Source: an archaeon (lineage in GTDB: Archaea; Nanobdellota; Nanobdellia; Pacearchaeales; GW2011-AR1). From it: a stretch of 64,000 bases of DNA. Numbering within the stretch: the stretch's first letter is position 1; every line of letters starts with the position of its first letter. A program made the position numbers and the translations under genes. Shown here one piece after another: positions 1 through 64,000 of this stretch. The notes under the pieces are model-generated. The model worked only from the letters and a program-made list of their open reading frames with translations. It made no database searches and had not been told where the DNA came from. The stretch covers positions 95,341 through 159,340 of the forward strand of contig JAYONY010000002.1 of the NCBI GenBank assembly GCA_038121585.1. Direction: 5' to 3'.

Positions 1-308
1 AGTGCAACTCCAGCCCCAATCAGGCTTGCGGTATCAACTGGTCGAATATCTTTTTCTCCTTTATAAAATGCAGCGATACAAATAATGCCTGTTAATAATG
101 AGGTAAGTCCGAGCGCGATGGATGCTATGCCTGCATTATAGAGCACTTGTGTCACAAAGCCGATACCTGTTAGTATGCTCCAGATGAGCCAGGTGTATGC
201 ATGAGGTTTTGTTCTCTTTTTTATCAGAAATTCACGCAAGTAAAAAAGATAGCTGATAATGGCAATTAGGCCTGCAGTAAGTCCTAGGATAATTGTAACT
301 GAAAACAT
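1..308 (-). CDS. Membrane protein, N-terminal part (gene runs off the left edge)
   Basis: Own translation of the minus strand from ATG at 308..306: MFSVTIILGLTAGLIAIISYLFYLREFLIKKRTKPHAYTWLIWSILTG..., open to position 1 and hydrophobic. Absent from the track because it is edge-truncated. Confidence 0.5.
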   Translation of the reverse strand, partial: MFSVTIILGLTAGLIAIISYLFYLREFLIKKRTKPHAYTWLIWSILTGIGFVTQVLYNAGIASIALGLTSLLTGIICIAAFYKGEKDIRPVDTASLIGAGVA

Positions 309-406
309 GGTGCACCTCTCAGATGTTGATTGCAAAGAGTGTATAAAAATAGCAGGATTTTATTGAAACTACTTTTAAATAGTTACAATATAGATAGTTT
401 TTTAAA

Positions 407-1165
407 TTGAATGTTTATAAGGAAAATATGAAACTTACAACGTTACGACAGATGGATAATACGCTACAAAATTATAAGGGTATTTTTAACACTGATGAGC
501 TGAAGGTTCTTGATACATGTGCAATAATTGGTCCTTTTAGTGATGCTAATATAGATGCTAACCAGTATTTTCTCAATAGTCTAGAAAAAATTGTGAATGA
601 TAGTGTTTCATTTCCTGAGGAAGCGATTGAAGAGTATCTTGCGGGAATCAAAAGATCACTTAAGTATGTTAAGGAAAGAAAGGGGGCATTAGGTAATAGA
701 AGGAATGATAGTAATACTAAGCGAATAAAGAAACGATTAAAGGACATTTCTCATCAAGCACGATTGAAAAGAGCGATGCTAGATGGTTTTTCAGATAGCT
801 ATTCTACTGAGAGTCATTTCTCTCAAGAGGGAAGAGATGCACAACCAAATATTGCAAAAGCCCTAATTGCAGTTGCACGAGAAATTCCAGATTTGGAGGA
901 TGAGGATATTGAGAGTGATGCGGTTATATTATCTAAAGCAGTTGCAGCATCATACGATGTGCCAACAAATATCTTGACTCGAGATCGGGATTTAGTACGG
1001 TTATTCACGTATTATAATGCACGAAAACGTGCATTAGGTGACCAATATGGTTTTGCAGTGCCTGAAAATGAAATAAATGTTACCTTGCCTCTAAAAAGTG
1101 TAAATCGTGTGTATTTTCCTGAAAATTCTAGAACGGGTGTTACAGATTATCCGCTTTTTGAATAA
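407..1165 (+). CDS. PIN-like domain protein with large insertion (tandem paralog 1)
   Basis: Shares blocks with 1228..2007 (IVNDSVSFPEEAIEEY/IVNDSVSFPKETIEEF, YSTESHFSQEG/YSTESHLSQEG, ILTRDRDLVRLF/ILTKDYDFPRLL). KVLDTCAIIG and DAVILSKAVA..NILTRDRD resemble the first and last acidic PIN motifs. Track start is TTG; an ATG lies at 428. Confidence 0.45.
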   Translation: MNVYKENMKLTTLRQMDNTLQNYKGIFNTDELKVLDTCAIIGPFSDANIDANQYFLNSLEKIVNDSVSFPEEAIEEYLAGIKRSLKYVKERKGALGNRRNDSNTKRIKKRLKDISHQARLKRAMLDGFSDSYSTESHFSQEGRDAQPNIAKALIAVAREIPDLEDEDIESDAVILSKAVAASYDVPTNILTRDRDLVRLFTYYNARKRALGDQYGFAVPENEINVTLPLKSVNRVYFPENSRTGVTDYPLFE

Positions 1166-1196
1166 AGATCAAAGTACGTAAGTTAGGTAAGGGTAG

Positions 1197-1207
1197 CTTT
1201 AAATATT
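1197..1207 (+). promoter_or_regulatory. TATA-like box (CTTTAAATATT), centred about 26 nt upstream of ATG 1228
   Basis: A/T box at archaeal TATA distance from the start codon, implying a leaderless transcript. The same geometry recurs at many genes in the window. Confidence 0.45.
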
Positions 1208-1227
1208 GTTTTTATCGTCGATACATT

Positions 1228-2007
1228 ATGAATGAACCTCGAAGAGATCCTTACGAATACCTTCCTATAGGGCATCGTTTAGAAGTCTGCAATACTTTGT
1301 TTAACCAAGGAGGTCTTAAGATAGTTGATAATTCATTCTTATGGGGTTTTGATTTTTTTAACCGCGATTTTGATACCTCTGAGGATTCGATAGCTAATGC
1401 AGGGATATTTTGGTCAGGGCTTGATGGAATTGTGAATGATAGTGTTTCATTTCCAAAAGAGACAATTGAAGAATTTGCAGATGGGATTCGGTTAGTAAAA
1501 AGAAACGCTCGTAGAAGAAGAAGGAATATCAGCGGAAGGGCAGAGCGACATCGTGATAGAATCTATGAATTATCTCGTTTGGGATCAAATGTTGCTAATG
1601 TTGGAAAGCGAGTAGCACGAAAATTTGCAAGGGGCTATTCCACAGAGAGTCATCTTTCACAAGAAGGATTGCAAGCTTTACAAGTAATGTATCCTGCTGT
1701 TACTAAGGTGGCTCAAAATGAATGGGTGTCTCGAAAAAAAGACATGGCAAGTGATTGCAGAATCTTCACTAAAGCACTTGCTGCAGCTGTTGATAATCCT
1801 GTTTCAATACTCACCAAGGATTATGATTTTCCACGATTACTCTCGGCTTTTTATGAGCAGAAAGATCATCTAGCTATCCAGTATGGGTTTAATGGGCCTG
1901 TTCATGAAGTAAGTGTTGTTCACTCGAATAATGAAGTTGCTACGCATCACTATCCACACCCACAATCTGGAACGTGTGCGTCGGAATCAATTAAACTTGA
2001 TGTATGA
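1228..2007 (+). CDS. PIN-like domain protein with large insertion (tandem paralog 2)
   Basis: Paralog of 407..1165. KIVDNSFLWG and ILTKDYDFPRLL sit at the PIN-like positions. Confidence 0.45.
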   Translation: MNEPRRDPYEYLPIGHRLEVCNTLFNQGGLKIVDNSFLWGFDFFNRDFDTSEDSIANAGIFWSGLDGIVNDSVSFPKETIEEFADGIRLVKRNARRRRRNISGRAERHRDRIYELSRLGSNVANVGKRVARKFARGYSTESHLSQEGLQALQVMYPAVTKVAQNEWVSRKKDMASDCRIFTKALAAAVDNPVSILTKDYDFPRLLSAFYEQKDHLAIQYGFNGPVHEVSVVHSNNEVATHHYPHPQSGTCASESIKLDV

Positions 2008-2048
2008 AATTTGCAGATTCCAATAATTGATAGATATAAAAACCCTTT

Positions 2049-2240
2049 TTGTTATTAGAAACTATGGTAACTGAAAAAAGAGTGACGCATGCACGGCATC
2101 AACTAGAAACTATTCTGGTTATTCTCATTACTGCTATGCTCATTGGTAGTTTTGGGTGGCTTGTAGGGCTTGTTATTGCGGTTGTTGCGGCAGTGCTCTA
2201 TAATTCCTATCGCCACAAAAAATTAGATTCTAAAAAGTAG
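2049..2240 (+). CDS. Small two-helix membrane protein
   Basis: 63 aa, hydrophobic core, basic tail. A shorter look-alike ORF (2281/2293..2385, tail ALYRKRKKK) follows. Confidence 0.3.
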   Translation: MLLETMVTEKRVTHARHQLETILVILITAMLIGSFGWLVGLVIAVVAAVLYNSYRHKKLDSKK

Positions 2241-2397
2241 TATTGTAAATAAAGTAGGGTGCTATTTTCAAATTATAGGATTGCTTTTCGTAATGGTCAT
2301 TGTTGCATACGCCTTTAGTCCTTTATTTGCAATTGCTATTGGTGTTGCTGCAGGTGCACTATATAGGAAACGAAAGAAAAAATAATTCTTGAAGTTG

Positions 2398-2745
2398 TTA
2401 AAAAAAGCTGGGGATATTAAAGAATATTCTAAGTATAATCTCTATTATAGTTGCTGATATAATAACAAAGAGTACTTGCAAAATCCAAACAAAGAGTGCT
2501 TTGTTCCAGGTTAATTTGTATGCTCGTTTGTAAATAATAAGTAATGTAAATACTGAAAGTAGTCCTAGGAAATAAGGTATAATCGCATTTAGTAGTGCTA
2601 CCGTTACTCCGGCAATGAATGTTATTAGTAATGCTTTTGAATAAGTTGATTTTCGCTTTACTATGCGAACTGCTTTGTGCAATGGGAGTGCTGATAGTAA
2701 AAATAATACGAGGCTAATAAAAAGGGGTAGTAGTTCTGCCATCAT
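2398..2745 (-). CDS. Polytopic membrane protein
   Basis: 115 aa, about 4 hydrophobic helices, ATG start. Confidence 0.45.
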   Translation of the reverse strand: MMAELLPLFISLVLFLLSALPLHKAVRIVKRKSTYSKALLITFIAGVTVALLNAIIPYFLGLLSVFTLLIIYKRAYKLTWNKALFVWILQVLFVIISATIIEIILRIFFNIPSFF

Positions 2746-2765
2746 TCATTGATGGTAGGGGGGTA

Positions 2766-3374
2766 TTAATGATTTTCGAGCCAATCATGGGCAGCTTTAA
2801 TCTCTTCAACATGTAATTCATGTCCCCACGACCAGGTTTTCACGTGCAAATGGGCTTTGCTTTCTCGCAAGTAATCAATTAGATCTTGTGTTTTTTCAGG
2901 GGGGATTAAATCGTCGCGTTCCCCGCGTGAGAGAAACACGTGCGTATCTGAAAGTGTAGGGATTGTTTTTGGTATGCCTGGGAGGAGTGCTTTAAACAAG
3001 AGCGCTCCTTTGACAATGAGCTTACTTTGTAATAGCAGGTTTGCAGCCATATTAGCTCCGTTTGAGAATCCAAGTACATACACTTCTTTTTTGTCAAGCT
3101 TGTAGTCTTTGAGTGCTTTTTTGAGAAATAGTGCTAGCTCTTCGGTACGGGTTTCTAAATCTTGTTGATCAAATTCTCCGTTTTCGGGTAGTTTAAACCA
3201 GCGTAGCATCCCGTGCTGTTCTGATTTGCCGCGTGGGCTGAGAATACTTGCGGTAGCGTCAAGTCGTTTTGCAAGGGGGAGGAGGTCGTGTTCGTCAGCG
3301 CCGGTACCGTGCAAGAGGATAAATAATTTGGTTCCTGTTCCCTGTGTGAATACGTGTTCGAAATGTACTGTCAT
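2766..3374 (-). CDS. Alpha/beta-hydrolase, phospholipase/carboxylesterase family (MhqD-like)
   Basis: LLHGTGADEHDLLPLA and nucleophile elbow GFSNGANM. Its ATG overlaps the stop of the upstream dioxygenase gene by 4 nt. Confidence 0.75.
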   Translation of the reverse strand: MTVHFEHVFTQGTGTKLFILLHGTGADEHDLLPLAKRLDATASILSPRGKSEQHGMLRWFKLPENGEFDQQDLETRTEELALFLKKALKDYKLDKKEVYVLGFSNGANMAANLLLQSKLIVKGALLFKALLPGIPKTIPTLSDTHVFLSRGERDDLIPPEKTQDLIDYLRESKAHLHVKTWSWGHELHVEEIKAAHDWLENH

Positions 3375-4309
3375 TTTTTCCCCTCTAGTGGTTGTAGTTC
3401 TTTTTCTATGTCTGCTCGTTTGTCTTCAAACCATGCAGGTAGTTTAAGGTGCGTACCGAGTTCTTGTTCGGGTTCATCAACCGTAAAGCCGGGGTTGTCA
3501 GTTGCAATTTCAAAGAGTATTCCTCCTGGTTCACGAAAGTAGATTGAGTGAAAGTAGTTACGGTCAATAATATGTGTTGGGTTTCGATGGAGTTCTGAAA
3601 GTTCTTCACGGTCTTTTTTTTCGGTTTCATCATCTTTGGTACGGTATGCCACGTGGTGAATTGTACCATGGCCGAGCTGTCCTGGTGGAGCATCAGGACT
3701 GCATACTATATCTACAAACGTTGCGGGTATTGCGTCTATTTTAGGTTTGAATCGATGTCTATTGTTCTCTTCAGATACCTCTTCAAAACCCATTTTTTCA
3801 AGGAGCTTAGCAGTATCTTCATACCCTTCTTGCGTTAAAGTAACTGAGTGAAATCCTTTTACTGAATAGTCTTCTGGTACTGCTTCGTTCCAGCCATGAT
3901 CTGCTTGGTGTTTTGCAAGCGGGGTAGCGATGAGTTCGAGAAGTAAGCCGTCAGGATCTTCAAAACTAAGTACTGTCTCCCTAAATCGTTCTGAAAAGGA
4001 AAGTTTTATCTTTTTCTGAGTAAGGCGTTGCTTCCAATAGTCAACTGCTTGTTCGGGGATGGTAAATCCGATTGCTGTTGCCTGGCCAGTTCCTCGTTTC
4101 CCATTAGGGACTTCTTTCCAGGGGAAGAAGGTGAGTGCAGTGCCAGGGTGGCCTGTCGTATCCCCGTAATAGAGGTGGTAGGTATAGGGGTCGTCAAAAT
4201 TAACTGTTTTTTTCACGAAACGTAGCCCTAAGACGTTCGTGTAAAAATCATAGTTTTTCTGCGCATTTGACGCGATTGCAGTAATGTGGTGTATGCCTAG
4301 TAAGTTCAT
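3371..4309 (-). CDS. Ring-cleaving dioxygenase, glyoxalase/VOC superfamily (MhqA/MhqE/MhqO-like)
   Basis: N-terminus GIHHITAIASNAQKNYDFYTNVLGLRFVKKTVNFDDPYTYHLYYGD and a second VOC repeat HHVAYRT..NYFHSIYFREPGGILFEIATD, typical of Bacillus Mhq-type dioxygenases. Confidence 0.8.
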   Translation of the reverse strand: MNLLGIHHITAIASNAQKNYDFYTNVLGLRFVKKTVNFDDPYTYHLYYGDTTGHPGTALTFFPWKEVPNGKRGTGQATAIGFTIPEQAVDYWKQRLTQKKIKLSFSERFRETVLSFEDPDGLLLELIATPLAKHQADHGWNEAVPEDYSVKGFHSVTLTQEGYEDTAKLLEKMGFEEVSEENNRHRFKPKIDAIPATFVDIVCSPDAPPGQLGHGTIHHVAYRTKDDETEKKDREELSELHRNPTHIIDRNYFHSIYFREPGGILFEIATDNPGFTVDEPEQELGTHLKLPAWFEDKRADIEKELQPLEGKK

Positions 4310-4396
4310 ACTAGTCTCTTTTTCTCATTATTAATAAAGATATTGCGTTTTGGTTTTCAAGTAGTATTTTTATAGGCTGTATTGCTTAGTGATAGT

Positions 4397-4696
4397 ATGG
4401 TTAAAAAAAAGAGTGTTCGCAAAAAAGCAAACTCTAAGAAAAAATTATATTTGGAACAAAAGGCAAGTAAGCAATCAAAACAAGAACATGATTGGCAGAA
4501 AAAACGTGTTGAATCATTTGTGAATACGTTGTTTATTGTGTATGCAGCACTCCTTGCTGTTCCATTACTAATTCTTACTGCTACATCAACTGACACGAGT
4601 CCTATAATGGTTGTTGTTTGGGCAGTAGTTATTATTGGCGGTCCAGTGCTCATTTACAAAACAGTGCTTTTTATGGTGAGAAAGGGTTCTCGGTAA
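4397..4696 (+). CDS. Lys-rich N-terminus, two-TM membrane protein
   Basis: Track ORF trimmed from TTG 4382 to ATG 4397 (MVKKKSVRKK...). Confidence 0.4.
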   Translation: MVKKKSVRKKANSKKKLYLEQKASKQSKQEHDWQKKRVESFVNTLFIVYAALLAVPLLILTATSTDTSPIMVVVWAVVIIGGPVLIYKTVLFMVRKGSR

Positions 4697-4734
4697 CGGA
4701 ATAGGTTTAAATTACATGAGTCTATTACTCTGTC

Positions 4735-5142
4735 ATGACACTCAAAACCGTTCCTACAAAAAAAAGTGTTTCTGCATTGGTAAATGCTATTGAGGATGAT
4801 GCAAAGCGTAAGGATACTAAAGAACTCATTGCACTTATGAAAAAAATCACTGGCAAACGGCCCGTAATTTGGGGCGATAATTTCATCATTGGGTTTGGAA
4901 CATACAAGTACAAGCGAAAACATAGCAAGGAAGAACTTGAATGGTTTAATGTCGGATTTGCACCAAGAAAAACAAATATTACCTTGTACGTAACGTGTTA
5001 TTTAGAAAAAGAGCCATTGATTAAAAAATTAGGGAAATGCAAGCATGGTAAGGGGTGTTTGTATATTAAGAAATTAGAAGATATTGACTTGGAAGTGCTC
5101 AAAAAACTAATTGCAAAGTACAAAGATGCTGCGTGGTATTAA
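4735..5142 (+). CDS. DUF1801 / YdhG-like protein
   Basis: KSVSALVNAIEDDAKRKDTKELIALMKKITGKRPVIWGDNFIGFGTYKY matches the YdhG-like pattern as I recall it. Confidence 0.55.
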   Translation: MTLKTVPTKKSVSALVNAIEDDAKRKDTKELIALMKKITGKRPVIWGDNFIIGFGTYKYKRKHSKEELEWFNVGFAPRKTNITLYVTCYLEKEPLIKKLGKCKHGKGCLYIKKLEDIDLEVLKKLIAKYKDAAWY

Positions 5143-5228
5143 CATCCGGTGTCAATTGCCCACTGTGGCGCTTCACACTTTTCTTGCGTATCAGACGTAT
5201 TTTCTTCATTTTTCGTTTCAGTGCTTGT

Positions 5229-5837
5229 CTACGCAAAAACGATTGTTGTAGCAATAACTCCCATAAGAAGTATGAACAAGATAAGAATAGCGATGTGTGT
5301 GTCTCGCACTTTTTGAATTGGCTCTTTGCGCTTTATGGCACATGCTCCTCCAGGACAGAGTTTGGCTTTTTCTTTATTGAAGAGATTATAGAGTTTGCAT
5401 CCGATGCAAATGCCAAATGCCGCTTCAAAAAATAAGAGGGTAAGGCATATGAGGCAAATGCTAAGGTTGAGTGGGCCGCGAACATCAAATGTAACAACAA
5501 GGAAAAACATGGTCACTGCAAGTGCCCATCCGAGTAACCAGGCGAATTTTTTCTGTGGTGCTCCTGCATACTCGACTGTTTGATTGCGAACAAATATGCG
5601 TCCAAGAATCATGGCAGGGGAAAATTGCGGGGAGATAAAAAGTCTGATTGTAAAATCAGAGAGAAAAATGATAACAAATAATTTGATGTAGTTGAAATTG
5701 CCAAGTAGCCAAGCGTTCATAAATGCAATAAATGCGCCTAGAAACATAATCCCTGCTGCAGCGCGTACTTCTCGCTCATTAACGACTCGAACTTCAACTC
5801 CAGGTACTTTCTCTCCAAATCCAAACAGTGTTTTCAT
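5229..5837 (-). CDS. DUF4395-like membrane protein with C-terminal Cys cluster
   Basis: VVNEREVRAAAGIMFLGAFIAF, four helices, then CIGCKLY..CPGGAC. Confidence 0.45.
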   Translation of the reverse strand: MKTLFGFGEKVPGVEVRVVNEREVRAAAGIMFLGAFIAFMNAWLLGNFNYIKLFVIIFLSDFTIRLFISPQFSPAMILGRIFVRNQTVEYAGAPQKKFAWLLGWALAVTMFFLVVTFDVRGPLNLSICLICLTLLFFEAAFGICIGCKLYNLFNKEKAKLCPGGACAIKRKEPIQKVRDTHIAILILFILLMGVIATTIVFA

Positions 5838-5922
5838 ACCTGAGTGGTTTTTCAGATGTTTATAAAGCTAGAGTAAACAGGGTAAATGAACCTTTTTTAT
5901 ACTCGTTTATGCTAGTAGCTAT

Positions 5923-6393
5923 ATGAAAATTAGTTGGGGTGTTTTGATTGGGCTTATTATTGTGTGTAATCTAGTTGGTGCACTGGGCACGCTTTGGACG
6001 AGTCCTGATGGGGAATGGTATTCGTCAATTACCAAGCCGAGTTTTAACCCTCCTAGTTGGGTGTTTGGTCCTGTCTGGACAATGTTATTTACTCTAATGG
6101 GTGTTGCACTCTATCTTGTAGTGCAGGCTCCTGATTCACGAGATAAAAAAATGGGACTTATCTTTTTCGGAGTACAATTTATTTTCAATGTGCTCTGGAG
6201 TTACTTGTTTTTTGGAATAAATAATCCGTTAGCGGCATTTGTAGAAATTCTAGTGTTGCTTGGTCTTATCATTTGTACTGGGATATACTTTTTCAGAGTT
6301 CGCAAAGCTGCAGGTTACTTGCTTATTCCCTATATTTTCTGGGTTAGCTTTGCAAGTGTTTTAACATTTAGTATCTGGAGATTAAATGGGTAA
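5923..6393 (+). CDS. tspO: TspO/MBR tryptophan-rich sensory protein
   Basis: WYSSITKPSFNPPSWVFGPVWTMLFTLMG and five TM helices. Confidence 0.85.
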   Translation: MKISWGVLIGLIIVCNLVGALGTLWTSPDGEWYSSITKPSFNPPSWVFGPVWTMLFTLMGVALYLVVQAPDSRDKKMGLIFFGVQFIFNVLWSYLFFGINNPLAAFVEILVLLGLIICTGIYFFRVRKAAGYLLIPYIFWVSFASVLTFSIWRLNG

Positions 6394-6625
6394 GCAAACA
6401 TACATTATCGCACAAAAACCTAACCTGCCAATTATTGTTTGGTTTGTAAGTTTTGTATTATTACAGTTTTTTTCTATTGGGGTTGTTCACACGTTGCTTG
6501 CGCTTATATCCTTCGGAGCTATTTTTACTTGGGCATGGCTTGAAATCTTTCAAGGGGTTAATGCTTTTAGAAAAGTTCTTGGGGGGGTTGTAATGGCCTT
6601 TATTCTACTCTCTCGAATCTTCTAA
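6386..6625 (+). CDS. Small membrane protein
   Basis: 79 aa, two to three helices. Its start overlaps the tspO stop by 8 nt. Confidence 0.4.
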   Translation: MGKQTYIIAQKPNLPIIVWFVSFVLLQFFSIGVVHTLLALISFGAIFTWAWLEIFQGVNAFRKVLGGVVMAFILLSRIF

Positions 6626-7038
6626 GTTTTTTGTGATTCAACGTACTGTTTGAAATGCTTAAGAATGGCTTCCCATCCTTTTTTTTGCGCAGTTTTCGGA
6701 TTAATAGTTTCTGCTTCTATAACATAGGTTACAAGTGTTCCTGTATCTGTTTCGTTAAAAGTAATTTCTGCGGTTCGTCCGTCTTCCATTGTGTACGCTA
6801 GAGTGTTTGGGGGTTCTATACGGGTAAAAATCCCTCTAAAATCAAATTGTTCACTTTTGTCTTTTGCAGCCATTGTATAAGTAAAGGTTCCTCCTACTTT
6901 GAGTTCATTACGAGCTTTTGGACATTCCCACGTTTCCGAAGAGTAGTTCCAGTGTTCAATATCTGAGGGGGTAGTAAAGTACATCCAGACATCTTTCGCT
7001 GATGCGTTAATAGTTGTTTTAACAGTAATGGTGCTCAT
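6622..7038 (-). CDS. SRPBCC / AHSA1-like domain protein
   Basis: Size and pattern (INASAKDVWMYFTTPSDIEHW, FDFRGIFTRIEPPNTLAYT) match the Aha1/START-like fold family. Confidence 0.7.
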   Translation of the reverse strand: MSTITVKTTINASAKDVWMYFTTPSDIEHWNYSSETWECPKARNELKVGGTFTYTMAAKDKSEQFDFRGIFTRIEPPNTLAYTMEDGRTAEITFNETDTGTLVTYVIEAETINPKTAQKKGWEAILKHFKQYVESQKT

Positions 7039-7083
7039 TAATGAATGGGGGTAGTAAGGAGTTATAATTATTTGTATTGCTAG

Positions 7084-7755
7084 TTAGAAATCAACTTTTA
7101 CGCCTACTACTGGCACGATGTTTTTGAATTTGATGCCGTCAGCATCTCCTTGATGTGTTGCACGAATAAATGCGCTTGTTTTATCAGTTAATTTGTAATC
7201 AAGATTTGCTTCAGTATACACTGTGTCTTTTTCGCTTGGTACAAAGTTATAGTCTACGCGAAGGTTTCCTGTAAGGTTGTCATCGAACTTTTGATTAGTT
7301 CGCACACTTAGTTGTGATCCGAAATCTCCTGATGTTTCAAAAGGAAGTAGTTTTATGTAGGTACGGTTAGTTTCGCCGGTGTCTGGTGTGAAGGAAACCC
7401 CCAGTCTGAGTAGATCTTTGAAGTCTGAACCCCCATTATATTCAAGCACTCCTCCAAAACGAGTTAGGTTATCGCTGACGTCACCAAGGAGTCTGTCTAG
7501 TGTAAGTTCAGTATAGTAGTGTTCAGAATCAAGCGGTCGTTTTTTAGTTGCATCAATGTCTGCATAGCCAAAGAGTCGTGTCGGAGCAACAGCATCTTCT
7601 TGGAGCGGTGTTTCACCCTCAAAACGAACGGTGGTATGGTTGTGTTTTAGATCATATCCTGGTCGAGCACGTAATGACTGATCTGTCTGAGGAACCCCGC
7701 TACAGCCAACCGTTAGTGCAAGTAATCCTCCGCCAATAAGTGATTTGAGTCCCAT
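7084..7755 (-). CDS. Putative lipoprotein, beta-strand-rich, ending in aromatic residue
   Basis: Signal peptide plus lipobox-like LTVGCSG. Alternating hydrophobic pattern and C-terminal VGVKVDF. Confidence 0.5.
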   Translation of the reverse strand: MGLKSLIGGGLLALTVGCSGVPQTDQSLRARPGYDLKHNHTTVRFEGETPLQEDAVAPTRLFGYADIDATKKRPLDSEHYYTELTLDRLLGDVSDNLTRFGGVLEYNGGSDFKDLLRLGVSFTPDTGETNRTYIKLLPFETSGDFGSQLSVRTNQKFDDNLTGNLRVDYNFVPSEKDTVYTEANLDYKLTDKTSAFIRATHQGDADGIKFKNIVPVVGVKVDF

Positions 7756-7804
7756 GCACTCTTCACATTATCGTCGGTATTCTTAAAGATTTATGTGATT
7801 AACT

Positions 7805-8050
7805 CTATCTATGAGGGCATCCTGGCCAGCAACAGGGTCTACGCTTACCCTGTAAGAGATCTTCACATCCGCGCTTTATTCGTTTAACTCGTGTCTCTTC
7901 TTTTTTTGCAGCGGTCATCCAGCAAATAAATTCGTTTCGTGCGAGTGGCGTTAGGTCATTCCACGCTTCTACCAATTGTTCTGACGCGGTGAGTGCTTTA
8001 CGCAGGTCTGCGGGGATGGTGTGTACCGCGCCTTGAGAAAGGTTTGTCAT
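7805..8050 (-). CDS. YdeI/OmpD-associated-like protein
   Basis: Track ORF trimmed to ATG 8050 because its upstream part overlaps the divergent gene. LARNEFICWMTAAKKEETRVKRI and terminal RRPCCWPGCPH are typical of this family. Confidence 0.55.
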   Translation of the reverse strand: MTNLSQGAVHTIPADLRKALTASEQLVEAWNDLTPLARNEFICWMTAAKKEETRVKRIKRGCEDLLQGKRRPCCWPGCPHR

Positions 8051-8100
8051 TAGTGTTAGGGGTATTATACGTTTATATAATCCAGTGTATTTGGTATTGC

Positions 8101-9096
8101 ATGGGGAAAAAAGGGGTATTTGTGAGTGTTTCCGTGGTTGTTGCGCTCGCAGGATTGATAGTTTTCCTTGCAGGTCCAATCCCGCAAGAATCGCCTCAAA
8201 CATATAGTCTCCCTGAGCCTCCAATACAGCAACAACCTGCTCCAGGGAATATTCCTCCAGAAGCGCCGAGTGGCGAGGAGTTTTATGCTTCACAGCAAGC
8301 TGAAGGGTTTACCGTTTCTCAGAATGAACTGCTTTTCACAGGAGGGTATGCTGACCCTTCAGTTATTGAGTTTGGAGGCCGGTATCTGATGTATTTGAAT
8401 ACGTTTGGTGGAACGCAAACCGGGGTGTATATTCTTGAGTCGAGTGATGGGGTTACCTGGTCTGAACTCACTGAGGTTATTTTTCCAGGCATTGCTACCG
8501 CGCGAGCGTTCGAGTTTGAGAGGGGTATACGGTTGTACTATCCAAATAATGGGGAATTACATAGTACTATTTCCGTCGATGGAGTAACAAATTGGGTTGA
8601 GGATGGGGTGTTGCTTAGTCCGAAAACGGGCTATAAGCTTGAAGGTCCAACGGTGATTCAAACAGCTTCAGGCTATCGTATGTTTTTTGACGAGTTTGAC
8701 GCAGCAAGTCAAGGGGATGGGAATATTCTGACTGGTGAAATCTATGGAGCGAGCTCACCTGATGGTGTTGCATGGACTCGTGATGCACAGCCAACTATCG
8801 TATTTGAAGATGCAGTTGAGGGATTTGGTAGGGCTGGATCACCAAAGCAGGTCTTACACCCATTCATTATTGAAGTTGCAGGCAGAGGGTATTATATGTT
8901 TTACAACGCTCATTCAGAAGTATTTGTTGCTCATTCTGATGATGCTGTTACCTGGGAGAAACTCGGGTATGTAGGGTTACACGGGGCTGATGTTGATATT
9001 ATCCCGTTAGATGATGGTACATTTAGGATGTACTATGGTGATTTTAGTCCTGAAACGCTAGGGGTTGTTTATACCACTATTTTAAGGCTTGAATAG
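8101..9096 (+). CDS. Membrane-anchored beta-propeller glycosidase-like protein (GH32/43/68-like)
   Basis: Trimmed to ATG 8101 (anchor MGKKGVFVSVSVVVALAGLIVFLAG). Repeated blade-like segments YLMYLN, IRLYY, YRMFFDEF, YYMFYNAH, FRMYYGDF. Confidence 0.45.
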   Translation: MGKKGVFVSVSVVVALAGLIVFLAGPIPQESPQTYSLPEPPIQQQPAPGNIPPEAPSGEEFYASQQAEGFTVSQNELLFTGGYADPSVIEFGGRYLMYLNTFGGTQTGVYILESSDGVTWSELTEVIFPGIATARAFEFERGIRLYYPNNGELHSTISVDGVTNWVEDGVLLSPKTGYKLEGPTVIQTASGYRMFFDEFDAASQGDGNILTGEIYGASSPDGVAWTRDAQPTIVFEDAVEGFGRAGSPKQVLHPFIIEVAGRGYYMFYNAHSEVFVAHSDDAVTWEKLGYVGLHGADVDIIPLDDGTFRMYYGDFSPETLGVVYTTILRLE

Positions 9097-9138
9097 GGAT
9101 TACAAGGGTTTAAATGCTGTTAAAAACCGGGATTATTG

Positions 9139-11256
9139 ATGGAGATTTTTAGAAATTGTGGATTTCCACACATTAGTAGAAAACAGAAGACACTGACGTT
9201 TTTCGTTGGTATGTTCTTGCTTAGTGCAGCGTTCATAATCGCATTTAACACTTCTGAAGAGTTTAGGAATTTTACAGGTAATGTTATCAGTAGCTTTAGC
9301 GGACCTGAGTATGCAAATATTACTATTGATTTTGAGAATGAGGTAGGAGTTATTCGGGATGATTTTTATGGTGTGAGTAATTTTAATGGGTATCTTTCAG
9401 ACTTATCATATGTAACATCTTCTGGTGGATGGTCTCTGTTTGATACTCCTTCTAACGAAACGCACACACGGCAGGCGTTTATTGACGCTAATTTGAAGAT
9501 TTTTAGAAGTTGGGCGTTTCTCACTCTTCTCTCTTCCGAAGAAGGGGTGTTGAGGAATCTCGATTCTGACGCTACCTATCATGCAACGCTTTGGAACGTT
9601 GATGCTTTAACAGACCAAAATAAGTGGGCGTATGAAAATGATAAGATAATGATGTACAATATTGCGGGTATGCCTGAGTGGCTTGCTGACAAATCTACTG
9701 GTTGGTGCACTGACCGTCCAATTGACGGCTTATATTATTCAGATCATTTTCTCAATACTAATTGGAGTTCTTGCTCACCAACAAATTACACTAAGTACCA
9801 GGAAGTTGTGACTGAATTAGCAATGAACATCTCAAATAATTGTGAATATGCAGATCATATCTGGTTTAATATTGGTAATGAAATGGAGCAGACGAATTGG
9901 CTTGATAACTTGCCAGCTGATGATCCTCTAAAAGCTGCAGAATTTGTGAAATTATATGAGCATACGTATGATGCACTAGATCCTTTGTGTGATGGGCGTT
10001 TTACCTTGGGAGGTGCTTCTGGACTTCGGTTTTTCCCAAACATGCATCATGCATTTTTAGCGAACATGTCTGATAAAATGGATTATTATTCTGAAAACAT
10101 CTATTCTGACTGGTATAATCCGTATATTGAAACTACAACTATTGATTATCGTGTCGAGCAAATTATTGATAATTGCGAATTGCATGGGGCTAATTGCGAC
10201 CATATTATTATTTCGGAATGGGGGTATATTTTCAACTCCGAGGACCGGGATGATTATATGAATGTTGATGTAGGATATGTCTATCTTACAATGTTGCGTA
10301 AATATCCTGCTAATATCTCGCTGGCGTTTCATGAATATATGCTTCCCGTTAATGGAAGCGATTATCATTTCATCTCTGAACCGTCTCTTTCAGATGCGTT
10401 TTATAATCCGTATAATGTAACGAAGGATTTTGCAACATATCATGCCGGTGGGGAGGCTGTTGTTACCTCAAATGCTGATCTGAGCACAATTCATGTTGTC
10501 GTAAGTAAGGAAAGCAATGGAACAGGTCATATTTCAATCATTAATGAGGGCGGCGATACTGATGTTACGTTGCTACTAGAAAACAGCGCTAACTTAACGT
10601 TTACTGATGTCAAGACAGGACAAAACTATAGTGCAAGCAATAATTCAGTAGCTATTGGTGTTATTGATATGCATAAAATTCGGCATTTTACGTTTAGTGA
10701 TTCTATTGTAAGTGGGGGATCAGAAGAGCCACCTCCTCAAGGCGCTTCTTCTTCTTCTGGCGGTAGTTCTTCTAGTAGTTCCTCTGGCGGATCATCTAGT
10801 AGTTCTTCTTCTGGCGGTAGTTCTTCTAGTAGTTCCTCTGGCGGATCATCTAGTAGTTCTTCTTCTGGCGGTAGTTCTTCGAGTAGTTCTTCTGGTGGGT
10901 CAGCACAAACAAGCCCTCCTGTAGTGCCTCCTGCTCCAGTAGAACCTAATGAGTCTAATGAATCTCCAATACCTCCTCAACCTCCTATTCCTCCTGTAGA
11001 GACCACTGAAGTTGCAGTTGGTGATAACGAACAAGTGCCTTTTTCAGAATCGTTTTTAACAGGATTTGGTATTTTTGAATCTGATAATGAGGGTGGTGTA
11101 AGGAACGTTGCGCTCCTGATTACGGTGTTTGGAATTCTTGCTGGTGCGATTATTATTAAGGTCCTACAAAAAAAGAAAGTTTCATCAGCAAATAAAAGAA
11201 ATCAGTTATTTATCGTTAAAGCAAGCAGGTTTAAAAAACCAAGTAAAAAGAAATAG
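9139..11256 (+). CDS. Surface-anchored glycoside-hydrolase-like protein (clan GH-A-like) with Ser/Gly repeat and Pro-rich stalk
   Basis: N-terminal TM, IGNEMEQ (NE-type acid/base motif), SSGGSSSSSSS repeats, PPVVPPAPVEP stalk, C-terminal TM plus basic tail. Confidence 0.5.
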   Translation: MEIFRNCGFPHISRKQKTLTFFVGMFLLSAAFIIAFNTSEEFRNFTGNVISSFSGPEYANITIDFENEVGVIRDDFYGVSNFNGYLSDLSYVTSSGGWSLFDTPSNETHTRQAFIDANLKIFRSWAFLTLLSSEEGVLRNLDSDATYHATLWNVDALTDQNKWAYENDKIMMYNIAGMPEWLADKSTGWCTDRPIDGLYYSDHFLNTNWSSCSPTNYTKYQEVVTELAMNISNNCEYADHIWFNIGNEMEQTNWLDNLPADDPLKAAEFVKLYEHTYDALDPLCDGRFTLGGASGLRFFPNMHHAFLANMSDKMDYYSENIYSDWYNPYIETTTIDYRVEQIIDNCELHGANCDHIIISEWGYIFNSEDRDDYMNVDVGYVYLTMLRKYPANISLAFHEYMLPVNGSDYHFISEPSLSDAFYNPYNVTKDFATYHAGGEAVVTSNADLSTIHVVVSKESNGTGHISIINEGGDTDVTLLLENSANLTFTDVKTGQNYSASNNSVAIGVIDMHKIRHFTFSDSIVSGGSEEPPPQGASSSSGGSSSSSSSGGSSSSSSSGGSSSSSSSGGSSSSSSSGGSSSSSSSGGSAQTSPPVVPPAPVEPNESNESPIPPQPPIPPVETTEVAVGDNEQVPFSESFLTGFGIFESDNEGGVRNVALLITVFGILAGAIIIKVLQKKKVSSANKRNQLFIVKASRFKKPSKKK
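10744..10902 (+). repeat. In-frame 54-bp tandem repeat (about 2.7 copies) encoding GGSSSSSSSGGSSSSSSS
   Basis: Copies start at 10759, 10813 and 10867. The first two are identical by eye and the third is truncated with one substitution. Confidence 0.85.
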
Positions 11257-11258
11257 GT

Positions 11259-12617
11259 ATGGATAGCAATCTCGTACTAGTGGCCAGTAGCGGGTTACTT
11301 GTGCTCGTTGGAGTAATTACAATGGCACTCTTCTACCTCGTACGAACAAAGAAACTTCAGAACACCTGGGTGGGCAAAAAATACACCTATATTATGGGTG
11401 AATCACTGTATAGGAATTCAGTGTATTTGATGATTAACACTGTTGTGGTCACAGGTCTTGGATTTTTCTTTTGGCTCATTAATACTCGATTGTTCACTGC
11501 TGAGGAGATTGGTCTTGCAACTTCTGTAATTAGTGTTATGGGGGTTATAACAGGGATATCTGTTCTCGGACTTAATATCGGTCTAATTCGATTTTTACCT
11601 AAATCAAAGAAAAAAAATGAAAAAATTAATGCTTCATTTATGACCATTTTGCTCTCTTCTATTGTTGTTTCAAGTATTTTTCTCGCTCTATTGCCCTTTA
11701 TCGCTCCTGAACTCATGTTCCTTCGTGCAAATGCGTTAATCGTCATTTCATTTGTGTTTTTTATGTTTGTAGCAGGGTGCAATTTACTTATAGATAGTAT
11801 TTTCACAGCGTTTAGAACTACAAAACACATTATTGTAAAAAATGCAGTTTTTAGTGTTCTCAAGCTAGTATTGCCTTTCTTCTTGGTCTTTTTAGGAGCG
11901 TATGGTATCTTTAGTGCGTGGATGATTTCGCTCATTGCTGCTGTGCTAGTAAGTATTAGTATTCTAATGCGAAAATTTGATTACGTCCCAAAGATTGAAT
12001 TGAATAAAGAAGTGGTAAAGGATATCGGAGGGTATAGCTTTGGAAACTATGTTGCTGGGTTTATTAGCGGATTGCCGTTGCTTGTGTTGCCGTTGCTTGT
12101 ACTTAATCAGCTAGGTGCCGAATCTGCAGCATATTATTATATTGCGATGATGATCGCAGCACTTTTGTTTGTAATTCCACAAGCAACAAGTCAAAATGTT
12201 TTGGCTGAAGGGTCGTATTCTGAGAAAGGATTGAGGGAACAGATTACTAAGGCAAGTAAAATTATTGCAGCGCTGCTACTCCCTTCAGTAGTGTTTATTA
12301 TCTTCTTTGGTAAGTATCTCTTATTGCTCTTTGGAGGAGAGTATTCTGAAGGCGGGTTTGAACTCTTGCAGTTACTTGCCCTTAGCGGTATGTTCGTAGC
12401 TTTTAATGCGGTTTTTACGGCTATTTTCCAAGTGCAAAAAAGAATTACTGGTTTACTCATACGAAGTATTGTGAGTTGTACACTTACTATCTCGCTTGCA
12501 TACGTATTTATTGCTCAAGGTGCTGGCTTAGTGGGTATTGGATATGCGTGGATTGTAGGTCAAGTGGGCATGGCACTCTTTTTTGTAGTAATGCATTTTG
12601 CACGAAAAAATAAATGA
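11259..12617 (+). CDS. Polysaccharide/oligosaccharide flippase (MOP/Wzx-like)
   Basis: 452 aa, about 12-14 TM helices, lying in a glycosyltransferase cluster. Confidence 0.6.
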   Translation: MDSNLVLVASSGLLVLVGVITMALFYLVRTKKLQNTWVGKKYTYIMGESLYRNSVYLMINTVVVTGLGFFFWLINTRLFTAEEIGLATSVISVMGVITGISVLGLNIGLIRFLPKSKKKNEKINASFMTILLSSIVVSSIFLALLPFIAPELMFLRANALIVISFVFFMFVAGCNLLIDSIFTAFRTTKHIIVKNAVFSVLKLVLPFFLVFLGAYGIFSAWMISLIAAVLVSISILMRKFDYVPKIELNKEVVKDIGGYSFGNYVAGFISGLPLLVLPLLVLNQLGAESAAYYYIAMMIAALLFVIPQATSQNVLAEGSYSEKGLREQITKASKIIAALLLPSVVFIIFFGKYLLLLFGGEYSEGGFELLQLLALSGMFVAFNAVFTAIFQVQKRITGLLIRSIVSCTLTISLAYVFIAQGAGLVGIGYAWIVGQVGMALFFVVMHFARKNK

Positions 12618-12651
12618 ATACTCTTAAAAGGGGTGATTTTGGAGGTCTACT

Positions 12652-13524
12652 ATGGTAAAGCCTCTTGTTTCAGTGATTATCCCCTCATATAATAACGCAT
12701 TGCTAATTGAGAAATGTATTGATTCGATTATAGCTCAAAGCTTCAAACGACTAGAGATTATTGTTGTTGATGATTGTTCTACTGATGATACGATTGCAAG
12801 ACTCAAAAGATGTAATGATAAGCGATTGAAGGTTTTGCAAACAAAACAAAATGGGGGCAGTGCTATTGCTCGCAATAAAGGGATTAAAAATGCAAGGGGT
12901 ACCTATCTATTCTTTATTGATGGTGATTGTATTGCTGAAAAAGATTGGATTGCACAGGGCTTAAAGGTTTTCAAAAAAGAGAATTGCATAGGGGTCGAAG
13001 GTAGAATTCAGTATGTTTCTAAAAACTATAAGCCAGGGGTTATGGATAATGTTGCTGAGAATAAGCATGGTGGGACGTTCATGGGTGCGAATATTGCATT
13101 TCTAAAAAAAGTAATTGATGATGTCGGGGGATATGATGAGAACATGATTCGAATGCAGGATCGAGATATCGCTTTTAAAGTTTTGAAGAAAGGGCGTATT
13201 ATGTTTGCAAAAAATATGGTTGTTACACATCAAAAAGTTGCTTGGACATTTAAGAAAAAGATGTGGTTAGCTAAAGAATGCACGAAGACGAATATTACAC
13301 TTTTTAAAAGGTATAATGATAGAAATCAATTTGTAGGGAGGGTGTATCAACCTGTTAATTTGCTTGCTGTAGTCTTTCCGCCTACTGTATTGGGTTTATT
13401 ATTTACAAAGCGTTTTAGAAAGGTTTCTGATTTGAAGGTACTTGCCTGGACATATGCGTTTGTTGTTGTTGAACGATTCACGCTTTGGAAAACAGCCTTT
13501 AAGGAACGCATATTTCTAGTGTAA
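12652..13524 (+). CDS. Family-2 glycosyltransferase (tandem paralog 1)
   Basis: VSVIIPSYNNA, VVDDCSTDDT, FIDGDC. GGAGG lies 8 nt upstream of the ATG. Confidence 0.8.
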   Translation: MVKPLVSVIIPSYNNALLIEKCIDSIIAQSFKRLEIIVVDDCSTDDTIARLKRCNDKRLKVLQTKQNGGSAIARNKGIKNARGTYLFFIDGDCIAEKDWIAQGLKVFKKENCIGVEGRIQYVSKNYKPGVMDNVAENKHGGTFMGANIAFLKKVIDDVGGYDENMIRMQDRDIAFKVLKKGRIMFAKNMVVTHQKVAWTFKKKMWLAKECTKTNITLFKRYNDRNQFVGRVYQPVNLLAVVFPPTVLGLLFTKRFRKVSDLKVLAWTYAFVVVERFTLWKTAFKERIFLV

Positions 13525-13586
13525 TGTTGTAATTCACCAAGGGTAACTCCCGTTAAGTTTAAAAATGATTTATCGTCAACTAAACT

Positions 13587-14459
13587 ATGAAAAAACCTGT
13601 AGTTTCAGTTATTTCCCCGAATTACAATAATGCGAAGTATATTGAGAAGTTTGTTGCATCAATTTTAAGTCAAAGTTTTAAGGATTTTGAATTGCTTGTT
13701 GTTGATGATTGTTCTACTGATGATACGATTGCACGACTCAAAAAGATAAAAGATAAGCGTCTTAAGGTGCTTAAAACTCCTGCTAACGGGGACATTTCAG
13801 TTGCAAGAAATCTTGGTATGAAACATGCGAAAGGAAAATACATTTTTTTCACTGATGGTGATTGTACTGCCGATAAAAATTGGCTTGCAAAGGGTGTAGA
13901 AACGTTTGAGAAAGAGCAATGTCTTGGTGTTGAGGGAAAGCTCCAATATGTTTCAAAAAATTACAAGCCAGGGTTTATGGATAATGTTGCTGAGAATCCG
14001 AGCGGAGGACGGTATATGGGTGCTAATGTTGCGTATACTAAAAAAGTTGTTGACGAGGTAGGGTTTTTTGATACTGCTATGCGGAGAATGGAAGATCGAG
14101 ATTTTGCGCTTCGAGTGTTGCAAAAAGGAAAAATCGTATTCGCTAAAGATATGGTTGTTACGCATCAAAAATATCCTTGGACGTTTAAGAAAAAGATGAA
14201 GTTAGCGCGTGAGGACACTAAAGGTAATATCACGCTGTTTAAAAGATTCAAGGATAAAAATCAAATTTTTGGAAGGATTTACCAACCAGTTAATCTATTA
14301 GCGCTTTTTTTCCCACCACTAGTGCTAGGGGTTCTTTTTACTAAAAAATTCAATAAGATTTCTGATTTAAAAGTGCTTAGCTGGACGTATGCGTTTGTTG
14401 TTGTTGAACGATTCACCCTTTGGAAGAATGTGTTCAAGGAACGTGTTTTCTTAATCTAA
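13587..14459 (+). CDS. Family-2 glycosyltransferase (tandem paralog 2)
   Basis: Same length (290 aa) as 12652..13524 and collinear with it, e.g. VVDDCSTDDTIARLK and VLAWTYAFVVVERFTLWK/VLSWTYAFVVVERFTLWK. Confidence 0.8.
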   Translation: MKKPVVSVISPNYNNAKYIEKFVASILSQSFKDFELLVVDDCSTDDTIARLKKIKDKRLKVLKTPANGDISVARNLGMKHAKGKYIFFTDGDCTADKNWLAKGVETFEKEQCLGVEGKLQYVSKNYKPGFMDNVAENPSGGRYMGANVAYTKKVVDEVGFFDTAMRRMEDRDFALRVLQKGKIVFAKDMVVTHQKYPWTFKKKMKLAREDTKGNITLFKRFKDKNQIFGRIYQPVNLLALFFPPLVLGVLFTKKFNKISDLKVLSWTYAFVVVERFTLWKNVFKERVFLI

Positions 14460-15952
14460 GCTACTTTATCTTCAAAAACAATTTTTCCTGTATAGGATAG
14501 TAATTCTATACCTAAGAAATAAACAGGGTAGGTGAAGTAGACGCTATTTGAAGTCAGCAGGTATAAAAGTACACCTAAAGCGACCAGTCCTCCTTTGAGG
14601 TATATCCGTTTACCAAGTGAGATTCTTGCAAACGCATGTTTATCTGATAAATAGTAGTACGTGCTTTCTAGATGCGTATTTATGAGGAGTACAAAGAAGA
14701 GGGTTTGAACCTGTATCAAATCAATAAATATAATGAGGGGAATAAATGCCCTACACAGTTTGAGTGTTGTAAACGTAACTATCTTTTGAGGTTTAGAGGC
14801 GATTGTGTGCAAGAAGTACATTCCAATACAGAAAAGCATGAGCCAGAAGTATAGTGCTGCGTTGTAGCCTTGATGGCTAAAGTAGAGCAATATAATGTCT
14901 AGTGTAACAAGTCGTATGAATATGAATAGGCCCGTATTAATCTTAGTTCCGGGTCGTATCCTCAGAGTGTTATTGCTGCTTTTTGTAAGTGCGTAGATGT
15001 CATTAATAAGGCCCCCTATCTCATACGCTGTAAAAAATGCGAAGAATGAAAGTCCGGATAGGAAGAGGGCGGTCATAAAAGGTGTGTTTGGTATTGAAAA
15101 GAAATATACGAATAATGCTACGGGTAAGATATTCTTTAAGAATACTTCAATTACCGCTCCTCGTAAGTGAAACCTGCTTATGAGATAATAAAAAGTAGGG
15201 ATATAGGCATATGGTGCAGTTTTTGTATTTATACTATACACATCGTCTTTTGTAGGGTTTTCCAGTTGCTTTTTTGCATAATTTTTTAGGATTGGTATGC
15301 GCACTTGATAGCGTCGCATATTTTTTTTCCATGCTTGCAATTCTTTTGGTGTGTGAGCAATTGCGTGTGCATTAGGGATTTGTTTCATAAGGAGCACATC
15401 ATCTTGATTATCTGAATAAAAACTAGTGTGTTCTACATCAAGCGCGTGGAGTTTATTTTCAAATAAGGTATCTTTTTTTCCAAGTAAATCAGTATGTAGT
15501 TTTCCAGTGTAGACTCCTTTTCGTACTGCTAGTTCTGAGGAGTAATACGTAGTAATGCCTAGTTTTGTAGCAAGTGCTTGTATTGGCGGATTAATGGATG
15601 CTGAGATGAGCACTATGTTTGTGTTGTGTGCTTGTTCTCGATGGAGTATCTGCATTATTTTTTCATGAAAGAGTTTTTTCTCATATAATTTCTCAACATA
15701 TGTTTTCGCTTTTTGTTCAATTTCATCTACAGTGTACCCTTTCAAAAGACTAATTATCCCTTGGCGAGGATAGTCTTTTTTGAATATGTGGTGTAGGTGG
15801 AGTGTGGTAATAATAAAAGAAATAAGGGTATAGAATCTAAAGAGGCAGTGGCGTAGTGGTTGTTCTTTGACTACAAATCCGATAAAATCGTGAGTGTTAT
15901 TTGTTTTTGTGAGGGTATTGCACACATCGAATAGTGCTGTTTGTTGTTTCAT
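14456..15952 (-). CDS. HAD-IB-like hydrolase domain fused to a polytopic membrane domain
   Basis: N-terminal ALFDVCNTL (motif I with Cys in place of the second Asp), ISASINPP, YSDNQDDVLLM. The C-terminal half has about 7 TM helices. Confidence 0.5.
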   Translation of the reverse strand: MKQQTALFDVCNTLTKTNNTHDFIGFVVKEQPLRHCLFRFYTLISFIITTLHLHHIFKKDYPRQGIISLLKGYTVDEIEQKAKTYVEKLYEKKLFHEKIMQILHREQAHNTNIVLISASINPPIQALATKLGITTYYSSELAVRKGVYTGKLHTDLLGKKDTLFENKLHALDVEHTSFYSDNQDDVLLMKQIPNAHAIAHTPKELQAWKKNMRRYQVRIPILKNYAKKQLENPTKDDVYSINTKTAPYAYIPTFYYLISRFHLRGAVIEVFLKNILPVALFVYFFSIPNTPFMTALFLSGLSFFAFFTAYEIGGLINDIYALTKSSNNTLRIRPGTKINTGLFIFIRLVTLDIILLYFSHQGYNAALYFWLMLFCIGMYFLHTIASKPQKIVTFTTLKLCRAFIPLIIFIDLIQVQTLFFVLLINTHLESTYYYLSDKHAFARISLGKRIYLKGGLVALGVLLYLLTSNSVYFTYPVYFLGIELLSYTGKIVFEDKVA

Positions 15953-18366
15953 TTGAATATGACGCTTTCCCCATTTGAATACACTAGATTTTTATTGTCT
16001 TCCAGGAATTCGTCTGGATAATTGTATGTTAGCGGGGCTATTTTAGTTAGTTTGATTGCTTGATCATTTGCAAAATTATTATAGTCTAAGTATACATAAT
16101 CATCTTTTTGAATTACTTCGGGGAATATATTTGGGTTAAATTCACGTTGCAAACGTATTTTTTGAGAAAGTAGCAGTTTGTATGATGAAAAGCTATCAAT
16201 GTAAATTGTTTTGTCAGGGTCATAATGGGTATAGAGCCATTCTCCAGAGGCAATGTCAGACTGGTGGGTGTAGAGTGAGTCATGTTCATACCCGTGATTT
16301 GCAAGGAATAGCTTTGTTTCAGGGCCTCCAAAAAAGTGGTGGACCGTGCCTGATAAAAATAGGAAATAGAGCGCTATGAACAGGGTGAAGAATAGTACTT
16401 GTCTTTTATGATTGAGGAGTGGGCCCAGACCAAAAAGGAGCATGGGGGATAGCACGAAGAGCATTTGTTGATAGGTTCTTCCGGTGTCATAACTGAGTGA
16501 TATGAAGGGGAGTACGAGCAGTCCAACAAGCAGTATAAATGCGATGAGTATCATAAGGGTATGTTCTAGGTTTTGCTTTTTGAACGGTTCATTTTTTCTA
16601 AGAAATTGAGCTACGAGGTAGTAGGTTGTTCCTATGGAGATGAACAGGCTTCCGAGCGCTTTTAGTATTTGCCGAATTCCTGTAACTGTTGTTGCTGCAG
16701 CTGCTCTATCTTCTTTTGCGGGGTCTCCTGAAATCTTAGGCTCGAACGAATAGTCTGCGTAGGTTTTGGGATCATAATAATTATGATTGGGGTATTGTTC
16801 TTTGAACGTAGCTACTATCTCAGCTGCTTGTTCTTCCATGCTCGGGGGATTTTCTTGTTTCCCAAAAAGATTGAATTGTTCAAAGACTGATTGCTCAGTG
16901 CTTTGCAGTTCTCGGTTAAAGATATTGTCTATATTATCAATGCTTTTTTCTGCAAAATTAAAGAGTGTGTCAGCTGTAGGGGTTACTTGTACGTACCAGA
17001 TAAATCCAAAAAATAAGAGGTATGCGAGTACCATGCCATTAAGGTAGAATTTTTCTTTATGGTACACGATTGTTTTTGTTTTTCGAATGTGTCGTTTCTC
17101 ATATGCTTTATAGCAGAGGATGCTTAAGTAGGTGAGGGTAAAAAATGCGAGTGCTATGTAGGTGGTGCTATAATGTGAGAGTATCATACCGACTCCGAAA
17201 ATGATGAATAGTGTTTTTCTGATGGTTGGTCTGATTTCTGTTGCGAATGCAACGAGGAGCATGAGGCTAAGAAAAATAAATGCTATTTCTTGTCGTGGTG
17301 ATAGTTGTATGAGGCTTGTGAAAAACATGGGTTGGAATATGAAGAATGCACTTGCTAAGAATGAATGTAATTTGCTGAAGTGAGTATTGAAACATAAGTA
17401 GAGCGTTACCGGAACTATCGAATAGAGTATCTGAAAAAATAATTTGATGATTATGTGATGGTTGACTTCGAGGAATGCTACTAAGATGTTTGGGAGCAAT
17501 GCTATGCTCGCCATAAATTCGTAGTTTGCTTGGCTTAAGCCTGCTAGGCCGCTTATACTCCAATAAGATGCTTGATGCACGAATTGTGTTACCATAAACT
17601 CAAGGTTAGGATCTCTACTACTCAGAAAATAACTGCGCATGGAAAATGAGAGGAGTAATGCAAGCCCCATAAGCCAGATTGCCCAAGGGTACACGTTAGG
17701 ATTGAGCTTATCTTTGAGTGCAACTGCAAGGAAAAAGTAGGTTAGTATTGAACCTATCATAAGAAGGGTGATGTTGCTTGTACCGTTATTATTGAGTATG
17801 AATGCTCCGAGCACTGCTAGAAACGGAAAGAAGAGCGGTAGTATGAAGAATACTGTGTTGAGGGTGTTGAGCTTTGGAAAATGCAGAGGGAATCTTGTAA
17901 CGTTTTTATTACGATAGTATGAAAGCACTCCGAGGGTTATGGTAAGTAGTGCAAAGCTAATGAGTAACGTATTTGTCTCAAGTGGAGTATCTGTAATGCT
18001 AAGCAGTGGGAGTGTCCAATTAATGATCATTCCCCCAACGAGTAAAAAAATGAGTGAGAGTCCGATTGTAAATACGAAATAATGCCAGTATGTTTTAGTC
18101 CTAATATTTAACAGGAGCATGAGCAGCAGGCCCGGAATGAGTGTTGCAAATAAAAATCCGAGTATTGTACGCGCATAACCGGGGTTTATATCGAGCGCTA
18201 CGAGTAATGCGAAAAAAAGTGAGAAAATACTTATTCCTAAATATAAGCCTTTTTTTGTTATGTGCATCCAGGTTTCTGTACGTGTAGGTTTCTGTTCTTT
18301 TTCAGGTGCTATTTGTGGTGGGAGCGTGAAAAAGCGTTTGAAGAGTGATTTACTTTTTAGTTCCAT
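15949..18366 (-). CDS. Large polytopic membrane protein, GT-C / DUF2206-like (glycan polymerase or transferase)
   Basis: 805 aa with more than 14 TM helices and soluble loops, embedded in a GT operon with overlapping stop/start codons. Confidence 0.45.
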   Translation of the reverse strand: MELKSKSLFKRFFTLPPQIAPEKEQKPTRTETWMHITKKGLYLGISIFSLFFALLVALDINPGYARTILGFLFATLIPGLLLMLLLNIRTKTYWHYFVFTIGLSLIFLLVGGMIINWTLPLLSITDTPLETNTLLISFALLTITLGVLSYYRNKNVTRFPLHFPKLNTLNTVFFILPLFFPFLAVLGAFILNNNGTSNITLLMIGSILTYFFLAVALKDKLNPNVYPWAIWLMGLALLLSFSMRSYFLSSRDPNLEFMVTQFVHQASYWSISGLAGLSQANYEFMASIALLPNILVAFLEVNHHIIIKLFFQILYSIVPVTLYLCFNTHFSKLHSFLASAFFIFQPMFFTSLIQLSPRQEIAFIFLSLMLLVAFATEIRPTIRKTLFIIFGVGMILSHYSTTYIALAFFTLTYLSILCYKAYEKRHIRKTKTIVYHKEKFYLNGMVLAYLLFFGFIWYVQVTPTADTLFNFAEKSIDNIDNIFNRELQSTEQSVFEQFNLFGKQENPPSMEEQAAEIVATFKEQYPNHNYYDPKTYADYSFEPKISGDPAKEDRAAAATTVTGIRQILKALGSLFISIGTTYYLVAQFLRKNEPFKKQNLEHTLMILIAFILLVGLLVLPFISLSYDTGRTYQQMLFVLSPMLLFGLGPLLNHKRQVLFFTLFIALYFLFLSGTVHHFFGGPETKLFLANHGYEHDSLYTHQSDIASGEWLYTHYDPDKTIYIDSFSSYKLLLSQKIRLQREFNPNIFPEVIQKDDYVYLDYNNFANDQAIKLTKIAPLTYNYPDEFLEDNKNLVYSNGESVIFK

Positions 18367-19198
18367 GGTTTAACTTGTTGCTTATAAAACCAAATACGTA
18401 TGGTATTGCAACGAGCGGTAAAAGTAATCGATCGTACATATTCCTTTTGTTAGTATAGGTTTGCGGTGTTCCTCCAACCATTGCCCGTTCTTTGCCAGCA
18501 TACCAGTATCTTCGAAAGACCCATGCAAGGCGCATTCTATCAGTTTGGATTTGGTGATGTACTGTTGCTTTTCCAGTATAGTATGTTGTAAATCCTTTTT
18601 TCTCGCTTCGAGCGCACAGATCTGATTCTTCCCCGCTCATGAGTGAGCCTGGTCGCCGACCAAGGTTTTCATCAAAAAATGCTTCTTGTTTGAGTAGTTT
18701 TTTATTTAGGCTAAAATTAACTCCTACTATTCTCGAAGTTTCTAGTGTTGTCGCTCCTAAATCTATCGTTGAGTACATATCCATGAGGATATTTGATTTA
18801 TGATACCATTTTGGTTTGCAAAGCCATTTAGCAACTGATTTTCCTCCTACAATTGCTGCTTTTGGATTGGCACGATAAGTGTTTGCGAGTTCATACGCCC
18901 AGTTTGGTTCGGGTATTGCGTCTGAATCAATAAAGAGGACGAGGTCTGTTTTTGCGAGTTTGATGCCTATGTTTCGAGCGTTAGAAAGTGATTTATCTGA
19001 TATTTTCTTGTAGTGTATTGTAATATTTTTCGTTGATAGGTTGGCACAAAGTTTTTTTGTTGCGGCATCAAATGTTTGGTCTAGAAAATACACTGTTGCA
19101 CGAACATTTTTTTGTTGTGCGAGACCTTCTATACAGGGGTGGATGAGCTCGTTAGCTTCATTGTATCGGGTTAGTGTTATGGTTACGTTTGGTTTCAT
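18350..19198 (-). CDS. Family-2 glycosyltransferase
   Basis: VTITLTRYNE and FIDSDAIPEPNW (DxD). Confidence 0.7.
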   Translation of the reverse strand: MKPNVTITLTRYNEANELIHPCIEGLAQQKNVRATVYFLDQTFDAATKKLCANLSTKNITIHYKKISDKSLSNARNIGIKLAKTDLVLFIDSDAIPEPNWAYELANTYRANPKAAIVGGKSVAKWLCKPKWYHKSNILMDMYSTIDLGATTLETSRIVGVNFSLNKKLLKQEAFFDENLGRRPGSLMSGEESDLCARSEKKGFTTYYTGKATVHHQIQTDRMRLAWVFRRYWYAGKERAMVGGTPQTYTNKRNMYDRLLLPLVAIPYVFGFISNKLNHGTKK

Positions 19199-20301
19199 TT
19201 ACTAAGTTCCTCCCTGGTGCTGCTTGCAGTGTTCCAGCCTTTTGCAAGGAATGGTGATAGTGCCATAGTTACTTGCATTGATATAAACATTCGTGCGAAA
19301 GCTCCTAGTTTTGGTACGAGGAAGAGTGCGAGTGAGAATATATAGGGTGGTTGTGTTATGAGGAGCCCTAAGTATGTTAATACGCCGAGTAGTACGAGGT
19401 AGGGTGAGAGTACGTGTGTGAGGAGTGCGAATGGAAGTACTACTTTGCCAAAGTTTCGTTTTCCAATCATTGGAATGCTTTTTGTGTACATGTACATTAC
19501 TCCTCGGGCTCTGCGCATTTTTTGTTTTTGGCGTTCTTTAAAATTGGTAGGTGTGTATTCTGATACGATAGCGTTTGGCGCGTAACTAAATCGATACCCT
19601 TTTTTGATTACGGTGAATATGAGCTCGGTGTCATCTACGCTGCTTGATAGTTCCACTCCTTTGAGGAGTTTTGTTCGAAATGCCATGAGTGGCCCATTAC
19701 AGATAGATACTGAGTCAAGCGCACTCTCTCCACTTCGCCATAGGTGGTAGAATGTTCGATACAAGCTTTCGTCTTTGTATGTTGCTTTTGAGGTTCCTGG
19801 TTCAATAATGTGTAGTTTTGCATTTGTAGCTCCGACATCTTTGTTTTGAAATTCTTGCATGAGGTGTTCTAGGGCATCTTCTTTTACGAGTGAGTCTGAA
19901 TCGGTTACAACGGTTATTTCTGTTTTGATTTTTGGGAGGAGGTAGTTTAGGGCATTTGGTTTTCCTGGCTTGGTTGGGTTACTAATGATTTTATATTTGA
20001 ACGGAAAGTTCTTCATTGCTTTTTGTATAACATCAAGTGATGCATCTGTTGAATGGTCGTCTAGAAAGATTACCTCTAACTTATTTTTCGGATAGTGTAG
20101 TTTTGCAGTATTTGCTATTTTTTTGGGCAGTACGAGTGCTTCGTTAAGAAAGGGGATGATAAGCGTTGCTGTAGGGTGAATTTTTTTTGTATAGTGGGGG
20201 AGTGGTTTTTTTGAATAATAGTAGTATACAAGGGTATAGCTAGTAAAGATAAGGGTTACCGCTCCGATGAGGGACAGTAGGAGTACTAACAGAAATGTCA
20301 T
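19195..20301 (-). CDS. Membrane-embedded family-2 glycosyltransferase (synthase-like)
   Basis: N-terminal TM, LIIPFLNEA, FLDDHSTDAS, VVTDSDS, QKQKMRRARG (QxxRW-like), C-terminal TMs. Confidence 0.7.
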   Translation of the reverse strand: MTFLLVLLLSLIGAVTLIFTSYTLVYYYYSKKPLPHYTKKIHPTATLIIPFLNEALVLPKKIANTAKLHYPKNKLEVIFLDDHSTDASLDVIQKAMKNFPFKYKIISNPTKPGKPNALNYLLPKIKTEITVVTDSDSLVKEDALEHLMQEFQNKDVGATNAKLHIIEPGTSKATYKDESLYRTFYHLWRSGESALDSVSICNGPLMAFRTKLLKGVELSSSVDDTELIFTVIKKGYRFSYAPNAIVSEYTPTNFKERQKQKMRRARGVMYMYTKSIPMIGKRNFGKVVLPFALLTHVLSPYLVLLGVLTYLGLLITQPPYIFSLALFLVPKLGAFARMFISMQVTMALSPFLAKGWNTASSTREELSK

Positions 20302-21069
20302 TTAACCTCTCCTTGGTTTCCATCGAACATTCTTTAGTAACATGCCGGTTATTTTTAAGCCGTCCATTATTGGTGATAGCTTGCTTTCTCCGTGTCGTGG
20401 GTCGTACGTGATTGGTACTGAGTGCATTTTCAGTCCGAGCTTTGCCATTTTGGTTACCATTTCTGCTTCTATTGCAAATCCGCCCGCTCGAAGGTGGCCG
20501 TTTAAGACTTTGGTTGATTTTCGAGTCCATGCAAAGTAACCTGTACACGTGTCTGAGATGTTTGCTTTGTATAATGATCGTGTGAGGAAGGTGAAAAACC
20601 AGTTTGCTGATCGGTGGGAGAATGACATTGCATTCTTTGTCATATTCCCTTCAATTCGGCTTCCTACGATTACATCTGAGAATCCTGATTCGAGTGGTTC
20701 AATTAGGCGGAGCATTTCTCGTGGTTTGTAGGTGTTGTCCCCATCTACCATGACCACATAGTCAACATCTTTTGCAATATTTTTGAAGCCTGTCTTTATT
20801 GCGTTGCCTTTTCCAGGTTTTGGTTCATGAATTACGCGTGCTCCATATTTTTGGGCTACTTCTGCTGTTTTATCAGTAGAGTTATTGTCAACGACCATAA
20901 CTTCTATTTCATATCCTTTCTTTGCCAATTCTGTATATTGGACATCTTTGATAACATCGGCAATTCCTTTTTCCTCATTGAGACATGGAACCATAAGTAC
21001 TATTTTCTTATGTTTCTTAACTGCTTTTTGTGCTGTTCGGGCCATTGGTCGGTATATGTGTTGTTGCAT
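20302..21069 (-). CDS. Dolichyl-phosphate sugar synthase-like GT2
   Basis: LMVPCLNEEKGI, VVDNNSTDKT, GKGNA, MVDGDNTY. Confidence 0.75.
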   Translation of the reverse strand: MQQHIYRPMARTAQKAVKKHKKIVLMVPCLNEEKGIADVIKDVQYTELAKKGYEIEVMVVDNNSTDKTAEVAQKYGARVIHEPKPGKGNAIKTGFKNIAKDVDYVVMVDGDNTYKPREMLRLIEPLESGFSDVIVGSRIEGNMTKNAMSFSHRSANWFFTFLTRSLYKANISDTCTGYFAWTRKSTKVLNGHLRAGGFAIEAEMVTKMAKLGLKMHSVPITYDPRHGESKLSPIMDGLKITGMLLKNVRWKPRRG

Positions 21070-21170
21070 TTGATACTGTAATGTTAAATAACATTAGTTA
21101 GGAAAACTTTTATAAGTGTTTCGGTTTTTTACTACTCTAGGGTTTAGACCTCTGAGCCTTACTCTAGAAT

Positions 21171-21695
21171 ATGAAACAAATAGTGCTTGCTGCCATATTA
21201 ATAGCTATCGGATTTTTTTTCTTACTTGCGAGAATTCCTATTGGTATCGAACCGATTACTGAGGTATACTTCGAAAATCACACTTTGTTACCAAATGCAT
21301 TATACTATACGCAAGAAACAGAGTTCTCATTCACTGTTGTTAATGCAGAACACCGGGAAATGCAGTATAAGTATCGTGTCGAACGATATAATGGGGAGGG
21401 GGAGCGTGTTACAATGACTCGATTAAAAGATTTTTCACTTGTAGAAGGGGAGAAAATAACGTTTACTGAAGGGTTAGGGTACGATGATGTTTTTGATTAT
21501 GAAGAAAGCATTGAACGACTTCAGAATGATACGTTCACCGATAACCGTGCTAAATTGCTTGTGCGAGTACTTAAGTTCCCTGGGGAGGAAACTCCTTGGT
21601 TTGAAAAAAAACTTTGGAGAAACGACCCTAAGTATGCTGATGAAGTAACGATTCATTTCTGGGTGGATGAAATCCCTCCTGAATTGCCAGTTTAA
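21171..21695 (+). CDS. N-terminally anchored hypothetical protein
   Basis: ATG start, single TM, then a soluble domain. No recognisable motif. Confidence 0.4.
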   Translation: MKQIVLAAILIAIGFFFLLARIPIGIEPITEVYFENHTLLPNALYYTQETEFSFTVVNAEHREMQYKYRVERYNGEGERVTMTRLKDFSLVEGEKITFTEGLGYDDVFDYEESIERLQNDTFTDNRAKLLVRVLKFPGEETPWFEKKLWRNDPKYADEVTIHFWVDEIPPELPV

Positions 21696-21703
21696 AGTGA
21701 AAT

Positions 21704-22285
21704 CTAGGCACTTGCTGCAAGTGCACGTTCTACATGGCCGAGTTGCGCAGTAATGCCACCGTAGAATGCAAGTGCTCCTGCAAGTGCGAATACGATAATA
21801 GTGATGATAAGCCACACTTTTCGTTTTTGCACATCTTGAATGTGGGTGAGTGGGTAAGTGAGAAGTGCACCAAGTCCTGATAGGGAGATAATAGCCGCTG
21901 TTTTAAGGGGGTCACGTGATAATTCATTAATGAGCACGTTATAAGATGAAGCAACAAGTAACACTCCTCCCAATGCTCCAAAAACGCTTGCTGGTCGGTA
22001 GTCCCAGTTATTAAGCATGACGAGCCCTCCAACGAGCGTGAGAGTTGCAAATACGAAATAGCCTACGCCGTATACTTCAATATAATGGTCTGGTATTGGG
22101 GTATTAACAAACAGGTTGAACCCAAATGCCATAGCAATACCTCCCAGAATAATGAAAATTGCACCGTAAGTTTTTTCTTTCTGAGGGTCTATTTTTTCAC
22201 GGAAGTGATGGAAGAGATAATACGCGAAAAGAAGTGCACCTGTCCCTACAAGCATTAATCCAAAAGCAAGTGGGTTGTAAGCCAT
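21704..22285 (-). CDS. Polytopic membrane protein
   Basis: Trimmed to ATG 22285, which is preceded by GGAGGTGA. Six hydrophobic helices. Confidence 0.5.
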   Translation of the reverse strand: MAYNPLAFGLMLVGTGALLFAYYLFHHFREKIDPQKEKTYGAIFIILGGIAMAFGFNLFVNTPIPDHYIEVYGVGYFVFATLTLVGGLVMLNNWDYRPASVFGALGGVLLVASSYNVLINELSRDPLKTAAIISLSGLGALLTYPLTHIQDVQKRKVWLIITIIVFALAGALAFYGGITAQLGHVERALAASA

Positions 22286-22420
22286 TACTATTTCACCTCC
22301 CTTAAAAAGAGTATTTGAAATATTTAAAAGTATGTCTAAGCAAGAGGTATAAAATATGTCTCTCAAGGTGATGGGATGGTTAGCAAACACCTTTTAATAC
22401 CGTTTTAATTGTCGATAAGC

Positions 22421-22870
22421 ATGGAAAACGTAGAAAAATGGCTCAGTGAAGTTGATCGAGAAATCGCTGCGTGTCAGCAGCATTTTGGCGGTAATTGGCG
22501 AATACATGCCCTTAATAATTGGGGGTTTAATCTCCCTGGAGGGTTTTGTAGGGATATTAATGCAGATGTGCTTGATGAGCTATCTGAGTCACAGTCTATC
22601 TATCCTGATACGGGTAAAGAAGGGTATTTCATCGGTGAGGGTGAGGAGAGAATAATACCTGGTAAGACTGAGAAACGTCTTTCTCAAACGCATAGGGAAT
22701 TTTATAAAACGATTGATGATGCGTTAGAAAGGCGTGCTATCTCGTTTGATTGGGTGCGTTCATTACAGGGCACTGATGCTGACAAGCGAAATGAGTTATA
22801 TGCTATAACGCTCCCTGCTTATCGTGATCTGCGAGCGCAAGGGTATTCCTGGCAGGATTTGTGTGGGTAA
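22421..22870 (+). CDS. Hypothetical soluble protein
   Basis: Trimmed from TTG 22409 to ATG 22421. A TATA-like CTTTTAATAC lies about 27 nt upstream. Confidence 0.4.
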   Translation: MENVEKWLSEVDREIAACQQHFGGNWRIHALNNWGFNLPGGFCRDINADVLDELSESQSIYPDTGKEGYFIGEGEERIIPGKTEKRLSQTHREFYKTIDDALERRAISFDWVRSLQGTDADKRNELYAITLPAYRDLRAQGYSWQDLCG

Positions 22871-22906
22871 AAACTACAAAAAATAAAAAAAAATGGGTGA
22901 GCGAAT

Positions 22907-23134
22907 TTATTGCTCTTGTTCGTCTCGCTTCTTCTGGAAACACTCTCTACAATAGACAGGTTTTCCTTCAGTAGGTTTGAACGGTACTTCACATTCTTTC
23001 TGACATTCAGAGCAGGTTGCTTTGTGCATTTCACGTGGTGGTCGTGGACCTCGGTTAAAACCGCGTCTGTTGCCTCCCCCTCCTCGGTGGAATGAATCTC
23101 GTCGTCCAGAATTGTTTCTTCGATTATCTTGCAT
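22907..23134 (-). CDS. RGG-rich CxxC-x17-CxxC zinc-ribbon protein
   Basis: CSEC-x17-CREC counted directly. Arg/Gly-rich N-terminus. Confidence 0.7.
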   Translation of the reverse strand: MQDNRRNNSGRRDSFHRGGGGNRRGFNRGPRPPREMHKATCSECQKECEVPFKPTEGKPVYCRECFQKKRDEQEQ

Positions 23135-23601
23135 GGTAGGCCTCCGTTATACTTATTGAATGAATTGCTTAGTTTTACTCGAGAAAAAAATGGGTCCTTG
23201 AACCATACGTATACCTTACGCTATAAGGTAATTTTATCGTTATTTAAATGTGTGTATTGGCCGTGTGCTTTCCCTCCGGGTAGGTTATGCATTGATCAAT
23301 TAGGCTATGTACTGCAAAAAGGTTATAGAATAGATGTGCAAACAATTAAATTACTGCATTCCTAGTACATTGTATGTGTACAGTTTGTGCATCAACAATA
23401 TGTGGGGGAACTGGAGGATGTCAGGCAGCAGCTCAGACTGCTAAAGTAGTGTTACAGAACCCGCAACCAATCCAAGTAACTATAACGTATGCACAATCCT
23501 CGTTTTCATGGTTGTATTCTGCTATTGCAACAACCTTTACTGGGTTGCAAGAAGCTGGTAGGGCGAGCGTTCGATCATTGTTTATAAAATAAGGTGGTGT
23601 G

Positions 23602-24276
23602 ATGGGTACAAAGAAAAGCACAACGGTCGAATTATTGTTCAATATTGTAATTCCTATACTCATATTATCGAAATTCAGCGGTGAGGATCGACTTGGTCCA
23701 ACGCTTGGCCTCATTGTTGCGTTAGCGTTTCCAACAGGGTATGGTTTGTGGGACATGCGTCAGAAGAATGGTGTTAATTTCTTCTCAGTTGTTGGGTTTG
23801 TGAGCGTGCTTCTAACCGGTGTTATTGGACTCCTAGAACTTCCAACGCACTGGTTAGCGGTAAAAGAAGCAAGCATTCCATTTCTGATAGGGTTGTTTAT
23901 TCTAGGGGCAATGGCGTTTGGCCGTTCACCAGTGTATGAAGTCTTGAAAGGAACCCTTAATTTTGAAAAAGTGAACACTGCAGCAAAAACAAAGAATAAA
24001 AAAAAGCACGTAGGGCAAGCTATCAAACGATCTAACATTGCACTAGCATGCGTTTTCTTTCTAGCAGCACTCGCAAATTACATTCTAGCAACGGTGATCG
24101 TAGTAGCGCTTCCAGGAAAACCTGAATACAACGCACAACTCGGGACACTAACGGGCTTAAGCTTTGTCGTGATCGTCGTACCGTTCGTCATAGCGTTCAT
24201 GGGAATAACATACTATCTTATGAGAACAATCGCTAAAGCGACTGGTTTATCGTTTGATGTAATGATGTGCGAGTGA
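23602..24276 (+). CDS. Polytopic membrane protein
   Basis: AAGGTGGTG precedes ATG 23602. About 6 TM helices. Confidence 0.5.
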   Translation: MGTKKSTTVELLFNIVIPILILSKFSGEDRLGPTLGLIVALAFPTGYGLWDMRQKNGVNFFSVVGFVSVLLTGVIGLLELPTHWLAVKEASIPFLIGLFILGAMAFGRSPVYEVLKGTLNFEKVNTAAKTKNKKKHVGQAIKRSNIALACVFFLAALANYILATVIVVALPGKPEYNAQLGTLTGLSFVVIVVPFVIAFMGITYYLMRTIAKATGLSFDVMMCE

Positions 24277-24665
24277 TCACTCACGTAGTATTGATTCAAT
24301 CTTCTTTCCTTTCGCAAGTTCATCAACTAATTTGTCCAAGTAGCGTATCTCACGCATGAGTTTTTCTGTGATGTCTTCTACACGAATCCCACAAACAACG
24401 CCCGTGATCTTCTTTCGCTTAGGATTGAGTTTTGGAGCGCTCTTGAAAAAACCTCTCATACTCTGTTTTGATGATTGGAAATTAAATGATTTGGATGTGA
24501 AAGGAATGGGTGAATACAAATCATTCAATGAATTTATTGAATCCAATAGGCATCTAAAAATTAAAGAAATCAAATCATATAATCGAAAATCAAAATGTTT
24601 TCTTATCTTGCCTTAAGAAACTAGCATGCAATAAGTTGGTCACATAATCCTCTACTAGCGGTAAC

Positions 24666-24675
24666 CCTATAAACT
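24666..24675 (+). promoter_or_regulatory. TATA-like box (CCTATAAACT), centred about 25 nt upstream of the recQ ATG
   Basis: Position relative to ATG 24695. Confidence 0.4.
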
Positions 24676-24694
24676 ACTGCTCGTTGCTGAGTGT

Positions 24695-26164
24695 ATGGGT
24701 GAACTATTACAACAGTATTTTGGATATGAGCATTTCAGGCCTATGCAGGAAGAGGTGATTGCTTCTGTCTTAGATAAGAAGGACACGGTGGTTATCATGT
24801 CGACTGGCGGGGGTAAATCAATGTGTTATCAATATCCTGCGCTTCAGTTTGAGGGGGTAACGATTGTTATTTCTCCCTTAATCTCTCTTATGAAGGATCA
24901 GGTTGATGCGCTGCGAAAAAAGGGTATTGCTGCTGACTACATTAACTCTACGCTTTCAAGTGATGAGGTTGCGGAGATTCAAGAGAAAGTAGTGTATAAT
25001 CAAACGAAACTCTTGTACATTGCTCCTGAACGATTAGCATTAGAGGATTTTCGAGAATTTTTACTCGGGGTGAATTTGAGTTTAATCGCGATTGACGAAG
25101 CACATTGTATTTCTGAATGGGGACATGATTTTCGACAGGACTATCGTAATTTAACGATGCTCAAACAACTGTTCCCGACTACTCCGATAGTTGCACTAAC
25201 CGCGACTGCGACGAAGAAAGTGCAGTCTGATATTATCAAACAATTAGATCTTAAGGATCCTGCAGTGTTTGTTTCTAGTTTTGATCGTACGAATTTGCGA
25301 TTGCGTGTTATTCAGAAAAAAGATTCGTTTGGGAAAATTCTTGATTTAGTTCAAAAACAACAGGATGGTGCAACGATTATCTATTGTTTTTCTCGTAAAG
25401 ACTGTGAGTCGATAGCACAACGACTCCAAGATAATGGGTTTGGCGCACTACCATATCATGCTGGCTTAAGTCTTGAGGCACGGCGGCATAACCAGGAATT
25501 GTTTGCTAAGAACAAAGTGAAAATCATGGTTGCAACCATTGCATTTGGTATGGGTATTGATAAGTCTGATGTCAGGCTCATAATTCATCATACTTTCTCG
25601 AAAACGCTTGAGAGTTATTATCAAGAAATTGGTCGTGCTGGTCGTGACGGACTGCAAAGTGATTGTGTATTATTCTATTCTGCGGGGGACATGCGCAAGC
25701 ACGAGTTTTTCATAACGCAGATTCCTGACGGGGAAGTGCGGATGCGCAGTAAAGAACAGCTTAAGAGAATGATGCGATATTGCGAGGACACTACCTGCCG
25801 GAGAAAGCATATTCTGAACTATTTCGGGGAGGAGTATCATGAACCTAATTGCGGTGGGTGTGATCTGTGTGTTGCAATGCCTTCAGTTGGTGGGGAACTA
25901 AAACCACAGCAAAATAGCAGTTCATATGATCCTGCACTCTATGAAAAACTACGTGGTGTTCGTAAAGAACTCGCTAAATTCTTAGAAGTCCATTCATTTA
26001 GAATTTTTAGTAATGTGGCGCTTGAACGCATGGCATCAAGAATGCCACGAACAAAAGCAGAATTCTTACAAGTCCATGGTGTCGGACCAAAAAAAGCCCG
26101 TGAATACGGGCAATTATTCCTTGATGCGATTAATGAATTTGTAGAACAAAGTGTTACGGCGTAA
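24695..26164 (+). CDS. recQ: RecQ-family DNA helicase (short form with HRDC-like tail)
   Basis: FGYEHFRPMQEEVI, TGGGKS, DEAHCISEWGHDFR, ALTATAT, Cys cluster CRRKHILNYF..CGGCDLC, HRDC-like C-terminus. Confidence 0.85.
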   Translation: MGELLQQYFGYEHFRPMQEEVIASVLDKKDTVVIMSTGGGKSMCYQYPALQFEGVTIVISPLISLMKDQVDALRKKGIAADYINSTLSSDEVAEIQEKVVYNQTKLLYIAPERLALEDFREFLLGVNLSLIAIDEAHCISEWGHDFRQDYRNLTMLKQLFPTTPIVALTATATKKVQSDIIKQLDLKDPAVFVSSFDRTNLRLRVIQKKDSFGKILDLVQKQQDGATIIYCFSRKDCESIAQRLQDNGFGALPYHAGLSLEARRHNQELFAKNKVKIMVATIAFGMGIDKSDVRLIIHHTFSKTLESYYQEIGRAGRDGLQSDCVLFYSAGDMRKHEFFITQIPDGEVRMRSKEQLKRMMRYCEDTTCRRKHILNYFGEEYHEPNCGGCDLCVAMPSVGGELKPQQNSSSYDPALYEKLRGVRKELAKFLEVHSFRIFSNVALERMASRMPRTKAEFLQVHGVGPKKAREYGQLFLDAINEFVEQSVTA

Positions 26165-26600
26165 TTGGAGATATAGGGAAAATTGCAGCATTCTCAAACT
26201 GGCACGCTAAGTTACCATTATCAACATACGTTTGAGGTGTTTGTCTAATGAAAAAGTTCCAATCAAATAGATAAGATATGCTATCTGGTATTGAGCATTG
26301 TTGTACTATTGTGTTATCAGTTGTTCGGGTATAGGGGTGTTCAGTTAATACAATTGATGTTTCATCAAATTCAGTGGTTGCTATATAATTCGCTATTCGT
26401 TCAATAATTTCTTTAGTATTGACTGTGTATCCTAAAGTACAATCTCCCGCAGCACTAGTTGCCTGATTGTATAATGAGCCCACTCGTCGCAAAACACAAT
26501 GTCAAAATCGATGAGGCTAATGTCACTAAGCCGTTTTAGAATTTTACTAATGTGTCGACGGTAAAAGATTTATAAGGCAGGGGGATTCTTGAAAATTGCT

Positions 26601-27551
26601 ATGGGTAGTTTAGTAAAAAAAATTAGTGAAAATAAGGATAAAAATGCGTTTTGGAGTTTTGCATATGGCGGGTTGTATGCTGCGCATAAGTTTGCGATGC
26701 GGTGCGTTCCTACGAAAGCACTCATCGCGTATCGATATAAAAAAAGGTTTGGCAGGCCATTAGATCTTGCTCGTCCCAAGACGTTTAATGAAAAAATACT
26801 CTGGAAGCAGGTGTATGGTGATAATAAGGCGTATGCTCGTCTATCTGATAAGTATGCGGTGAGAAAGCATATTGCAGAAACAATCGGTAAAGAGTACTTG
26901 ATTCCGTTGCAATATACCACGACTGACCCGCGCTGTATTCCGTTTGATACTCTAGACTATCCAGTCATTATTAAGAGTAATCATGCTTCTGGCCAAAAAA
27001 TAATTCTGAAGGATAAGTCTGCAATTGATAGAAAAGCAGTTATTAGGGAATGCACGCGGTGGTTGAACATAAACTACTATGATGCATTTAGGGAATCACA
27101 GTATAAGGATATTGTTCCAAGGATAGTGGTTGAATCACTACTCGTTAACAAGCAAGGAAGAATTCCTATTGATTACAAATTGCATTGCTTTAACGGTAAA
27201 GTAGAATGTATTCTCGCAATGGATGGAAGATTTGAAACTGATAGAAAGATTGGTTTTTTTGATACTAAGTGGAAGTTTCTCCCGTTCAATTATGGTGTTG
27301 AAGAAGGTGGAACATTCCTTTGGAAACATTCTAAATCGTTTAAAAAACCAAAGAATCTAAAGAAAATGGTTGCGCTAGCAGAAAAACTAGCGAAAGACTT
27401 TGATTTTGTGAGAGTAGATTTGTATTCTGTACAGGATAAAATCTACTTTGGTGAATTAACGTTTACGCCAGGCGCGGGCCTTAACAAGTTCTATCCTGAG
27501 ACTTGGGACAACTATTTTGGGGATAAACTACAATTAGCGAATAAAAAGTAG
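26601..27551 (+). CDS. TupA-like ATP-grasp enzyme
   Basis: KTFNEKILWKQVYGDNKAYARLSDKYAVRKHIAETIGKEYLIPL and RVDLYSVQDKIYFGELTFTPGAG. Trimmed from TTG 26589 to ATG 26601. Confidence 0.7.
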   Translation: MGSLVKKISENKDKNAFWSFAYGGLYAAHKFAMRCVPTKALIAYRYKKRFGRPLDLARPKTFNEKILWKQVYGDNKAYARLSDKYAVRKHIAETIGKEYLIPLQYTTTDPRCIPFDTLDYPVIIKSNHASGQKIILKDKSAIDRKAVIRECTRWLNINYYDAFRESQYKDIVPRIVVESLLVNKQGRIPIDYKLHCFNGKVECILAMDGRFETDRKIGFFDTKWKFLPFNYGVEEGGTFLWKHSKSFKKPKNLKKMVALAEKLAKDFDFVRVDLYSVQDKIYFGELTFTPGAGLNKFYPETWDNYFGDKLQLANKK

Positions 27552-27552
27552 A

Positions 27553-27564
27553 ACGCCCCAACCG
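27553..27564 (+). repeat. att-like core copy 1 (ACGCCCCAACCG)
   Basis: Exact 12-mer starting one nt after the TAG stop of the ATP-grasp gene. Confidence 0.7.
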
Positions 27565-27653
27565 TAAGTTGGGTAGAAACGAGAACGCTCTACGCGATAA
27601 TAACAATGTAATTAAAGTCTTGAGATATATAAATATTTTGAATAGCGAGGATA

Positions 27654-28115
27654 ATGGGAAATAAAAACACTGTTTATGGCATTGTAATTGTTTTGCTATT
27701 AGTGATAATTGCATTATTGTTTATTGGTTTTAACAATTCAAGAGTCACAGGAAACGTAGTTAGTGTAGATAGTGCACTTGAAGAAGAAAGTACTTTTGTT
27801 CCTGATAGTGTGCTTCCAGAATATCATGATACTTTTCTGGTGTACAAAGGGCCTTTATTTAATGGAATGGCCATGTTAGTGTATGAGCGAGAGGTTGAAG
27901 ATGTTGAGGAGGATAATCTAATTATAAAATTGAAAAAACGTGAGAATCGAGACTATCGAGAGCTAGCTGAGTATCTTTCTATAAATAGAATCCCAGGGGT
28001 TATAATTCATACTGAAGATATGGAGATTGGCGAGGAAATAAGTGAAGAAATCGGAGCAAGTGTTATTGTCAAATTTGGGAAAGTAGCGTCTGACGGTTCT
28101 ATTATTCGGAAGTAG
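27654..28115 (+). CDS. N-terminally anchored hypothetical protein
   Basis: ATG start, one TM, acidic soluble domain. Confidence 0.4.
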   Translation: MGNKNTVYGIVIVLLLVIIALLFIGFNNSRVTGNVVSVDSALEEESTFVPDSVLPEYHDTFLVYKGPLFNGMAMLVYEREVEDVEEDNLIIKLKKRENRDYRELAEYLSINRIPGVIIHTEDMEIGEEISEEIGASVIVKFGKVASDGSIIRK

Positions 28116-28136
28116 GCTTTTTACCCTTCAAACTTT

Positions 28137-29153
28137 TCATGGATATTTTTCGCGTAAAAATTGGAGATTGATTGGTTCTATGGGTAATATTCTTGGGCAT
28201 GTGTCTGTTCGAGTGGTAGACATTAGGCTTCCGAAATTACTATTATGCTCAACTCCAAATGCATGCAATAGCTCGTGCAATGCAACATTTCTGTCTTCAC
28301 AATCATTACCATTGGTGTCATAAACTGAAGCAACAAGTAATGTACTTGGGTCTTCATCAGGCACCATTTTTCCAATAGTGGAGGTAAGGCCATCACTTGA
28401 TGTAGGCCAATGTTCTCTTGGCAATATGATGCCAAGAATTAATTGGGCATCATTTGCATTATTAACTTCTTCAAAAGTAATAGATGGAACTTTTGATGTT
28501 AATTCAGCCATGGCTTCATCAAAATTTTCTCTTTTTTGAATTGCCAATTGCTCATGTGCGTTTCCAGGGTCAAAGTAAAAGGTTATGGGCATTTCAAATT
28601 CTAATTCAGGAAAAAGGTTGAATGAAGTTACAGTTTCTGTTTGAATTCCTTCAGGTACTTCTTGCGCTCCTAAACGAATTGTTTCAGTGTATATGCTATA
28701 TTCTGCATCTTGAGCGCTTGGATTGTAAAGGATTATAACCCCTCCATTAACAACGCATGAAAGTGTATATTCTGTGACTTCTTCAATACTACAACCTGCA
28801 TACCTATTGTAGTGTATAAGGTCAAAATATTTTTCATAATCTCTATAAGTTGGAACTATTTGCATATTTAGGGGTTGGCTACTTTCAATTCTAAAAGTTG
28901 CTTCTTCAATTAGTTCTGATTCAAATTCTATAGCAATGATGTAGTCTGATGAAAGTGTATCTTGATCAAATAATGCCTCATTTGAATTGCTTACGTTTTC
29001 AGTAGAGTTTTGTGATTCATTAGTAAGTATGATTGTTTCTTGAGAATCTAGAGTGCCGCTGATTGTCCAAATGAACAATGCTAAAACAATGGCTACTAAG
29101 GTCATATGAATTAGAAAACTATAATCTTTCTTTGGTTTTTTCTTTGATGCCAC
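28137..29153 (-). CDS. Membrane-anchored zinc metalloprotease (metzincin-like)
   Basis: HELLHAFGVEHN equals HExxHxxGxxH. N-terminal TM, GTG start. Confidence 0.7.
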   Translation of the reverse strand: MASKKKPKKDYSFLIHMTLVAIVLALFIWTISGTLDSQETIILTNESQNSTENVSNSNEALFDQDTLSSDYIIAIEFESELIEEATFRIESSQPLNMQIVPTYRDYEKYFDLIHYNRYAGCSIEEVTEYTLSCVVNGGVIILYNPSAQDAEYSIYTETIRLGAQEVPEGIQTETVTSFNLFPELEFEMPITFYFDPGNAHEQLAIQKRENFDEAMAELTSKVPSITFEEVNNANDAQLILGIILPREHWPTSSDGLTSTIGKMVPDEDPSTLLVASVYDTNGNDCEDRNVALHELLHAFGVEHNSNFGSLMSTTRTDTCPRILPIEPINLQFLREKYP

Positions 29154-29225
29154 AACACGCCCAAGCAGGCATCACTTAATAATATTTCTAAAAAATTTCT
29201 GTACGGTTTATACTCACATTATTAT

Positions 29226-29561
29226 TTATTTTTCTGTTCCAATAATGTTTTTTACTCCGCATAAACGGCATTTAATGAGGGAATGATTGTATGCTCGAAG
29301 CTCATTCTTGATATTTTCATTAGTAGTTATCATGTTTTTACAGTTTGGACATTTCCACCTTCCATCAATTTGTTTTTTGATTGGTTTCTTGTAATTATCT
29401 TTCATAGCTAACATCTGATTTTTTTTATGTAACTCATTAATCTGTTCTAATGCTACATAAACTCCAAGTACTATTAATGCTGTAATTATACGTTCTCCTA
29501 CCAAACTGTCTGTGAAAAAGTTAATTGAAAGTCCTAAAACAGCCCACCAGATTAAGTTCAT
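29226..29561 (-). CDS. Two-TM protein with C-terminal zinc ribbon
   Basis: CPNC..x..CRLC after two hydrophobic helices. Confidence 0.45.
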   Translation of the reverse strand: MNLIWWAVLGLSINFFTDSLVGERIITALIVLGVYVALEQINELHKKNQMLAMKDNYKKPIKKQIDGRWKCPNCKNMITTNENIKNELRAYNHSLIKCRLCGVKNIIGTEK

Positions 29562-29662
29562 CTAGCATAATCATTGAATGAATGTATATAAAAATTTCTG
29601 TGCGGATAACCTCAAAAACATCATGTTTTTTGTGAACGTCGCTGACATGATGTTTTTTGTGT

Positions 29663-29919
29663 AAGGTTAACGATTGTTAACCTTTCTGGCCTTCGGCCGT
29701 AGTGCTGTTATTGCAATACAGCCAGCCTTTCGTAGGCTGGTAAGGCTCTCGAGAGCCTAGTCTCGCCCCAAAGCGAGACCTGTATTGACAATTCTTTCGT
29801 GGCACTCCCAACGCGCAATAAACGAGCGTATAATGAAAATCTAACTTTTGCGAGGCGTGCTAACGGCTTCGCAAAAGCAAAGATTGCTATTATAGAACGA
29901 AGAGGCATTAGTTGGGAGT
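29663..29919. other. Hairpin-dense GC-rich segment: candidate structured ncRNA or replication origin
   Basis: Six local hairpins plus a 9-bp long-range pairing (29804..29812 with 29911..29919) that encloses a 12-bp stem (29845..29856 / 29866..29877). The only ORF here is Arg/Leu-rich junk. Confidence 0.45.
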
Positions 29920-29981
29920 AATGGGTCGTCCGTAGAAATAATACTATTATACTCTCTTTTTAGTATCATTTTATACTATAT

Positions 29982-31283
29982 TTATGGACGGATATGATTA
30001 GTAAATATTTCTGAATCGAAAGGTAGTGTTTCCTTCGCTTTCCAGAAGTAATAATACTTATCTGGATAAGTGGTGGGTTCATTTCTACAATCTATAATTC
30101 CAACATTCTGTAAGACACTACATTCTCGCATTACCGTTGATTTTCCTATTTTTATTCTGTGAGCTATTTTGGTAGTGCTCAAATCTCCGTCCGTGTCAAT
30201 TAGTAGTGCTAAAATCTTTACTCTTGTAGGAAATGCTGAGCTTTTTGCGATATGCCAGAGTATTCGTAGCGCTGTTGATTCTGGATAGTTTTCCTCAAGA
30301 CTCATTAGGCAGATGTACATTCTCTTGAGTTGTTTTGCTATTCTGGTTGGTTCTTCTGGGTAAACTTGATTTCGTAATTCTTGGGTATAGTTATCAAATT
30401 CTGCAGTTGCTCTCATTAGAGAAATAAAAATAGCGATAGCTTTGATTTCTTTAAGTGTTTTCGGAGTGATAGTTTTCCTATTGATTTCAGTTTTTGTTAT
30501 GAAATCTGTTGTAGTTTTTTGAAGTAATTTCTTTATTTTTTCTTCTGCTTCTTCGTTTTTGAAGCAGCGTTCTATGAGAGTTTCTTTGTCCGCACTCCCT
30601 TTTGTTCTGTAGATAAGTTCTCTTGTTCCTAGGTCTTGGTGGATTAGTATTTGACCATCAATAACTGGTGTACTGCCGCCTAAGAGGGTAATTTTAAGGT
30701 CTTTGTAGTTTGCTCTACTGCCTTGTCCGGATATTTTTCCTGCATGTCCATCATAAAGGTCTCTAAGTTGTGCCCAAACTTGTGCTTTGTCAACTGGTGG
30801 CAGTTTTAGTATTTGGGACATGTCAGGGATAATAACTATTTTATTGTTCAATTCAGGCGCAAGGTCAGGATACTCTTTTTTGTTCTTATGCCCATTAGCT
30901 AATGTTTTTGCTGTAAGATTGTGTAAAACAAATACCTCGTCTCCCCTAATTGCATTTAGTTGAACGCTTTTCATGTCTCCACTTGGTCCTACAAGTAAGA
31001 GCCACAAGGGAATTCCTTCTAACTTTCTACTAAGGGCAGTTGCTAACACAACATCAATCCTATCGGTATCTTCTATATGGAGATTTTCCTTGTAAATTCT
31101 GTGAAGGTTTTGCAGATTAATTGATTCATATTCTTCTTCACTATATTCTGTTGCTAATAATATTGGTAATGGGTTTTCACAACATTTGAAATCGCTAACA
31201 TCTCTTTCCCTATCTTTTATGAACATAGACTTACAATTCTTACATTCAAACTTGTTTTTAGGGGTAATGGATTCATTACTCAT
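29982..31283 (-). CDS. Putative element replication protein: Zn ribbon + deviant P-loop NTPase + C-terminal wHTH
   Basis: CKNCKS..x..CCENP, GPSGDMKS (Walker-A-like), KIVIIPDMSQ (Walker-B-like), C-terminal KIGKSTVMRECSVLQNVGIID. Confidence 0.45.
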   Translation of the reverse strand: MSNESITPKNKFECKNCKSMFIKDRERDVSDFKCCENPLPILLATEYSEEEYESINLQNLHRIYKENLHIEDTDRIDVVLATALSRKLEGIPLWLLLVGPSGDMKSVQLNAIRGDEVFVLHNLTAKTLANGHKNKKEYPDLAPELNNKIVIIPDMSQILKLPPVDKAQVWAQLRDLYDGHAGKISGQGSRANYKDLKITLLGGSTPVIDGQILIHQDLGTRELIYRTKGSADKETLIERCFKNEEAEEKIKKLLQKTTTDFITKTEINRKTITPKTLKEIKAIAIFISLMRATAEFDNYTQELRNQVYPEEPTRIAKQLKRMYICLMSLEENYPESTALRILWHIAKSSAFPTRVKILALLIDTDGDLSTTKIAHRIKIGKSTVMRECSVLQNVGIIDCRNEPTTYPDKYYYFWKAKETLPFDSEIFTNHIRP

Positions 31284-31507
31284 TTTAGCCTCACTCCATG
31301 AAATGGTACGATTTCAAGAACATCCATTTCTTGCAATGTGCTGAGTAATTCCCATGCATCTTTTTTTGTTATAGAAAATGAACGGCAAATTGATTCAAAG
31401 ACCAAAGGGAATCTAATTATCTCACGAGTGCCTTTGCATCGCTGAATGCGTTGCAATGCTATTTTGTATAGTCCTTGTGTTTTATTAGCTAGCTTTTGGT
31501 TCTTCAT
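31280..31507 (-). CDS. Small conserved element protein (wHTH-like), homolog of 52140..52469
   Basis: GLYKIALQRIQRCKGTREIIRFPLVFESICRSFSITKKDAWELLSTLQEMDVLEIVPFHGVRL aligns with GLYTILFRRLEEIRKDCHKEIIPFPVLFEKLCRNFSISKQECWDILFMLRDVGLIEIVPYRGVKF. Confidence 0.5.
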   Translation of the reverse strand: MKNQKLANKTQGLYKIALQRIQRCKGTREIIRFPLVFESICRSFSITKKDAWELLSTLQEMDVLEIVPFHGVRLK

Positions 31508-31558
31508 TTGGTTTGTTCTGAGGGGTTTTTCCCTCTTCTTTAATTTGTAAGATGATGC

Positions 31559-31699
31559 TTACCCACTCTGCTGTTTCTCTTTTTTCTTGTTCCATGAGTA
31601 AGATTTGCATTTCGGGCATGACAATGGGTTTTCGAGCTTGGAATACCAATCATGGTCGCATTTTTTGCATTCGTGGTTTTTGAGTGTGATTGCTTTCAT
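31559..31699 (-). CDS. Small zinc-ribbon protein
   Basis: Trimmed to ATG 31699. CKKC-x14-CPKC. Confidence 0.4.
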   Translation of the reverse strand: MKAITLKNHECKKCDHDWYSKLENPLSCPKCKSYSWNKKKEKQQSG

Positions 31700-31759
31700 A
31701 TTATGATGATAATCAGTAGGTTTAAGAAGACTATTGTCTTGGCTAAATTGGTCATAACT

Positions 31760-32311
31760 ATGAAAAGACTTAGCCATAACCAAAAGCAACTTAGCAAAAT
31801 ATCTCACAGAATAAAGCGAAGAGCTGAAGTTGAAAATCTTATCATGGGGGCTTTGAAGAAAGAAGATGATTTGACTATAGCTCAGCTAGTAGAAAAAACA
31901 GGTTTGTCACGTGGCAATGCGAAGCACTATTTGAAGAACCTTATGAAACGTAAGTTTGTTATTGGAAAGCGCCAAAATGACATCCATGGAAGGCCTACAT
32001 TTCTTCGATTGAACAAAAAGGAAATTGAAAAGCGTCAAAAACAGAGTTTTAGGTCATTTGAAGATTTTGAAACTCACCATTTGAAATCTATTGTTACAAT
32101 GAAAATACTTGATGAGGTATCTAACCAGCAAGACCCCCAAGTGCAAACAAAAAAGATTTTACAACTATTTAAAAAATTTAGATTAGAAAGTTTTGGAGAA
32201 AAACTTACATTCCTAATGTATTCTGACTATATTAAGTTAAATTACGAATTTGAGCTCACTGAGAAAGGTAAAAAATATTTGAAGAAAACTAAACAGAAAT
32301 CTTCTGCTTAA
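31760..32311 (+). CDS. Winged-helix DNA-binding protein
   Basis: Trimmed to ATG 31760. LTIAQLVEKTGLSRGNAKHYLKNLMKRKFV. Confidence 0.5.
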   Translation: MKRLSHNQKQLSKISHRIKRRAEVENLIMGALKKEDDLTIAQLVEKTGLSRGNAKHYLKNLMKRKFVIGKRQNDIHGRPTFLRLNKKEIEKRQKQSFRSFEDFETHHLKSIVTMKILDEVSNQQDPQVQTKKILQLFKKFRLESFGEKLTFLMYSDYIKLNYEFELTEKGKKYLKKTKQKSSA

Positions 32312-33464
32312 TCAATTTCAAAATCTCTTTGTCTTTCAATAAAGCATTCATAATATCGTCTGCTTGTACACGTTCTAGCTCGTTTTTGATTTTCTTATTT
32401 GCTTCTTGCTCATTAAGTATCATACCGCACGTCTTACAGAATTTGTTTGTGACTTCGTTAACTGTCTTGCAACGAACGCATTTTTGAGGTAGGAGTTCTT
32501 GCTTCTTTTCTTCCTCTTGCACTTCTACACCGCTTAATTTTAGTATTGCATTATCAGTGTCTCGTCCTGATAAGTGAACGTATACGCCTGCCATTTTACT
32601 GGACTGCGTCCATCCTAGATAGTCTTTCATTTGTGCTTCTGTCAAGTGCTTAGCTAAGTACGTTGCGCGACTGTGACGGAATAGGTGCGGGTAGACTCGT
32701 TTCTTAATCCCAGCTTTTAAAGCACAGCTCTTGAGTATTGCAGCTATGCGAGTATACGTTAATGGTTCTCCATTGGGTTTTGTCCAAATATAACTATCAG
32801 GTATGCCGTTATTCTTATGACGATTAACCCATTCTTGCACGTACGGTGCTGATTGCACGATTCGAATTCTTCGAGCTCCTGTCTTGCCCGAAACGGTTAC
32901 TCGTGCTCCATGTTCGTCAAACGTGATGTCTTTCATACGCATTGAACCTATTTCTCCTATGCGGCAGCCAGACTCGTAGAGGATGGAAAGTAATGCACGG
33001 TCTCGTAGTGTATTGGCGGAGCCAATCATTAGTTTTACCTCTTCCTCACTCATGAGTTCATCAGGTAGTTTCTTGTGGTTGTTCTTTACGCCTGTCCTTA
33101 GCCATCGTATCTTCTCAGGGTACACGCCTTTTTCGTCAATGCCTTCGATGTAACGGTATAATTTCTTAATCATGACTTTGAATGTGTGTTTTGTGTGAGG
33201 GCTCCATTCTTTCTTTTCTATAGTGGCAACTGCAGCCTGTAAGTCCTCTTTTGTTGCGTCAGCGAGGTCGCAATTCATTATTTGAGCGAGTCTGAAAGCA
33301 TCATACAGGTATCGTTCTATTTTACAGATGCCTAGACCATCAGTGAAACAAAAGTTATGGAATGCTTCTAGTAAATCTTTATTCTTTTGAGAAATGTCTG
33401 ACTGTCGAACGTTGTTGAGTGTTCGGTCAAGTCGCTTTTTGTAGTTGTGAATGTCGAGTGCCAT
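32289..33464 (-). CDS. Tyrosine recombinase/integrase with C-terminal zinc ribbon
   Basis: ESGCRIGEI (Arg I), HLFRHSRATYLA (HxxR), GW..MAGVYVHL (Tyr), CVRC..x..CKTC. Confidence 0.85.
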   Translation of the reverse strand: MALDIHNYKKRLDRTLNNVRQSDISQKNKDLLEAFHNFCFTDGLGICKIERYLYDAFRLAQIMNCDLADATKEDLQAAVATIEKKEWSPHTKHTFKVMIKKLYRYIEGIDEKGVYPEKIRWLRTGVKNNHKKLPDELMSEEEVKLMIGSANTLRDRALLSILYESGCRIGEIGSMRMKDITFDEHGARVTVSGKTGARRIRIVQSAPYVQEWVNRHKNNGIPDSYIWTKPNGEPLTYTRIAAILKSCALKAGIKKRVYPHLFRHSRATYLAKHLTEAQMKDYLGWTQSSKMAGVYVHLSGRDTDNAILKLSGVEVQEEEKKQELLPQKCVRCKTVNEVTNKFCKTCGMILNEQEANKKIKNELERVQADDIMNALLKDKEILKLIKQKISV

Positions 33465-33521
33465 GATTTCGTACTTTGTTGTTTGCTATTAAACAACGTA
33501 GTACGTTCTCTTTTCTACTAC

Positions 33522-33533
33522 ACGCCCCAACCG
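33522..33533 (+). repeat. att-like core copy 2 (ACGCCCCAACCG)
   Basis: Exact 12-mer about 60 nt upstream of the integrase start codon (33464). Confidence 0.7.
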
Positions 33534-33604
33534 TGGAGCCTGTGAATTTTCAACGTCCTTTCCGACGTGAGGTATTGCTTATTATTCAATAGGGGTTGTT
33601 GTAT

Positions 33605-35539
33605 TTATAGTTTTGTTTTTCTGAGTAAGTTTGCGTTTGTTACAACAGTGATGCTTGATGCTGCCATGGCTATTTCTGCGATGATTGGGTGCAATACTCC
33701 TGCAATAGCTAACGGGATAGCAACTACATTATATGCGAATGCCCAGAAGAGGTTTTGTTTGATTTTACGAAATGTTCCTTTTGAGAGGTTTATTGCTTGA
33801 GGGATACTAATGAGGGATCCGTTTGCTGAGACAATATCTCCTGCTTCTATTGCAATGTCTGTTCCAGTACCCATTGCAATACCTACATTTGCTTGCTTAA
33901 GCGCTGGAGCGTCATTGACCCCATCACCAACAAACGCTACCATCCCTTTTTGTTGTAATTCCATTACTTTCTTTGATTTATCTTCAGGCAATACATTCGC
34001 AATAACCTCGTCAATACCAACTGATTTCGCAATTGCTTTCGCGGTTCGTTCATTGTCTCCTGTGAGTATGACTGTTTTGTATCCTTGTTTTTGTAAATAG
34101 GCGATGACTTTTTTCGCTTCTTCTTTTGGGCTGTCTGCAACTGCAATCGCTCCAATAGCTTTCTTCCCTTCAGCAATAATCATGGTGGTCTTACCTTCGT
34201 TTTCAAATTGCGTAACTGTTTCTTTTACTGATTTTGTGTTGATGTTTTTGTCTTGCATTAATCGTTCATTTCCAATAGTGTATGATAGTTTACCTATTGT
34301 TCCGATAACTCCCTTTCCTCTGATGATTGAAAATTTTGTTACTTTTTTTGGTGTTTTGAGCTTTGCATAGTTTACTATTGCTTTGCCAACTGGGTGTTCT
34401 GATAAGTTCTCTATTGAGGCTGCAATTTCAACCATTGCTTTCTCTTGTTTTTTAGTTACTGCGAATACGTCTGTCACGACAGGTTTTCCATGCGTGAGTG
34501 TTCCTGTTTTATCGAATACGATTGTTTTGATTTCTTTCATGGTTTGTATTGCTTCTCCTTTGCGAATGAGTATTCCTTTTTTCGCGCCCATGCCGCTTCC
34601 GACCATGAGTGCTATGGGGGTTGCAAGTCCTAATGAGCATGGACATGCTATAACAAGCACTGCTATAGCCACCCCTACAGAGCGACTGAGGTCTCCGGTA
34701 ATGAGTATCCAGGCAAGAAATGTAATTGCTGATAGGACTAGAATTATTGGGACGAACACACTCGTTATTTTGTCAGCTACTTTTTGGATGGGTACTTTGG
34801 TTCCTTGTGCTTCTTCAACTAGTTCGATAATATGTGCTAAGAAGGTGTCTTCTCCGACTTTTGTCGCTTTGACATATAATATTCCATCTTGATTGATTGT
34901 TGCTCCAATGACTGAACTCCCTTTCGTTTTATCAACGGGAATACTCTCACCGGTTACCATTGCTTCATCTACTGCACTATTTCCTTTTGTTACAATGCCG
35001 TCTGTGGGGATTTTTTCTCCTGGTTTTATTATCATTATGTCTCCTACTGTGAGTTCTGTAATTGCTATTTCAACTTCTTCTTTGCCACGTAGTACTCGTG
35101 CTTTTTTTGCGCCTAGTTCGAGTAGTTTCATGATTTCTTTTGATGCACGGCCTCGTGCTTTTGCTTCTACAAATTTGCCGGTGATAAAAATGGTCATTAT
35201 CATTGAGCTTACTCCTGAGTAATCTTGTGAGAGTTCAAAGTATGCGAAAAATCCTGTGAGGTATGCTATGACTGTGCCTAGGGCGATGAGGGAGTCCATG
35301 TTAAAGTAGAATGTAAAGAGTCCTCGAAAGCCCATTTTTACAGTGTTCCATCCTACGATGAAGATTATGGGGAATCCAAGTACTAGTAGCACAATTGGCA
35401 TCATGTTCATTGGGACAATATGCACTCCAAATAGCATGCCTGCATACATGATTATCATTATGGGGATAGTTAGAGCCCATGCTGCTATCATTTTGCGCTT
35501 CCACATGCGGCTTTCTAGTTCTTCAATGGAGTCGGGCAT
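33605..35539 (-). CDS. copA: Copper-translocating P1B-type ATPase (no fused HMA domain)
   Basis: TGES, CPC ([13 protein letters not shown]), DKTGTLT, GDGVNDAP. Confidence 0.9.
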   Translation of the reverse strand: MPDSIEELESRMWKRKMIAAWALTIPIMIIMYAGMLFGVHIVPMNMMPIVLLVLGFPIIFIVGWNTVKMGFRGLFTFYFNMDSLIALGTVIAYLTGFFAYFELSQDYSGVSSMIMTIFITGKFVEAKARGRASKEIMKLLELGAKKARVLRGKEEVEIAITELTVGDIMIIKPGEKIPTDGIVTKGNSAVDEAMVTGESIPVDKTKGSSVIGATINQDGILYVKATKVGEDTFLAHIIELVEEAQGTKVPIQKVADKITSVFVPIILVLSAITFLAWILITGDLSRSVGVAIAVLVIACPCSLGLATPIALMVGSGMGAKKGILIRKGEAIQTMKEIKTIVFDKTGTLTHGKPVVTDVFAVTKKQEKAMVEIAASIENLSEHPVGKAIVNYAKLKTPKKVTKFSIIRGKGVIGTIGKLSYTIGNERLMQDKNINTKSVKETVTQFENEGKTTMIIAEGKKAIGAIAVADSPKEEAKKVIAYLQKQGYKTVILTGDNERTAKAIAKSVGIDEVIANVLPEDKSKKVMELQQKGMVAFVGDGVNDAPALKQANVGIAMGTGTDIAIEAGDIVSANGSLISIPQAINLSKGTFRKIKQNLFWAFAYNVVAIPLAIAGVLHPIIAEIAMAASSITVVTNANLLRKTKL

Positions 35540-35745
35540 TATTCTACTACCTTGTAGCCTACTGCAGCAACTGCCTTTTTGAGATCTTCAAGTTTTACAT
35601 CATCTTCTACTTCAATGATTGCTTTGTGTGTCATGACACTGACGCTGACGCTGGTTACGCCAGGCACTTTTTTCAAACTCTTTTCAACGTTTCCCCCGCA
35701 CGCAGCGCAGTGCATGCCTGTAATAGCTAATTTTATTTTCTTCAT
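35539..35745 (-). CDS. copZ: Copper chaperone, HMA domain
   Basis: [15 protein letters not shown]. Its stop overlaps the copA start. Confidence 0.85.
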   Translation of the reverse strand: MKKIKLAITGMHCAACGGNVEKSLKKVPGVTSVSVSVMTHKAIIEVEDDVKLEDLKKAVAAVGYKVVE

Positions 35746-36236
35746 GGTTTCCCTCCTTTTTTCTTTTGTTTAGGAATTTCACAATGAATTTTTTTTGTAA
35801 GGTTGTAATAGCTAAATCCGAGTAGTGCAATGATTGCGAGTTGGATTTCAATACCTCCTAGGGGGAGTACTGCAAAACTAAACGTAATACCAAAAATGCC
35901 TAGGATAAGTGGGAGAATGCCTCCAACGCAGATTGGACAGACTCCCACCGCCATCCCTCCAACCGCACCAACGCTTGCAAGCACTGATGATTTCTTACTT
36001 CCCCGCCGAAGTTTAAATCCATGATAGATATAGCATCCGTTAATGCCAATAAGTGCTGCAATGATGAGCGAGAGAATAAGTGAGGTGATGAGTTTGAACC
36101 AATTAGTTGTTGCTGCGTATTGCATCGCAATTTCAAGACTAATCCAGAAGTCAGTAATGTACGACACGAACCCAAAGTACGCTATGAACAATACTATGAA
36201 AATATAGATGTACGGTTTTTGTAGGATAAGCTTCAT
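35742..36236 (-). CDS. Four-TM membrane protein with intramembrane CPxC motif
   Basis: GVCPICVGG; paralog 55943..56422 has GVCPVCVGG. Confidence 0.5.
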   Translation of the reverse strand: MKLILQKPYIYIFIVLFIAYFGFVSYITDFWISLEIAMQYAATTNWFKLITSLILSLIIAALIGINGCYIYHGFKLRRGSKKSSVLASVGAVGGMAVGVCPICVGGILPLILGIFGITFSFAVLPLGGIEIQLAIIALLGFSYYNLTKKIHCEIPKQKKKGGKP

Positions 36237-36457
36237 TGTTTCTCCTGTAGTTGCTTAACGAGCCATACAATAAATAAGACAAGTGCAATAATAACAAGCA
36301 CCATGAGTAAAGGGCCGAAAAAACCACCCATAAAGTACGAGCTTCCCATCATGCCGTAGCCCATCATGCCAAACCCTCCTCCGAATAGGAGAATCACGAG
36401 TAGAATTAGTCCTCCAATAATGAGTGCTTGTGAAGTATCCTCTTTTTTGCGTGCCAT
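36233..36457 (-). CDS. Small membrane protein with Gly/Met-rich segment
   Basis: GGGFGMMGYGMMGSSYFMGGFFGP lies between two helices. Confidence 0.5.
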   Translation of the reverse strand: MARKKEDTSQALIIGGLILLVILLFGGGFGMMGYGMMGSSYFMGGFFGPLLMVLVIIALVLFIVWLVKQLQEKQ

Positions 36458-36459
36458 GA

Positions 36460-36846
36460 TTACTTGACGATCAGTTTCCCTTGTCCCATGCCCATACTAC
36501 AAGCGAATACGTATGTTCCTGGTGTATCAGGCGTGAAGGTAAGTGCATCATTTGCAGTTGCTAAGTATTTATTGATACCTAAGCTTCGAATGGTAAAATC
36601 TCGAAAACAACCGAACACACTATCATCAAGTCGAATACTCACTGGTTTGCCAGCTTCAACCTCAACACTTTCTGGATAATAATTATAATCCTTATAACTC
36701 AAAACAACTTCTTGCGTTGTTCCGTCAGATGGTAGTGCGACAGCATTTCCAGATAGTGCTGGTGTATCTTTACCGCTCACTAAGAAAAATCCAGCTACTA
36801 CAATTACTGCGAAAATTGCAATTCCGTACTTTGTTGTTTTTTCCAT
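36460..36846 (-). CDS. Membrane-anchored cupredoxin-like domain protein (Cupredoxin_1-type)
   Basis: YNYYPESVEVEAGKPV and YVFACSMGMGQGKLIV. Paralog at 56576..56962. Confidence 0.65.
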   Translation of the reverse strand: MEKTTKYGIAIFAVIVVAGFFLVSGKDTPALSGNAVALPSDGTTQEVVLSYKDYNYYPESVEVEAGKPVSIRLDDSVFGCFRDFTIRSLGINKYLATANDALTFTPDTPGTYVFACSMGMGQGKLIVK

Positions 36847-36848
36847 TG

Positions 36849-37532
36849 TTACTGAAAGAGCAAACTGCGTGGCCCGTACACCATGAGCCAGGTTGTTGTA
36901 ATCGTGAGTATAAAGCTCAGGAATACTGTGAGAAACTGATCCTCCTTTTTAGTTCTTTGCTCTCCGCGTGTTTCTGTATAGAGCATGTAATTAAGACCTA
37001 CTAGAATTGCACCGCATATAAGGAACATAATTGCACCCGCTACTTTAAGCGGTTCATTAATCATCATAACAGCAGTCATTGCGCCCATGAGGCCTCCCAT
37101 AAAGCCTGCCATGAGTCCTTCCATAGCGCCCATAACCCCACAGCACTTACCGTTCCATACTCCTAAGAAAATACCTACGGTCATGCCATAGATGCCTCCG
37201 TAAAACATACCGTTTGTCGCACCAGTATAGAATCCTGCTAAAAAGCCTGCCATCATACCAATAGTCATGCCAATCATCATGCCAGTCATGCAGGGGAATT
37301 GTTTGAACGCACGCACTTGTCGCATTGAAGGCAGAATTAGTGCGTAACTCAGAGCTGCAAAGAATAACCAGAAACCGTAGCGTGGAAGGAAATCGGTAAC
37401 TGTTCTAAGTTTTACAATGTAGAGTATGCCAAGTGTTAGAAATGATGTAACGAGTGAAATGAAAATTGTCTTAATTAACTCTCCTTCAACGCCTTCGCCA
37501 TTCAAGGCTTTTGTAAATTCTTTGAAGCTCAT
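36849..37532 (-). CDS. Uncharacterised Met/Gly-rich polytopic membrane protein
   Basis: MTGMMIGMTIGMMAGFLAGFYTGATNGMFYGG, KCCGVMGAMEGLMAGFMGGLMGAMT. Paralog at 56987..57670. Confidence 0.55.
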   Translation of the reverse strand: MSFKEFTKALNGEGVEGELIKTIFISLVTSFLTLGILYIVKLRTVTDFLPRYGFWLFFAALSYALILPSMRQVRAFKQFPCMTGMMIGMTIGMMAGFLAGFYTGATNGMFYGGIYGMTVGIFLGVWNGKCCGVMGAMEGLMAGFMGGLMGAMTAVMMINEPLKVAGAIMFLICGAILVGLNYMLYTETRGEQRTKKEDQFLTVFLSFILTITTTWLMVYGPRSLLFQ

Positions 37533-37570
37533 GAGTGCATTAGTCTTCTTGATTTATTTAAGCGCTTGTG

Positions 37571-37584
37571 TGAAACTAGTTTCA
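37571..37584. promoter_or_regulatory. Perfect palindrome TGAAACTAGTTTCA between divergent TATA boxes (candidate operator, cassette A)
   Basis: Located 9 nt from TTAAATAAA (minus-strand operon) and 7 nt from TTTAAAC (regulator gene). Confidence 0.6.
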
Positions 37585-37591
37585 TAAGACA

Positions 37592-37598
37592 TTTAAAC
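37592..37598 (+). promoter_or_regulatory. TATA-like box (TTTAAAC), centred about 24 nt upstream of ATG 37619
   Basis: Position relative to the start codon. Confidence 0.4.
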
Positions 37599-37618
37599 TT
37601 GAGAACGTCAGTGTAGCA

Positions 37619-38110
37619 ATGGAAAACAAACAAGTAGGGTACTTGCTCTTAGGTATTACTGTTCTTCTAATATTTATCATCTACTTGTTTAATGCTGCAT
37701 TGCATGAAATAGTCAATGCTTCATGTTCAGAAGCAGGGCATGGTGACTCCTGTCCAATGTATAATACGATTAATCGACAAACGTATCTTTCCATAGGTAT
37801 TACTTCGCTAGTTGGGTTACTCGGATTATTTATGATTTTCACTAAGCCAGCTAAAGAAGTTATTGTTAAGACAAAAACTGTTACGAAACCTAAGAAGGTC
37901 TTTGATATTTCTGAACTTACAAAAGAAGAGTTACGGGTGTTTGAACTTGTTAAGGAGCAGAAAGCGGTTTTCCAAGCAGATCTTATTGAAAAAACAGGCT
38001 TTGGGAAGGCTAAAATGACTCGTATTATTGATCGTCTAGAGGGGAAGCGTATTGTAGAGCGAAAACGTCGCGGAATGACTAATATTGTAGTGCTGTTAGA
38101 AGAAGATTAA
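37619..38110 (+). CDS. Membrane-tethered winged-helix regulator with Cys/His/Met loop (candidate copper sensor)
   Basis: TM1, loop CSEAGHGDSCPM, TM2, then FQADLIEKTGFGKAKMTRIIDRLEGKRIVERKRRGMTNIVV (wHTH). Paralog at 62344..62838. Confidence 0.6.
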   Translation: MENKQVGYLLLGITVLLIFIIYLFNAALHEIVNASCSEAGHGDSCPMYNTINRQTYLSIGITSLVGLLGLFMIFTKPAKEVIVKTKTVTKPKKVFDISELTKEELRVFELVKEQKAVFQADLIEKTGFGKAKMTRIIDRLEGKRIVERKRRGMTNIVVLLEED

Positions 38111-38166
38111 AGCAATCTAATGCGATAGTAACTAATCATTATTAATTATGAAAATAGGAAAATAAA

Positions 38167-38178
38167 ACGCCCCAACCG
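38167..38178 (+). repeat. att-like core copy 3 (ACGCCCCAACCG)
   Basis: Exact 12-mer. Confidence 0.7.
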
Positions 38179-38320
38179 AAGGGTGCATGGTTCTGTGACA
38201 ATTTAGTAATGTTAATTTCTAAAGGTTCTTAGAGGTTAAATAATTTGCTCTTTTTCAATCACATCTGTTTGAGATGACGTGCTTCTATCAGCTATAAAAA
38301 ACGAGCATTTAGTAAGTTTA

Positions 38321-38426
38321 TATTTTATCGCGTGCTTCAACTTTCTCTTTATTTTTTTACTTTAGTGGCGCGCCACCGACAATAATTTAGTCGAACAAAG
38401 TTCGACAGCACGCACGCGATAAAATA
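38321..38426. other. Composite inverted-repeat element
   Basis: 15-bp arms TATTTTATCGCGTGC / GCACGCGATAAAATA enclose palindrome GTGGCGCGCCAC (38365..38376) and hairpin GTCGAACaaaGTTCGAC (38390..38406). Confidence 0.5.
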
Positions 38427-38463
38427 GGTTAATCTTTATATAATTCTTTTAGCAAGTTAAAAA

Positions 38464-38757
38464 ATGTCTCAAAATAATGATAATAGAGAATTTATTGGTG
38501 AGTTCATTTCAGATAGTTGTCAATTATTAATTGTAGATCCTTCATGCTTGTATAATTTTAAAGAAAATGGCGAAGAAAGAAAAATGGACCTTACATATTC
38601 AGGGTGTTGTAATGCAACATTGTCAAAAGAGGGATATGGTGCTTTGAACAAGGATCAGGGGTTTGCTACTAGTGTTGGAGATGGTGAAACGAACTACAAA
38701 ATCTATGTGAAAAAGGAAAATGATAAAATTAAGAGAATAACAATAGAATTTCCTTAA
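38464..38757 (+). CDS. Hypothetical protein
   Basis: 97 aa, ATG start, no recognisable motif. Confidence 0.4.
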   Translation: MSQNNDNREFIGEFISDSCQLLIVDPSCLYNFKENGEERKMDLTYSGCCNATLSKEGYGALNKDQGFATSVGDGETNYKIYVKKENDKIKRITIEFP

Positions 38758-38768
38758 TTAAGTAACCA

Positions 38769-39809
38769 TTATATCTTATAGTTGATCCCGACTACGTCGC
38801 GCAGCTCTCTTAATTTTTCAGAAGCAATTTCTCGAACCTCATCTCTCCCTTTTCTTAGGACATCGTATGCTCTATCATCTGATATGGATTCTCTTTTTTT
38901 TCTGAAAGTTTCAAGAGTTGGGTTGAGTGCTTTTACTAAATCGCTTTTACAGTAGCCGCAAAGAAGATCTCCTTCAATGCATCTTTTTTCAATTGAGCTT
39001 GCTTCATCATTGAATAGTTTCTGATATTCATAAACAGAGCATGATTCTGGATTTCCCACATAGCCTCTGCTCTCAATCTTTTCTGGATCTGTAGGCATTT
39101 TCCGTATTTTTTTAGCATATGATTTGTCTCCTTCGCCTAAATCTATCGTGTTTCCAAAACTCTTACCCATCTTCTTTCCATCCGTTCCAATTAACACTCC
39201 GTCCAGTATTTCGAGCCCTTGAGGTACTCTAAACAGATCGTAACCTGCAACATCATTTACTTTTCTTGCAATCTCTCTGCTGATTTCCAAGTGAGGCATT
39301 TGATCTCTTCCAACGGGTACAATTGTTCCGTCATTTGCTAAAATATCTCCTGCTTGCAACACGGGATATAGGAATAATGAGGCGCTAGGTGATTTCTGCT
39401 TGTCCTTCCAATCTTTCAATGTGGGATTTCGTTCTAGGCGTGATGCAGTAACAAAGTTTGTTAGCAGATAGCCTATTTCATAATGCTCGGGTACTGTTGA
39501 CTGAGCATACAATGTTGATTTTTCAGGGTCAATCCCTGCGGACAATAGTTCTTTCGTAAAATCTAGTGTTCTACGCTCAGCGTTCTTAAAATCCTCTTTT
39601 GTGTTGCTTGTGGTCATTGTGTGAACGTCTGCTATCATAAATGATGGCTTTTCTAATGTGTCTTCGCTTGATGAGGTCTCTTGGAGTTCTAAATAAGGTC
39701 TTAGGACTGCTACTAAGTGGCCTAGGTGTAATTTTCCTGTTGATCTCATACCAGTCATTACTCTGTGCTTGCCTTCTGTTTTATCAAGTAATTCTGTGAT
39801 GTCTCTCAT
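38769..39809 (-). CDS. trpS: Tryptophanyl-tRNA synthetase, bacterial-type, with C-terminal Cys4 motif
   Basis: GKLHLGH (HIGH), VPVGRDQMPHLEISREIARKVN, KKMGKS (KMSKS), C257-x19-C-x6-C-x2-C. Confidence 0.75.
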   Translation of the reverse strand: MRDITELLDKTEGKHRVMTGMRSTGKLHLGHLVAVLRPYLELQETSSSEDTLEKPSFMIADVHTMTTSNTKEDFKNAERRTLDFTKELLSAGIDPEKSTLYAQSTVPEHYEIGYLLTNFVTASRLERNPTLKDWKDKQKSPSASLFLYPVLQAGDILANDGTIVPVGRDQMPHLEISREIARKVNDVAGYDLFRVPQGLEILDGVLIGTDGKKMGKSFGNTIDLGEGDKSYAKKIRKMPTDPEKIESRGYVGNPESCSVYEYQKLFNDEASSIEKRCIEGDLLCGYCKSDLVKALNPTLETFRKKRESISDDRAYDVLRKGRDEVREIASEKLRELRDVVGINYKI

Positions 39810-39900
39810 AAATTTGAGGAATTTATACCATATATAAAATTTACCATTATGGAGTGAGGATAAAAGTTAAGTTTTTATACTAGTTTTAGTCATAGATTTG

Positions 39901-41499
39901 ATGGATAAGACTATTAAAGAGTTATTTGGTGAGGAGGAGAAAGTTGACTTTGAGGATCTTGCTAATAAGATTATACAGGTAGGGGAAAAAATCCCAGAGA
40001 TCCCAAAGAACAGCCCTTACCTTGGGAGAAATGAAAGGAATTTCATAATTTCAGAGGAGCCTTGTGATGCTGATGATTTATTCGAGAACATCGCAGGATT
40101 CTTTTCAGATTCAATAAATTGGAAATCAGCTAGGGCGATGTTAAATGTAACGCCTCCTGCTGTAATCTCAGGGGTAGCTGCCTCATCAATAGTATCTCTT
40201 CTTAACCCAAATGGAGTATGGGATATAGCTTCAGGTAGGCTATTGGAATTAGAACAGAATCTAAGCAAATATTTCAGTGATCTAATTGGATGGGAAGAAT
40301 CAAACGGGTTCTTTACTTTTGGTGGAACATCTACAAATCTTTACGGTATTAAACTTGGATTGAATAAGGCGAACGAAAATGCGGCAAGTCAGGGAACTAT
40401 TGGTGCGGACAATGTTGTCTTCTCAAATAATGAGGGCCATTCATGTCATGTCTCGGTTTGTAACTGGTTAGGGATTGGAACTGAAAATTGTATTCGTATG
40501 AAAAATAATGCCTCCGGTGAGGTAGATTTTGACTCACTTATTAATGGAATTGAGAAAGCCATTCTCGATGGGAAGAAGGTTGCATGTATCGTATTAAATG
40601 GGGGGAGTAATTTTGATGGCGTTATTGATCCAATTGGGAGGGTATCTGAAAAATTAGTTAAATTGAAGAATAAGTATTCATTGGATTACTTGCCTCACAT
40701 TCATGTTGATTCTGTTTTGGGATGGGTATATCTTTTATTTAAGGAGTATAACTTCGTAGAAAATCCTCTTAACATTTCTGAGCAGATATTAGCAACCATT
40801 AAGAAAAGTGTAGATGAGATTTCAGAACTTGAATATGCTGATTCAATGGGTATCGATTTTCATAAAACTGGTTATTGTTCATATCTATCCAGCATGTTTA
40901 TCTCGAAGAATAAAAAGGACTGGGCTCATTTCTCAGGCGGAGAGGATATTTTTTCACATCAATCTTTTGATAGGGGTAAGTATCAACCAGGTAAGTTTAC
41001 TTTAGAAACTTCCCGGCCTCTAAATGGTGCAGTTTCTGCTTATATAACCTTGAATGCGCTCGGGTTGAATGGTGTCCGCAAGGTCATTGTTGGATTGTAT
41101 GAGGCCTCATTAAACTTAAAGAAAAAATTATCTCAAGATGAATGTTTTGTTATTGGCAATATGAATCCTCAGAATTGGGCAACAATATTCATGGTTTCTA
41201 GAGATAAAAGGAAAAAAAGCCTCTCGGATTTTATGGGTCTAGATGAAGTTGAATTAAAAAAACACAATGATCTTCAGAAAGAATTCTATAATTATGTAAT
41301 GGATAAATCAAATGATGATGATCGTTGGTTGTTAGGATTTGCAAGTTCGTACAAAAAAACACAAAAAGGGTTTTCAATAGCCGGATTGAAGAGTTATCCT
41401 ATGTCACCATACTTTACAAAAGAAAAAGCAGATGAATTATCTGTTTGGCTTCATAAGAAGCGCGAAGATTTTCTAGAGCTAAAGAATCAAGCTGTTTAA
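39901..41499 (+). CDS. Group II PLP-dependent decarboxylase
   Basis: SNNEGHSCHVS, HIHVDSVLGW, DSMGIDFHKTGY (PLP lysine). Confidence 0.7.
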   Translation: MDKTIKELFGEEEKVDFEDLANKIIQVGEKIPEIPKNSPYLGRNERNFIISEEPCDADDLFENIAGFFSDSINWKSARAMLNVTPPAVISGVAASSIVSLLNPNGVWDIASGRLLELEQNLSKYFSDLIGWEESNGFFTFGGTSTNLYGIKLGLNKANENAASQGTIGADNVVFSNNEGHSCHVSVCNWLGIGTENCIRMKNNASGEVDFDSLINGIEKAILDGKKVACIVLNGGSNFDGVIDPIGRVSEKLVKLKNKYSLDYLPHIHVDSVLGWVYLLFKEYNFVENPLNISEQILATIKKSVDEISELEYADSMGIDFHKTGYCSYLSSMFISKNKKDWAHFSGGEDIFSHQSFDRGKYQPGKFTLETSRPLNGAVSAYITLNALGLNGVRKVIVGLYEASLNLKKKLSQDECFVIGNMNPQNWATIFMVSRDKRKKSLSDFMGLDEVELKKHNDLQKEFYNYVMDKSNDDDRWLLGFASSYKKTQKGFSIAGLKSYPMSPYFTKEKADELSVWLHKKREDFLELKNQAV

Positions 41500-42303
41500 G
41501 TCAGAAACGATTTTAGATTCATCTAGTTCGCCCTCAAGAACAGTTATGGGCGAAATAAAATTGTCGAGTTCTGTAAATGATTCTTTCTTTGAGAATTTCT
41601 TGTATCCGGGTAGTTCTTTGAGTAATTCTTCAATTTTTTGTATTCTGTCTTCATTGCTGTTTGCAAAGTTCACAAACTTCTTCCAGTAAGCTTGGTGATT
41701 ATCTCTCATAAACTTAAGATTTGAGGTATAGCTGTAGTTCTCGACTCCCCAAAACTTAGAAAATGTTAGGGCAATTAGTCCATGAATTTGAAGGCAAACA
41801 AGGTCAGAAATATCTTTATCAACAGGAAGATAGTACTTTGCTTTGTTTACTCGCCAAAAATAATGGAACCAAACAGAGTCAAGCTCTGATTCAAATGTCT
41901 TGAAAGTAGAGTCTCTCAATGCTATTTCCTTTATTTTTTGATAAAGGGCATCAGACTTTGAAAAAAGAGTTTTACCTTCTTTCAATATCACATTAAATAA
42001 ACGAGGTCTTGTATTGTTTATGATTTCATTTTCCTCGAAGATAAGGATATCAAGGAGTCTATTGTTTTTTATGTAGTGAAGACACTGAATGTGCTTTTCT
42101 TTATAATCATCTTTTACGATAATTGCAAGATCAATATCTGAATTCTCGAGCTGTGAGCTTTTTGAATATGATCCAACCAAAACTGCTCCTCTTATATCTT
42201 CTGATTCTCTAAACTTTTTTATCAGATTTGGATAAGAGCTTTGCAGAAGTTTATCGATCTGTTCAACTAGTTCTTCATCAAAGTAGGCTTTATTTTTTTC
42301 CAT
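41479..42303 (-). CDS. Pol-beta-superfamily nucleotidyltransferase with helical C-terminal domain
   Basis: LVGSYSKSSQLENSDIDLAII (GS..x..DxD). Overlaps the upstream TrpRS gene by 14 nt. Confidence 0.6.
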   Translation of the reverse strand: MEKNKAYFDEELVEQIDKLLQSSYPNLIKKFRESEDIRGAVLVGSYSKSSQLENSDIDLAIIVKDDYKEKHIQCLHYIKNNRLLDILIFEENEIINNTRPRLFNVILKEGKTLFSKSDALYQKIKEIALRDSTFKTFESELDSVWFHYFWRVNKAKYYLPVDKDISDLVCLQIHGLIALTFSKFWGVENYSYTSNLKFMRDNHQAYWKKFVNFANSNEDRIQKIEELLKELPGYKKFSKKESFTELDNFISPITVLEGELDESKIVSDLNSLIL

Positions 42304-43381
42304 AGGCTATCTCGTTAGCTATTTCTCTGAATGATTCAACCTTCACCTGATGTTTCGAAAGGGTTTCTGTTAGGAATTCAATACAGATTTTCTTTAGTTC
42401 TCCTGTTGACATTTCTCCAGATTTGTATCTTGTGTATGTTTCCTGTACAAGTTTTGTGTCTGGATGATGCAGCTGAAGAATTTCATATGCCTTATCGACT
42501 TCGGGAATTCCTCCCAACTTCTTATGCTCTTCAATAGTTTCTCTTCCGCCTGAAAAAGCGCGGTTAATTTTTCGTTTAATATCTGAGGGGTTATCATTTA
42601 AGAAAATAGCAGAATCTTTTATTGAGGCACTCATCTTCATATCCTTTTGCAGCCCTGTTTGATGGACAAAGAATGCAAATGATGGCTGAACAAAACCGTA
42701 TGGTAATCTTCGAGATATATCTCTGCAAATTCGAGCATGAGGGTCTTGCTCTACTCCAATACATGTAATTGAAGGCATAGGTCCAAAATTTTCCTTAAGT
42801 TGAAGATGCAGAATATCTGCATATTGAAGGATATTTGCAGATAATTTTCCCGGATTGACATGTCCATATGTTGCTCTGAAAGCATTTTCTGTGATTTTCT
42901 TTGAAGCTTCAAAAGCTAGTTGGAAATAGGAGGGTTTCTGCTGGCTTTGGACATAGATCTCTTCCTTTTTAACCCCAAATGCAAGTAAGTGAGCGACTAT
43001 ATCTGCTGCATACTTTTTAGCTTCCTTCATTGAAGGAACCTTATCATCCGGTCTTGAAACAAACGCATCAATATCTGATATTACACATCTACTAATTGCA
43101 CCTAACTCTCGAAACATGAGGAATATGTCGATATCTAACTTGTGGCCTAAATGCAATGGTCCTGAAGAAGCGATCCCTGTGAGTTGTATGAATGGCTGTT
43201 TATTCTTTATTCGCTGAGCAATTTTGTCTAGATCTCTATGTGCTAGGAGTATCTTTCGTTTAAGCAAGTAATGATCTGTATTCAGATAATTTTCTGGAAT
43301 TTCTTTTAAACCAAATTCTTTCAAGAGTTTTTCATCAATTTTTATCTCGTCTGAGCCCCAAGGGTCTATTTGTTTTTGCAT
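42290..43381 (-). CDS. Tryptophanyl-tRNA synthetase, archaeal/eukaryotic-type
   Basis: IDPWGSDEIKIDEKLLKEFG, SSGPLHLGH (HIGH), GVEQDPH, MKMSAS (KMSAS), AFSGGRETIEEHKKLGGIPEVD. Confidence 0.7.
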   Translation of the reverse strand: MQKQIDPWGSDEIKIDEKLLKEFGLKEIPENYLNTDHYLLKRKILLAHRDLDKIAQRIKNKQPFIQLTGIASSGPLHLGHKLDIDIFLMFRELGAISRCVISDIDAFVSRPDDKVPSMKEAKKYAADIVAHLLAFGVKKEEIYVQSQQKPSYFQLAFEASKKITENAFRATYGHVNPGKLSANILQYADILHLQLKENFGPMPSITCIGVEQDPHARICRDISRRLPYGFVQPSFAFFVHQTGLQKDMKMSASIKDSAIFLNDNPSDIKRKINRAFSGGRETIEEHKKLGGIPEVDKAYEILQLHHPDTKLVQETYTRYKSGEMSTGELKKICIEFLTETLSKHQVKVESFREIANEIAYGKK

Positions 43382-43701
43382 GGTTATGTCACAAATTTAG
43401 GATTTATAAGTTATCTTATCTAGCAGGATTATTGATTTTTATAATCGGTGCATTTGGGACATGCCCTGAAATACACCTCTTTGTAACTATTCACTCAAAA
43501 TAAGTTTATCAAATGTTAGGGAGTTGCACTATATCTAAATAAAGAGCTACACTGCGTTTCGCTCTTTAAATACGCTTCACCCAGTTGAGAAACCTCCAAT
43601 TTCTCCCTAATTTAGTGAGGGAGAAATCGTTCGGCGTGGATGAAGGACGGGGGAATTAGAAATAAGAAGCAGGGTTAGAAAGAAAGGGGATTACAGAGGG
43701 A

Positions 43702-43887
43702 TTAATTATTAAACAATCTTTTTGCCAAATGGTCAATTTTTCGCTCTATGCGGAAAATATCAGTTCTTTCTCGCAGTATCTGTCTTATGAGTTGTGAGAG
43801 GGAAAGATCTTTTTCTTCAGCCTCATCACGTAATTTATTATGAAGGTGCGTGTCAAGATTAAAGTGTATCTGGGAGTTTTTCTTCAT
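43702..43887 (-). CDS. Ribbon-helix-helix (CopG-like) protein
   Basis: IHFNLDTHLHNKLRDEAEEKDLSLSQLIRQIL. Confidence 0.55.
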   Translation of the reverse strand: MKKNSQIHFNLDTHLHNKLRDEAEEKDLSLSQLIRQILRERTDIFRIERKIDHLAKRLFNN

Positions 43888-44313
43888 TAGTAATCCTCCT
43901 CGTAAAAGGTGTTAGATCTTGATTCTTGTAAAAGTATAAGTGAGTCGATTCTTTGCAGGATTTTATCTCCTAGGTCTTTGATTAGTAGTTCTGTGCTTTG
44001 AGTTCTTTTATTTGAAAGCATAAATGTAGTTCCTCAAGTTTATTTTTAAGAAAGTACCAACACTTTCTTTGATTTAACAGCGCTAGGTCTGAGGGGTATA
44101 TAAGGAAGTGCGGACACTTTTTTCAGAATCTTCTAGGGAGAGTCTCAAGCAAGACTTTGTAAATCAATTTTTTAGCGAATATAGCTTGGTGTTTGCAGTG
44201 TTTCTTTTTCTTGTTTTTTTGAGTCTTTTTCTAAGATTTCATCACACATTGTAAGAAACAATTTAACTTGTTCATCTAATTCTTCAGAAGTAAGCATTGA
44301 CATATGCCTCCTT

Positions 44314-45531
44314 TCATGAATCATTGTTAATGAGGTATAATTCTTTTTTGGGTTTTTGATTGGTCATCATCTCAGCTAAAACTTCAGTTCTTTCTAGAAT
44401 TTGTTTCATTTGTGTTTCTAATGATTGAACTCGTTCTTGTAGTAATTTCTTTTCTTGTTCTGTTTTTTTGAGTCTTCTTTCATGTTCTGTAATGGATATG
44501 TCTAGCATAAGGTCTTCTTCTGTGATTGTATCATTAAGCCCTAAAAAATCAGTGTACTCGAATACTTTGTCATTTTTCTTCCATCCGAAGCGATATTGTA
44601 AGGCTGATTGTTGCTTGTATCTCGGCAGCCAATAACATGCTGAAGAATGTCTAAAGTCGTAAAGCGTAAGCTCTGAGTATCTTTTGCCTCCAGAGCTTAT
44701 ATTATCCCCCAAAACCTTCTTAGCTAGGCGTTTTAGGTACTGATTGGTGACTGAGGGACTTATTTTGAAGAGATAGTCCTCTTGACTGAGATGATTCTCT
44801 TTAATATGCTCTTTGAGTATTTCAGGACAGAGCATTAATTTTATCTTTCTGCCAATAATTTTGCTGATTTCATCCCTAATGTGTAATTCACTATAATCTT
44901 TATTTAAGTCAGAGACTAAAACGTTTGAAAGCTCTGTTGGAGCCCTGATTCCTGTATCAAACAAAAAAAGCATTAGCGCTTTGTACTTGAATTTTGCTCT
45001 ATTACATAGTTTTTTGACATCATGTTCTGTTAAGTAAGTCCATTTATGTTTCTCTACACTAGAATCTAAGTAGATAGTAATATCTTCTAGTGCTTCTCCT
45101 TGTTTCTTTCTAACCAACATTAACCAATGCCAAAATGTTTTGAAGTTTTTCACAAAGTAACCTGTTGATTGATAGGGCTTGCCATTTTGTTTAGTGATTT
45201 CACCTTTTCTCATTCCACTAATAATTTGATGAATTTGTTTCTCAGATATTTTTGATATGTCTTGTAATTTGAATAAACTCTCTGTAGTTCTAGTAAAAAA
45301 CATTAACTTATCTCGTAAGGTGTTTAATCTAATGTAACTTCTAGGGCCCTTCTTACTTCTGACTGAAACGTTAAGCCCATGCTCCATATCAAAAATAAAG
45401 TCTTTAATTAGCTCAGAATTAGCCTTACTAACGCCTTCTATTCCGTTCTCAGAAGCTTTTTTCCACTTCTCAAACTTCCGCTTGTGATTGTGTGGATCTT
45501 TCTTTTCTGCCATGCTGTACGAGAGAACCAC
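44314..45531 (-). CDS. Tyrosine recombinase/integrase with C-terminal coiled coil
   Basis: DTGIRAPTEL (Arg I), LYDFRHSSACYWL (box II), FGWKKNDKVFEYTDF (Tyr). Confidence 0.75.
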   Translation of the reverse strand: MVLSYSMAEKKDPHNHKRKFEKWKKASENGIEGVSKANSELIKDFIFDMEHGLNVSVRSKKGPRSYIRLNTLRDKLMFFTRTTESLFKLQDISKISEKQIHQIISGMRKGEITKQNGKPYQSTGYFVKNFKTFWHWLMLVRKKQGEALEDITIYLDSSVEKHKWTYLTEHDVKKLCNRAKFKYKALMLFLFDTGIRAPTELSNVLVSDLNKDYSELHIRDEISKIIGRKIKLMLCPEILKEHIKENHLSQEDYLFKISPSVTNQYLKRLAKKVLGDNISSGGKRYSELTLYDFRHSSACYWLPRYKQQSALQYRFGWKKNDKVFEYTDFLGLNDTITEEDLMLDISITEHERRLKKTEQEKKLLQERVQSLETQMKQILERTEVLAEMMTNQKPKKELYLINNDS

Positions 45532-45593
45532 GAGTTGTATATAACCAACTTGTATAGTTCTTGTACATCACTATAATATCACAAAAAGAGTAT

Positions 45594-45605
45594 ACGCCCC
45601 AACCG
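45594..45605 (+). repeat. att-like core copy 4 (ACGCCCCAACCG)
   Basis: Exact 12-mer about 60 nt upstream of the integrase start (45531). Confidence 0.7.
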
Positions 45606-45699
45606 GGCATCACGAGAAATTTCAACGCCCTTTCTGGCGAGGATTATTCGCTCTTTTAGTATGTTAAGATGGATAGTGTCTTCTTGTATTTATAATTTC

Positions 45700-45987
45700 C
45701 TACTCTTTCCTACATAAATAAAGCAATATCGGCACGCTATTCTCATCTATCTCTTTAAGCGCTTTTCTTGCTTCTTCGTGGTTTTTATGGACTACCATTT
45801 TGTATCCGAATTTGTCTGTTTTGTCTCGTAGTTGTGGGAATTCGTGGAGTATTTCTTTTTTGAGTCGAAGGATGTTCCATGCTTGGTGTCCTTCGCTGTA
45901 GAACAGTTTGCCGTCTACTATCACCGCCTCTTTGTTTGGAGTCAGCACGAGGGAGACTCCTTTGAGGGAGGGCTTTTTGGCAGACAT
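45700..45987 (-). CDS. Hypothetical protein
   Basis: Trimmed to ATG 45987. No motif recognised. Confidence 0.35.
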   Translation of the reverse strand: MSAKKPSLKGVSLVLTPNKEAVIVDGKLFYSEGHQAWNILRLKKEILHEFPQLRDKTDKFGYKMVVHKNHEEARKALKEIDENSVPILLYLCRKE

Positions 45988-46103
45988 TTGATGTAATTCT
46001 AGAGTGATAAACAATATATAAATGTATCGTATGCATATTATTGAAACAAATGTTTACAATCAATACATTTAAATAGCGTCCCTAATAGGATTGTGTGCTT
46101 ACT

Positions 46104-46298
46104 ATGACAGAAAAATCGAAATATACTCGCTCGATAACAATTCGAGTGCCAGAAGATGTATACAAGGCATTAGAGAAGCGTGCAGAGTACAAGAAGAAGT
46201 ATTTTGGCAAGTACAGGCCTGCAGATGTCGTTAGAACGGCTGTGATTAAACACCTTAAGGCTAAAGGCTTGCTTGACAAGGATAAAAATTATCTTTAG
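46104..46298 (+). CDS. Ribbon-helix-helix DNA-binding protein
   Basis: RSITIRVPEDVYKALEKRAE. Trimmed from GTG 46095 to ATG 46104. Its 3' end overlaps the fic stop. Confidence 0.5.
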   Translation: MTEKSKYTRSITIRVPEDVYKALEKRAEYKKKYFGKYRPADVVRTAVIKHLKAKGLLDKDKNYL

Positions 46299-47197
46299 AA
46301 TCGTAGTTCATTCTTCTTGTACAGGTTTACCATAAGTTCTACAAATGGTCGTAGGTTGCCTTTCATTTGTGCTGATTGTAGCGCTTTGTAGTATTTTTGT
46401 TTGGTCTTATTGGGTATGTTTATCATTGGAAGCTTTTCTTTATGTAGGATAAAGTTCATGAGTAGTCTTCCTACTCGTCCATTGCCATCTACAAACGGGT
46501 GTACTGTCTCAAACCCAACGTGCACATAGGCAGCGATAATTACTGGATGTAACTTCTTTTTGTTTTTTGAATACCATGCGAGCAATGCCTTCATTTCTCT
46601 TGAAACTTCTGCTGGTTTTGGAGGTAGCCATTCTACTCCTCTGATAAATACTTGGCTTGTTCTGTACTTGCCAACTTGATCCCTTAAGTGTGGCTTTAAT
46701 GTTTCTTTTACTACAAGTTTGTGTAGGTGACAAATAAAATTCTTGGTGATGTCTCCTTTGTATTTGAGGAGATAGTCAAATGCTTTTTTGTGGTTTAGTG
46801 CTTCGTTGATTTCTCGTAATGATTTGTTGCTTGGTACTCGTTTATCAAAGAGTAAGAATGATGTTTCTTGTAAGGACATTGTATTTCCTTCAATTGCTGT
46901 TGAGTCATAGGTGAAGAGTGAAGTAAATGCTTCATATCTATTCTCATAGGTTGCTTTTGGTTCGTTAGCAAATTCTTTCTTGAGTTTTTCGAGAAAATCT
47001 TTTTCTGTATGTTGTAGAAGATAGGCTAGTGGGGAGAGTTCTTTGTCTGCTTCTATTTCTGCTTCTTTGAGCTCTTTTTTAGAAAGGTTAACTCCTAGGT
47101 ATACGCTTTTACGTTTGACTTTCTTCCCTTCTCTCACTGATCTAATCCTGTAATAGTATTTCTTACTATTTTTTTCTTTAATTTCTGTGAATGCCAT
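46295..47197 (-). CDS. Fic-domain protein (AMPylase family)
   Basis: HPFVDGNGRVGRLL equals HxFx(D/E)GNGRxxR. Confidence 0.85.
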   Translation of the reverse strand: MAFTEIKEKNSKKYYYRIRSVREGKKVKRKSVYLGVNLSKKELKEAEIEADKELSPLAYLLQHTEKDFLEKLKKEFANEPKATYENRYEAFTSLFTYDSTAIEGNTMSLQETSFLLFDKRVPSNKSLREINEALNHKKAFDYLLKYKGDITKNFICHLHKLVVKETLKPHLRDQVGKYRTSQVFIRGVEWLPPKPAEVSREMKALLAWYSKNKKKLHPVIIAAYVHVGFETVHPFVDGNGRVGRLLMNFILHKEKLPMINIPNKTKQKYYKALQSAQMKGNLRPFVELMVNLYKKNELRF

Positions 47198-47208
47198 ATA
47201 CTAATATA

Positions 47209-47319
47209 TACGTCTACATTATATATAAATTTATCTGATATGTAGACGTAATTAGATAATCTAGTTAAGTCATTTATACTTCTACATTTAATGATTATTA
47301 CAATGATATGTAGACGTAA
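47209..47319. repeat. Inverted plus direct repeats of ATGTAGACGTA
   Basis: TACGTCTACAT (47209..47219) is inverted relative to ATGTAGACGTA (47240..47250). GATATGTAGACGTAA occurs at 47237..47251 and 47305..47319. Confidence 0.7.
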
Positions 47320-47534
47320 ATTCTTTCTTAAGATGAAAGTACTACTGCAACAGTTCGCGAGTACGCGAACTAGTGCTTCCAGACTTATATAATTTTGCTC
47401 CAGAGAAAAATGGATCAAAGATCTTTTATTCATGTTGGATCGAGAATGGATAAATGTGGAGAATATTAGGGGTATGGGGGCTATAATTGGCGAATTTTTT
47501 TTTGGTACGTGGATCAGGATTTGGAGTTTTTGGC

Positions 47535-50477
47535 TCATTTTTTGAAGTAAGATAGAAGATGTTTCTGGATATTTCGTTTGTCAAATGTCTTTCCGTGCTT
47601 GCCGTATTTTCCACTTATTCTTGAATGGGTGACTACGAAGAACCAGTCTTTCTTGTATTCTTTAGTTAGTCTCTCTGACTTTTCTACTAATTGTTTCTTA
47701 AATGTCTGCAAGACTTTGCCCGTTTCAACTTCTATCGCTATCTTTTTGCGTCCTACTTGGAAAATAATATCTGGTTTTGTTGTTTCATACAGCCATACTT
47801 TATCTGTGTGCTTTAGTAGAAAGTTTGCGATGTCATAGGTGAGTAGGCAGTGGTGGTTTGATTCATTGCTTCTTGGTTTTATGAGGAAGCGTTCGACGTT
47901 TCCTTCTATTGTTTGATATTCTACATCTTTGAATCCTTTTGATAAGAGGAATTTTCCTTCTTCTAGACTTATGTCTTTGTAAGAATGGAATGGCCATTCT
48001 GGATCGACTTTTATCTGTACTTCTTTGAGTTTCTTTGGTCGTTCAACTGGTTTATGTTTTTCTTTTTGTTGTAGTAGCTCGTCTGGATTTGTGGTGATTA
48101 TTTTGTGTTCTTCTGGTGAGGCAACGATTTGTATTTCTGAGTGTTCATCTTCCATTAGGAGTATACCTTCTCCAACTCCTGCAGTAAGTAAGTGGGCTCG
48201 TTCTGCTTCACTTAAGAAAAATGTTTTCTGGATGTTTTGAATTACTGCTGGCTTTTGTCGCATGAGTAGGGTGTATGAGCTGTTTGCTAGAACTGATTTT
48301 CCTGCGTTGGAGTCTAGCATTCCTTCTACTTCTTGGTTGATGAGGAATAGTGCGAGGTTGAATTTTCTGCAGGTCTTGACTATTTCAAATATGTAGCTTG
48401 CGTCTTCTGCTCGTCCTAGGAGCGACCAAGCTTCATCAATCACTAAGAGCTTACGATCTAATGTTTCCTTCATTTTCATATAGATATAGTCGAGTACGAG
48501 GAACATTACTGTTGGCTTAACTTGTTTGGGCATGGTGCCGATATCAAAAGTTACGAATTGGTTGTTGAAGTTGATGTTTGTGTGTTTGTTGAGGAATGAG
48601 AAAACGCCATCCACGTACATGCTCATTCGAGTGATAAGACTTCGAATAGTTGTCTTTTCCAGTTGGACAGCTTTACGCTCTAGTCGTTTGAGTGCTTTAA
48701 GCACGTCTTCTAGTATTGGTGGTTTGTTATGCCATGTTTTTGGATCGTTAGTTATGCCTTTTGACTCATAAGCTATGGTGAGTGCTTTGTCGATGAATGC
48801 TCGTTGTGGGCTGGTGAGTTCTCCGAGCATGATTTTCATGAGGTCAATAAGGGCTAGTCGTTTTTCGTGGTAGTCGTGTCCCATGAGATCGAGTGGGTTG
48901 ATGATTGTTGTGGAGGTTCTTGAGAGGTTGATTCGTTGGCCGTTGAATCGTTTGGTGAGTGCTTGGTATTCTCCTTGTGGGTCTATGACCATGACTTTGG
49001 TGCCGTTGAGTAGGTAGCGTGAGATGAGTAGTTTTGCCATGTAGCTTTTTCCTGATCCTGAGCTTGCGAGGCATAGTCCGTTTGGGTTTGAGAGGGTGAA
49101 TATGTCTTTGATTATTGGTATGTTGTTTTTGTTTTGTCCGAGCCACACTCCTGTTTTGTCGACTTGTAGGAATGATGAGGTGAAGGGGAAGAATGCTGAT
49201 AGTGCGTTTGTGGTTACGTTGCGTTGTTTTTTGAGTGCGTTGTGTGCGAGTGGTGCGCAGGATTGAAATCCTTGCGTCATCTGAAATGAAGCCTGCTTAG
49301 GGATTATTAATAGGGCGTTAAGTTCTGATTCTATTCGTTTTGTGAGTAGGTCGAGTTCTTCTTTTGTTTTTGCCCTACAACTTACGTAGAGGCTGACGTT
49401 GAAGAGTTTTTCTTTTCCTTTCTGTAGGTTTTTGAGCACTGCTCTGGTGTCTTCGTATTGTATTTCGAGGCTTGGGTTGAGGCTTTCTTTTTGTTTTGCG
49501 GCGTAGAGGTCTGCTCGTTGTTTTTGTAGTTCTTTGTTGAGTGAGATCATCATTGTTTCTATGTCGTAGGGTTCTATGTGTAGTGAGAGGTCGAAGTTGC
49601 CGAGTGAGCTCACGATTTTATCGAGGAATCCTGATTCTACGTTTCGTGGGTAGCCGTGTGCGTGTATTGTTCTGCTGAGTGTGTTGCCTATTTTGATGTA
49701 GTTTGGATTGTTTTCTATGCGTACTGAGGCGAGGTTTTCGACTTCGAAGAAGTTGTGTATGAGTGCTTGTAGGTCGTAGTCTTTGAGTCGTTTGCTTCTC
49801 AGGCCGATGCTGTTGAGTTTGTCTTTGCAAATGTGTGCTTGTATGTTGATATCGGTTTTTTCTGGTATGAGCACGTAGAAGTTGCGGTTCATGACATCGT
49901 GGTCTGATGCTATGCTTTGTAAGTGTTCTTTGTATTTGGTGAATAGGTTCTCGAATTTCTTTGTTTTTTGGAGTCGTTTGGTAAGGCTTTTGAAGTATTC
50001 TTTAAGGTCTAGTTTTTCTGTGTTCATTAATACTTGTATTGGGAAGTCGAGTAAATTCAGGAATTTTTGGAACATCATGATGGTTGCTTCTTGTGATTCT
50101 TTTGGTTTGATTGAGAAGTTGATGGGTGTGATTTTGAGCACTGCTATTTTTCTGCCGTCATTGGTGTGTATGAGGTCGTCTTTGATGGTGTTGAGTGATA
50201 CGAATTTGGCTATTTTTTCGGGGTTGTCTATTCTGCGGGTGAGTAACCAATGATACCAGACTCGTAAGTTGTGATCTAAGTTGAGAAACATAAATCCCGT
50301 AGCGAGTCCGGTTAGCAGTATTGAGTAGAATATTCGTAAGTAGAGTTCCATGCTGGTTTTGAATAAGAGTATGGGGATGAATGGGGTGAATAGGAAGGCG
50401 TAGGCTAGTTGTTTGAATGTGAGTCCGAACATTATTTTCTCATTATATTCGAGTCGTTGTGGTATTTCGTATGCCAT
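47535..50477 (-). CDS. VirB3-VirB4-like T4SS ATPase with C-terminal PD-(D/E)xK-like extension
   Basis: Two N-terminal TMs, Walker A SSGSGKS, LLVIDEAWSLL, FLINQE. The last ~105 aa contain KPDIIF..IAIEVETGK. Confidence 0.75.
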   Translation of the reverse strand: MAYEIPQRLEYNEKIMFGLTFKQLAYAFLFTPFIPILLFKTSMELYLRIFYSILLTGLATGFMFLNLDHNLRVWYHWLLTRRIDNPEKIAKFVSLNTIKDDLIHTNDGRKIAVLKITPINFSIKPKESQEATIMMFQKFLNLLDFPIQVLMNTEKLDLKEYFKSLTKRLQKTKKFENLFTKYKEHLQSIASDHDVMNRNFYVLIPEKTDINIQAHICKDKLNSIGLRSKRLKDYDLQALIHNFFEVENLASVRIENNPNYIKIGNTLSRTIHAHGYPRNVESGFLDKIVSSLGNFDLSLHIEPYDIETMMISLNKELQKQRADLYAAKQKESLNPSLEIQYEDTRAVLKNLQKGKEKLFNVSLYVSCRAKTKEELDLLTKRIESELNALLIIPKQASFQMTQGFQSCAPLAHNALKKQRNVTTNALSAFFPFTSSFLQVDKTGVWLGQNKNNIPIIKDIFTLSNPNGLCLASSGSGKSYMAKLLISRYLLNGTKVMVIDPQGEYQALTKRFNGQRINLSRTSTTIINPLDLMGHDYHEKRLALIDLMKIMLGELTSPQRAFIDKALTIAYESKGITNDPKTWHNKPPILEDVLKALKRLERKAVQLEKTTIRSLITRMSMYVDGVFSFLNKHTNINFNNQFVTFDIGTMPKQVKPTVMFLVLDYIYMKMKETLDRKLLVIDEAWSLLGRAEDASYIFEIVKTCRKFNLALFLINQEVEGMLDSNAGKSVLANSSYTLLMRQKPAVIQNIQKTFFLSEAERAHLLTAGVGEGILLMEDEHSEIQIVASPEEHKIITTNPDELLQQKEKHKPVERPKKLKEVQIKVDPEWPFHSYKDISLEEGKFLLSKGFKDVEYQTIEGNVERFLIKPRSNESNHHCLLTYDIANFLLKHTDKVWLYETTKPDIIFQVGRKKIAIEVETGKVLQTFKKQLVEKSERLTKEYKKDWFFVVTHSRISGKYGKHGKTFDKRNIQKHLLSYFKK

Positions 50478-51305
50478 TTAGAGTTTCCTCCCGAAGCTTT
50501 TGATTGTGGTGTAGAGGTTGAGTCCTGCTTTGATGATTGCAAAGCAGAGTAAGAAGATGGTGATGGTGTTGATGGTCATGAATGCGGCGATGAGTATGAT
50601 GATGTCAAATGATGCGAAGGTTGAGAGTCCTACGAGTTCTGAAAATCCGATTAGGAGTATGGCGTCAAGGAACGTAACGAATATTGCGATGCCTAAGAAG
50701 TTGAGTATGAGGAGTCCGTATTGTTTGATTGGTGGTAGGAAGTAGGCGAAGATTGCGAGTGGTAAGAAGACAACGCCTACTGAAACGAATGCGTATCTGA
50801 TAGTGAGTATGAGTGCTGTGCCAAGTAATACTAGTACGTATACGATTCCTAGGATTATTGACACTCCTAAATCGCCTACGCTATCTAGTGTGAGTAGGAA
50901 GAGGTCTGTGTTTATGAGGCTTAATGTAGTGCTTGTCATAATTGCTGACAGTTCTATTGTAAGATCGTAGAGGAAGAATGATGCTTGCAGCAGGATTATC
51001 ATTATGGCGATGTTTTGGAGCCATTGTTTTGCTTCGTCTCTTTTTCGTGAGTCATGGCCTGAGATCATGAATCGCAAGCCTGCTGAAAGGAGTAAGAGGC
51101 CATAAAACATTGATAAAACGTAGATGATGATTATCCAGAGGTTAAGGAATAAATCAATATTGATTGGTTCTGAAAGTAAGTCAAGAACTAAATTGAGAAA
51201 TGGAGTTATTGGGGCATTAAGAATATTCGCAAGATACTCAAATAGTTTTTGTGGTAGGCATGAGCCAAGACTTAAGAGCCCACACTCAGCCATTGGAGGA
51301 ACCAC
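50478..51305 (-). CDS. Polytopic membrane protein, VirB6/TrbL-like by position and topology
   Basis: 275 aa, about 6 TMs, immediately upstream of the VirB4-like gene. Confidence 0.4.
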   Translation of the reverse strand: MVPPMAECGLLSLGSCLPQKLFEYLANILNAPITPFLNLVLDLLSEPINIDLFLNLWIIIIYVLSMFYGLLLLSAGLRFMISGHDSRKRDEAKQWLQNIAIMIILLQASFFLYDLTIELSAIMTSTTLSLINTDLFLLTLDSVGDLGVSIILGIVYVLVLLGTALILTIRYAFVSVGVVFLPLAIFAYFLPPIKQYGLLILNFLGIAIFVTFLDAILLIGFSELVGLSTFASFDIIILIAAFMTINTITIFLLCFAIIKAGLNLYTTIKSFGRKL

Positions 51306-51673
51306 GAAGATTTAGTTAGTACCGAGAAAATACCATAATTAATAAGGCCAAGTATGAAAACATTCCACGCAGTGAGCATAGTGCTCGTGTCTAGGTCTTG
51401 TGCTTCTGCCTCATAATCAGGTACAATTACTGTTGTTGGTTGGTATTCCCAAATATCACCTTCGTACTCATATGATTCTGTCCAGAGAATTAAGAGCACT
51501 GCTTGCTCTTCTAAAAAATCTAGATCTGCTTCTTCAACATAATCACAATCTTCCCGATATTGGTCTTCGTAGTCTGTGAAGTTGGCGCAGGTGAGGAACG
51601 CTGTTACGCTTGAAGTCTTGTAAACGAGTACGAGACTTACCAGTACGATCAAAACTATTTTTTGCTTTTTCAT
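51272..51673 (-). CDS. Secreted acidic protein with C-terminal anchor
   Basis: Signal/anchor MKKQKIVLIVLVSLVLV, Asp/Glu/Tyr-rich middle, C-terminal TM. Confidence 0.4.
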   Translation of the reverse strand: MKKQKIVLIVLVSLVLVYKTSSVTAFLTCANFTDYEDQYREDCDYVEEADLDFLEEQAVLLILWTESYEYEGDIWEYQPTTVIVPDYEAEAQDLDTSTMLTAWNVFILGLINYGIFSVLTKSSWFLQWLSVGS

Positions 51674-51674
51674 T

Positions 51675-52016
51675 TTATGCTACGATGTATTGTACTACTA
51701 GGGGTGCTGCCCAAATAATAACGAGTCCGATAAGGACGTACATTGCCATGCTCTTAGCACTTTCACGCTTCTTAGGTTCAGAACCACTGGTAATGTAGTT
51801 GATACCTGCAAGCAATAGCACGAGTGCAGCGATGACCGTAGCGATGTACTTGACCAAGTTATAAATCTTAATTACTGGTTCTAAGATTTGGTCAAACACT
51901 GCCTGATCTTCCTCACTGATCTCGCCTTCAATCACTTGTGCGCTCACAAGTTGTGCTAGTAGCAAGAACAAAAAGCTTGCAACCAAAAGGTATTTAGTTC
52001 TCATACGATTACTCAC
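51675..52016 (-). CDS. VirB2/TrbC-like pilin candidate
   Basis: 113 aa: signal peptide ..LVSAQ, then two hydrophobic helices separated by a short basic loop (SGSEPKKRESAK). Confidence 0.45.
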   Translation of the reverse strand: MSNRMRTKYLLVASFLFLLLAQLVSAQVIEGEISEEDQAVFDQILEPVIKIYNLVKYIATVIAALVLLLAGINYITSGSEPKKRESAKSMAMYVLIGLVIIWAAPLVVQYIVA

Positions 52017-52050
52017 TTGACCGTCTATTTATAGTGCCTAGTGAAAAAAA

Positions 52051-52093
52051 TAGTATACTTTTTAGTACACAAAATAGTACACATTTTAGTACA
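52051..52093. repeat. Four 12-bp-phased iterons TAGTA(C/T)AC
   Basis: Copies start at 52051, 52063, 52075 and 52087, in the divergent intergenic region between the pilin-like operon and 52140..52469. Confidence 0.7.
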
Positions 52094-52139
52094 TTTTTTT
52101 TCTCCGACTCCTTAAAAAATACAACGTGCAAGAAAAAGT

Positions 52140-52469
52140 ATGGAAAGCACACTCGTCCAAGAACCACAACAAGAAAGTTGGGTTGATATCTTGCACAAAG
52201 CAATGGCGCAAAAAGAAAAGCCAAAACCCGAACCAGAACCACAACAAAAACCAACACAAGGACTTTACACAATCTTATTTCGAAGACTAGAAGAAATCCG
52301 AAAAGACTGTCACAAAGAAATCATTCCATTCCCCGTATTGTTTGAGAAGTTATGTCGTAATTTCTCAATCTCAAAACAAGAATGTTGGGACATACTCTTT
52401 ATGTTAAGAGATGTTGGGTTGATTGAGATCGTGCCTTATCGTGGCGTTAAGTTCGGGTTTATTTCATAA
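52140..52469 (+). CDS. Small conserved element protein (wHTH-like), homolog of 31280..31507
   Basis: See 31280..31507. It has an extra Pro/Glu/Lys-rich N-terminus. Confidence 0.5.
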   Translation: MESTLVQEPQQESWVDILHKAMAQKEKPKPEPEPQQKPTQGLYTILFRRLEEIRKDCHKEIIPFPVLFEKLCRNFSISKQECWDILFMLRDVGLIEIVPYRGVKFGFIS

Positions 52470-52474
52470 TGAAT

Positions 52475-53359
52475 CTAAGTTTCGAAGGAACATTCTTTCC
52501 CAGAGCAGTATTTTTCGCTTTCTAGTTCGAGTGTTGAGTGTTCTATGTTGTGTTTGGCTAGGTTGTTTTTTATGGATTTTCTAATTTTGTCAGGATTCTT
52601 AAGGTATTTATCTTCCACTATCACATGGGCTGTTAAGATGCCTGTTTCCCCTTCTAGTGACCATACGTGAACATCGTGAATGCCAATTACTCCTTTGATG
52701 GTTCGTACTGATTTTTTAATTTTTTCAATGTTTATGTGTTGTGGAACACCTTCGAGTAGCAGGTTAAATGTTTCTCGTATATTTTTTGTAACGCCCCATA
52801 ATACAAATACTGTGAATCCGATAGTCATTATTGGATCTATAATGTGGTTGTCTGAGAATTTGATTAGTATCGATCCAGTTAGCAGGACTATCCATCCTAG
52901 CATATCTTCTAGTAAATGCCATGAGAGTATTTTTTCGTTTTGACTGAGTCCCTTTTTTAATTTTATGAACCCTATGCTGTTTACTATTATGCCAATTATT
53001 GCTACTATTATCATCCCGCTTGCATCGACGTGTTCTGGACTTATTAATCTAGGAATTGTTTTTGATAATATGAATAATGATCCTGCGATTAGTACGATCG
53101 CTGCAAAGAGGGATGATAGGAGTGATAATCTTCTATATCCGAATGTTCTTTTCAAATCGGCTGGTTTATCAGATTTTTTTTCTGCAAACCACGCGACTAT
53201 TAGGACAATGCTATCTCCAAGATCATGTAATGCATCGGCCAATAGGGCTAAACTGTTTGTGAGAATTCCCCCGACTATTTCTATGATTGTAAAGAATATA
53301 TTCAGAAGTGCAGCAAACCCTACATTTTTCGCTCTATGGCCCATAATATAATTTATCAA
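52475..53359 (-). CDS. Cation diffusion facilitator (CzcD/ZitB-like)
   Basis: ALLADALHDLGDS, six TMs, cytoplasmic C-terminal domain. Confidence 0.85.
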   Translation of the reverse strand: MINYIMGHRAKNVGFAALLNIFFTIIEIVGGILTNSLALLADALHDLGDSIVLIVAWFAEKKSDKPADLKRTFGYRRLSLLSSLFAAIVLIAGSLFILSKTIPRLISPEHVDASGMIIVAIIGIIVNSIGFIKLKKGLSQNEKILSWHLLEDMLGWIVLLTGSILIKFSDNHIIDPIMTIGFTVFVLWGVTKNIRETFNLLLEGVPQHINIEKIKKSVRTIKGVIGIHDVHVWSLEGETGILTAHVIVEDKYLKNPDKIRKSIKNNLAKHNIEHSTLELESEKYCSGKECSFET

Positions 53360-53413
53360 ATAGGGTATTAATTATTATCTGTATAGTTGCTATTATTTTT
53401 GTTTTGAAGCTCT

Positions 53414-55345
53414 TTAGATCTTTTTTCTTCTCAATAAATTAGCGTTGGTTACTACGGTGATGCTTGATGCTGCCATTGCAATTTCTGCGATTACTGGGTG
53501 TAGTAGTCCTGCTATTGCGAGTGGTATTGCGATTACGTTGTAGGCGAATGCCCAGAAGAGGTTTTGTTTTATTTTGCTGAATGTTGATCGTGAGAGGTTG
53601 ATTCCTTGTACTACTCCTTCTAGTGATCCTTTTGCGAGTACGATGTCTCCTGCTTCTATTGCTATGTCTGTTCCTGTTCCCATTGCTATGCCTACGTTTG
53701 CTTGTTTGAGTGCTGGTGCGTCATTGATTCCATCGCCTACGAATGCTACCATTCCTTCTTTTTGGAGTGCTTCGACTTTTTTTGCTTTGTCTTCTGGTAG
53801 TACGTTGGCGATTACTTCGTCTATTCCTACTTCTCGTGCTATTGCTTGTGCTGTGCGTTCGTTGTCTCCTGTGATCATGACTGTTGTGTAGCCTTCGTGT
53901 TTGAGACGTACTATTGCTTTTCTTGAGTCGTCTTTTACTGCGTCTGCGACTCCTATTACTCCGAGCACTTTGTTGTTTTCTGCTACTATCATTGTTGTCT
54001 TTCCATCGTTCTCTAGTTTTTCTAGGTGTGGTTTGATTTTTGTGAGTGGTATTTTCTTTTCTTTCATGAGGCGTGCGTTTCCGATGTACATTTGTTTTTT
54101 GTTGATTATTCCTTGTACTCCGCGTCCTCGTAGTATTTTGAATTTGGTTACTTTTTTGTAGTTTTTGATGTTTGCGTGTTCTACTATTGATTTGGCTATT
54201 GGGTGTTCGCTGAGTTTTTCTAGTGATGCTGCTTTTGCTATCATGTCTTGTTCTTTTGATTTTGTGAGTGCGTGGATGTTTGTGACTTCTGGCTTTCCTT
54301 TTGTTATAGTCCCTGTTTTGTCGAATACTACTGTTTTGACTTCTTTCATTGTTTGTATTGCTTCTCCTTTTCGTATGAGGATGCCTTTTTTTGCGCCGAT
54401 GCCTGAGCCTACCATAAGTGCTATTGGTGTTGCGAGTCCTAGGGAGCAGGGGCATGCTATGACGAGTACTGAGATTGCTACACCTACCGCGCGGCTGATG
54501 TCTTGTGTGAAGATCCACCAGTTGAAGAATGTGAGGAGTGCTACCATGAGGATTATTGGTACGAAGACGTTGGTGATTTTATCAGCTACTTTTTGTATTG
54601 GTACTTTTGTTCCTTGTGCTTCTTCGACGAGTTCTATGATGTGGGCTAGGAATGTGTCTCCGCCGACTTTTGTTGCTTTGATGTAGAGTATGCCGTCTTG
54701 GTTTATTGTTGCTCCGATGACGGTACTTTTTGGTTTTTTGTCTGTTGGTATGCTTTCGCCTGTGACCATGCTTTCATCTACTGAGCTATCTCCTTTTGTG
54801 ACTATTCCGTCTGTTGGGATTTTTTCTCCTGGTCGTACTACCATTATATCTCCAATTTTTACATCTTCTATTGGGACTTCGATTTCTTCTTTTCCTTGTA
54901 GTATTATTGCTTTTTTTGCTCCTAGTTCTAGTAGTTTTCGTATTTCTGAGCTTGCTCGTCCTTTGGCTTTTGATTCGATGTATTTTCCGGTGATGAATAT
55001 GGTCATGATCATTGCTGATACTCCTGAGTAGTCTTCAAAGCCATAGAATGAGAGTATTCCTGTAAAGTAGGCTATTACTGTTCCTAGTCCTATGAGGGAG
55101 TCCATATTGAAGTAGAATGTGTAGAATCCTCTGATGCCACTTCGTATTGTCTGCCAGCCAATTATGAATATTACGGGGAATCCAAGTATGAGTAGTGCTA
55201 TTGGCATTGTTCCCATCGGTATGATTGGCATACCAAACATCATTCCGGAGTACATGATTGCCATTATGGGGATGGTGAGTGACCATGCCCATATGAGCTT
55301 CCGCTTCCAACTTTTGATTTCTTTTTCTTCTATTGATTCTTCCAT
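53414..55345 (-). CDS. copA: Copper-translocating P1B-type ATPase, copy 2
   Basis: [32 protein letters not shown]. Collinear with 33605..35539. Confidence 0.9.
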
Positions 55346-55557
55346 TATTCTATTTTGACTACTTTGTATCCTGCTTTTGCGACTGCTGCTTTTAGGTCGT
55401 CTTCGCTTACTGAGTCTTCTGCTTCGATTATTCCTTTGTGTGTCATGACGCTTACGCGTACTTCTTTCACGCCGTCGACTTTTTTGAGGCTTTTTTCAGC
55501 GTTTCCTCCACATGCTGCGCAGTGCATTCCTTCTATGGTTATTTTTATTTTTTTCAT
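55345..55557 (-). CDS. copZ: Copper chaperone, HMA domain, copy 2
   Basis: Trimmed to ATG 55557 ([18 protein letters not shown]). ATGA overlap with the arsR-like stop. Confidence 0.85.
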
Positions 55558-55922
55558 TGCTTCCCTCCTTTTGATGATTGTATTATGTGGATGCAATGTG
55601 CGTTCATGTGGTCTTCGATTAGGTCCATTAGTGGTTTGATTGTTGTTTTATTGAGGGCGTAGTATCTGTATTTTCCTTTAACTTTTACGTGTACGAATCC
55701 GCATTTTTTTAGTCGTGCTAGGTCGTGTGATATTGCTGTTTGTTCTGCTTCTAGGTGTTTTGTGAGTTCTGTTACGTTCATCTCTTGTTTTCGTAGTGTA
55801 TTGATTATTTTGATTCTTGATTCTGATACGAGTGTTCCGAAGAATAGTTTGTAGGCGTCAAGTACTTCTGTTTCATCATGTCCTTTTGTGTGACATTTTT
55901 TTAATATGTTTTTATTTATCAT
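55554..55922 (-). CDS. ArsR/SmtB-family metalloregulator
   Basis: LVSESRIKIINTLRKQEMNVTELTKHLEAEQTAISHDLARLKKCGFV. Confidence 0.8.
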   Translation of the reverse strand: MINKNILKKCHTKGHDETEVLDAYKLFFGTLVSESRIKIINTLRKQEMNVTELTKHLEAEQTAISHDLARLKKCGFVHVKVKGKYRYYALNKTTIKPLMDLIEDHMNAHCIHIIQSSKGGKQ

Positions 55923-55942
55923 ATGATATTTTAAGTCATATG

Positions 55943-56422
55943 TTATTTAAGTTTTTGTGTGGTTTTAGGAAATAATTTTTTGTTCATCCACCAAATATTT
56001 GTTCCCAGTAATACGGCCATTAGTAGTTGTATTTCGACTCCATTCCAAGGTAGGACTGCGAATGAGAATGAAATTCCTAAAATGCTTAAAACTACTTGTA
56101 GCAAGCCGCCTACACATACGGGGCAGACTCCAACGAATAATCCTCCGACTGCACCTGCGCTTGCTACTGTGGCTCCTTTTTTACAGCTTTTGCGTAGTGC
56201 ATAGTGGTAATAGGCGTAGCTTAGGTTTATTGATACTAGGACAGCGATGATTATTGAGAGGACTAATGATGTTATGAGTTTAAACCAGCTTGTTGTTTGT
56301 GCATATTCTAGCGCTACAGAGAAGATTGTTATAAAGTCACTGAGCCATACAGCTAGAGAAAAATATACTATGAATCCCAGTATTGTTATATATTTGTAAG
56401 GTTTTTGTAGTAAGAATTTCAT
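55943..56422 (-). CDS. Four-TM membrane protein with intramembrane CPxC motif, copy 2
   Basis: GVCPVCVGG. Paralog of 35742..36236. Confidence 0.5.
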   Translation of the reverse strand: MKFLLQKPYKYITILGFIVYFSLAVWLSDFITIFSVALEYAQTTSWFKLITSLVLSIIIAVLVSINLSYAYYHYALRKSCKKGATVASAGAVGGLFVGVCPVCVGGLLQVVLSILGISFSFAVLPWNGVEIQLLMAVLLGTNIWWMNKKLFPKTTQKLK

Positions 56423-56575
56423 GTTACTTTATTAGTAGTGTTCCTCCCATGTCATGGTGTTTTGGACTGCATATTACGTTACAAAAGAATGGATTGTCCT
56501 CCTCTATCTACTATGGATGATGTTCTAGTAACAACTATCAAGAAGCCAATTCCTGCTTTTGTTGATGTTTTCATT

Positions 56576-56962
56576 TTATTGTACTATTAACTTCCCTGCT
56601 CCCATTCCCATGCTACATGCAAAGGTGTAGGTTCCTGGTTTATCAATAGTAAATTCTAGTACATCGTTTGGTGTTGCAAGGTATTTTTTGATATTGGTTC
56701 CTCTAACTACAAGGTCTCTAAAACATCCGTACACGCTATCGTCTAGTTGTAGTCGTACTGGTTTTCCAGCATCTACCGTAACTGTTTCTGGATAATAATT
56801 GTAGTCTTTCATGCCTATGGAGAGTTCTTGTGCATCGCCAGTTCCTACTGCTACTACATTACCTGACACTCCTTGGCCAGAGTCTCCTTTTACCATAAAT
56901 ACACCTCCTCCTACAATTAATAAGAAGATCGCAATACCATACAATGTTGATTTGCTAACCAT
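56576..56962 (-). CDS. Membrane-anchored cupredoxin-like protein, copy 2
   Basis: YNYYPETVTVDAGKPV and YTFACSMGMGAGKLIV. Confidence 0.65.
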   Translation of the reverse strand: MVSKSTLYGIAIFLLIVGGGVFMVKGDSGQGVSGNVVAVGTGDAQELSIGMKDYNYYPETVTVDAGKPVRLQLDDSVYGCFRDLVVRGTNIKKYLATPNDVLEFTIDKPGTYTFACSMGMGAGKLIVQ

Positions 56963-56986
56963 TATCTATGCCTCCTTTCAAGGTTT

Positions 56987-57670
56987 TCATTGGAATAGTG
57001 CGCTCCTTGGCCCGAATACCATGAGCCAGATCGTGAGGACTGTTAGTACAAAGCTTAGTACGAGTGTTAGGAATTGGTCTTCTGTATGTGTTCTTTCTTC
57101 GTTTTTGGTTTCTTTGTATAGCATGTAGTTGAGTCCTGCTAGTATTGCTCCGCATACGATGAATACAATTACTCCTGCTGCTTTTAGGTTATCATTATAC
57201 ATCATGACTGCGGTCATTGCTCCCATGAGCCCTCCCATGAATCCTGCCATTAGGCCTTCCATAACTCCCATGACGCCGCAGCATTTCCCTTTCCATATAC
57301 CTAAGAAAATGCCTACTGCCATACCGAAAACACCGCCCCAAAACATGCCGTTGGTCGCTCCCGTATAAAATCCTGCTAGGAATCCTGACATCATGCCTAC
57401 TGTCATTCCGATCATCATTCCGGTCATACATGGAAATGCTTTGTACGCGCGGACTTGCCGTATTGAGGGCATTACTAATGCGTAACTGAGTATTGCAAAA
57501 AATAAGAAGAATCCGTACTTTGGAATGAAGTTGTCGATGTATTGTAGTTTTAGGAAGTAAAACAAACCAAGTGTAATGAATGAAGTAAGTAGAGAGAGAA
57601 ATATCGTTTTTAGTAATTCGCCTTCAACACGAGTGCCTTGTAATTCTTTTAGAAATTCTTTTGTTGTCAT
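56987..57670 (-). CDS. Uncharacterised Met/Gly-rich polytopic membrane protein, copy 2
   Basis: Trimmed to ATG 57670 (MTTKEFLKEL), with ATGA overlap with the upstream gene. MTGMMIGMTVGMMSGFLAGFYTGATNGMFWGG, KCCGVMG. Confidence 0.55.
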   Translation of the reverse strand: MTTKEFLKELQGTRVEGELLKTIFLSLLTSFITLGLFYFLKLQYIDNFIPKYGFFLFFAILSYALVMPSIRQVRAYKAFPCMTGMMIGMTVGMMSGFLAGFYTGATNGMFWGGVFGMAVGIFLGIWKGKCCGVMGVMEGLMAGFMGGLMGAMTAVMMYNDNLKAAGVIVFIVCGAILAGLNYMLYKETKNEERTHTEDQFLTLVLSFVLTVLTIWLMVFGPRSALFQ

Positions 57671-57894
57671 CTTTTCTGTAGTTGTTTTTGTATTAGTATG
57701 AATAGGAGCACTATTATTAGTATTAAAACGATACTCATTAGGATCCCGTTGATTGACCCTCCCCACATGTGTCCATACCATTGGCCCATCATCCCATGGT
57801 GATCATAGAAATCCTCTCCTGAGTGTGCGGTGGTCAAACTTATTAGATAGGCAAATGCTGCAGTGATACTAAGACCTATTTTTTTAGTTTTCAT
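57667..57894 (-). CDS. Small secreted/anchored His/Met-rich protein
   Basis: Signal-like N-terminus, HSGEDFYDHHGMMGQWYGHMWGG, C-terminal TM. Confidence 0.5.
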   Translation of the reverse strand: MKTKKIGLSITAAFAYLISLTTAHSGEDFYDHHGMMGQWYGHMWGGSINGILMSIVLILIIVLLFILIQKQLQKR

Positions 57895-57931
57895 AGCGTT
57901 TGGTAATCAAAAAACTATTTAACTGCTTTTG

Positions 57932-57945
57932 TGAAACTAGTTTCG
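57932..57945. promoter_or_regulatory. Operator-like palindrome TGAAACTAGTTTCG (one mismatch) upstream of cassette B
   Basis: Lies 9 nt upstream (minus orientation) of TTAAATAG. Embedded in a ~43-bp block repeated at 60830..60872. Confidence 0.55.
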
Positions 57946-58111
57946 TTTAACAAGATTGATTGTTGTTAACTTTCTATTAGTTTTAAAATGTTCCTCTCTG
58001 AATCATGATCAATGTTTATCTGGCAATTATTTTTTTAGAAAGTGCAAGTTTTGTAATTGTGTTGATGTCAAATTTATCGGTGTTGGTTTGCCTCTTTGAT
58101 GATGAGTGCAT

Positions 58112-58489
58112 TTACCGAAGTTGTTTTTTGCTTCTCCAATCAAGACAACTATACATTACAAGTGCTATAATCGGGAATTGCAGGTAGCTAAAGTCCCAGG
58201 TACCTGCAGTGATTCCTGTGAGTGTCATAGGTATAAGTGGCCAAAGTCCTGTGTAGAGACTCACCCACCATTTCCGATAAGTAAAAAGTGCTACTGCTGC
58301 TGCAATGTCCAGCGCACCTACTATTCTAACAAGCAGCTGTGATGCGGGGAATCCTGATTCTTGGATAAGCATTGTCATTCCTGGACTGCCGAGTAGTGCT
58401 GCCATTCCATGTACGAAGAAATTGTAGATGAGATATACTGCTGCTAGTGAGCCTAGTCCTTTTTTTGCAAGTTGTACGTAGTTGTTCAT
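58112..58489 (-). CDS. Four-TM membrane protein (paralog of 62848..63333)
   Basis: GLWPLIPMTLTGI aligns with GMWPLVPTTLTFI. Confidence 0.45.
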   Translation of the reverse strand: MNNYVQLAKKGLGSLAAVYLIYNFFVHGMAALLGSPGMTMLIQESGFPASQLLVRIVGALDIAAAVALFTYRKWWVSLYTGLWPLIPMTLTGITAGTWDFSYLQFPIIALVMYSCLDWRSKKQLR

Positions 58490-58971
58490 GGTAACACTAT
58501 GAGTTTTCCGTAATGGTTATGATGGCCTGGACCGCACATGACTGAACACCCATAGGTATATTCTCCTGGTGCTGGTGCCATGAATTCCCCAACTGTTGTT
58601 TTTCCGGGTTCTATGCGCATATTAAAGTTAAGTTGTGGTATTGCAATGCCGTGTGCTACATCTTTGCTTGTTGCTTTAATTCGTATGAGCTCTCCTGTTC
58701 TAACAGTAATTGTTGGTTCGCTCCAATCATATTGCCATGCTTCAAGGTTGATTTCTCGTGTGTTGCAATCTCCCATGTAGCCACCGCCCATGTAGTGACA
58801 TGGTGTGCCTGCCATTTCTCGCGCTGGGTCTGTTGGTAAGATTTGGCCGCTTAGGCCTTCAGCTTCGATTGCTAATGCATTGCCAGTAATACTCCCTGAC
58901 TGAGTTATGAACAAGCCAACAGCTACGATGACTACAAACATGCCTATGCCTATTTTAGTTGTTTTCTCCAT
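58486..58971 (-). CDS. Membrane-anchored cupredoxin with CuA-type ligand spacing
   Basis: DVAH-x34-CSVMCGPGHHNH gives H-x34-C-x3-C-x3-H-x2-H, counted directly. Also PCHYMGGGYMGDC. Confidence 0.6.
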   Translation of the reverse strand: MEKTTKIGIGMFVVIVAVGLFITQSGSITGNALAIEAEGLSGQILPTDPAREMAGTPCHYMGGGYMGDCNTREINLEAWQYDWSEPTITVRTGELIRIKATSKDVAHGIAIPQLNFNMRIEPGKTTVGEFMAPAPGEYTYGCSVMCGPGHHNHYGKLIVLP

Positions 58972-58984
58972 ATGCTTGCTCCTT

Positions 58985-60784
58985 TCATGCTACTGTAAAG
59001 CTTGTCATCATTCCGGCTTCGAGGTGTTCTGCTATATGGCAGTGCATCATCCACTCGCCTGGATTGGTGACGTCTACAAGTATGTCTACAGTTGAGCCTA
59101 TTGGTACGAGTACCGTATCCTTCCACACTTTATTATCGACAGGCTCCCCATCTATATGAGTTATAATAAATCTTTGTCCGTGTAGGTGTATGGGGTGTTG
59201 CATTGGGTGCATTGATTCGGGATCGTTGAAGAGGCGTATTTTTACAATGTCTCCGATGCTTGCGGTCATGCTGATGTCCATGTTTGTTGCTCCGCTTGCA
59301 GTGTCGAGTATTTCCCAAGTTACTTGGTCTCCTGGCGCGCGCATGTTCATCTCATCTTCCCACTCAATACGCTCTTCGTGTTCTTCTGCTTCTGCTTCGA
59401 GTGCTACTCTTTCTTCTTCTGTGCAATCGCCCATTACAATGCCTCCCATTTCATGGCAGGGTAATGTTGCCATTGCATCCATGAAGTCTGTAAGATCAAC
59501 GTTGAGATTAAGCTCATAATCGACTGCTTTATCGAAGTATGGTGCAAAGTCATTTATGTCTGCTCGGATTGTTGGGTTAGTTAGATCGTTGAAGAATTGT
59601 TCTGAGTAGTCATCTATCTCTGTTGTCTCTTCAACGGTGATTGTGCTCAACACGTATGACTTGTGAGGGTTCACGTTGAGCAGTGTGTAAGTGCCTGCAT
59701 CTGCAAAGTATACATCTACAATGTAGCGTTCTGCTGGTGCGATGATAAGTTCATCAATTAATGTTTCTGTTTCATATTGGCCGAGGTCTCCGCCGACTAG
59801 TTTCATCTGCGCTCCTGGAATGCTGAGTTTGTAGGGTCGCACATTAGCCACGTTTGTGATATAGTAACGAACCACTTCTCCTTCATTAGCTGTTTGGCGG
59901 TGATCTACATCTCCATTAACTAACATTACATTTCCGAATCTGCCCATGACTGCGAAATTTGCGTGTTCTCCTCCGAATGGTACGATACTTCCATCGTCAC
60001 CTAGGAGAAGGTCATCTAGCACAATAAGCTCTTCTCGATTGACTGGATTGTAAGCTTCAACTGGTATTACGAGCATGTTGCCTGCCATGCCTGCATCTTG
60101 TTGTATGTCTTCTCTGATGTGCGGGTGGTACCAGAAGATTCCATCATCGGGGAAGTATAGTTCGTATTCGAAGGTGTCTCCTGGTTGCATTGGCGGTTGG
60201 GAAACATCTGGCACTCCATCGTTTGCGAGGTCATGTCGTAGTCCGTGCCAATGTACTGTTGTTGGAAGGTCGATATTGTTAGTAAACACTACTTTAATTG
60301 TTGAGTCTTGTCGCACACGTAGTGCTGGTCCCGGAATCATGCCATTGTACCCGTACATGATAAGCTCTTCACCATTAATTTTCTTAGTGATAATGTCTGC
60401 TGTCATAGTGTATGTTTCGCCATCTGCAATGTCAACAATCGTACTACTTTGTACTGGTGTTAGTTCTGAAGCCGCGCGGCTTTGGCCTGGCAGGAAGTCT
60501 GCTCCAATGGTTGATTCAAATTGATTAGGTTGCTCTTCTAAGCGTTCAGCAAGTTTATTATAGGGCTCACATCCTTGCATTTCAGACATGTACAAGCAAT
60601 GTTCGTACATGAACTGCTCGTTTTGATCAAGCTCTGAAAGGCTTGTTACACTATCAAACTCGTCTGCGGGGAGGTTGAGTTCCGCGACCATTGAATGAGC
60701 ATCTCCTTCCTGAGAATCAAGGATATAACCCAGTGAGATTACAATTGCAAGTAGTGCTAATATGAAAATTCCTTTTTTATCCAT
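58985..60784 (-). CDS. Multicopper oxidase with acidic Cys/His/Met insert
   Basis: HWHGL, WYHPH, HPIHLHG, HCHIAEHLEAGMM. Insert with PCHEMGGIVMGDC. Confidence 0.85.
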   Translation of the reverse strand: MDKKGIFILALLAIVISLGYILDSQEGDAHSMVAELNLPADEFDSVTSLSELDQNEQFMYEHCLYMSEMQGCEPYNKLAERLEEQPNQFESTIGADFLPGQSRAASELTPVQSSTIVDIADGETYTMTADIITKKINGEELIMYGYNGMIPGPALRVRQDSTIKVVFTNNIDLPTTVHWHGLRHDLANDGVPDVSQPPMQPGDTFEYELYFPDDGIFWYHPHIREDIQQDAGMAGNMLVIPVEAYNPVNREELIVLDDLLLGDDGSIVPFGGEHANFAVMGRFGNVMLVNGDVDHRQTANEGEVVRYYITNVANVRPYKLSIPGAQMKLVGGDLGQYETETLIDELIIAPAERYIVDVYFADAGTYTLLNVNPHKSYVLSTITVEETTEIDDYSEQFFNDLTNPTIRADINDFAPYFDKAVDYELNLNVDLTDFMDAMATLPCHEMGGIVMGDCTEEERVALEAEAEEHEERIEWEDEMNMRAPGDQVTWEILDTASGATNMDISMTASIGDIVKIRLFNDPESMHPMQHPIHLHGQRFIITHIDGEPVDNKVWKDTVLVPIGSTVDILVDVTNPGEWMMHCHIAEHLEAGMMTSFTVA

Positions 60785-60849
60785 CGGTTTAGTTCTGTCT
60801 TTTTTAGGTATGTTTTTTTTATGATCAAAGAACTATTTAATTGCTTTTG

Positions 60850-60863
60850 TGAAACTAGTTTCG
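60850..60863. promoter_or_regulatory. Operator-like palindrome TGAAACTAGTTTCG overlapping the stop codon of the upstream oxidase gene
   Basis: The TAG stop of 60855..62246 lies inside the palindrome. A TATA-like TTAAATAG follows, then ATG 60784. Confidence 0.55.
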
Positions 60864-62246
60864 TTTAACAACTTCTACTATGCTTAACATTCCTGCTTCT
60901 GCATGTTCTAATATGTGACAGTGAAAAACCCATCTTCCAACGTCTTCTGCTATGAATGCGATGTCAACTTCTTCTCTGCTGTTTATCATTACTGTGTCTT
61001 TCCATCCTCTTGCTTTTTCAGGGATTCCATTTCGTGATAAGATTATGAATTTTTGTCCGTGTAGGTGCATTGGGTGTGGCTGGCCTTGTGTGTTTTTAAT
61101 TCTGAATTTGACGATTTTTCCTTCTTGGATTGTAAATGTTTCTGGATTTTCTGGAAATGCTTTGTTGTTGATTGTCCAACGTAGATTCATATGTCCTGCC
61201 ATTACTCCTATGAGGTCGGCTTGATAGTCAGGTTCTTTTTGTAGTAATGGTTCCATATCTAGTGTTTGTTCAAAAGTTTCTAATCCGTTGGTATCAATTT
61301 TTTCATCACTTGTGATAAGTGTGGCGATTTGAGTTGAACCTCTAGAAGTGTGATGGGTGAGTGTTATCGATTCTTGAGTGGTTTCTGGTAAGAGAATATC
61401 ATAGCGCTCTCCAGGGCTGATTGTTAGGAGGTTTGTCATATAGTGCTCTGAAGGTCCAATATCCATACCTACCACTGTGAATTGCTCTCCTCCAAATTGT
61501 AGGTTGAAGCTGCGTGCGTTTGCTGTGTTAACAATACGTAGGCGGTTATTTTCAAGCTGAATTGTGGGTTTTTCTTTTCCGTTTACAAGCAGTATGTTTC
61601 CGAATCGTCCGTGCATGACTCCTAGGTTAAAGCTTCTGAATTCGAAATCGTTTCCTAAGAGGGCATCATCAAGTACAAGTATGTTTCCTGGTGGTATTTG
61701 TGTGTTTTCTTCAATTAGTAGTACTCCTTGGAGTCCTGATTCGACTTGTTTGTGTGCATCAACGTGACTATGGTACCAATAAAGTCCAGGGTTTCTAAGT
61801 TCTAGTTCGTATGTAAATGACTCTCCTGGCAGTATTGGTTCTTGAGTCACTTCTGGTACGCCATCTTCAACGTTAGCAAGCTGCAAGCCATGCCAGTGAA
61901 CTGTTGTTGGTTCATCAAGGTTGTTGTGCACAATAACGTTCTGTGTAGTTCCTACTGCGCCTTTTATGAGGGGTCCGGGTATTTGTTGATTGTATGAGAA
62001 AACCGTTGTCTTCTTTCCTTCAATGAATTCATATCTTTCCTTTGAGATTGTAAGTTCAAAATCTCTTGGAGTGTTTTGGGCGCTATGTGAGGAGTAATCG
62101 GCGGCACGTACTGTTTCTTCATTTATGTTTACTTGAGTGCTTTCGCTATTCAAGAATATAAGGGTTAGGAGTAATGCAGTCACTGCTAATGCGAGCAATG
62201 TATTTCGGATAGTATTTTTTCGTATCGTAAAAATATTTCTTGTCAT
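60855..62246 (-). CDS. Multicopper oxidase (CueO/CopA-like)
   Basis: HWHGL, WYHSH, HPMHLHG, HCHILEHAEAGM. Confidence 0.85.
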   Translation of the reverse strand: MTRNIFTIRKNTIRNTLLALAVTALLLTLIFLNSESTQVNINEETVRAADYSSHSAQNTPRDFELTISKERYEFIEGKKTTVFSYNQQIPGPLIKGAVGTTQNVIVHNNLDEPTTVHWHGLQLANVEDGVPEVTQEPILPGESFTYELELRNPGLYWYHSHVDAHKQVESGLQGVLLIEENTQIPPGNILVLDDALLGNDFEFRSFNLGVMHGRFGNILLVNGKEKPTIQLENNRLRIVNTANARSFNLQFGGEQFTVVGMDIGPSEHYMTNLLTISPGERYDILLPETTQESITLTHHTSRGSTQIATLITSDEKIDTNGLETFEQTLDMEPLLQKEPDYQADLIGVMAGHMNLRWTINNKAFPENPETFTIQEGKIVKFRIKNTQGQPHPMHLHGQKFIILSRNGIPEKARGWKDTVMINSREEVDIAFIAEDVGRWVFHCHILEHAEAGMLSIVEVVKRN

Positions 62247-62283
62247 GTTTTGTTTAGGAGGCTTTTTTTATTAAGCTCTTTTA

Positions 62284-62297
62284 TGAAACTAGTTTCA
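62284..62297. promoter_or_regulatory. Perfect palindrome TGAAACTAGTTTCA in divergent promoter (oxidase / regulator)
   Basis: Lies between ATG 62246 (minus) and ATG 62344 (plus). Confidence 0.6.
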
Positions 62298-62343
62298 ATG
62301 TATCTTTCACAAAATTCTTAAACTCAATAAAACTTGATCATGC

Positions 62344-62838
62344 ATGGATAATAAGAAGACTGGCTATTTGTTGTTAGGGGTAGTAGTTTTGATTGTGATT
62401 ATAATTTATATGTTCAATAACGCATTACATGATATTGTTAATGCGAGCTGTAGTGAGGCTGGACATGGTGATAGTTGTCCAATGTATAATACTATTAATC
62501 AACAAACTAATCTTTCATTAGTTATTGCGGGGTTTGTTGTGGTTGTTGCTTTATTTCTTATTTTTTCAAAACCTCAAACCAAAACTGTTGTGGAAACTAA
62601 GATAGTTGAGAAAGAACCTATCAAGAAAGAATTTGATCTTTCTGATTTGAAGCAAGAGGAAAAGAAAGTGTTTGGACTAATTAGAAATAGCAAGGCAATT
62701 TTTCAGGCTGAGTTGATCGAAAAAACAAGTTTTGGTAAGGCAAAAATGACCCGTATTATTGATAGGTTGGAGGGTAAGGGTTTTGTAGAAAGAAAACGAC
62801 GTGGAATGACTAATGTGGTTGTTCTTCTAGAAAAATAA
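62344..62838 (+). CDS. Membrane-tethered winged-helix regulator, copy 2
   Basis: Identical loop CSEAGHGDSCPM (62449..62484). wHTH FQAELIEKTSFGKAKMTRIIDRLEGKGFVERKRRGMTNVVV. Confidence 0.6.
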   Translation: MDNKKTGYLLLGVVVLIVIIIYMFNNALHDIVNASCSEAGHGDSCPMYNTINQQTNLSLVIAGFVVVVALFLIFSKPQTKTVVETKIVEKEPIKKEFDLSDLKQEEKKVFGLIRNSKAIFQAELIEKTSFGKAKMTRIIDRLEGKGFVERKRRGMTNVVVLLEK

Positions 62839-62847
62839 TTCTTAAAA

Positions 62848-63333
62848 CTACTTCTTACTTTTTTGTTTCTTATATTTTGTAAAGTAGATAAGCAAAGCTA
62901 GCGTGGTTGAAAGGATGAATATCCACTCTATGTGTTGAGAGTCTATGAATGTGAGTGTTGTTGGGACTAATGGCCACATTCCTGCGTAGTAAAGCATCCA
63001 TTTTTTCATTTTGAAGTTGAGACCGAAGAATAGCAGGGTGTCTACTAGTCCAACAAGAGTAACCAATACCTTTGCAAAAGAGCCTGTTATGCCAAGGGGT
63101 CCTAGTAGGGTAACAAAGATTTCTGGTCGTAATAATGCTTGAATTCCATGGAACAGGAAGATTATCGAAAGTATGAACGCGAGAATTGGTTCTCTAAGGT
63201 TCTTGAAGTTTTTACGTCTGTATGCCATAATTGCAAGAGTTATTAGGCTTATTGTCCAGAATAATATTTTGTCAAAGGATGTTTTAGTTTCTTCTAATGA
63301 TGCTTTGTTAGCTGGGTCGATGGATTCTCCCAA
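62848..63333 (-). CDS. Four-TM membrane protein (paralog of 58112..58489)
   Basis: Shared WPL(I/V)P motif and topology. Confidence 0.45.
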   Translation of the reverse strand: MGESIDPANKASLEETKTSFDKILFWTISLITLAIMAYRRKNFKNLREPILAFILSIIFLFHGIQALLRPEIFVTLLGPLGITGSFAKVLVTLVGLVDTLLFFGLNFKMKKWMLYYAGMWPLVPTTLTFIDSQHIEWIFILSTTLALLIYFTKYKKQKSKK

Positions 63334-63421
63334 TACTGTCTCTTCTTCTTGTCCAATTGGTTGAGAATTGATGGTTTAATAAATTTCTTACTTTTACACC
63401 AATTTATTGTTGGCTATTATA

Positions 63422-63877
63422 CTAATTGTTAAATCTCTTAGCCATTATCATTTTACGCACAACCCAAAATACAACAAAAGGCAGGATTACTAATTGAATT
63501 ATTGGAACAACTCCGATATTAAGAATGGGTAATAGGGGCATAAACTCTGAATAACCCCATCTCACCAAGACTTGAGTATTCATTATCTCGATTGTTATCG
63601 CAATCAATATCGCAATAGGCACTAAAACGTAAACGTCTGACCTTGTCATACGCTTAAACCAATACTGATCTCTATTTCTAACATAACCTATTAGGTAAAA
63701 CAATACCATGATTATCCCATCGCCTAAAGTCGCACCAATTAGCTTTGGCAAGTACTCATTTAAAGAGAGGCTTCCGCACGTGTAAAGGGGGCTTTGTAAA
63801 ACCTCCCACAAAAAGTGAATGAAAACCCCTACGATGAAAATATACAAGCTTACGATAAAGACTTTATTCTGTTTCAT
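63422..63877 (-). CDS. Polytopic membrane protein
   Basis: 151 aa, four helices, ATG start. Confidence 0.45.
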   Translation of the reverse strand: MKQNKVFIVSLYIFIVGVFIHFLWEVLQSPLYTCGSLSLNEYLPKLIGATLGDGIIMVLFYLIGYVRNRDQYWFKRMTRSDVYVLVPIAILIAITIEIMNTQVLVRWGYSEFMPLLPILNIGVVPIIQLVILPFVVFWVVRKMIMAKRFNN

Positions 63878-64000
63878 TTATCTGTTTCTAAGCTTTTATT
63901 CATGAGACAAGAGGCATTAAAATTGGGACAATCACATAGAGTAACAACGCCCATACTACAATTGCAGTCAGAATACTAATCAGGATCATTTTCATCTCTT

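What the first reader, a model, noticed from the sequence alone, without database searches (positions are those of the whole stretch)
27553..45605. Four exact copies of ACGCCCCAACCG split 18 kb into a tandem array of integrase-bounded islands
Seen: the GC-rich 12-mer occurs at 27553, 33522, 38167 and 45594, always on the plus strand, in an AT-rich window. I did not notice it anywhere else. Copy 1 starts one nt after the stop codon of the ATP-grasp gene. Copies 2 and 4 each lie about 60 nt upstream of the start codon of a tyrosine recombinase gene (32289..33464, 44314..45531). Gene content changes from chromosomal to accessory exactly at copy 1. Inference: the 12-mer is an att core, and several unrelated elements (E1, E3, E4) plus an integrase-less cargo segment (E2) have piled up at one chromosomal site. 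Serial accretion at a site with no visible tRNA would be unusual for an archaeon of this apparent type.
Basis: partly seen in the sequence, partly recalled or inferred. Interest (0 to 1): 0.75.

Follow-up and report, generated by a model that had tools for sequence, protein, structure and literature searches.

The report
Mobile-element pile-up at a tRNA-Asp gene
The repeated 12-mer is the last 11 bases (plus one) of a tRNA-Asp gene lying just beyond the window, and it marks the joints of four mobile elements inserted one after another into that gene in a DPANN archaeon, which is a familiar kind of genomic island array rather than an unusual tRNA-less one.

Summary
ACGCCCCAACCG occurs exactly four times, all on the + strand, against 0.06 expected by chance.

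The att-core reading is right, but the "no tRNA" part is wrong. A metagenomic contig 100% identical to window 45594-64000 runs 2.09 kb past the window. It carries a fifth copy at window-equivalent 66061-66072, fused to 18 more bases of a tRNA T-arm. The 30 bases match tRNA-Asp(GTC) genes on other contigs.

The 12-mer is the reverse complement of the last 3 T-stem bases, the acceptor 3' strand, G73 and one further base. A third integrase, Int4 (46% identical to Int1), sits 60 nt from copy 5.

- E1 and E4 each carry a significant ~22-nt inverted repeat that pairs their own two ends across the core.
- E2 has no integrase. It is collinear with E4's copper module and keeps only an E4-like arm, like a decayed cis-mobilizable remnant.
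- E3 has an unrelated integrase.
- E4 carries a VirB4-like ATPase and a T4SS pilin.

Homologous integrases in other archaeal MAGs sit beside tRNA genes with 11-13-nt repeats, including a second tandem array at tRNA-Asp. RecQ, integrase and VirB4 relatives place the host in DPANN. This is a new member of a known kind, of modest interest.

The parts
26589..27551 (+). TupA-like ATP-grasp gene; last gene of the left flank, whose stop codon lies 1 nt before core 1
   Evidence: Pfam PF14305, E 4.5e-47. Only bacterial relatives at <=45% identity among 185k species genomes.
27553..27564 (+). Core copy 1: displaced 3'-terminal fragment of tRNA-Asp (reverse complement) and outermost att of the array
   Evidence: 13 nt of uninterrupted identity to tRNA-Asp. 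The junction is spanned intact by Logan contig L065.
27565..33521 (.). E1: 5.96-kb cryptic integrated element, GC 0.364. It carries a metalloprotease-like protein, Zn-ribbon proteins, a 433-aa wHTH protein and Int1
   Evidence: Pfam. No viral hallmark genes in PHROGs. GC.
27573..27594 (+). E1 distal inverted-repeat arm GTAGAAACGAGAACGCTCTACG, starting 8 nt after core 1
   Evidence: Pairs 19/22 with 33497-33518; 0/100 shuffles reach the score.
33497..33518 (+). E1 integrase-side inverted-repeat arm CGTAGTACGTTCTCTTTTCTAC, ending 3 nt before core 2
32289..33464 (-). Int1: tyrosine recombinase with a C-terminal four-Cys zinc ribbon
   Evidence: PF00589, E 3e-23. In the 25-sequence family alignment R168, H260, R263, H264, Y295 and C329/C332/C343/C346 are invariant. 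46% identical to Int4.
33522..33533 (+). Core copy 2 (E1|E2 joint)
   Evidence: 14 nt identical to tRNA-Asp. Spanned by Logan contig L064.
33534..38166 (.). E2: 4.63-kb integrase-less copper module, GC 0.403. It carries a P-type ATPase, HMA, cupredoxin, membrane proteins and MarR. CIME-like remnant of an E4-type element
   Evidence: Pfam. Six of its seven ORFs are collinear with E4 genes at 52-75% aa identity.
33542..33567 (+). E2 distal arm GTGAATTTTCAACGTCCTTTCCGACG. It is homologous to E4's distal arm and sits at the same 8-nt offset; E2 has no partner arm at its other end
38167..38178 (+). Core copy 3 (E2|E3 joint)
   Evidence: Spanned by Logan contig L069.
38179..45593 (.). E3: 7.4-kb element, GC 0.354. 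It carries two class-I Trp/Tyr-type aaRS paralogs, a PLP-decarboxylase-like protein, a nucleotidyltransferase, an Arc-like repressor and Int3
   Evidence: Pfam and PHROGs.
44314..45531 (-). Int3: divergent tyrosine recombinase
   Evidence: PF00589, E 1.5e-6. phrog_216 integrase, E 2.4e-12. About 24% identical to Int1 and not significantly similar to Int4.
45594..45605 (+). Core copy 4 (E3|E4 joint)
   Evidence: Two Logan contigs from two samples terminate exactly at base 45594.
45606..64000 (.). E4: ICE-like element, 20.46 kb in full, running to window-equivalent 66060. It carries Fic, a VirB4/TraC-like ATPase, a T4SS pilin, CDF, a Cu P-type ATPase, ArsR, cupredoxins, two multicopper oxidases and MarR. 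MerT, ArsR and Int4 lie beyond the window
   Evidence: Pfam. Logan contig SRR26337539_96759 is 100% identical over 45594-64000 and extends to 66090.
45614..45637 (+). E4 distal inverted-repeat arm GAGAAATTTCAACGCCCTTTCTGG, starting 8 nt after core 4. It pairs with CCATGACGGGCGTTGAAATTTTTC, which ends 3 nt before core 5 (window-equivalent 66034-66057)
   Evidence: 0/100 shuffles reach the score.
47535..50477 (-). VirB4/TraC-like conjugation ATPase of E4, with an N-terminal PrgI/VirB3-like region
   Evidence: Pfam PF19044, PF01935, PF12846. 978 relatives at E <= 1e-20; the best 120 are 54-68% identical, and all but one of those named by a source come from Nano-/Pace-/Woesearchaeota MAGs.
51675..52016 (-). 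VirB2/TrbC-type T4SS pilin of E4
   Evidence: PF18895, E 9.8e-15; PF04956, E 4.7e-10.

Best explanation
The 12-mer is the crossover core of an att site made from the 3' end of a tRNA-Asp(GTC) gene. That gene lies on the minus strand about 2.06 kb to the right of the window. Read on the tRNA strand the core is CGG-TTGGGGC-G-T: the last three T-stem bases, the acceptor 3' strand, discriminator G73 and one downstream base.

Circular elements with a tyrosine recombinase carry the same 12-14 bases in their attP. Recombination with the tRNA gene inserts the element, rebuilds an intact tRNA from the element's copy, and pushes the old 3' fragment to the far side. Repeating this with four elements gave the following array, 38.5 kb in all: ATP-grasp | c1 | E1-Int1 | c2 | E2 | c3 | E3-Int3 | c4 | E4-Int4 | c5 = tRNA-Asp.

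- E1 and E4 use related zinc-ribbon integrases. In each reconstructed attP, ~22-nt inverted-repeat arms flank the core, 3 nt from it on the integrase side and 8 nt on the distal side. These arms are probably integrase-binding sites.
- E3 uses an unrelated integrase with the same core.
- E2 is a decayed E4-type element that kept both cores and one arm but lost its integrase. It could move only in cis with a neighbour, as CIMEs do.
- E4 is ICE-like, with a VirB4-like ATPase, a pilin and metal-resistance cargo.

Shown: the cores, the tRNA identity of the core, three integrases in a fixed position, arm pairing, E2/E4 collinearity, and the same architecture in relatives. Inferred: the order of insertion, current activity, and the binding role of the arms.
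For: - Exact copies: four in the window and a fifth on a same-strain contig (100% identity over 18.4 kb).
- tRNA identity: the fifth copy is contiguous with 18 further bases that, together with the core, match 30/30 the 3' end of a tRNA-Asp(GTC) gene on metagenomic contig L063. Copies 1-4 match for only 12-14 nt.
- Integrases: all three lie 57-80 nt from a core, on the same strand and on the tRNA-proximal side. The catalytic R/H-x-x-R-H/Y residues and four Cys are invariant in the Int1/Int4 family.
- Arm pairing: E1's two ends and E4's two ends each form a significant inverted repeat with identical geometry (0/100 shuffles). E2 and E3 do not.
- E2: collinear with E4's copper module.
- GC content differs by segment: 0.364, 0.403, 0.354 and 0.393.
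- Relatives: Int1 homologs at 58-67% identity sit 43-68 nt downstream of tRNA-Ser genes (L066, L068). L066 has an 11-nt tRNA-end repeat 10.3 kb away and a perfect 13-nt GAGAACGC-containing inverted repeat in its reconstructed attP (1/100 shuffles).
- Second array: L067 shows tRNA-Asp(GTC) - integrase - 7.6 kb - 13-nt tRNA-Asp 3' repeat - Int1 homolog.
- Population signal: Logan contigs from two samples stop exactly at base 45594. The contigs I retrieved across c1, c2 and c3 (one each, from two samples) run through those cores unbroken. This fits strain-level variation in what lies left of E4.
- Literature: arrays formed by re-use of an att site by tyrosine-recombinase elements are described for archaea and bacteria (PMC6563490), and CIME/accretion is described in PMC5704250.
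Against: - The intact tRNA-Asp of this genome was not seen in full. Only 30 bases of its 3' end are on the same-strain contig, so copy 5 could in principle be a longer fragment with more elements beyond it.
- No empty site was found. The genome-collection scan with the ATP-grasp protein returned only distant bacterial homologs.
- No circular attP junction was seen. The way the E4 contig ends, including 18 tRNA bases at c5, argues against an assembled attP junction in that sample.
- E3 has no detectable arm repeats.
- E4 has no detectable relaxase or VirD4, so self-transfer is unproven.
- How E2 lost its integrase side yet kept an exact core is unexplained.
Confidence: 0.88

Rival explanations
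1. En-bloc origin. The four-segment block was assembled in another genome or on a plasmid and entered this tRNA-Asp gene as one composite. Alternatively it was built by recombination between cores rather than by four separate insertions here.
For: Transfer of composite CIME-ICE tandems is documented in bacteria (PMC5704250). The single contigs retrieved across each of c1, c2 and c3 are unbroken, so E1-E3 look fixed together.
Against: The segments differ in GC content. They carry three different integrases from two unrelated families, and the arms pair within each segment. Contigs break at c4 in two samples. This rival changes where the accretion happened, not what the structure is.
Confidence: 0.1
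2. Copy 5 is not the live tRNA gene but another, longer tRNA-Asp fragment. The array would then continue further right with more elements before the real tRNA.
For: Only 30 bases of tRNA sequence are available on the same-strain contig. Some integrases duplicate longer tRNA segments.
Against: Copies 1-4 all stop at 12-14 nt, and Int4's own distal copy (c4) stops at 12 nt. An element ending at c5 should therefore not carry 30 nt of tRNA. The contig begins exactly k-1 = 30 bases before E4-specific sequence, as expected where a shared tRNA sequence creates a graph branch.
Confidence: 0.07
3. The 12-mer is a dispersed regulatory, terminator or integrase-promoter motif, or an integron/cassette-type site served by one integrase, and not a tRNA-derived att core.
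For: It lies in intergenic DNA upstream of integrase genes, and small hairpins can be drawn around some copies.
Against: It is identical to a tRNA-Asp 3' end, and the flanks are not conserved. Copies 1 and 3 are not upstream of an integrase. Relatives use the 3' end of whatever tRNA they sit beside, with different sequences. Three integrases are present rather than one. No Rfam family matches.
Confidence: 0.02

Closest known systems
Tandem arrays of tyrosine-recombinase integrative elements at the 3' end of a tRNA gene (genomic-island accretion; archaeal iMGE arrays as reviewed in PMC6563490)
   Same: A short direct repeat equal to the tRNA 3' end at every joint. The integrase gene sits next to the tRNA-proximal att of each element. 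The tRNA is regenerated by the element, and several unrelated elements share one target.
   Different: The host appears to be a DPANN (Nano-/Pace-/Woesearchaeota-type) archaeon rather than Thaumarchaeota, Sulfolobales, Thermococcales or bacteria. The core is very short (12 nt). Four elements occupy one site, 38.5 kb in all.
CIME (cis-mobilizable element) plus ICE accretion, as in ICESt1/ICESt3 of Streptococcus thermophilus (PMC5704250)
   Same: E2 keeps att sites on both sides but has no integrase or transfer genes. It is collinear with part of an ICE-like neighbour (E4) and lies in tandem with integrase-bearing elements.
   Different: E2 and E4 are only 52-75% identical in protein, so E2 is not a recent deletion derivative of this E4. 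Mobilization in cis is untested. The domain is archaeal.
Thaumarchaeal and Sulfolobus integrative-conjugative elements (VirB4/TrbE plus VirD4/TraG signature; PMC6563490)
   Same: E4 combines a tRNA-targeting integrase, a VirB4-family ATPase, a pilin and adaptive cargo (metal resistance).
   Different: Pfam detected no VirD4/TraG coupling ATPase, TFIIB, ParB or relaxase in E4. The closest VirB4 relatives are in DPANN MAGs.
SSV-type (partitioning) archaeal integrases
   Same: An archaeal tyrosine recombinase that targets a tRNA gene.
   Different: In SSV-type elements attP lies inside the int gene, so int is split on integration. Here all three int genes are intact and the core lies 57-80 nt upstream of them.

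Membership tests
tRNA-targeting tyrosine-recombinase integrative element | Encodes a tyrosine recombinase with the catalytic residues | tested here: met
   PF00589 hits for Int1 and Int3. Int4 is 46% identical to Int1. R168, H260, R263, H264 and Y295 are invariant in the 25-member alignment. Int3 is weaker (E 1.5e-6; phrog_216 E 2.4e-12).
tRNA-targeting tyrosine-recombinase integrative element | Element bounded by direct repeats identical to the 3' end of a tRNA gene, one copy being part of that gene | tested here: met
   There are five exact cores. Core 5 continues 30/30 into the tRNA-Asp(GTC) 3' sequence. Caveat: the full tRNA of this genome was not seen.
tRNA-targeting tyrosine-recombinase integrative element | Empty site (tRNA followed directly by the far flank) in related genomes | tested here: inconclusive
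   The genome scan with the ATP-grasp protein found only bacterial homologs at <=45% identity. Metagenomic tRNA-Asp loci L061-L063 have unrelated flanks.
tRNA-targeting tyrosine-recombinase integrative element | Excision: circular attP junction or restored attB detectable | tested here: inconclusive
   Raw reads cannot be searched. Contigs from two samples end exactly at core 4, which indicates alternative left neighbours of E4. The c5 end of the contig argues against an assembled attP junction.
Integrative-conjugative element (E4) | VirB4-family ATPase and other mating-pair-formation genes | tested here: met
   980-aa VirB4/TraC-like ATPase and a VirB2/TrbC pilin.
Integrative-conjugative element (E4) | Relaxase and/or coupling protein (VirD4/TraG) for DNA processing | tested here: not met
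   No such Pfam family in any E4 ORF scanned. Several small ORFs remain unannotated. E4 is therefore called ICE-like, not an ICE.
CIME (E2) | Flanked by att sites, lacking integrase and transfer genes, and related to an ICE | tested here: met
   E2 lies between cores 2 and 3. None of its seven ORFs is an integrase or T4SS gene. Six of the seven are collinear with E4, and it has an E4-like arm at 33542-33567.
CIME (E2) | Mobilized in cis by a neighbouring element's integrase | not testable with these tools
   This needs excision or transfer assays, or read-level junction data.
SSV-type partitioning integrase element | attP inside the int ORF, so int is split by integration | tested here: not met
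   All three int ORFs are intact, with the cores 57-80 nt upstream of them.
Integron / cassette array | One integrase with an attI site followed by promoterless cassettes, each ending in an attC | tested here: not met
   Three integrases are spread through the array. The segments are 4.6-20 kb multi-gene units with their own promoters, and the repeat is a tRNA end.

The most novel reading that the evidence does not exclude
E4-type elements would be genuine self-transmissible conjugative elements of DPANN archaea. Their features are a zinc-ribbon tRNA integrase, a VirB3-4 fusion ATPase, a VirB2 pilin and metal-resistance cargo. The widespread 'DUF87' VirB4 homologs in Nano-/Pace-/Woesearchaeota MAGs would then mark an undescribed conjugation system. 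It could move adaptive genes, and decayed CIME-like passengers such as E2, among ultra-small symbiotic archaea, or between them and their hosts.
Probability: 0.25. Interest if true: 0.6.

Novelty: new member of a known kind. Interest (0 to 1): 0.3.

Why it matters
The finding explains an apparently odd repeat as the standard signature of tRNA-gene integration, and so removes the claim of an unusual tRNA-less hotspot.

What remains of value is descriptive. The array is a cleanly delimited 38.5 kb of mobile DNA on a 409-kb contig of a DPANN-type archaeon, a group whose mobile elements are little documented. It consists of four elements:
- a cryptic element (E1);
- a CIME-like copper cassette (E2);
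- an element carrying aaRS paralogs (E3);
- an ICE-like metal-resistance element (E4).

The array also supplies base-precise att sites and candidate integrase-binding arms for a large zinc-ribbon integrase family (2187 relatives at E <= 1e-20). That could help delimit such elements in MAGs.

Tried and rejected
- Thaumarchaeal host. I first assumed this from the cupredoxin, multicopper-oxidase and ICE content. I dropped it after the named relatives of RecQ and VirB4 pointed almost entirely to Nano-/Pace-/Woesearchaeota, as did most named relatives of the integrase.
- Empty-site search.
- Exact-protein look-ups. ATP-grasp (two start choices), RecQ and the 363-aa aaRS paralog were not on record outside the masked source genome.
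- IMG/VR scans. The tRNA 3' pattern, Int3 and Int4 found nothing. The integrase-family alignment found six distant loci (<=40% identity) that were uninformative.
- Provirus test for E1. PHROGs and PDB sequence searches found no viral hallmark or replication protein.
- Arm repeats. None were found for E3, E2 or L067's first element.
- Older copies. A search at 2 mismatches for degenerate cores left of copy 1 gave only a chance hit.
- Rfam on the whole window gave no match.

Full report
**Observation**

The 12-mer ACGCCCCAACCG is present exactly at 27553, 33522, 38167 and 45594. It occurs only on the + strand, with no 1-mismatch variants, against 0.06 matches expected from dinucleotide shuffles. 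At 2 mismatches one chance-level hit appears inside a glycosyltransferase ORF.

Alignment of the four copies with 100-nt flanks shows that identity ends abruptly at the 12-mer. Copy 1 begins one base after the TAG of a TupA-like ATP-grasp gene. Copy 2 lies 57 nt upstream of a tyrosine-recombinase gene. Copy 4 lies 62 nt upstream of another recombinase gene if it starts at its GTG, or 80 nt if it starts at its first ATG. ARAGORN and Rfam find no tRNA or other RNA family in the window.

**Gene content**

The left flank holds a glycosyltransferase and polysaccharide cluster, a RecQ helicase and the ATP-grasp gene, with no mobility genes. The segments between copies are as follows.

| Segment | Coordinates | Content |
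|---|---|---|
| E1 | 27565-33521 | Metalloprotease-like protein, small Zn-ribbon proteins, a 433-aa wHTH protein, Int1. No viral hallmark genes in PHROGs. |
| E2 | 33534-38166 | Cu P-type ATPase, HMA, cupredoxin, membrane proteins, MarR. No integrase. |
| E3 | 38179-45593 | Two class-I Trp/Tyr-type aaRS paralogs, a PLP-decarboxylase-like protein, a nucleotidyltransferase, an Arc-like repressor, Int3. |
| E4 | 45606 onwards | Fic, a 980-aa VirB4/TraC-like ATPase, a VirB2/TrbC pilin, then CDF, a Cu-ATPase, ArsR, cupredoxins, two multicopper oxidases, MarR. |

**The fifth copy and the tRNA**

An exact-protein look-up of the last window gene returned a 20,497-bp Logan contig, SRR26337539_96759 (loci L001 and L059). 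It is 100% identical to window 45594-64000 and continues 2,090 bp further. Beyond the window it encodes MerT, an ArsR-type regulator and a 401-aa integrase, Int4.

The contig's terminal 30 bases read AATCCCGTGTTCGATTCACGGTTGGGGCGT on the minus strand. This is a T-arm (CCGTG-TTCGATT-CACGG), then an acceptor 3' strand TTGGGGC, then G, then T. The last 12 of these bases are the reverse complement of the 12-mer. That places a fifth copy at window-equivalent 66061-66072, 60 nt from the Int4 start codon.

One scan of metagenome contigs with the 21-base tRNA-side pattern found three contigs. In each, ARAGORN calls a tRNA-Asp(GTC) ending in this sequence. Contig L063 matches all 30 bases. Copies 1-4 match the tRNA for 13, 14, 12 and 12 bases only, while copy 5 matches for all 30 available.

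The core is therefore the 3' end of tRNA-Asp: three T-stem bases, the acceptor 3' strand, discriminator G73 and one further base. The site with no visible tRNA is an effect of the window boundary.

**Evidence that the segments are separate elements**

- Int1 and Int4 are 46% identical over their full length and share a C-terminal four-Cys zinc ribbon. Int3 is about 24% identical to Int1 and not significantly similar to Int4. Two integrase families therefore use one core.
- I rebuilt each element's attP from its right end, the core and its left end. E1 and E4 each show a ~22-nt imperfect inverted repeat with the same geometry: the integrase-side arm ends 3 nt before the core and the distal arm starts 8 nt after it. 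None of 100 shuffles reached the observed score. These arms pair the two ends of the same segment across different core copies, as expected for discrete units. E3 has none.
- E2 has only a distal arm, at the same 8-nt offset as E4's and visibly similar to it.
- Six of E2's seven ORFs are collinear with E4's copper module at 52-75% aa identity and 68-72% nt identity.
- GC content differs by segment: 0.364, 0.403, 0.354 and 0.393.

E2 thus fits the definition of a CIME. [quoted passage not shown]

**Relatives**

Int1 has 2187 relatives at E <= 1e-20. Those carrying organism names are from Woese-, Pace-, Nano-archaeota and Promethearchaeota MAGs. The catalytic R, H-x-x-R-H and Y residues and the four Cys are invariant in a 25-member alignment. 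I inspected three homolog loci.

- **L066** (58% identity): tRNA-Ser(TGA), then the integrase 68 nt downstream. An 11-nt repeat of the tRNA end lies 10.3 kb away. The reconstructed attP holds a perfect 13-nt inverted repeat, GCGTTCTCATAAC / GTTATGAGAACGC (1/100 shuffles).
- **L068** (67% identity): tRNA-Ser(GGA), then the integrase 43 nt downstream.
- **L067** (GCA_020724205.1): tRNA-Asp(GTC), a 401-aa integrase, 7.6 kb, a 13-nt repeat of that tRNA's own 3' end (CCCGGTCAGGGCG), then an Int1 homolog at 61% identity. This is a second tandem array at tRNA-Asp. Its core sequence follows that host's tRNA.

In all three loci inspected, then, the family sits beside a tRNA 3' end with a very short (11-13 nt) core, and in L066 with GAGAACG-type arms.

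**Host**

Named relatives of RecQ (56-67% identity) and of E4's VirB4-like ATPase (54-68%) come almost entirely from Nano-/Pace-/Woesearchaeota MAGs. Most named relatives of Int1 do too. I therefore assign the window to a DPANN archaeon, and I withdrew my initial Thaumarchaeota assumption. The source contig is 409,336 bp.

**Population signal**

The Logan contigs retrieved across cores 1, 2 and 3, one each from two samples, run through those cores with 100% identity (L065, L064, L069). In contrast, contigs from two samples (L059 and L060) stop exactly at base 45594, the first base of core 4. The large contig begins exactly 30 (k-1) bases before E4-specific sequence at core 5.

In a k=31 assembly graph this pattern is what one expects under two conditions. 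E4's left end would have more than one left neighbour in the population, and the tRNA 3' end would be shared by genomes with different downstream DNA. The pattern does not fit an assembled circular attP junction, which would also have cut the contig at core 5. This is an inference from where the contigs end, not from reads.

**Mechanism**

Shown:
- a tRNA-Asp-derived core at every joint;
- an integrase at the tRNA-proximal end of three of the four segments;
- element-specific arm pairs;
- the same architecture in relatives.

Inferred:
- Serial site-specific integration of circular elements into tRNA-Asp, each regenerating the tRNA and displacing the previous 3' fragment outward.
- The arms act as integrase-binding sites.
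- E2 moves only in cis with a neighbour.
- E4 may transfer through its T4SS-like genes. It has no recognisable relaxase or VirD4, so I call it ICE-like only.

Arrays formed by re-use of one att site by tyrosine-recombinase elements are already described for archaea and bacteria (PMC6563490).

**Verdict**

This is a real and well-delimited feature. The att interpretation is correct and the "no tRNA" novelty claim is wrong. It is a new member of a known kind, in a lineage where such elements are little described in the literature I could search.

Not established: the full tRNA in this genome, any empty site, any excision product, and the order of insertion.

Noticed in passing
window ~37572, ~57933, ~60851 and ~62285 (aligned regions 37535-37620, 57895-57980, 60810-60895, 62247-62345): A perfect palindrome, TGAAACTAGTTTCA, lies just downstream of a TATTTAA box in four promoter regions of the copper modules of E2 and E4. 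It is probably the operator of the MarR-family regulators 37619-38110 and 62344-62838.
   Followed up: partly
window 38769-39809 and 42290-43381 (E3): A mobile element carries two divergent class-I Trp/Tyr-type aminoacyl-tRNA-synthetase paralogs, 23% identical to each other. They sit with a PLP-decarboxylase-like gene (39898-41499) and a Pol-beta-type nucleotidyltransferase (41479-42303). This is unusual cargo of unknown purpose.
   Followed up: no
window 47535-50477: E4's VirB4/TraC-like ATPase has 978 relatives at E <= 1e-20, and the best 120 are 54-68% identical. Of those with NCBI names, all but one are from Nano-/Pace-/Woesearchaeota MAGs, annotated only as 'DUF87' or 'ATP-binding protein'. 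This suggests a widespread, undescribed T4SS-like module in DPANN archaea. Pfam found no relaxase or VirD4 in E4.
   Followed up: partly
window 26589-27551 and 9136-21069: The ATP-grasp gene at the array's left edge has only bacterial relatives (Bacteroidota, Planctomycetota and others) at <=45% identity among 185k species genomes. It adjoins a glycosyltransferase-rich surface-polysaccharide cluster, so the 'chromosomal' flank may itself be laterally acquired.
   Followed up: partly
L066 9933-9960, L067 9939-9965; window 33497-33518; window-equivalent 66034-66057: A GAGAACG / CAACGCC-type motif recurs about 11 nt beyond the tRNA end, between the core and the integrase start, in this integrase family across different hosts and different tRNA targets. 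It is a candidate family-wide integrase-binding or int-promoter element.
   Followed up: partly
L001 1360-2191 (window-equivalent ~63900-64731): E4 continues beyond the window with MerT and an ArsR-type regulator. This adds a mercury-related module to its copper and cation-efflux cargo.
   Followed up: no
window 46295-47197: A Fic/DOC-family protein is encoded beside the T4SS-like genes at E4's distal end. It could be a toxin or an effector.
   Followed up: no

Follow-up and report, generated by a model that had tools for sequence, protein, structure and literature searches.

The window analysed here, a stretch of 64,000 nucleotides from an archaeon of the order Pacearchaeales, encodes two 227-aa membrane proteins rich in methionine and glycine (36849..37532 and 56987..57670, minus strand) and two small proteins of related composition (36233..36457 and 57667..57894, minus strand). 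The locus raises the question of whether these proteins handle copper, and by what route. The initial annotation had suggested that they might form a Cu(I) sink, channel or hand-off pathway to a cupredoxin-like neighbor, and had placed them in no named family. All four reading frames were recovered on the minus strand at these coordinates, with the strings quoted for them. The Cu(I)-handling reading is supported by conserved methionines, copper gene context and domain fusions, from which we infer a biochemical function. The 227-aa proteins probably represent a seven-helix family whose transmembrane (TM) methionine ladder binds Cu(I) or Ag(I), and which acts as an optional accessory of CopZ and CopA.

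Only a handful of routes by which prokaryotes move copper over the cytoplasmic membrane are known, namely P1B ATPases, RND pumps, CopD/YcnJ and CcoA, and the uptake side is poorly understood. The Met-ladder family is compact, has neither a curated model nor a solved relative, and its invariant residues are almost all Met. It thus offers a clean, testable model of thioether-based Cu(I) conduction.

Copper genes of the two cassettes

Each 227-aa gene stands in a cassette of copper genes, which lie on the minus strand unless stated otherwise. CopA, the Cu(I) ATPase, is encoded at 33605..35539 (copy 1, 644 aa, without an N-terminal metal-binding domain; Pfam E1-E2_ATPase and Hydrolase) and at 53414..55345 (copy 2, 643 aa, 71% identity to copy 1). 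The P1B-1 type is defined by CPC in TM4 (TM6 in the eight-helix numbering), YN in the penultimate TM helix, MxxSS in the final one, and DKTGT. The translation of copy 1 contains CPC, YN, MAASS and FDKTGT, and matches E1-E2_ATPase at 3.3e-58; by these motifs it is a P1B-1 Cu(I)/Ag(I) ATPase. CopZ-type HMA chaperones are encoded at 35539..35745 (68 aa, GMHCAACGG, Pfam HMA 1.1e-16) and at 55345..55596, where the true start of the second copy is probably an internal ATG. A polytopic membrane protein of 164 aa (35742..36236), one of whose TM helices contains GVCPICVGG, shows weak MerTP similarity below the cut-off, and has homologs in about 9 of 38 loci; its 159-aa paralog with GVCPVCVGG (55943..56422) shows weak similarity to DUF7541, also below the cut-off.

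The gene next to the Met-ladder gene encodes a membrane-anchored, CupA-like cupredoxin of 128 aa. Copy 1 (36460..36846) has Cys80 and C116-S-M-G-M and no His, and matches Pfam Cupredoxin_1 at 6.9e-14, while copy 2 (56576..56962) carries the same FGCFRD and FACSMGMG motifs. The window's cupredoxin aligns with two Streptococcus pneumoniae proteins of known structure, the CopA metal-binding (cupredoxin) domain (PDB 4F2F) and CupA (4F2E/2MRY), and its Cys and CxMxM ligands fall on theirs. Judged by its sequence, this partner is a CupA-type cupredoxin in fold, absence of His, Cys and CxMxM ligands, and anchor, with orientation as the one exception.

A seven-helix family with invariant methionines

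The two 227-aa copies are 73% identical and share the strings MTGMMIGMTIGMMAGF, KCCGVMG and GVMGAMEGLMAGFMGGLMGAMT. Helices built largely of Met and Gly and a conserved Cys pair had been described for them, and both features were borne out by composition and alignment. Methionine makes up 21 of 227 residues in copy 1 (9.3%) and 20 of 227 in copy 2 (8.8%), against 2.6% in the long open reading frames of the window; residues 76-160 (85 aa) alone hold 16 Met and 20 Gly. The Met residues of TM3 and TM5 share one helix face (resultants of 0.83 and 0.81), a clustering that seven random positions equalled in 0.06% of randomisation trials. The extent of copy 2 needed revision in part: the ORF finder frame spans 264 aa, whereas homology backs the start that gives 227 aa, and 4 nt are shared between this start and the end of the 75-aa gene.

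Conservation was calculated over 110 near-full-length representative clusters (clustering at 50% identity). Ten methionines (M85, M86, M89, M93, M134, M141, M145, M149, M152 and M156) are conserved in 98-100% of them, followed by N107 (95%) and E138 (93%; about 7% of clusters have Q or H instead). The Cys residues, C81 (85%), C131 (77%) and C130 (61%), are the least conserved signature residues of the family. They comprise C81 and a single CC pair, C130/C131, in the turn between TM4 and TM5; His is absent from copy 1. The initial annotation would have been refuted by a Met/Gly composition that is mere low complexity and that orthologs do not conserve. The pattern is in fact kept position by position down to about 27% identity, and the Met/Gly richness of these proteins is far above chance and not low complexity.

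The confident AF2 model of the 227-aa protein (pLDDT 86.7, pTM 0.85) has seven TM helices, of which TM3, TM4 and TM5 are joined by one-residue turns. In the internal repeat test with hhalign, TM3 and TM4 were aligned with a probability of 95% in the same register of Gly at every fourth residue, while TM3 against TM5 and TM1-2 against the remainder did not align. Internal duplication was considered and set aside, and the likeness of TM3 and TM4 is treated as a periodic motif and not as a proven repeat.

That the family is unnamed, as first supposed, was upheld by every search; likewise, no well-characterised non-metal family was matched in Pfam, NCBIfam, PDB or Foldseek. Neither Pfam-A 2025 nor NCBIfam 20.0 has a model that reaches its curated cut-off, the sub-threshold matches being ECF_trnsprt (20.7 bits, cut-off 30.7) and QoxD (17.5 bits, cut-off 85.6). 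The best match in a PDB profile search was a pyridoxal kinase at E 0.006, judged spurious, and Foldseek searches of the PDB with two models gave no fold match (best E 0.16 to 0.36, TM-score at most 0.30). Distant relatives reach curated families solely through fused HMA, YHS or Cupredoxin_1 domains. Literature searches, also for the motif MMIGMT, turned up no publication about this family, and a search for RNA evidence returned only DNA runs from estuary metagenomes. The family comprises 593 representative clusters and is present in roughly one in four of the DPANN genomes sampled.

Association with copper genes and domain fusions

We surveyed 38 genome loci from DPANN archaea, Methanosarcinales and Patescibacteria. 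A Cupredoxin_1 gene lies directly downstream of the Met-ladder gene in about 33 of them; CxMxM is present in every partner cupredoxin, and a lipobox signal peptide in two of them. Of 122 near-full representatives, 53 are extended at the N-terminus by 50 aa or more that include a CxxC motif, and Pfam confirmed an HMA domain in all five extended proteins that were scanned. One of these, P0237, consists of an HMA domain, six TM helices and a histidine kinase in place of TM7. Five relatives (P0199, P0239, L036, L042 and L040) end in a Cupredoxin_1 domain, and L039 has a YHS domain behind TM6. Fusion to CopA was not found among the 150 best representatives.

Across 301 genomes of the phylum, the family is present in 73, CopA in 203 and both in 71, so that the Met-ladder protein occurs without CopA in only two genomes. 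Conversely, in about two-thirds of the genomes that have CopA, this ATPase works without the Met-ladder protein, so export does not depend on the latter. The tie of the family to copper is strong on these sequence data. The suggested hand-off to the cupredoxin gains support from the near-obligate gene adjacency, the cupredoxin, HMA and YHS fusions, and the co-occurrence with CopA. Ultrasmall archaea and bacteria exchange copper-resistance cassettes, to which the Met-ladder protein would add a component.

Membrane topology

The fused domains also bear on orientation. Fused HMA domains begin at about residue 5 without a signal peptide, kinase and YHS domains come after TM6, and cupredoxin domains after TM7. 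The predicted inside loops carry 6.2 Lys and Arg residues, compared with 1.8 outside. Because of these fusion positions and the charge bias, we infer that the N-terminus and the Cys cluster are cytoplasmic and that the C-terminus, with any cupredoxin domain, would lie outside. The kinase fusion, which is key to the topology, is a single representative; YHS, charge bias and lipoboxes concur.

Small proteins with outward Met-rich loops

The 74-aa protein (36233..36457) is predicted to span the membrane twice and to expose the loop GGGFGMMGYGMMG outward; its homologs in other cop loci have ...ALVLFIVWLVKQLQ in common. The 75-aa protein (57667..57894) comprises a signal peptide or anchor, the His/Met-rich segment DHHGMMGQWYGHMWGG and a TM anchor. 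No match between the two was obtained by BLAST (E 0.29), and a database search with the 74-aa protein returned two matches, the class being visible only through a profile from neighboring loci. A profile of seven 74-aa homologs finds the 75-aa protein at E 2e-6, and we therefore assign both to one class. By sequence they are distant relatives, in which an outward Met/Gly/Tyr/His-rich loop would precede a TM anchor, and variable accessories of the cassettes. The SHOCT domain (PF09851) is absent from both, which end right behind the TM helix; within the class, L015 alone has a weak SHOCT tail (E 5.6e-4, below the cut-off).

Comparison with known metal transport systems

The closest arrangements are found in several copper and mercury systems. 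CopC/CopD (PcoC/PcoD, fused as YcnJ in Bacillus subtilis) likewise pairs an external beta-sandwich copper protein with a polytopic partner, sometimes fused, in copper operons; the direction of transfer in that system is debated. However, CopD has His-rich sites and not a Met ladder, and the partner here is of the CupA and not the CopC type. The 227-aa protein has no Pfam match to CopD (PF05425) or CopC, and it lacks the roughly eight TM helices and the conserved His of CopD.

CTR1 (SLC31) resembles the Met-ladder protein in its MxxxM thioether rings, GxxxG packing, Met/His-rich ectodomain motifs, and Cys residues at the cytoplasmic exit from which the ion is transferred to an HMA-fold chaperone. 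CTR1 is a eukaryotic trimer of three-TM subunits with two rungs, whereas the Met-ladder protein is a prokaryotic seven-TM chain with about seven. It has no match to Pfam Ctr or in Foldseek, nor the SLC31 arrangement of three TM helices with MxxxM in TM2 and GxxxG in TM3, and its MxxxM and GxxxG motifs are convergent with those of CTR. Stepwise passage of Cu(I)/Ag(I) over successive Met sites, together with a periplasmic Met-site chaperone (CusF), is known for the RND protein CusA. That protein, however, is driven by protons, has 12 TM helices and over 1000 aa, and works as a trimer inside a tripartite pump, and no homology to it appears in Pfam, PDB or Foldseek. MerT/MerP likewise combines a small membrane protein that bears a vicinal Cys pair and a partner of the HMA fold, and fused MerTP proteins are known. 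In MerT, which has three TM helices, the CC pair belongs to TM1, close to the outer face, and a second Cys pair to a cytoplasmic loop; in the Met-ladder protein the CC pair is placed in a cytoplasmic turn and the path would be of thioethers. Pfam and NCBIfam gave no MerT match.

The copY-cupA-copA operon of Streptococcus pneumoniae has in common with the cassettes a membrane-anchored cupredoxin without His, with Cys and CxMxM, encoded alongside a P1B-1 ATPase. CupA is described as cytoplasm-facing and as restricted to a few streptococci (PMC7558416), whereas the cupredoxin described here would face outward. In further contrast, CopA of the window carries no cupredoxin domain, a separate CopZ-type HMA protein is present, and Streptococcus has no counterpart to the seven-TM Met-ladder protein. 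From the sequences compared, CupA-type chaperones are widespread, and probably outward-facing, in archaea.

Proposed mechanism and alternative explanations

Metal binding, the path through the 227-aa protein and the direction of movement are proposed as follows. A CopZ-type HMA domain, free in this window and fused in about half of the family, would dock at a cluster of up to three Cys residues at the cytoplasmic face (C81 where TM3 begins, and C130/C131 in the turn from TM4 to TM5). From there the ion could step along the TM5 methionines M134 to M156, which are spaced by three or four residues on one face through the whole bilayer, with M82-M93 (TM3) beside them in the inner half and M109/M117 (TM4) in the outer half. 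E138 may balance charge, and zippers of Gly at every fourth residue in TM3, TM4 and TM5 would permit tight helix packing. At the outer end, N107 and D160 might mediate exchange of the ion with the CupA-like cupredoxin of the next gene, and the 74- and 75-aa proteins probably display their loops as peptides for copper capture or hand-off at the outer membrane surface.

As to direction, we tentatively favor an outward hand-off, from the cytoplasmic HMA domain over the ladder to the external cupredoxin and possibly to co-regulated multicopper oxidases. Since no energy-coupling module is visible, outward transport against a Cu(I) gradient would lack a mechanism, unless E138 couples protons. It is quite conceivable, though somewhat short of probable, that the family is a hitherto overlooked class of prokaryotic Cu(I)/Ag(I) translocators that work without ATP and have a new fold: a single-chain, seven-helix methionine wire, gated by the cytoplasmic Cys cluster, that passes the ion directly between a cytoplasmic HMA chaperone and an extracellular CupA-type cupredoxin. 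Mobile islands would have carried such a class into DPANN archaea, Methanosarcinales and CPR bacteria and, as a reduced form, into Chloroflexi.

Movement in the opposite direction, as passive high-affinity uptake, appears rather unlikely. The outer Met loops and the cupredoxin would then capture, and perhaps reduce, copper that passes down its gradient over the ladder and the Cys residues to CopZ, a route comparable to CTR1 to Atox1, MerP/MerT or CopC/CopD. The finding of no ATPase or other energy module in Pfam and NCBIfam fits such a role, as do the capture motifs on the external partners and the placement of thioether sites alone in the membrane with thiolates at the cytoplasmic end. CopC/CopD provides a precedent for uptake components inside copper-resistance operons, and CupA reduces Cu(II) in vitro (review PMC7558416). 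Nevertheless, these genes reside in mobile copper-resistance cassettes together with an exporter under a common operator, and fused HMA domains usually belong to the donor side of an exporter. Moreover, the tiny DPANN cells have little known cytoplasmic need for copper, and importing it only to pump it out again would be futile.

We regard it as unlikely that the protein translocates nothing and serves instead as a Cu(I) buffer, as an adaptor that places CopZ and the cupredoxin at CopA, or as a sensor for the tethered regulator described below. Its near-constant company with CopA would suit such a role; the relative in which a histidine kinase replaces TM7 makes use as a sensor module possible, and the gene of a membrane-tethered regulator adjoins in many loci. 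A ladder that crosses the whole bilayer is more than one binding site, however, and metal-binding domains fused on both membrane faces fit transfer across it; the lack of CopA fusions among the 150 best representatives also speaks against such a role.

A thiol-disulfide or electron conduit like DsbD/CcdA, keeping the Cys of the external cupredoxin reduced, would make use of conserved C81 and C130/C131 and of a functional Cys in the external partner. We rejected this very improbable option since the outer half of the protein contains no conserved Cys, all of them being at the cytoplasmic face; they also vary where Met is invariant, and Pfam, PDB and Foldseek reveal no DsbD/CcdA similarity. Finally, an ordinary hydrophobic membrane protein without a metal role, such as cytochrome oxidase subunit IV (one JGI label; QoxD/CyoD) or an ECF transporter, is scarcely credible, as these hydrophobic matches score far under their cut-offs and the Met residues are invariant at fixed positions in a copper-specific context with fusions.

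Regulation and origin of the two copies

The palindromic operator TGAAACTAGTTTCA stands before both cassettes and both multicopper oxidase genes, with 8 strand matches compared with 0.25 expected. One copy (37571..37584) lies upstream of the first 227-aa gene, and another (57932..57945) upstream of the 75-aa gene, the first gene behind it, and the second 227-aa gene. The operator was present in 12 of 42 loci overall; in about eight it preceded the homologous gene by some 40-55 bp. Two candidate regulators are encoded nearby: a divergent, membrane-tethered winged-helix protein of 163 aa (37619..38110, plus strand; Pfam DUF7343, MarR), whose homolog adjoins the Met-ladder gene in about 15 loci, and an ArsR/SmtB metalloregulator within cassette 2 (55554..55922, minus strand; NCBIfam HTH_metalloreg 2.1e-19).

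In none of the bootstrap trees do the two 227-aa copies group as sisters, and copy 2 resembles a foreign sequence (81% identity) more closely than copy 1 (73%). A recent duplication of the cassette within this genome is ruled out by this tree.

Conservation and predicted structure of the Met-ladder protein

The two 227-aa membrane proteins of the window, here called Met-ladder proteins (copy 1, 36849-37532; copy 2, 56987-57670; both on the minus strand), contain 9.3% and 8.8% methionine, respectively, compared with 2.6% for the window's long ORFs, and their residues 76-160 include 16 Met and 20 Gly. All sequence strings quoted for these proteins and their small neighbors in the initial annotation, which proposed a role in Cu(I) handling, were found in the window proteins. 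A homolog search by word index found 1547 sequences, the best 120 of which come from Woese-, Pace- and Nanoarchaeota, are 225-276 aa in length (nearly all 227-231 aa) with 63-75% identity, and carry either no name or the label 'hypothetical', except for three JGI labels that we judged spurious or uninformative. An exhaustive profile search of 1.84 billion cluster representatives yielded 593 clusters at E <= 1e-3 and 134 clusters at E <= 1e-30. Over 110 near-full-length representatives, Met is 98-100% conserved at ten positions (85, 86, 89, 93, 134, 141, 145, 149, 152, and 156), and because of this conservation the Met/Gly pattern cannot be dismissed as mere low complexity, a reading that the initial annotation had considered. 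The other conserved residues are N107 (95%), E138 (93%), D/E160 (93%), C81 (85%), C131 (77%), and C130 (61%).

The AlphaFold2 model of the 227-aa protein, built from a diverse alignment that combined sequences from the window and the loci (pLDDT 86.7, pTM 0.85; all five models at 82-87), predicts seven transmembrane (TM) helices at residues 17-40, 48-75, 81-107, 109-131, 133-156, 162-188, and 199-219, with single-residue turns linking TM3, TM4, and TM5; a model from a shallower alignment agrees with it. The Met residues of TM3 and TM5 each fall inside one 120-degree helix arc (resultant of 0.83 and 0.81, respectively), the one-sidedness in TM5 having a P of about 6e-4. TM5 thus forms a Met ladder with one rung per 3-4 residues that reaches from one side of the membrane to the other. 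TM3, TM4, and TM5 each have Gly at intervals of four residues.

As first suspected, the protein belongs to no named family: its Pfam-A and NCBIfam matches were sub-threshold and hydrophobic, a profile search of PDB sequences returned no credible match, and Foldseek comparison of both models with the PDB gave no match (best E 0.16, TM-scores <= 0.30). Literature searches found no published description of the family.

Organization and origin of the copper cassettes

The window carries two co-linear copper cassettes, both on the minus strand. In cassette 1 (37532 to 33605), the gene for the 227-aa protein comes first, followed by genes for a cupredoxin (128 aa), a small protein (74 aa), a CPIC membrane protein (164 aa), an HMA protein (68 aa), and a P-type ATPase (644 aa); neighboring genes are separated or overlapped by 1-4 nt only, which indicates a single putative operon. 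Cassette 2 (57894 to 53414) opens with the gene for a 75-aa protein, which overlaps the gene for the 227-aa protein by 4 nt, and continues with genes for a cupredoxin (128 aa), a CPVC protein (159 aa), an ArsR regulator, an HMA protein, and an ATPase (643 aa). It is separated from two multicopper oxidase genes (58985-60784 and 60855-62246) by the gene for a 161-aa membrane-anchored cupredoxin (58486-58971), with a CuA-like CxxxCGxxH motif and COX2/CoxB hits, and by the translationally coupled gene for a DoxX-like membrane protein (58112-58489).

The palindrome TGAAACTAGTTTCA occurs at four sites, corresponding to 8 strand matches in the window vs 0.25 expected. The sites precede cassette 1 (37571-37584), the 75-aa gene that is the first of cassette 2 (57932-57945), and both multicopper oxidase genes (60850-60863 and 62284-62297), and they also adjoin two membrane-tethered wHTH regulator genes. 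An identical 13-mer was found in 12 of 42 related loci, about eight of which have the site ~40-55 bp upstream of a homologous gene. The palindrome is likely the operator of a copper regulon, and its common presence before these genes argues that the Met-ladder, 75-aa, and oxidase genes share this putative regulon.

The two Met-ladder copies are the only ones in the genome and share 73% identity in an ungapped alignment. They are never sisters in the maximum-likelihood tree (monophyly in 0% of bootstrap trees), where copy 1 groups with the representative P0058 (support 95/93); copy 2 shares 81% identity with the representative P0015 vs 73% with copy 1, and each copy is closer to relatives from other metagenomes than to its own-genome partner. 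These relationships rule out a local duplication of one cassette and point to separate acquisitions. One study has four estuary metagenome runs in which the region 35742-37532 recurs near-verbatim, and runs of a second study contain it in part; none of the runs found was an RNA run.

Copper context across genomes

The 128-aa cupredoxin, which has zero His residues, matches Cupredoxin_1 (6.9e-14) and aligns to Streptococcus pneumoniae CupA (4F2E/2MRY) and to the cupredoxin domain of pneumococcal CopA (4F2F), with its upstream Cys and CxMxM loop matched in the alignment. The 644-aa ATPase carries the Cu(I) signature of P1B-1 pumps (CPC, YN, MxxSS) without an N-terminal metal-binding domain, and the 68-aa HMA protein is a chaperone. 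Our survey covered 38 loci from named assemblies, representing DPANN lineages, uncultured Methanosarcinales, one Patescibacterium, and one unclassified bacterium. A cupredoxin gene lies directly 3' of the Met-ladder homolog in about 33 of them, with HMA and CopA genes further downstream in most, and CxMxM is present in all partner cupredoxins.

Of the 301 phylum genomes surveyed, 73 (from 60 of 225 genera) contain the Met-ladder family and 203 a CopA-type ATPase; the two co-occur in 71, and just two genomes have the family without CopA. Since the family occurs almost only alongside CopA and in a minority of CopA genomes (about 35%), it is an optional add-on to the pump.

Many loci also encode a second, longer cupredoxin with a C-terminal Cys/Gly tail, e.g. 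...SCGAGGGGCGCGG (L001:7227-7718, L005:6688-7173, L006:6315-6830, and also L018, L019, L021, L026, L027, L030, L032, L033, and L038), a tail missing from both window cupredoxins. The ~160-aa paralogous membrane proteins of the two cassettes (35742-36236 and 55943-56422) carry GVCP(I/V)CVGG within a TM helix. Their homologs occur in about 9 of the 38 loci, mostly immediately after the cupredoxin gene; they were assigned to no family, the weak similarity to MerTP and DUF7541 being under the cut-offs.

Domain fusions and topology

N-terminal extensions of 50 aa or longer are present in 59 of 122 near-full representatives and contain CxxC in 53 of the 59; Pfam HMA was matched in all five scanned proteins with an extension. 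One of these, P0237 (499 aa), combines HMA and six Met-domain TM helices with a HisKA_3/HATPase histidine kinase, and on this single representative would be a two-component sensor with the Met domain as input module. C-terminal Cupredoxin_1 domains occur on P0199, P0239, L036, L042, and L040, and the C-terminus of three representatives is a tail rich in Cys and Met. In L039, an Anaerolineaceae MAG locus (5404-6495), a reduced, 198-aa Met domain has a YHS domain after TM6 (4.6e-13). Its neighbors are a YtkA-like lipoprotein, cytochrome b561, a c-type cytochrome, and an NnrS-like protein, with CopA not adjacent, which hints at a part in cuproprotein maturation for this Chloroflexi fusion. All fused domains that carry a bound ligand are copper-type metal-binding modules.

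The fusions also suggest an orientation. The N-terminus is probably cytoplasmic, since the fused HMA domains begin at about residue 5 without a signal peptide; the TM6-TM7 loop would be cytoplasmic, given the placement of the kinase and YHS domains after TM6; and the fused cupredoxin, following TM7 with no later hydrophobic segment, would lie outside. Lipobox signal peptides (LSAC and LSGC) are found on two of the stand-alone partner cupredoxins, and K+R counts across the 110 representatives are 6.2 in predicted-inside loops vs 1.8 in predicted-outside ones. In this topology, C81 and K129-C130-C131 would lie on the cytoplasmic side of the membrane, and N107 and D160 on the outer side. The window's CupA-like protein appears to be outward-facing, whereas pneumococcal CupA is described as cytoplasmic in orientation (PMC7558416).

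A putative Cu(I) relay and its direction

The possible hand-off of Cu(I) to the cupredoxin suggested initially gains support from the adjacent cupredoxin genes, the copper-type fusions, and the co-occurrence with CopA, and a transmembrane Cu(I) relay is the best-supported reading of the Met-ladder protein. Cu(I) would pass between a cytoplasmic HMA, acting as donor or acceptor, and the inner-face Cys cluster, along the thioether ladder on TM5, helped by TM3 and TM4 and with E138 balancing charge, to the outer end at N107/D160 and the tethered CupA-like cupredoxin. Its logic resembles that of CusA with its Met-pair relay, of CTR1 with its MxxxM/GxxxG pore, and, together with the cupredoxin, of the CopC/CopD pairing, although it is homologous to none of them.

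Outward transfer is favored by the location of the genes on mobile resistance cassettes, by the regulon in common with the oxidases, and by the fusion of HMA on the side where it acts as donor in exporters. Inward transfer is favored by the lack of a visible energy module and by the thiolates at the cytoplasmic end. A function as sensor or adaptor is kept alive by the kinase fusion and by the strict dependence on CopA.

Small Met-rich proteins

The 74-aa (36233-36457) and 75-aa (57667-57894) proteins, both encoded on the minus strand, show no relation by BLAST. Homologs of the 74-aa protein, detected in several cop loci by tblastn and ORF extraction, begin with a TM helix, which is followed by a loop rich in G/M/Y (GMMG...YGMMG) and then by a second TM helix with ALVLFIVWLVKQLQ at its end; the 75-aa protein is picked up by a profile of these homologs (E 2e-6). 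With further profile-found members, the class occurs in about 10 of the 38 surveyed loci, and because its position and presence vary among loci, it is accessory and outside the core. In both window proteins, roughly 20-25 residues on the outer surface, immediately preceding the last TM helix, form a Met-rich segment, the one in the 75-aa protein being His-rich. By analogy with the CTR1 ectodomain or PcoE/SilE, they might act as copper-capturing peptides on the outer side. A weak SHOCT tail is present in one relative.

Follow-up and report, generated by a model that had tools for sequence, protein, structure and literature searches.

We describe a pair of small archaeal proteins in which a two-helix membrane anchor and a winged helix-turn-helix (wHTH) domain share one polypeptide, and which probably act as membrane-integrated one-component transcription regulators of a copper-stress regulon. 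Their genes lie in the window, by which we mean the whole 64,000-nucleotide stretch of DNA analysed here, and both open reading frames (163 and 164 residues) were found where the initial annotation had placed them. The encoded proteins, paralogs 1 and 2, are 67% identical (110/164, E = 1e-70). In paralog 1 a transmembrane (TM) hairpin with a predicted outward Cys/His/Met loop is followed by a linker and a C-terminal winged helix. Its AlphaFold2 (AF2) model (pLDDT 82.9) has helices at residues 3-39 and 46-74 on either side of a loop at 40-45, then disorder at 75-101, with pLDDT below 50 at residues 80-91, and a winged helix at 102-159 that ends 4 residues short of the C-terminus; because the model is a monomer, it is from the palindrome described below, and from it alone, that dimerisation is deduced. 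The loop motif CSEAGHGDSCPM, 12 residues long and already proposed to be shared, has the same letters in both paralogs (62449..62484 in paralog 2). Hydropathy, the AF2 model and the match to DUF7343 likewise bear out the two TM segments and the C-terminal winged helix that had been read from the sequence. All coordinates are collected in Table 1.

The winged helix scores above the Pfam cutoff for DUF7343 (PF24034, 27.6 bits) in both paralog 1 (29.8 bits, residues 102-159) and paralog 2 (31.0 bits), and the same domain is precomputed in nearly every homolog. Measured against the MarR family (PF01047, threshold 24.6 bits), paralog 1 falls just under (24.4 bits) and paralog 2 over (31.2 bits); the top MarR match in a profile search of the PDB had an E-value of 3e-5. 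The initial annotation had placed the protein outside the named copper regulator families, and this view held: Pfam and NCBIfam searches at E ≤ 1 gave no match to the CsoR, CopY/BlaI, MerR or ArsR families, Pfam gave no TRASH or YHS match and, at E ≤ 1, no Trans_reg_C match, and TrmB reached 16.2 bits in paralog 2 against a cutoff of 25.6. Winged-helix matches in the NCBIfam scan were all below threshold and none was informative. Neither PDB sequence profiles nor Foldseek returned a full-length analogue, the generic wHTH cores being aligned over 60-70 columns (E ≥ 3e-3), and ArsR and BlaI/MecI structures appeared in Foldseek as generic matches to the fold (E ~2e-2). We found no solved structure or curated family that covers the regulator, and literature searches on DUF7343, COG2512, the palindrome, DPANN/MarR/copper and membrane one-component copper sensors turned up no description of the family.

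Table 1. Regulator genes, putative operators, promoter elements and copper operons of the window.
Feature	Position	Strand	Basis or remark
Regulator paralog 1, 163 aa	37619..38110	+	ORF; DUF7343 match; AF2 model; at least 831 homologs
TM helix 1, ~residues 7-28	37637..37702	+	Hydropathy peak 2.5; AF2 helix 3-39, pLDDT 93-97
Loop motif CSEAGHGDSCPM, residues 36-47	37724..37759	+	Predicted extracytoplasmic Cys2-His(-Met) site
TM helix 2, ~residues 55-74	37781..37840	+	Hydropathy, AF2; then Lys-rich cytoplasmic linker, residues 75-101
wHTH domain, residues 102-159	37922..38095	+	Recognition helix KAKMTRIIDRLEG; wing ERKRRGMTN
Regulator paralog 2, 164 aa	62344..62838	+	ORF, domain match
Operator 1 (putative), TGAAACTAGTTTCA	37571..37584	.	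Between divergent promoters of regulator paralog 1 and cop operon 1
TATA box of cop operon 1, TTAAATA	37555..37561	-	Sequence, family consensus
TATA-like box of paralog 1 promoter, ATTTAAA	37591..37597	+	~25 nt before ATG; probable position
Operator 2 (putative), perfect palindrome	62284..62297	.	Upstream of paralog 2
Operator 3 (putative), TGAAACTAGTTTCG	57932..57945	.	37 nt from ATG (57894) of first gene of cop operon 3
Operator 4 (putative), TGAAACTAGTTTCG	60850..60863	.	Overlaps 3' end of 463-aa oxidase gene
Cop operon 1	33605..37532	-	ORFs, domain matches; divergent from paralog 1
Met/Cys-rich membrane protein (227 aa), operon 1	36849..37532	-	
Cupredoxin_1, operon 1	36460..36846	-	
74-aa GMMGY peptide, operon 1	36233..36457	-	
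164-aa membrane protein, operon 1	35742..36236	-	
HMA chaperone, operon 1	35539..35745	-	
CopA P-type ATPase, operon 1	33605..35539	-	
Operon 2	58112..62246	-	ORFs, domain matches; divergent from paralog 2
Multicopper oxidase, 463 aa, operon 2	60855..62246	-	
Multicopper oxidase, 599 aa, operon 2	58985..60784	-	
Cupredoxin/COX2-like, operon 2	58486..58971	-	
DoxX-like, operon 2	58112..58489	-	
Cop operon 3	53414..57894	-	
75-aa His/Met-rich peptide, operon 3	57667..57894	-	
Met/Cys-rich membrane protein, operon 3	56987..57670	-	
Cupredoxin, operon 3	56576..56962	-	
159-aa membrane protein, operon 3	55943..56422	-	
ArsR-type regulator (HTH_5), operon 3	55554..55922	-	
HMA, operon 3	55345..55596	-	
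CopA, operon 3	53414..55345	-	

The divergent arrangement of each regulator gene and a copper operon, noted initially, was found for both paralogs. Three further copies of the palindrome had been absent from the initial annotation, as had cop operon 3 and a second regulator, of ArsR type. The CopA sequences carry CPC, YN and MxxSS motifs, which we take to mark Cu+/Ag+ pumps (P1B-1 classification). The association with metal genes recurs in other genomes, as the original proposal implied: in 86 related loci the Met-rich membrane protein and cupredoxin lie near the regulator in 60, HMA in 45 and CopA in 38, and the association with copper genes is also seen in two distant subfamilies. The first genes behind the palindrome are most often the regulator itself (47) and the Met/Cys-rich membrane protein (46, in most cases with cupredoxin, HMA and CopA after it), then a CEYCCG protein at the head of DUF411 operons (14), cupredoxin (5), DsbB (3) and HMA (2), with multicopper oxidases, rhodanese and a Cys-rich peptide among the others. 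Since an ArsR-type gene occurs in 27 of 80 species loci as well as in operon 3 of the window, a second regulator appears to act on copper genes. An integrase lies beside the island in the window; because a tRNA scan of the window found none, the island has no site at which it would obviously have integrated.

The perfect palindrome TGAAACTAGTTTCA, first seen between the divergent promoters of paralog 1 and cop operon 1, is present in four copies in the window (≤1 mismatch) compared with none in 100 dinucleotide shuffles, and all four are at copper promoters. Operator 1 lies 38 nt from the ATG of the membrane protein (37532) and 34 nt from that of the regulator, as counted in the sequence, and the TATA box of cop operon 1 is 9 nt from this operator and ~26 nt from the ATG, for which reason the transcript is predicted to be leaderless. 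For operator 2 the distance is 37 nt to the start codon of the 463-aa multicopper oxidase (62246) and 46 nt to that of paralog 2, while operator 4 repeats the layout of TATA box, 9 nt and palindrome at a promoter inside operon 2 that precedes the gene of the 599-aa oxidase. Across 80 species loci (957,791 bp) the perfect palindrome occurs 58 times against 0.012 expected, and 44 of 93 regulator gene copies have it (≤1 mismatch) within 200 bp upstream. The unchanged 14-mer adjoins homologs that are ~30-35% identical, including Aenigmarchaeota-labelled loci and a third subfamily. When the search was started reciprocally from the DNA motif, a family member was found on the same short stretch for 80 of 92 sites, and a divergent family regulator no more than 150 nt away at 57 of them.

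The edge of the palindrome lies exactly 37 nt from the ATG at 46 targets, where the consensus is TGAAACTAGTTTCA-CAAAAG-nnc-TTATATA-21 nt-ATG, so that the palindrome abuts the BRE-like CAAAAG, which is followed by the TATA box. At the targets, BRE and TATA box come close to consensus, which fits repression better than activation, and an additional GTTTCA half-site past the TATA box in the third subfamily also hints at repression. Its conservation beside the gene across the family and the reciprocal search support the reading that the palindrome would behave as the operator of the membrane winged-helix protein. An RNA hairpin or terminator was rejected, since the palindrome has no loop, stands at a fixed 37 nt before the ATG, from which a BRE and a TATA box separate it, and is found upstream of divergent gene pairs.

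Relatives of the regulator are found in at least 579 species genomes, nearly all DPANN-labelled, and all sequences come from metagenome-assembled genomes. Exactly two hydrophobic segments are present in 349 of 355 members, and in these 349 the mean number of Lys and Arg is 5.9 in the 20 residues past TM2 vs 1.4 in the loop, which is ~33 residues long and net acidic. By this bias and the positive-inside rule, and with hydropathy defining the segments, the loop is therefore predicted to face outside and the winged helix to be cytoplasmic, the orientation assumed at the outset; membrane anchor and predicted cytoplasmic wHTH domain are thus joined in a single polypeptide, as in a one-component system. 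Cysteines are concentrated in the loop (2.12 per member on average, and 0.10 elsewhere). A His lies within 4 residues of the Cys pair in 94% of members, the density of His near the pair being 12-fold that elsewhere (0.058 vs 0.005), and Cys-Pro and Met occur in 84% and 64%, respectively. Neither C36 nor C45 varies in alignment A1, and both are at least 90% conserved among 149 sequences with a mean identity of 32%. The spacing of the two Cys varies from 3 to 16 residues across members, which is odd for a rigid chelate and would equally fit a disulfide switch. In the DNA-binding domain, K130, R135, D138, L140, E141, E147, R148, R150, R151, G152, M153 and N155 reach 90% conservation or more across the family; a near-invariant recognition helix and wing fit an invariant operator. 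Viral contigs that were searched held no relatives, which rules out a viral or mobile regulator.

Taken together, these features make a membrane-integrated one-component regulator of a copper-stress regulon probable, and lead us further to a tentative model, one that may well need revision, of copper sensor-responders of ~160 residues spread over DPANN-labelled lineages, in which Cu(I) at the hairpin tip would switch dimerisation of the winged helices on one 14-bp operator. The two-TM hairpin, with both termini cytoplasmic, would present Cys2 and His outward at its tip (here also Cys-Pro-Met), and a flexible, Lys-rich linker of ~27 residues would tether a minimal MarR-like winged helix inside. 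Two such domains would bind TGAAACTAGTTTCA, which at target promoters covers positions of about -51 to -38, counted from a predicted leaderless start, just upstream of the BRE-like CAAAAG and TATA, and the control point would be the recruitment of TFB and TBP. In the common divergent layout the palindrome also stands upstream of the regulator's own promoter, which implies autoregulation. The Cys2-His(-Met) sites would bind extracytoplasmic Cu(I), and this would probably bridge two hairpins or change their packing; given the flexibility of the linker, the simplest signal would be a change in dimerisation and hence in cooperative binding to the operator. Architecture, topology signals, the conserved site, the palindrome with its fixed promoter geometry and the make-up of the regulon are seen in the sequences themselves, whereas binding of the regulator to DNA, copper as what it binds, and how and in which direction it controls its targets are what we infer here. 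As to the sign, activation of the cop promoters by copper seems to us slightly more likely than a repression that copper relieves. A precedent is CopR of P. furiosus, which activates copA and whose binding site, a semi-palindrome, adjoins the upstream side of the BRE between the divergent copR and copA promoters (PMC7830388).

The best-placed competitor of this model, although in our view rather unlikely, is a thiol-oxidation switch, in which the outward Cys pair would form an intra- or intermolecular disulfide instead of chelating metal and so set the dimer state; the trigger could be copper-catalysed oxidation or general extracytoplasmic oxidative or disulfide stress, copper being sensed indirectly. 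The very variable Cys-Cys spacing and the presence of DsbB and rhodanese in the regulon would suit such a switch, as would two Aenigmarchaeota-labelled loci (L087 and L089) where the palindrome precedes operons for DSBA, DsbD_TM, Redoxin/AhpC and glutaredoxin, one of which has no copper pump in its vicinity. E. coli MarR, which responds to copper through Cu(II)-driven oxidation of Cys80, sets a precedent, and the fold matches include its oxidised form (4jba). A further precedent is CadC, which has a disulfide in its periplasmic part (PMC3096576). However, the His, Cys-Pro and Met that accompany the pair would be superfluous as ligands for a plain disulfide, and the most frequent targets, namely CopA, HMA, cupredoxin, multicopper oxidases and DUF411, are specific to copper. 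Nor do the Dsb-like genes argue against copper, because known bacterial copper responses include the Dsb-like Scs proteins.

Still less probable is an anchored regulator whose loop does not sense. The Cys pair would then be a structural disulfide of the hairpin, and activity would be set by a partner such as the Met/Cys-rich membrane protein, by proteolytic release of the wHTH domain, or by the amount of protein through autoregulation. That membrane protein heads 46 loci at a fixed operator distance and could bind copper itself, and the disordered linker (residues 75-101) would offer access to a protease. However, the regulator and the palindrome occur without the membrane protein nearby at many loci (among them L007, L008, L027, L045 and, in the other subfamilies, L087-L092), no protease gene is consistently linked in the loci examined, and the loop is the best-conserved extracytoplasmic feature and carries metal-ligand residues.

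There is only a slim chance that the palindrome is the operator of another regulator (ArsR-type or PadR/HxlR), with the membrane protein a mere member of the regulon that tethers DNA or acts at different sites: although an ArsR/HTH_5 gene is found within operon 3 and in the 27 species loci mentioned above, with a regulator paralog co-transcribed directly downstream of it at L062, L069 and L081, and PadR or HxlR genes lie nearby in L087, L088, L090 and L091, an ArsR-type owner is unlikely, as an ArsR-like gene is missing from the surrounding ~8 kb in 47 of the 67 species loci with the palindrome, seven loci have the ArsR-type gene without the palindrome, so that the two are separable, the membrane winged-helix gene alone accompanies the palindrome in all three subfamilies, and its DNA-reading residues are near-invariant, like the operator.

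To our knowledge, gene regulation in DPANN is essentially unstudied, because almost no DPANN have been cultured. If our model of a copper sensor-responder is true, no membrane-integrated transcription factor would have been known before it to respond to metal, and no archaeal sensor to detect metal outside the cytoplasm; it would also be a case of one operator kept unchanged among homologs just ~30% identical. Regulator, operator, promoter geometry and regulon would together make up a complete and testable DPANN regulatory unit in hundreds of species. Such a minimal design may fit very small cells, in which the chromosome is always near the membrane, and its small size would make the protein an attractive model of signalling through a helical hairpin and a compact biosensor part. 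The palindrome also flags uncharacterised candidate copper-handling families, namely those of the GMMGY peptides, the CEYCCG protein and the membrane protein of 227 aa that is rich in Met and Cys.

Like the regulator, ToxR, CadC and TcpP are membrane-held transcription factors that bind DNA directly (a prediction here) in response to an extracytoplasmic signal and without a kinase; external Cys matter in them too, and dimerisation is thought to drive their DNA binding. They differ in build, with a winged helix of OmpR type at the N-terminus, one TM helix and a large domain folded in the periplasm, whereas our protein begins with the TM hairpin, carries a MarR-like winged helix at its C-terminus, lacks Trans_reg_C and exposes just a loop of ~10 residues at the hairpin tip. 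As the host is archaeal, its control, unlike theirs, would act on TBP/TFB promoters. ArnR and ArnR1 of Sulfolobus acidocaldarius resemble it as archaeal HTH proteins with a two-TM anchor and promoter-proximal boxes (PMC6396743), but their HTH is N-terminal, their HAMP-like and sensor domains are cytoplasmic and their TM helices C-terminal. They respond to starvation, target archaellum and pilus genes and are confined to Sulfolobales, and Pfam and NCBIfam detected no sequence relationship between them and the regulator.

The genomic setting is closest to that of CopR and CopT of Thermococcales and Sulfolobales, whose gene is divergent from copA and which combine autoregulation and a copper regulon with a (semi-)palindromic operator just upstream of the BRE between divergent promoters (PMC7830388). 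CopR, however, is a soluble TrmB-like HTH protein whose motif is TTNNCAWWWTGNNAA and whose C-terminal TRASH (plus His-rich) domain detects copper in the cytoplasm, whereas the regulator has no TRASH domain, is membrane-embedded and has a ligand site predicted to face outward. The MarR family shares its winged-helix core, by a weak sequence match and by fold, and MarR, BpsR, OhrR and MexR are the top Foldseek matches over ~60-70 columns. Canonical MarR proteins are soluble dimers of ~140-150 residues in which N- and C-terminal helices form the dimer interface and ligand pocket. The regulator retains the wHTH core of ~58 residues (102-159) alone, its N-terminal half being the TM hairpin and disordered linker; since the flanking helices are absent, dimerisation would have to come from the hairpin.

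CusS/CopS sense extracytoplasmic copper by His/Met ligands at a dimer interface, and CsoR shares a Cys2-His Cu(I) site between subunits; both ligand sets resemble the conserved Cys2-His(-Met) of the loop. Unlike CusS/CopS, the regulator has no kinase or response regulator and unites predicted sensing and DNA binding in one chain of ~160 residues, and unlike CsoR it has no CsoR fold. The copper sensors we know of are either soluble cytoplasmic proteins (CueR, CsoR, CopY and archaeal CopR) or two-component systems; if our reading is true, copper read outside and DNA acted on inside by one 160-residue protein would be a distinct minimal solution.

The two regulator genes described in the initial annotation are both genuine open frames, and their products are 67% identical to each other and share the 12-residue loop string CSEAGHGDSCPM at residues 36-47. 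Each protein also contains the two transmembrane segments ascribed to it, seen as strongly hydrophobic peaks at about residues 7-28 and 55-74, and exactly two hydrophobic segments are present in 349 of 355 family members. In the AlphaFold2 model of the monomer (149 homologs, mean pLDDT 82.9), residues 3-39 and 46-74 form helices joined by a short loop (40-45), residues 75-101 are disordered and Lys-rich, and a compact winged helix-turn-helix occupies residues 102-159. Assignment of a C-terminal winged helix is corroborated by DUF7343, which scores 29.8 and 31.0 bits for the two paralogs against a Pfam threshold of 27.6; the MarR scores are borderline (24.4 and 31.2 bits, threshold 24.6). Across the family, the mean number of Lys and Arg residues is 1.65 in the N-terminus of about eight residues, 1.43 in the loop region of about 33 residues, which holds 3.3 acidic residues on average, and 5.9 in the 20 residues after the second transmembrane segment. 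Because this distribution obeys the positive-inside rule, hydropathy and charge bias together place both termini inside and the loop outside, as had been proposed, and the predicted inside position of the winged helix also fits its need to reach DNA.

Cysteines are concentrated in the loop, with a mean of 2.12 per member compared with 0.10 in the remainder of the protein. A His lies within four residues of the Cys pair in 94% of the members (density 0.058 versus 0.005 elsewhere, ca. 12-fold), the second Cys continues as Cys-Pro in 84%, and a Met occurs within four residues of the pair in 64%. The Cu(I) site of CsoR is Cys2-His, and the conserved Cys2-His(-Met) set found here is as expected of such a site, which we predict from sequence. 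The Cys-Cys spacing ranges from 3 to 16 residues; since the model puts the cysteines at the two helix ends, the hairpin rather than the loop length may set their proximity. Among 149 sequences with a mean identity of 32%, conservation of at least 90% is confined to the cysteine pair of the loop and the surface with which the winged helix reads DNA (K130, R135, D138, L140, E141, E147, R148, R150, R151, G152, M153 and N155).

At least 831 homologs are found in a set of 5.8 billion proteins; their names in the source records, where given, are 'MarR family transcriptional regulator' or 'uncharacterized membrane protein', and those sources that carry a taxonomic label are Woesearchaeota, Pacearchaeota and Nanoarchaeota. 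When 1.84 billion cluster representatives were searched exhaustively with HMMER, 754 clusters matched at E≤1e-3, of which 320 also passed E≤1e-10; nearly all matches are full-length (150-175 aa). The genomes of at least 579 species representatives contain a relative, whereas no relative was found in the viral contigs searched. There are two distant subfamilies (ca. 30-35% identity), one labelled Aenigmarchaeota and one C-x13-CPxH group with members labelled Woesearchaeota and Nanoarchaeia. All sequences underlying the analysis are metagenome-assembled. Two related loci with the typical regulator/cop divergon, L011 and L021, bear the labels 'Patescibacteria group bacterium' and 'uncultured Methanosarcinales'; judged by gene content, they are probably mis-binned DPANN contigs.

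The strongest new result of our analysis is the conservation of the palindrome TGAAACTAGTTTCA, the predicted operator. It is present upstream of paralog 1, where it had been noted, and the window holds four copies with at most one mismatch, compared with none in 100 shuffles. All four share the layout of TATA box (TTAAATA or TTAATAA, minus strand), 9 nt and palindrome; direct reading of the sequence puts the TATA centre about 26 nt from the ATG at three of them, implying leaderless transcripts. In 957,791 bp from 80 species loci, there are 58 exact copies of the 14-mer, where base composition predicts 0.012; 67 of these loci contain it with one mismatch or fewer, and it lies within 200 bp upstream of 44 of 93 regulator gene copies (39 perfect, 5 with one mismatch). 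The identical 14-mer even adjoins the distant homologs in L087, L088, L089 (twice) and L090-L092. Reciprocally, searching metagenome contigs for the palindrome followed by CAAAAG retrieved at least 120 stretches. Among the matches listed, 92 sites had a far-side flank of 650 nt or more: a divergent family regulator starts within 150 nt at 57 of them, 5 more have it just upstream in the same direction, 18 have it elsewhere on the stretch and 12 have none.

Exactly 37 nt lie between the palindrome and the ATG in 46 targets, with the consensus TGAAACTAGTTTCA (-51 to -38), CAAAAG (-37 to -32, BRE-like), nnc, TTATATA (-28 to -22), 21 nt and ATG, while the distance on the regulator side varies from 34 to 58 nt. 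This geometry puts the predicted operator right against the BRE of the target promoter and in the gap separating two divergent core promoters. The C-x13-CPxH subfamily has an extra GTTTCA half-site 18 nt downstream of the palindrome, beyond a TATA-like box, and L012, L045 and L054 have extra half-sites on the regulator side.

Taking the first ORF on either side of every palindrome as the probable regulon, we found the regulator itself (47) and a Met/Cys-rich membrane protein (46), whose gene most often comes first after the operator, always at the 37-nt spacing. The second most common operator-proximal gene encodes a CEYCCG...CGCAHS protein of ca. 220-235 aa heading DUF411 operons (14); it is signal-anchored, with a C-terminal GGC and no Pfam match, and was seen in L003, L007, L008, L090 and 32 metagenome loci. 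Cupredoxins (5), DsbB (3), HMA proteins (2), the two oxidases of the window, small GMMGY Met-rich peptides, a rhodanese and a Cys-rich peptide complete this set. The genes that follow the palindrome form a copper or thiol-stress regulon.

The proposed link of homologs to metal genes holds elsewhere, with copper genes near most of 86 related loci and both distant subfamilies. A tblastn search with the copper proteins of the window found the Met/Cys-rich membrane protein and cupredoxin in 60 of the 86, HMA in 45 and CopA in 38. Most commonly the regulator is divergent from the operon across a gap of ca. 86-100 bp, and the operon starts with the membrane protein and cupredoxin; HMA and CopA follow, in some loci after one more membrane protein. 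Pfam-annotated neighbourhoods agree, and also contain DUF411, SHOCT and DUF302. The C-x13-CPxH subfamily adjoins HMA-CopA, DUF411 and cupredoxin genes; in Aenigmarchaeota-labelled loci the gene lies directly after YHS/TRASH/HMA-CopA operons or amid DSBA, DsbD_TM, Redoxin and rhodanese genes. In two of the latter (L087 and L089), the operator stands before DSBA, DsbD_TM, Redoxin/AhpC and rhodanese operons, not copper pumps, so that the regulon of this lineage appears to extend to extracytoplasmic thiol-disulfide maintenance.

Such Dsb, rhodanese and redoxin targets, like the variable Cys spacing, would suit a rival disulfide switch that responds to copper only in an indirect way, or to general external thiol stress; however, the His, Met and Cys-Pro are conserved and the core regulon is copper-specific. 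It is also possible that the loop is merely structural and the anchored regulator is controlled by a partner or by proteolysis, but the candidate partner is absent from many loci and no protease is linked.

Within the window, each regulator gene is divergent from copper genes, as initially annotated, paralog 1 from cop operon 1 and paralog 2 from operon 2. Cop operon 3 (53414..57945 including its palindrome) was absent from that annotation. It has no adjoining regulator gene of its own, an ArsR-type gene being internal. Its CopA shares 72% and its Met/Cys-rich membrane protein 74% identity with the operon 1 counterpart, so that the window holds a three-locus copper island. The P-type ATPases carry CPC, YN and MxxSS motifs, which we take to mark Cu+/Ag+ pumps (P1B-1 classification). 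The polytopic 227-aa Met/Cys-rich membrane protein (motifs FPCMTGMM and GKCCGVMG) has no Pfam match; it is likely an uncharacterised copper-handling membrane protein, or possibly a partner of the regulator. Small GMMGY/His-Met-rich peptides (42-82 aa), membrane-anchored with external segments and none with a significant Pfam match, are repeatedly the first or an early gene after the operator (also in L011, L033, L061 and L083). A tyrosine recombinase, matching Phage_integrase at E 3e-23 and carrying a zinc-ribbon at its C-terminus, immediately adjoins CopA of operon 1, and a tRNA gene scan of the whole window found none; the island may have been acquired by integration.

Coordinates of features in the window and, where an L number is given, in related loci from other genomes
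Feature	Position	Strand	Remark
Regulator paralog 1, 163 aa	37619..38110	+	open reading frame; loop string 37724..37759
Regulator paralog 2, 164 aa	62344..62838	+	open reading frame; loop string 62449..62484
Palindrome, perfect	37571..37584		upstream of paralog 1 and cop operon 1
Palindrome, perfect	62284..62297		upstream of paralog 2
Palindrome, one mismatch	60850..60863		internal promoter ahead of 599-aa oxidase
Palindrome, one mismatch	57932..57945		heads cop operon 3 (minus-strand operon)
Cop operon 1	33605..37532	-	227-aa Met/Cys-rich membrane protein (36849..37532), Cupredoxin_1, 74-aa GMMGY peptide (36233..36457), 164-aa membrane protein, HMA chaperone, P-type ATPase
Operon 2	58112..62246	-	two multicopper oxidases, cupredoxin/COX2-like protein, DoxX-like protein
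Cop operon 3, 75-aa His/Met peptide	57667..57894	-	
Cop operon 3, Met/Cys-rich membrane protein	56987..57670	-	second copy; next in order cupredoxin, 159-aa membrane protein
Cop operon 3, ArsR-type regulator	55554..55922	-	ArsR/HTH_5
Cop operon 3, HMA protein		-	between ArsR-type gene and CopA
Cop operon 3, second CopA	53414..55345	-	
Tyrosine recombinase	32289..33464		
CEYCCG...CGCAHS protein	L003 5259..5960; L090 2708..3370		
Operator before thiol-disulfide operons	L087 7160; L089 1618 and 6554		
Extra GTTTCA half-site	L090 ~2649; L091 ~6750; L092 ~6959		

The ArsR-type protein of operon 3 has a C-terminal H-x3-H-C-I-H motif. The palindrome is unlikely to belong to a regulator of this type, as 47 of 67 palindrome-bearing loci have no nearby ArsR-like gene and seven loci have ArsR but no palindrome; more plausibly, the ArsR-type protein is a second, cytoplasmic metal input. 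Its gene lies inside operon 3, homologs occur in 27 of 80 species loci, and in L062, L069 and L081 a membrane-regulator paralog is encoded directly downstream, which suggests dual control with one cytoplasmic and one outside input.

From its architecture and topology signals, the conservation of an external Cys2-His site and an invariant palindrome that is linked to the gene in both search directions and fixed in position at copper promoters, we commit to the proposal that the protein is a copper-responsive membrane-tethered regulator acting at TFB/TBP recruitment. Copper from outside would be bound by the loop, and the two winged helices of a dimer would read the two TGAAAC half-sites. Subtle conformational changes would travel poorly through the linker, because it is long, shows little conservation of length and has predicted disorder; the simplest signal to transmit would be altered dimerisation of the hairpins, and dimerisation-based signalling has been proposed for ToxR and CadC. 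Copper would in this way promote operator occupancy and hence activation. The near-consensus BRE and TATA box, and the additional GTTTCA half-site that one subfamily has past its TATA box, favour instead a repressor released by copper. On balance, we lean slightly towards activation.

The regulator matches none of CsoR, CopY/BlaI, MerR, ArsR and TRASH-CopR in Pfam or NCBIfam, and so stands outside the named copper regulator families, as initially suspected. No full-length structural analogue was found in the PDB, and a literature search for the family, its Pfam name and its operator found no mention. Although annotated as MarR, the modelled protein has only the winged-helix core, without the MarR dimerisation helices. 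The promoter arrangement is the same as that of Pyrococcus furiosus CopR, whose semi-palindrome sits between the divergent genes copR and copA and immediately precedes the BRE (PMC7830388); the operator predicted here likewise abuts the BRE between divergent promoters. P. furiosus CopR activates copA, whereas the near-identical T. onnurineus system was reported to be repressive (PMC7830388). Functionally, the protein belongs with the membrane-integrated one-component regulators. In bacteria, these are represented by ToxR, CadC and TcpP. They also include ArnR/ArnR1 of Sulfolobus (PMC6396743). In contrast to the architecture that defines all of these, the present regulator has neither an OmpR-type domain nor a folded sensor domain, its domain order is reversed and its anchor is a hairpin. 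We rate it as a membrane-integrated one-component regulator with a new architecture, a new signal class, for which copper is our proposal, and a new host domain.
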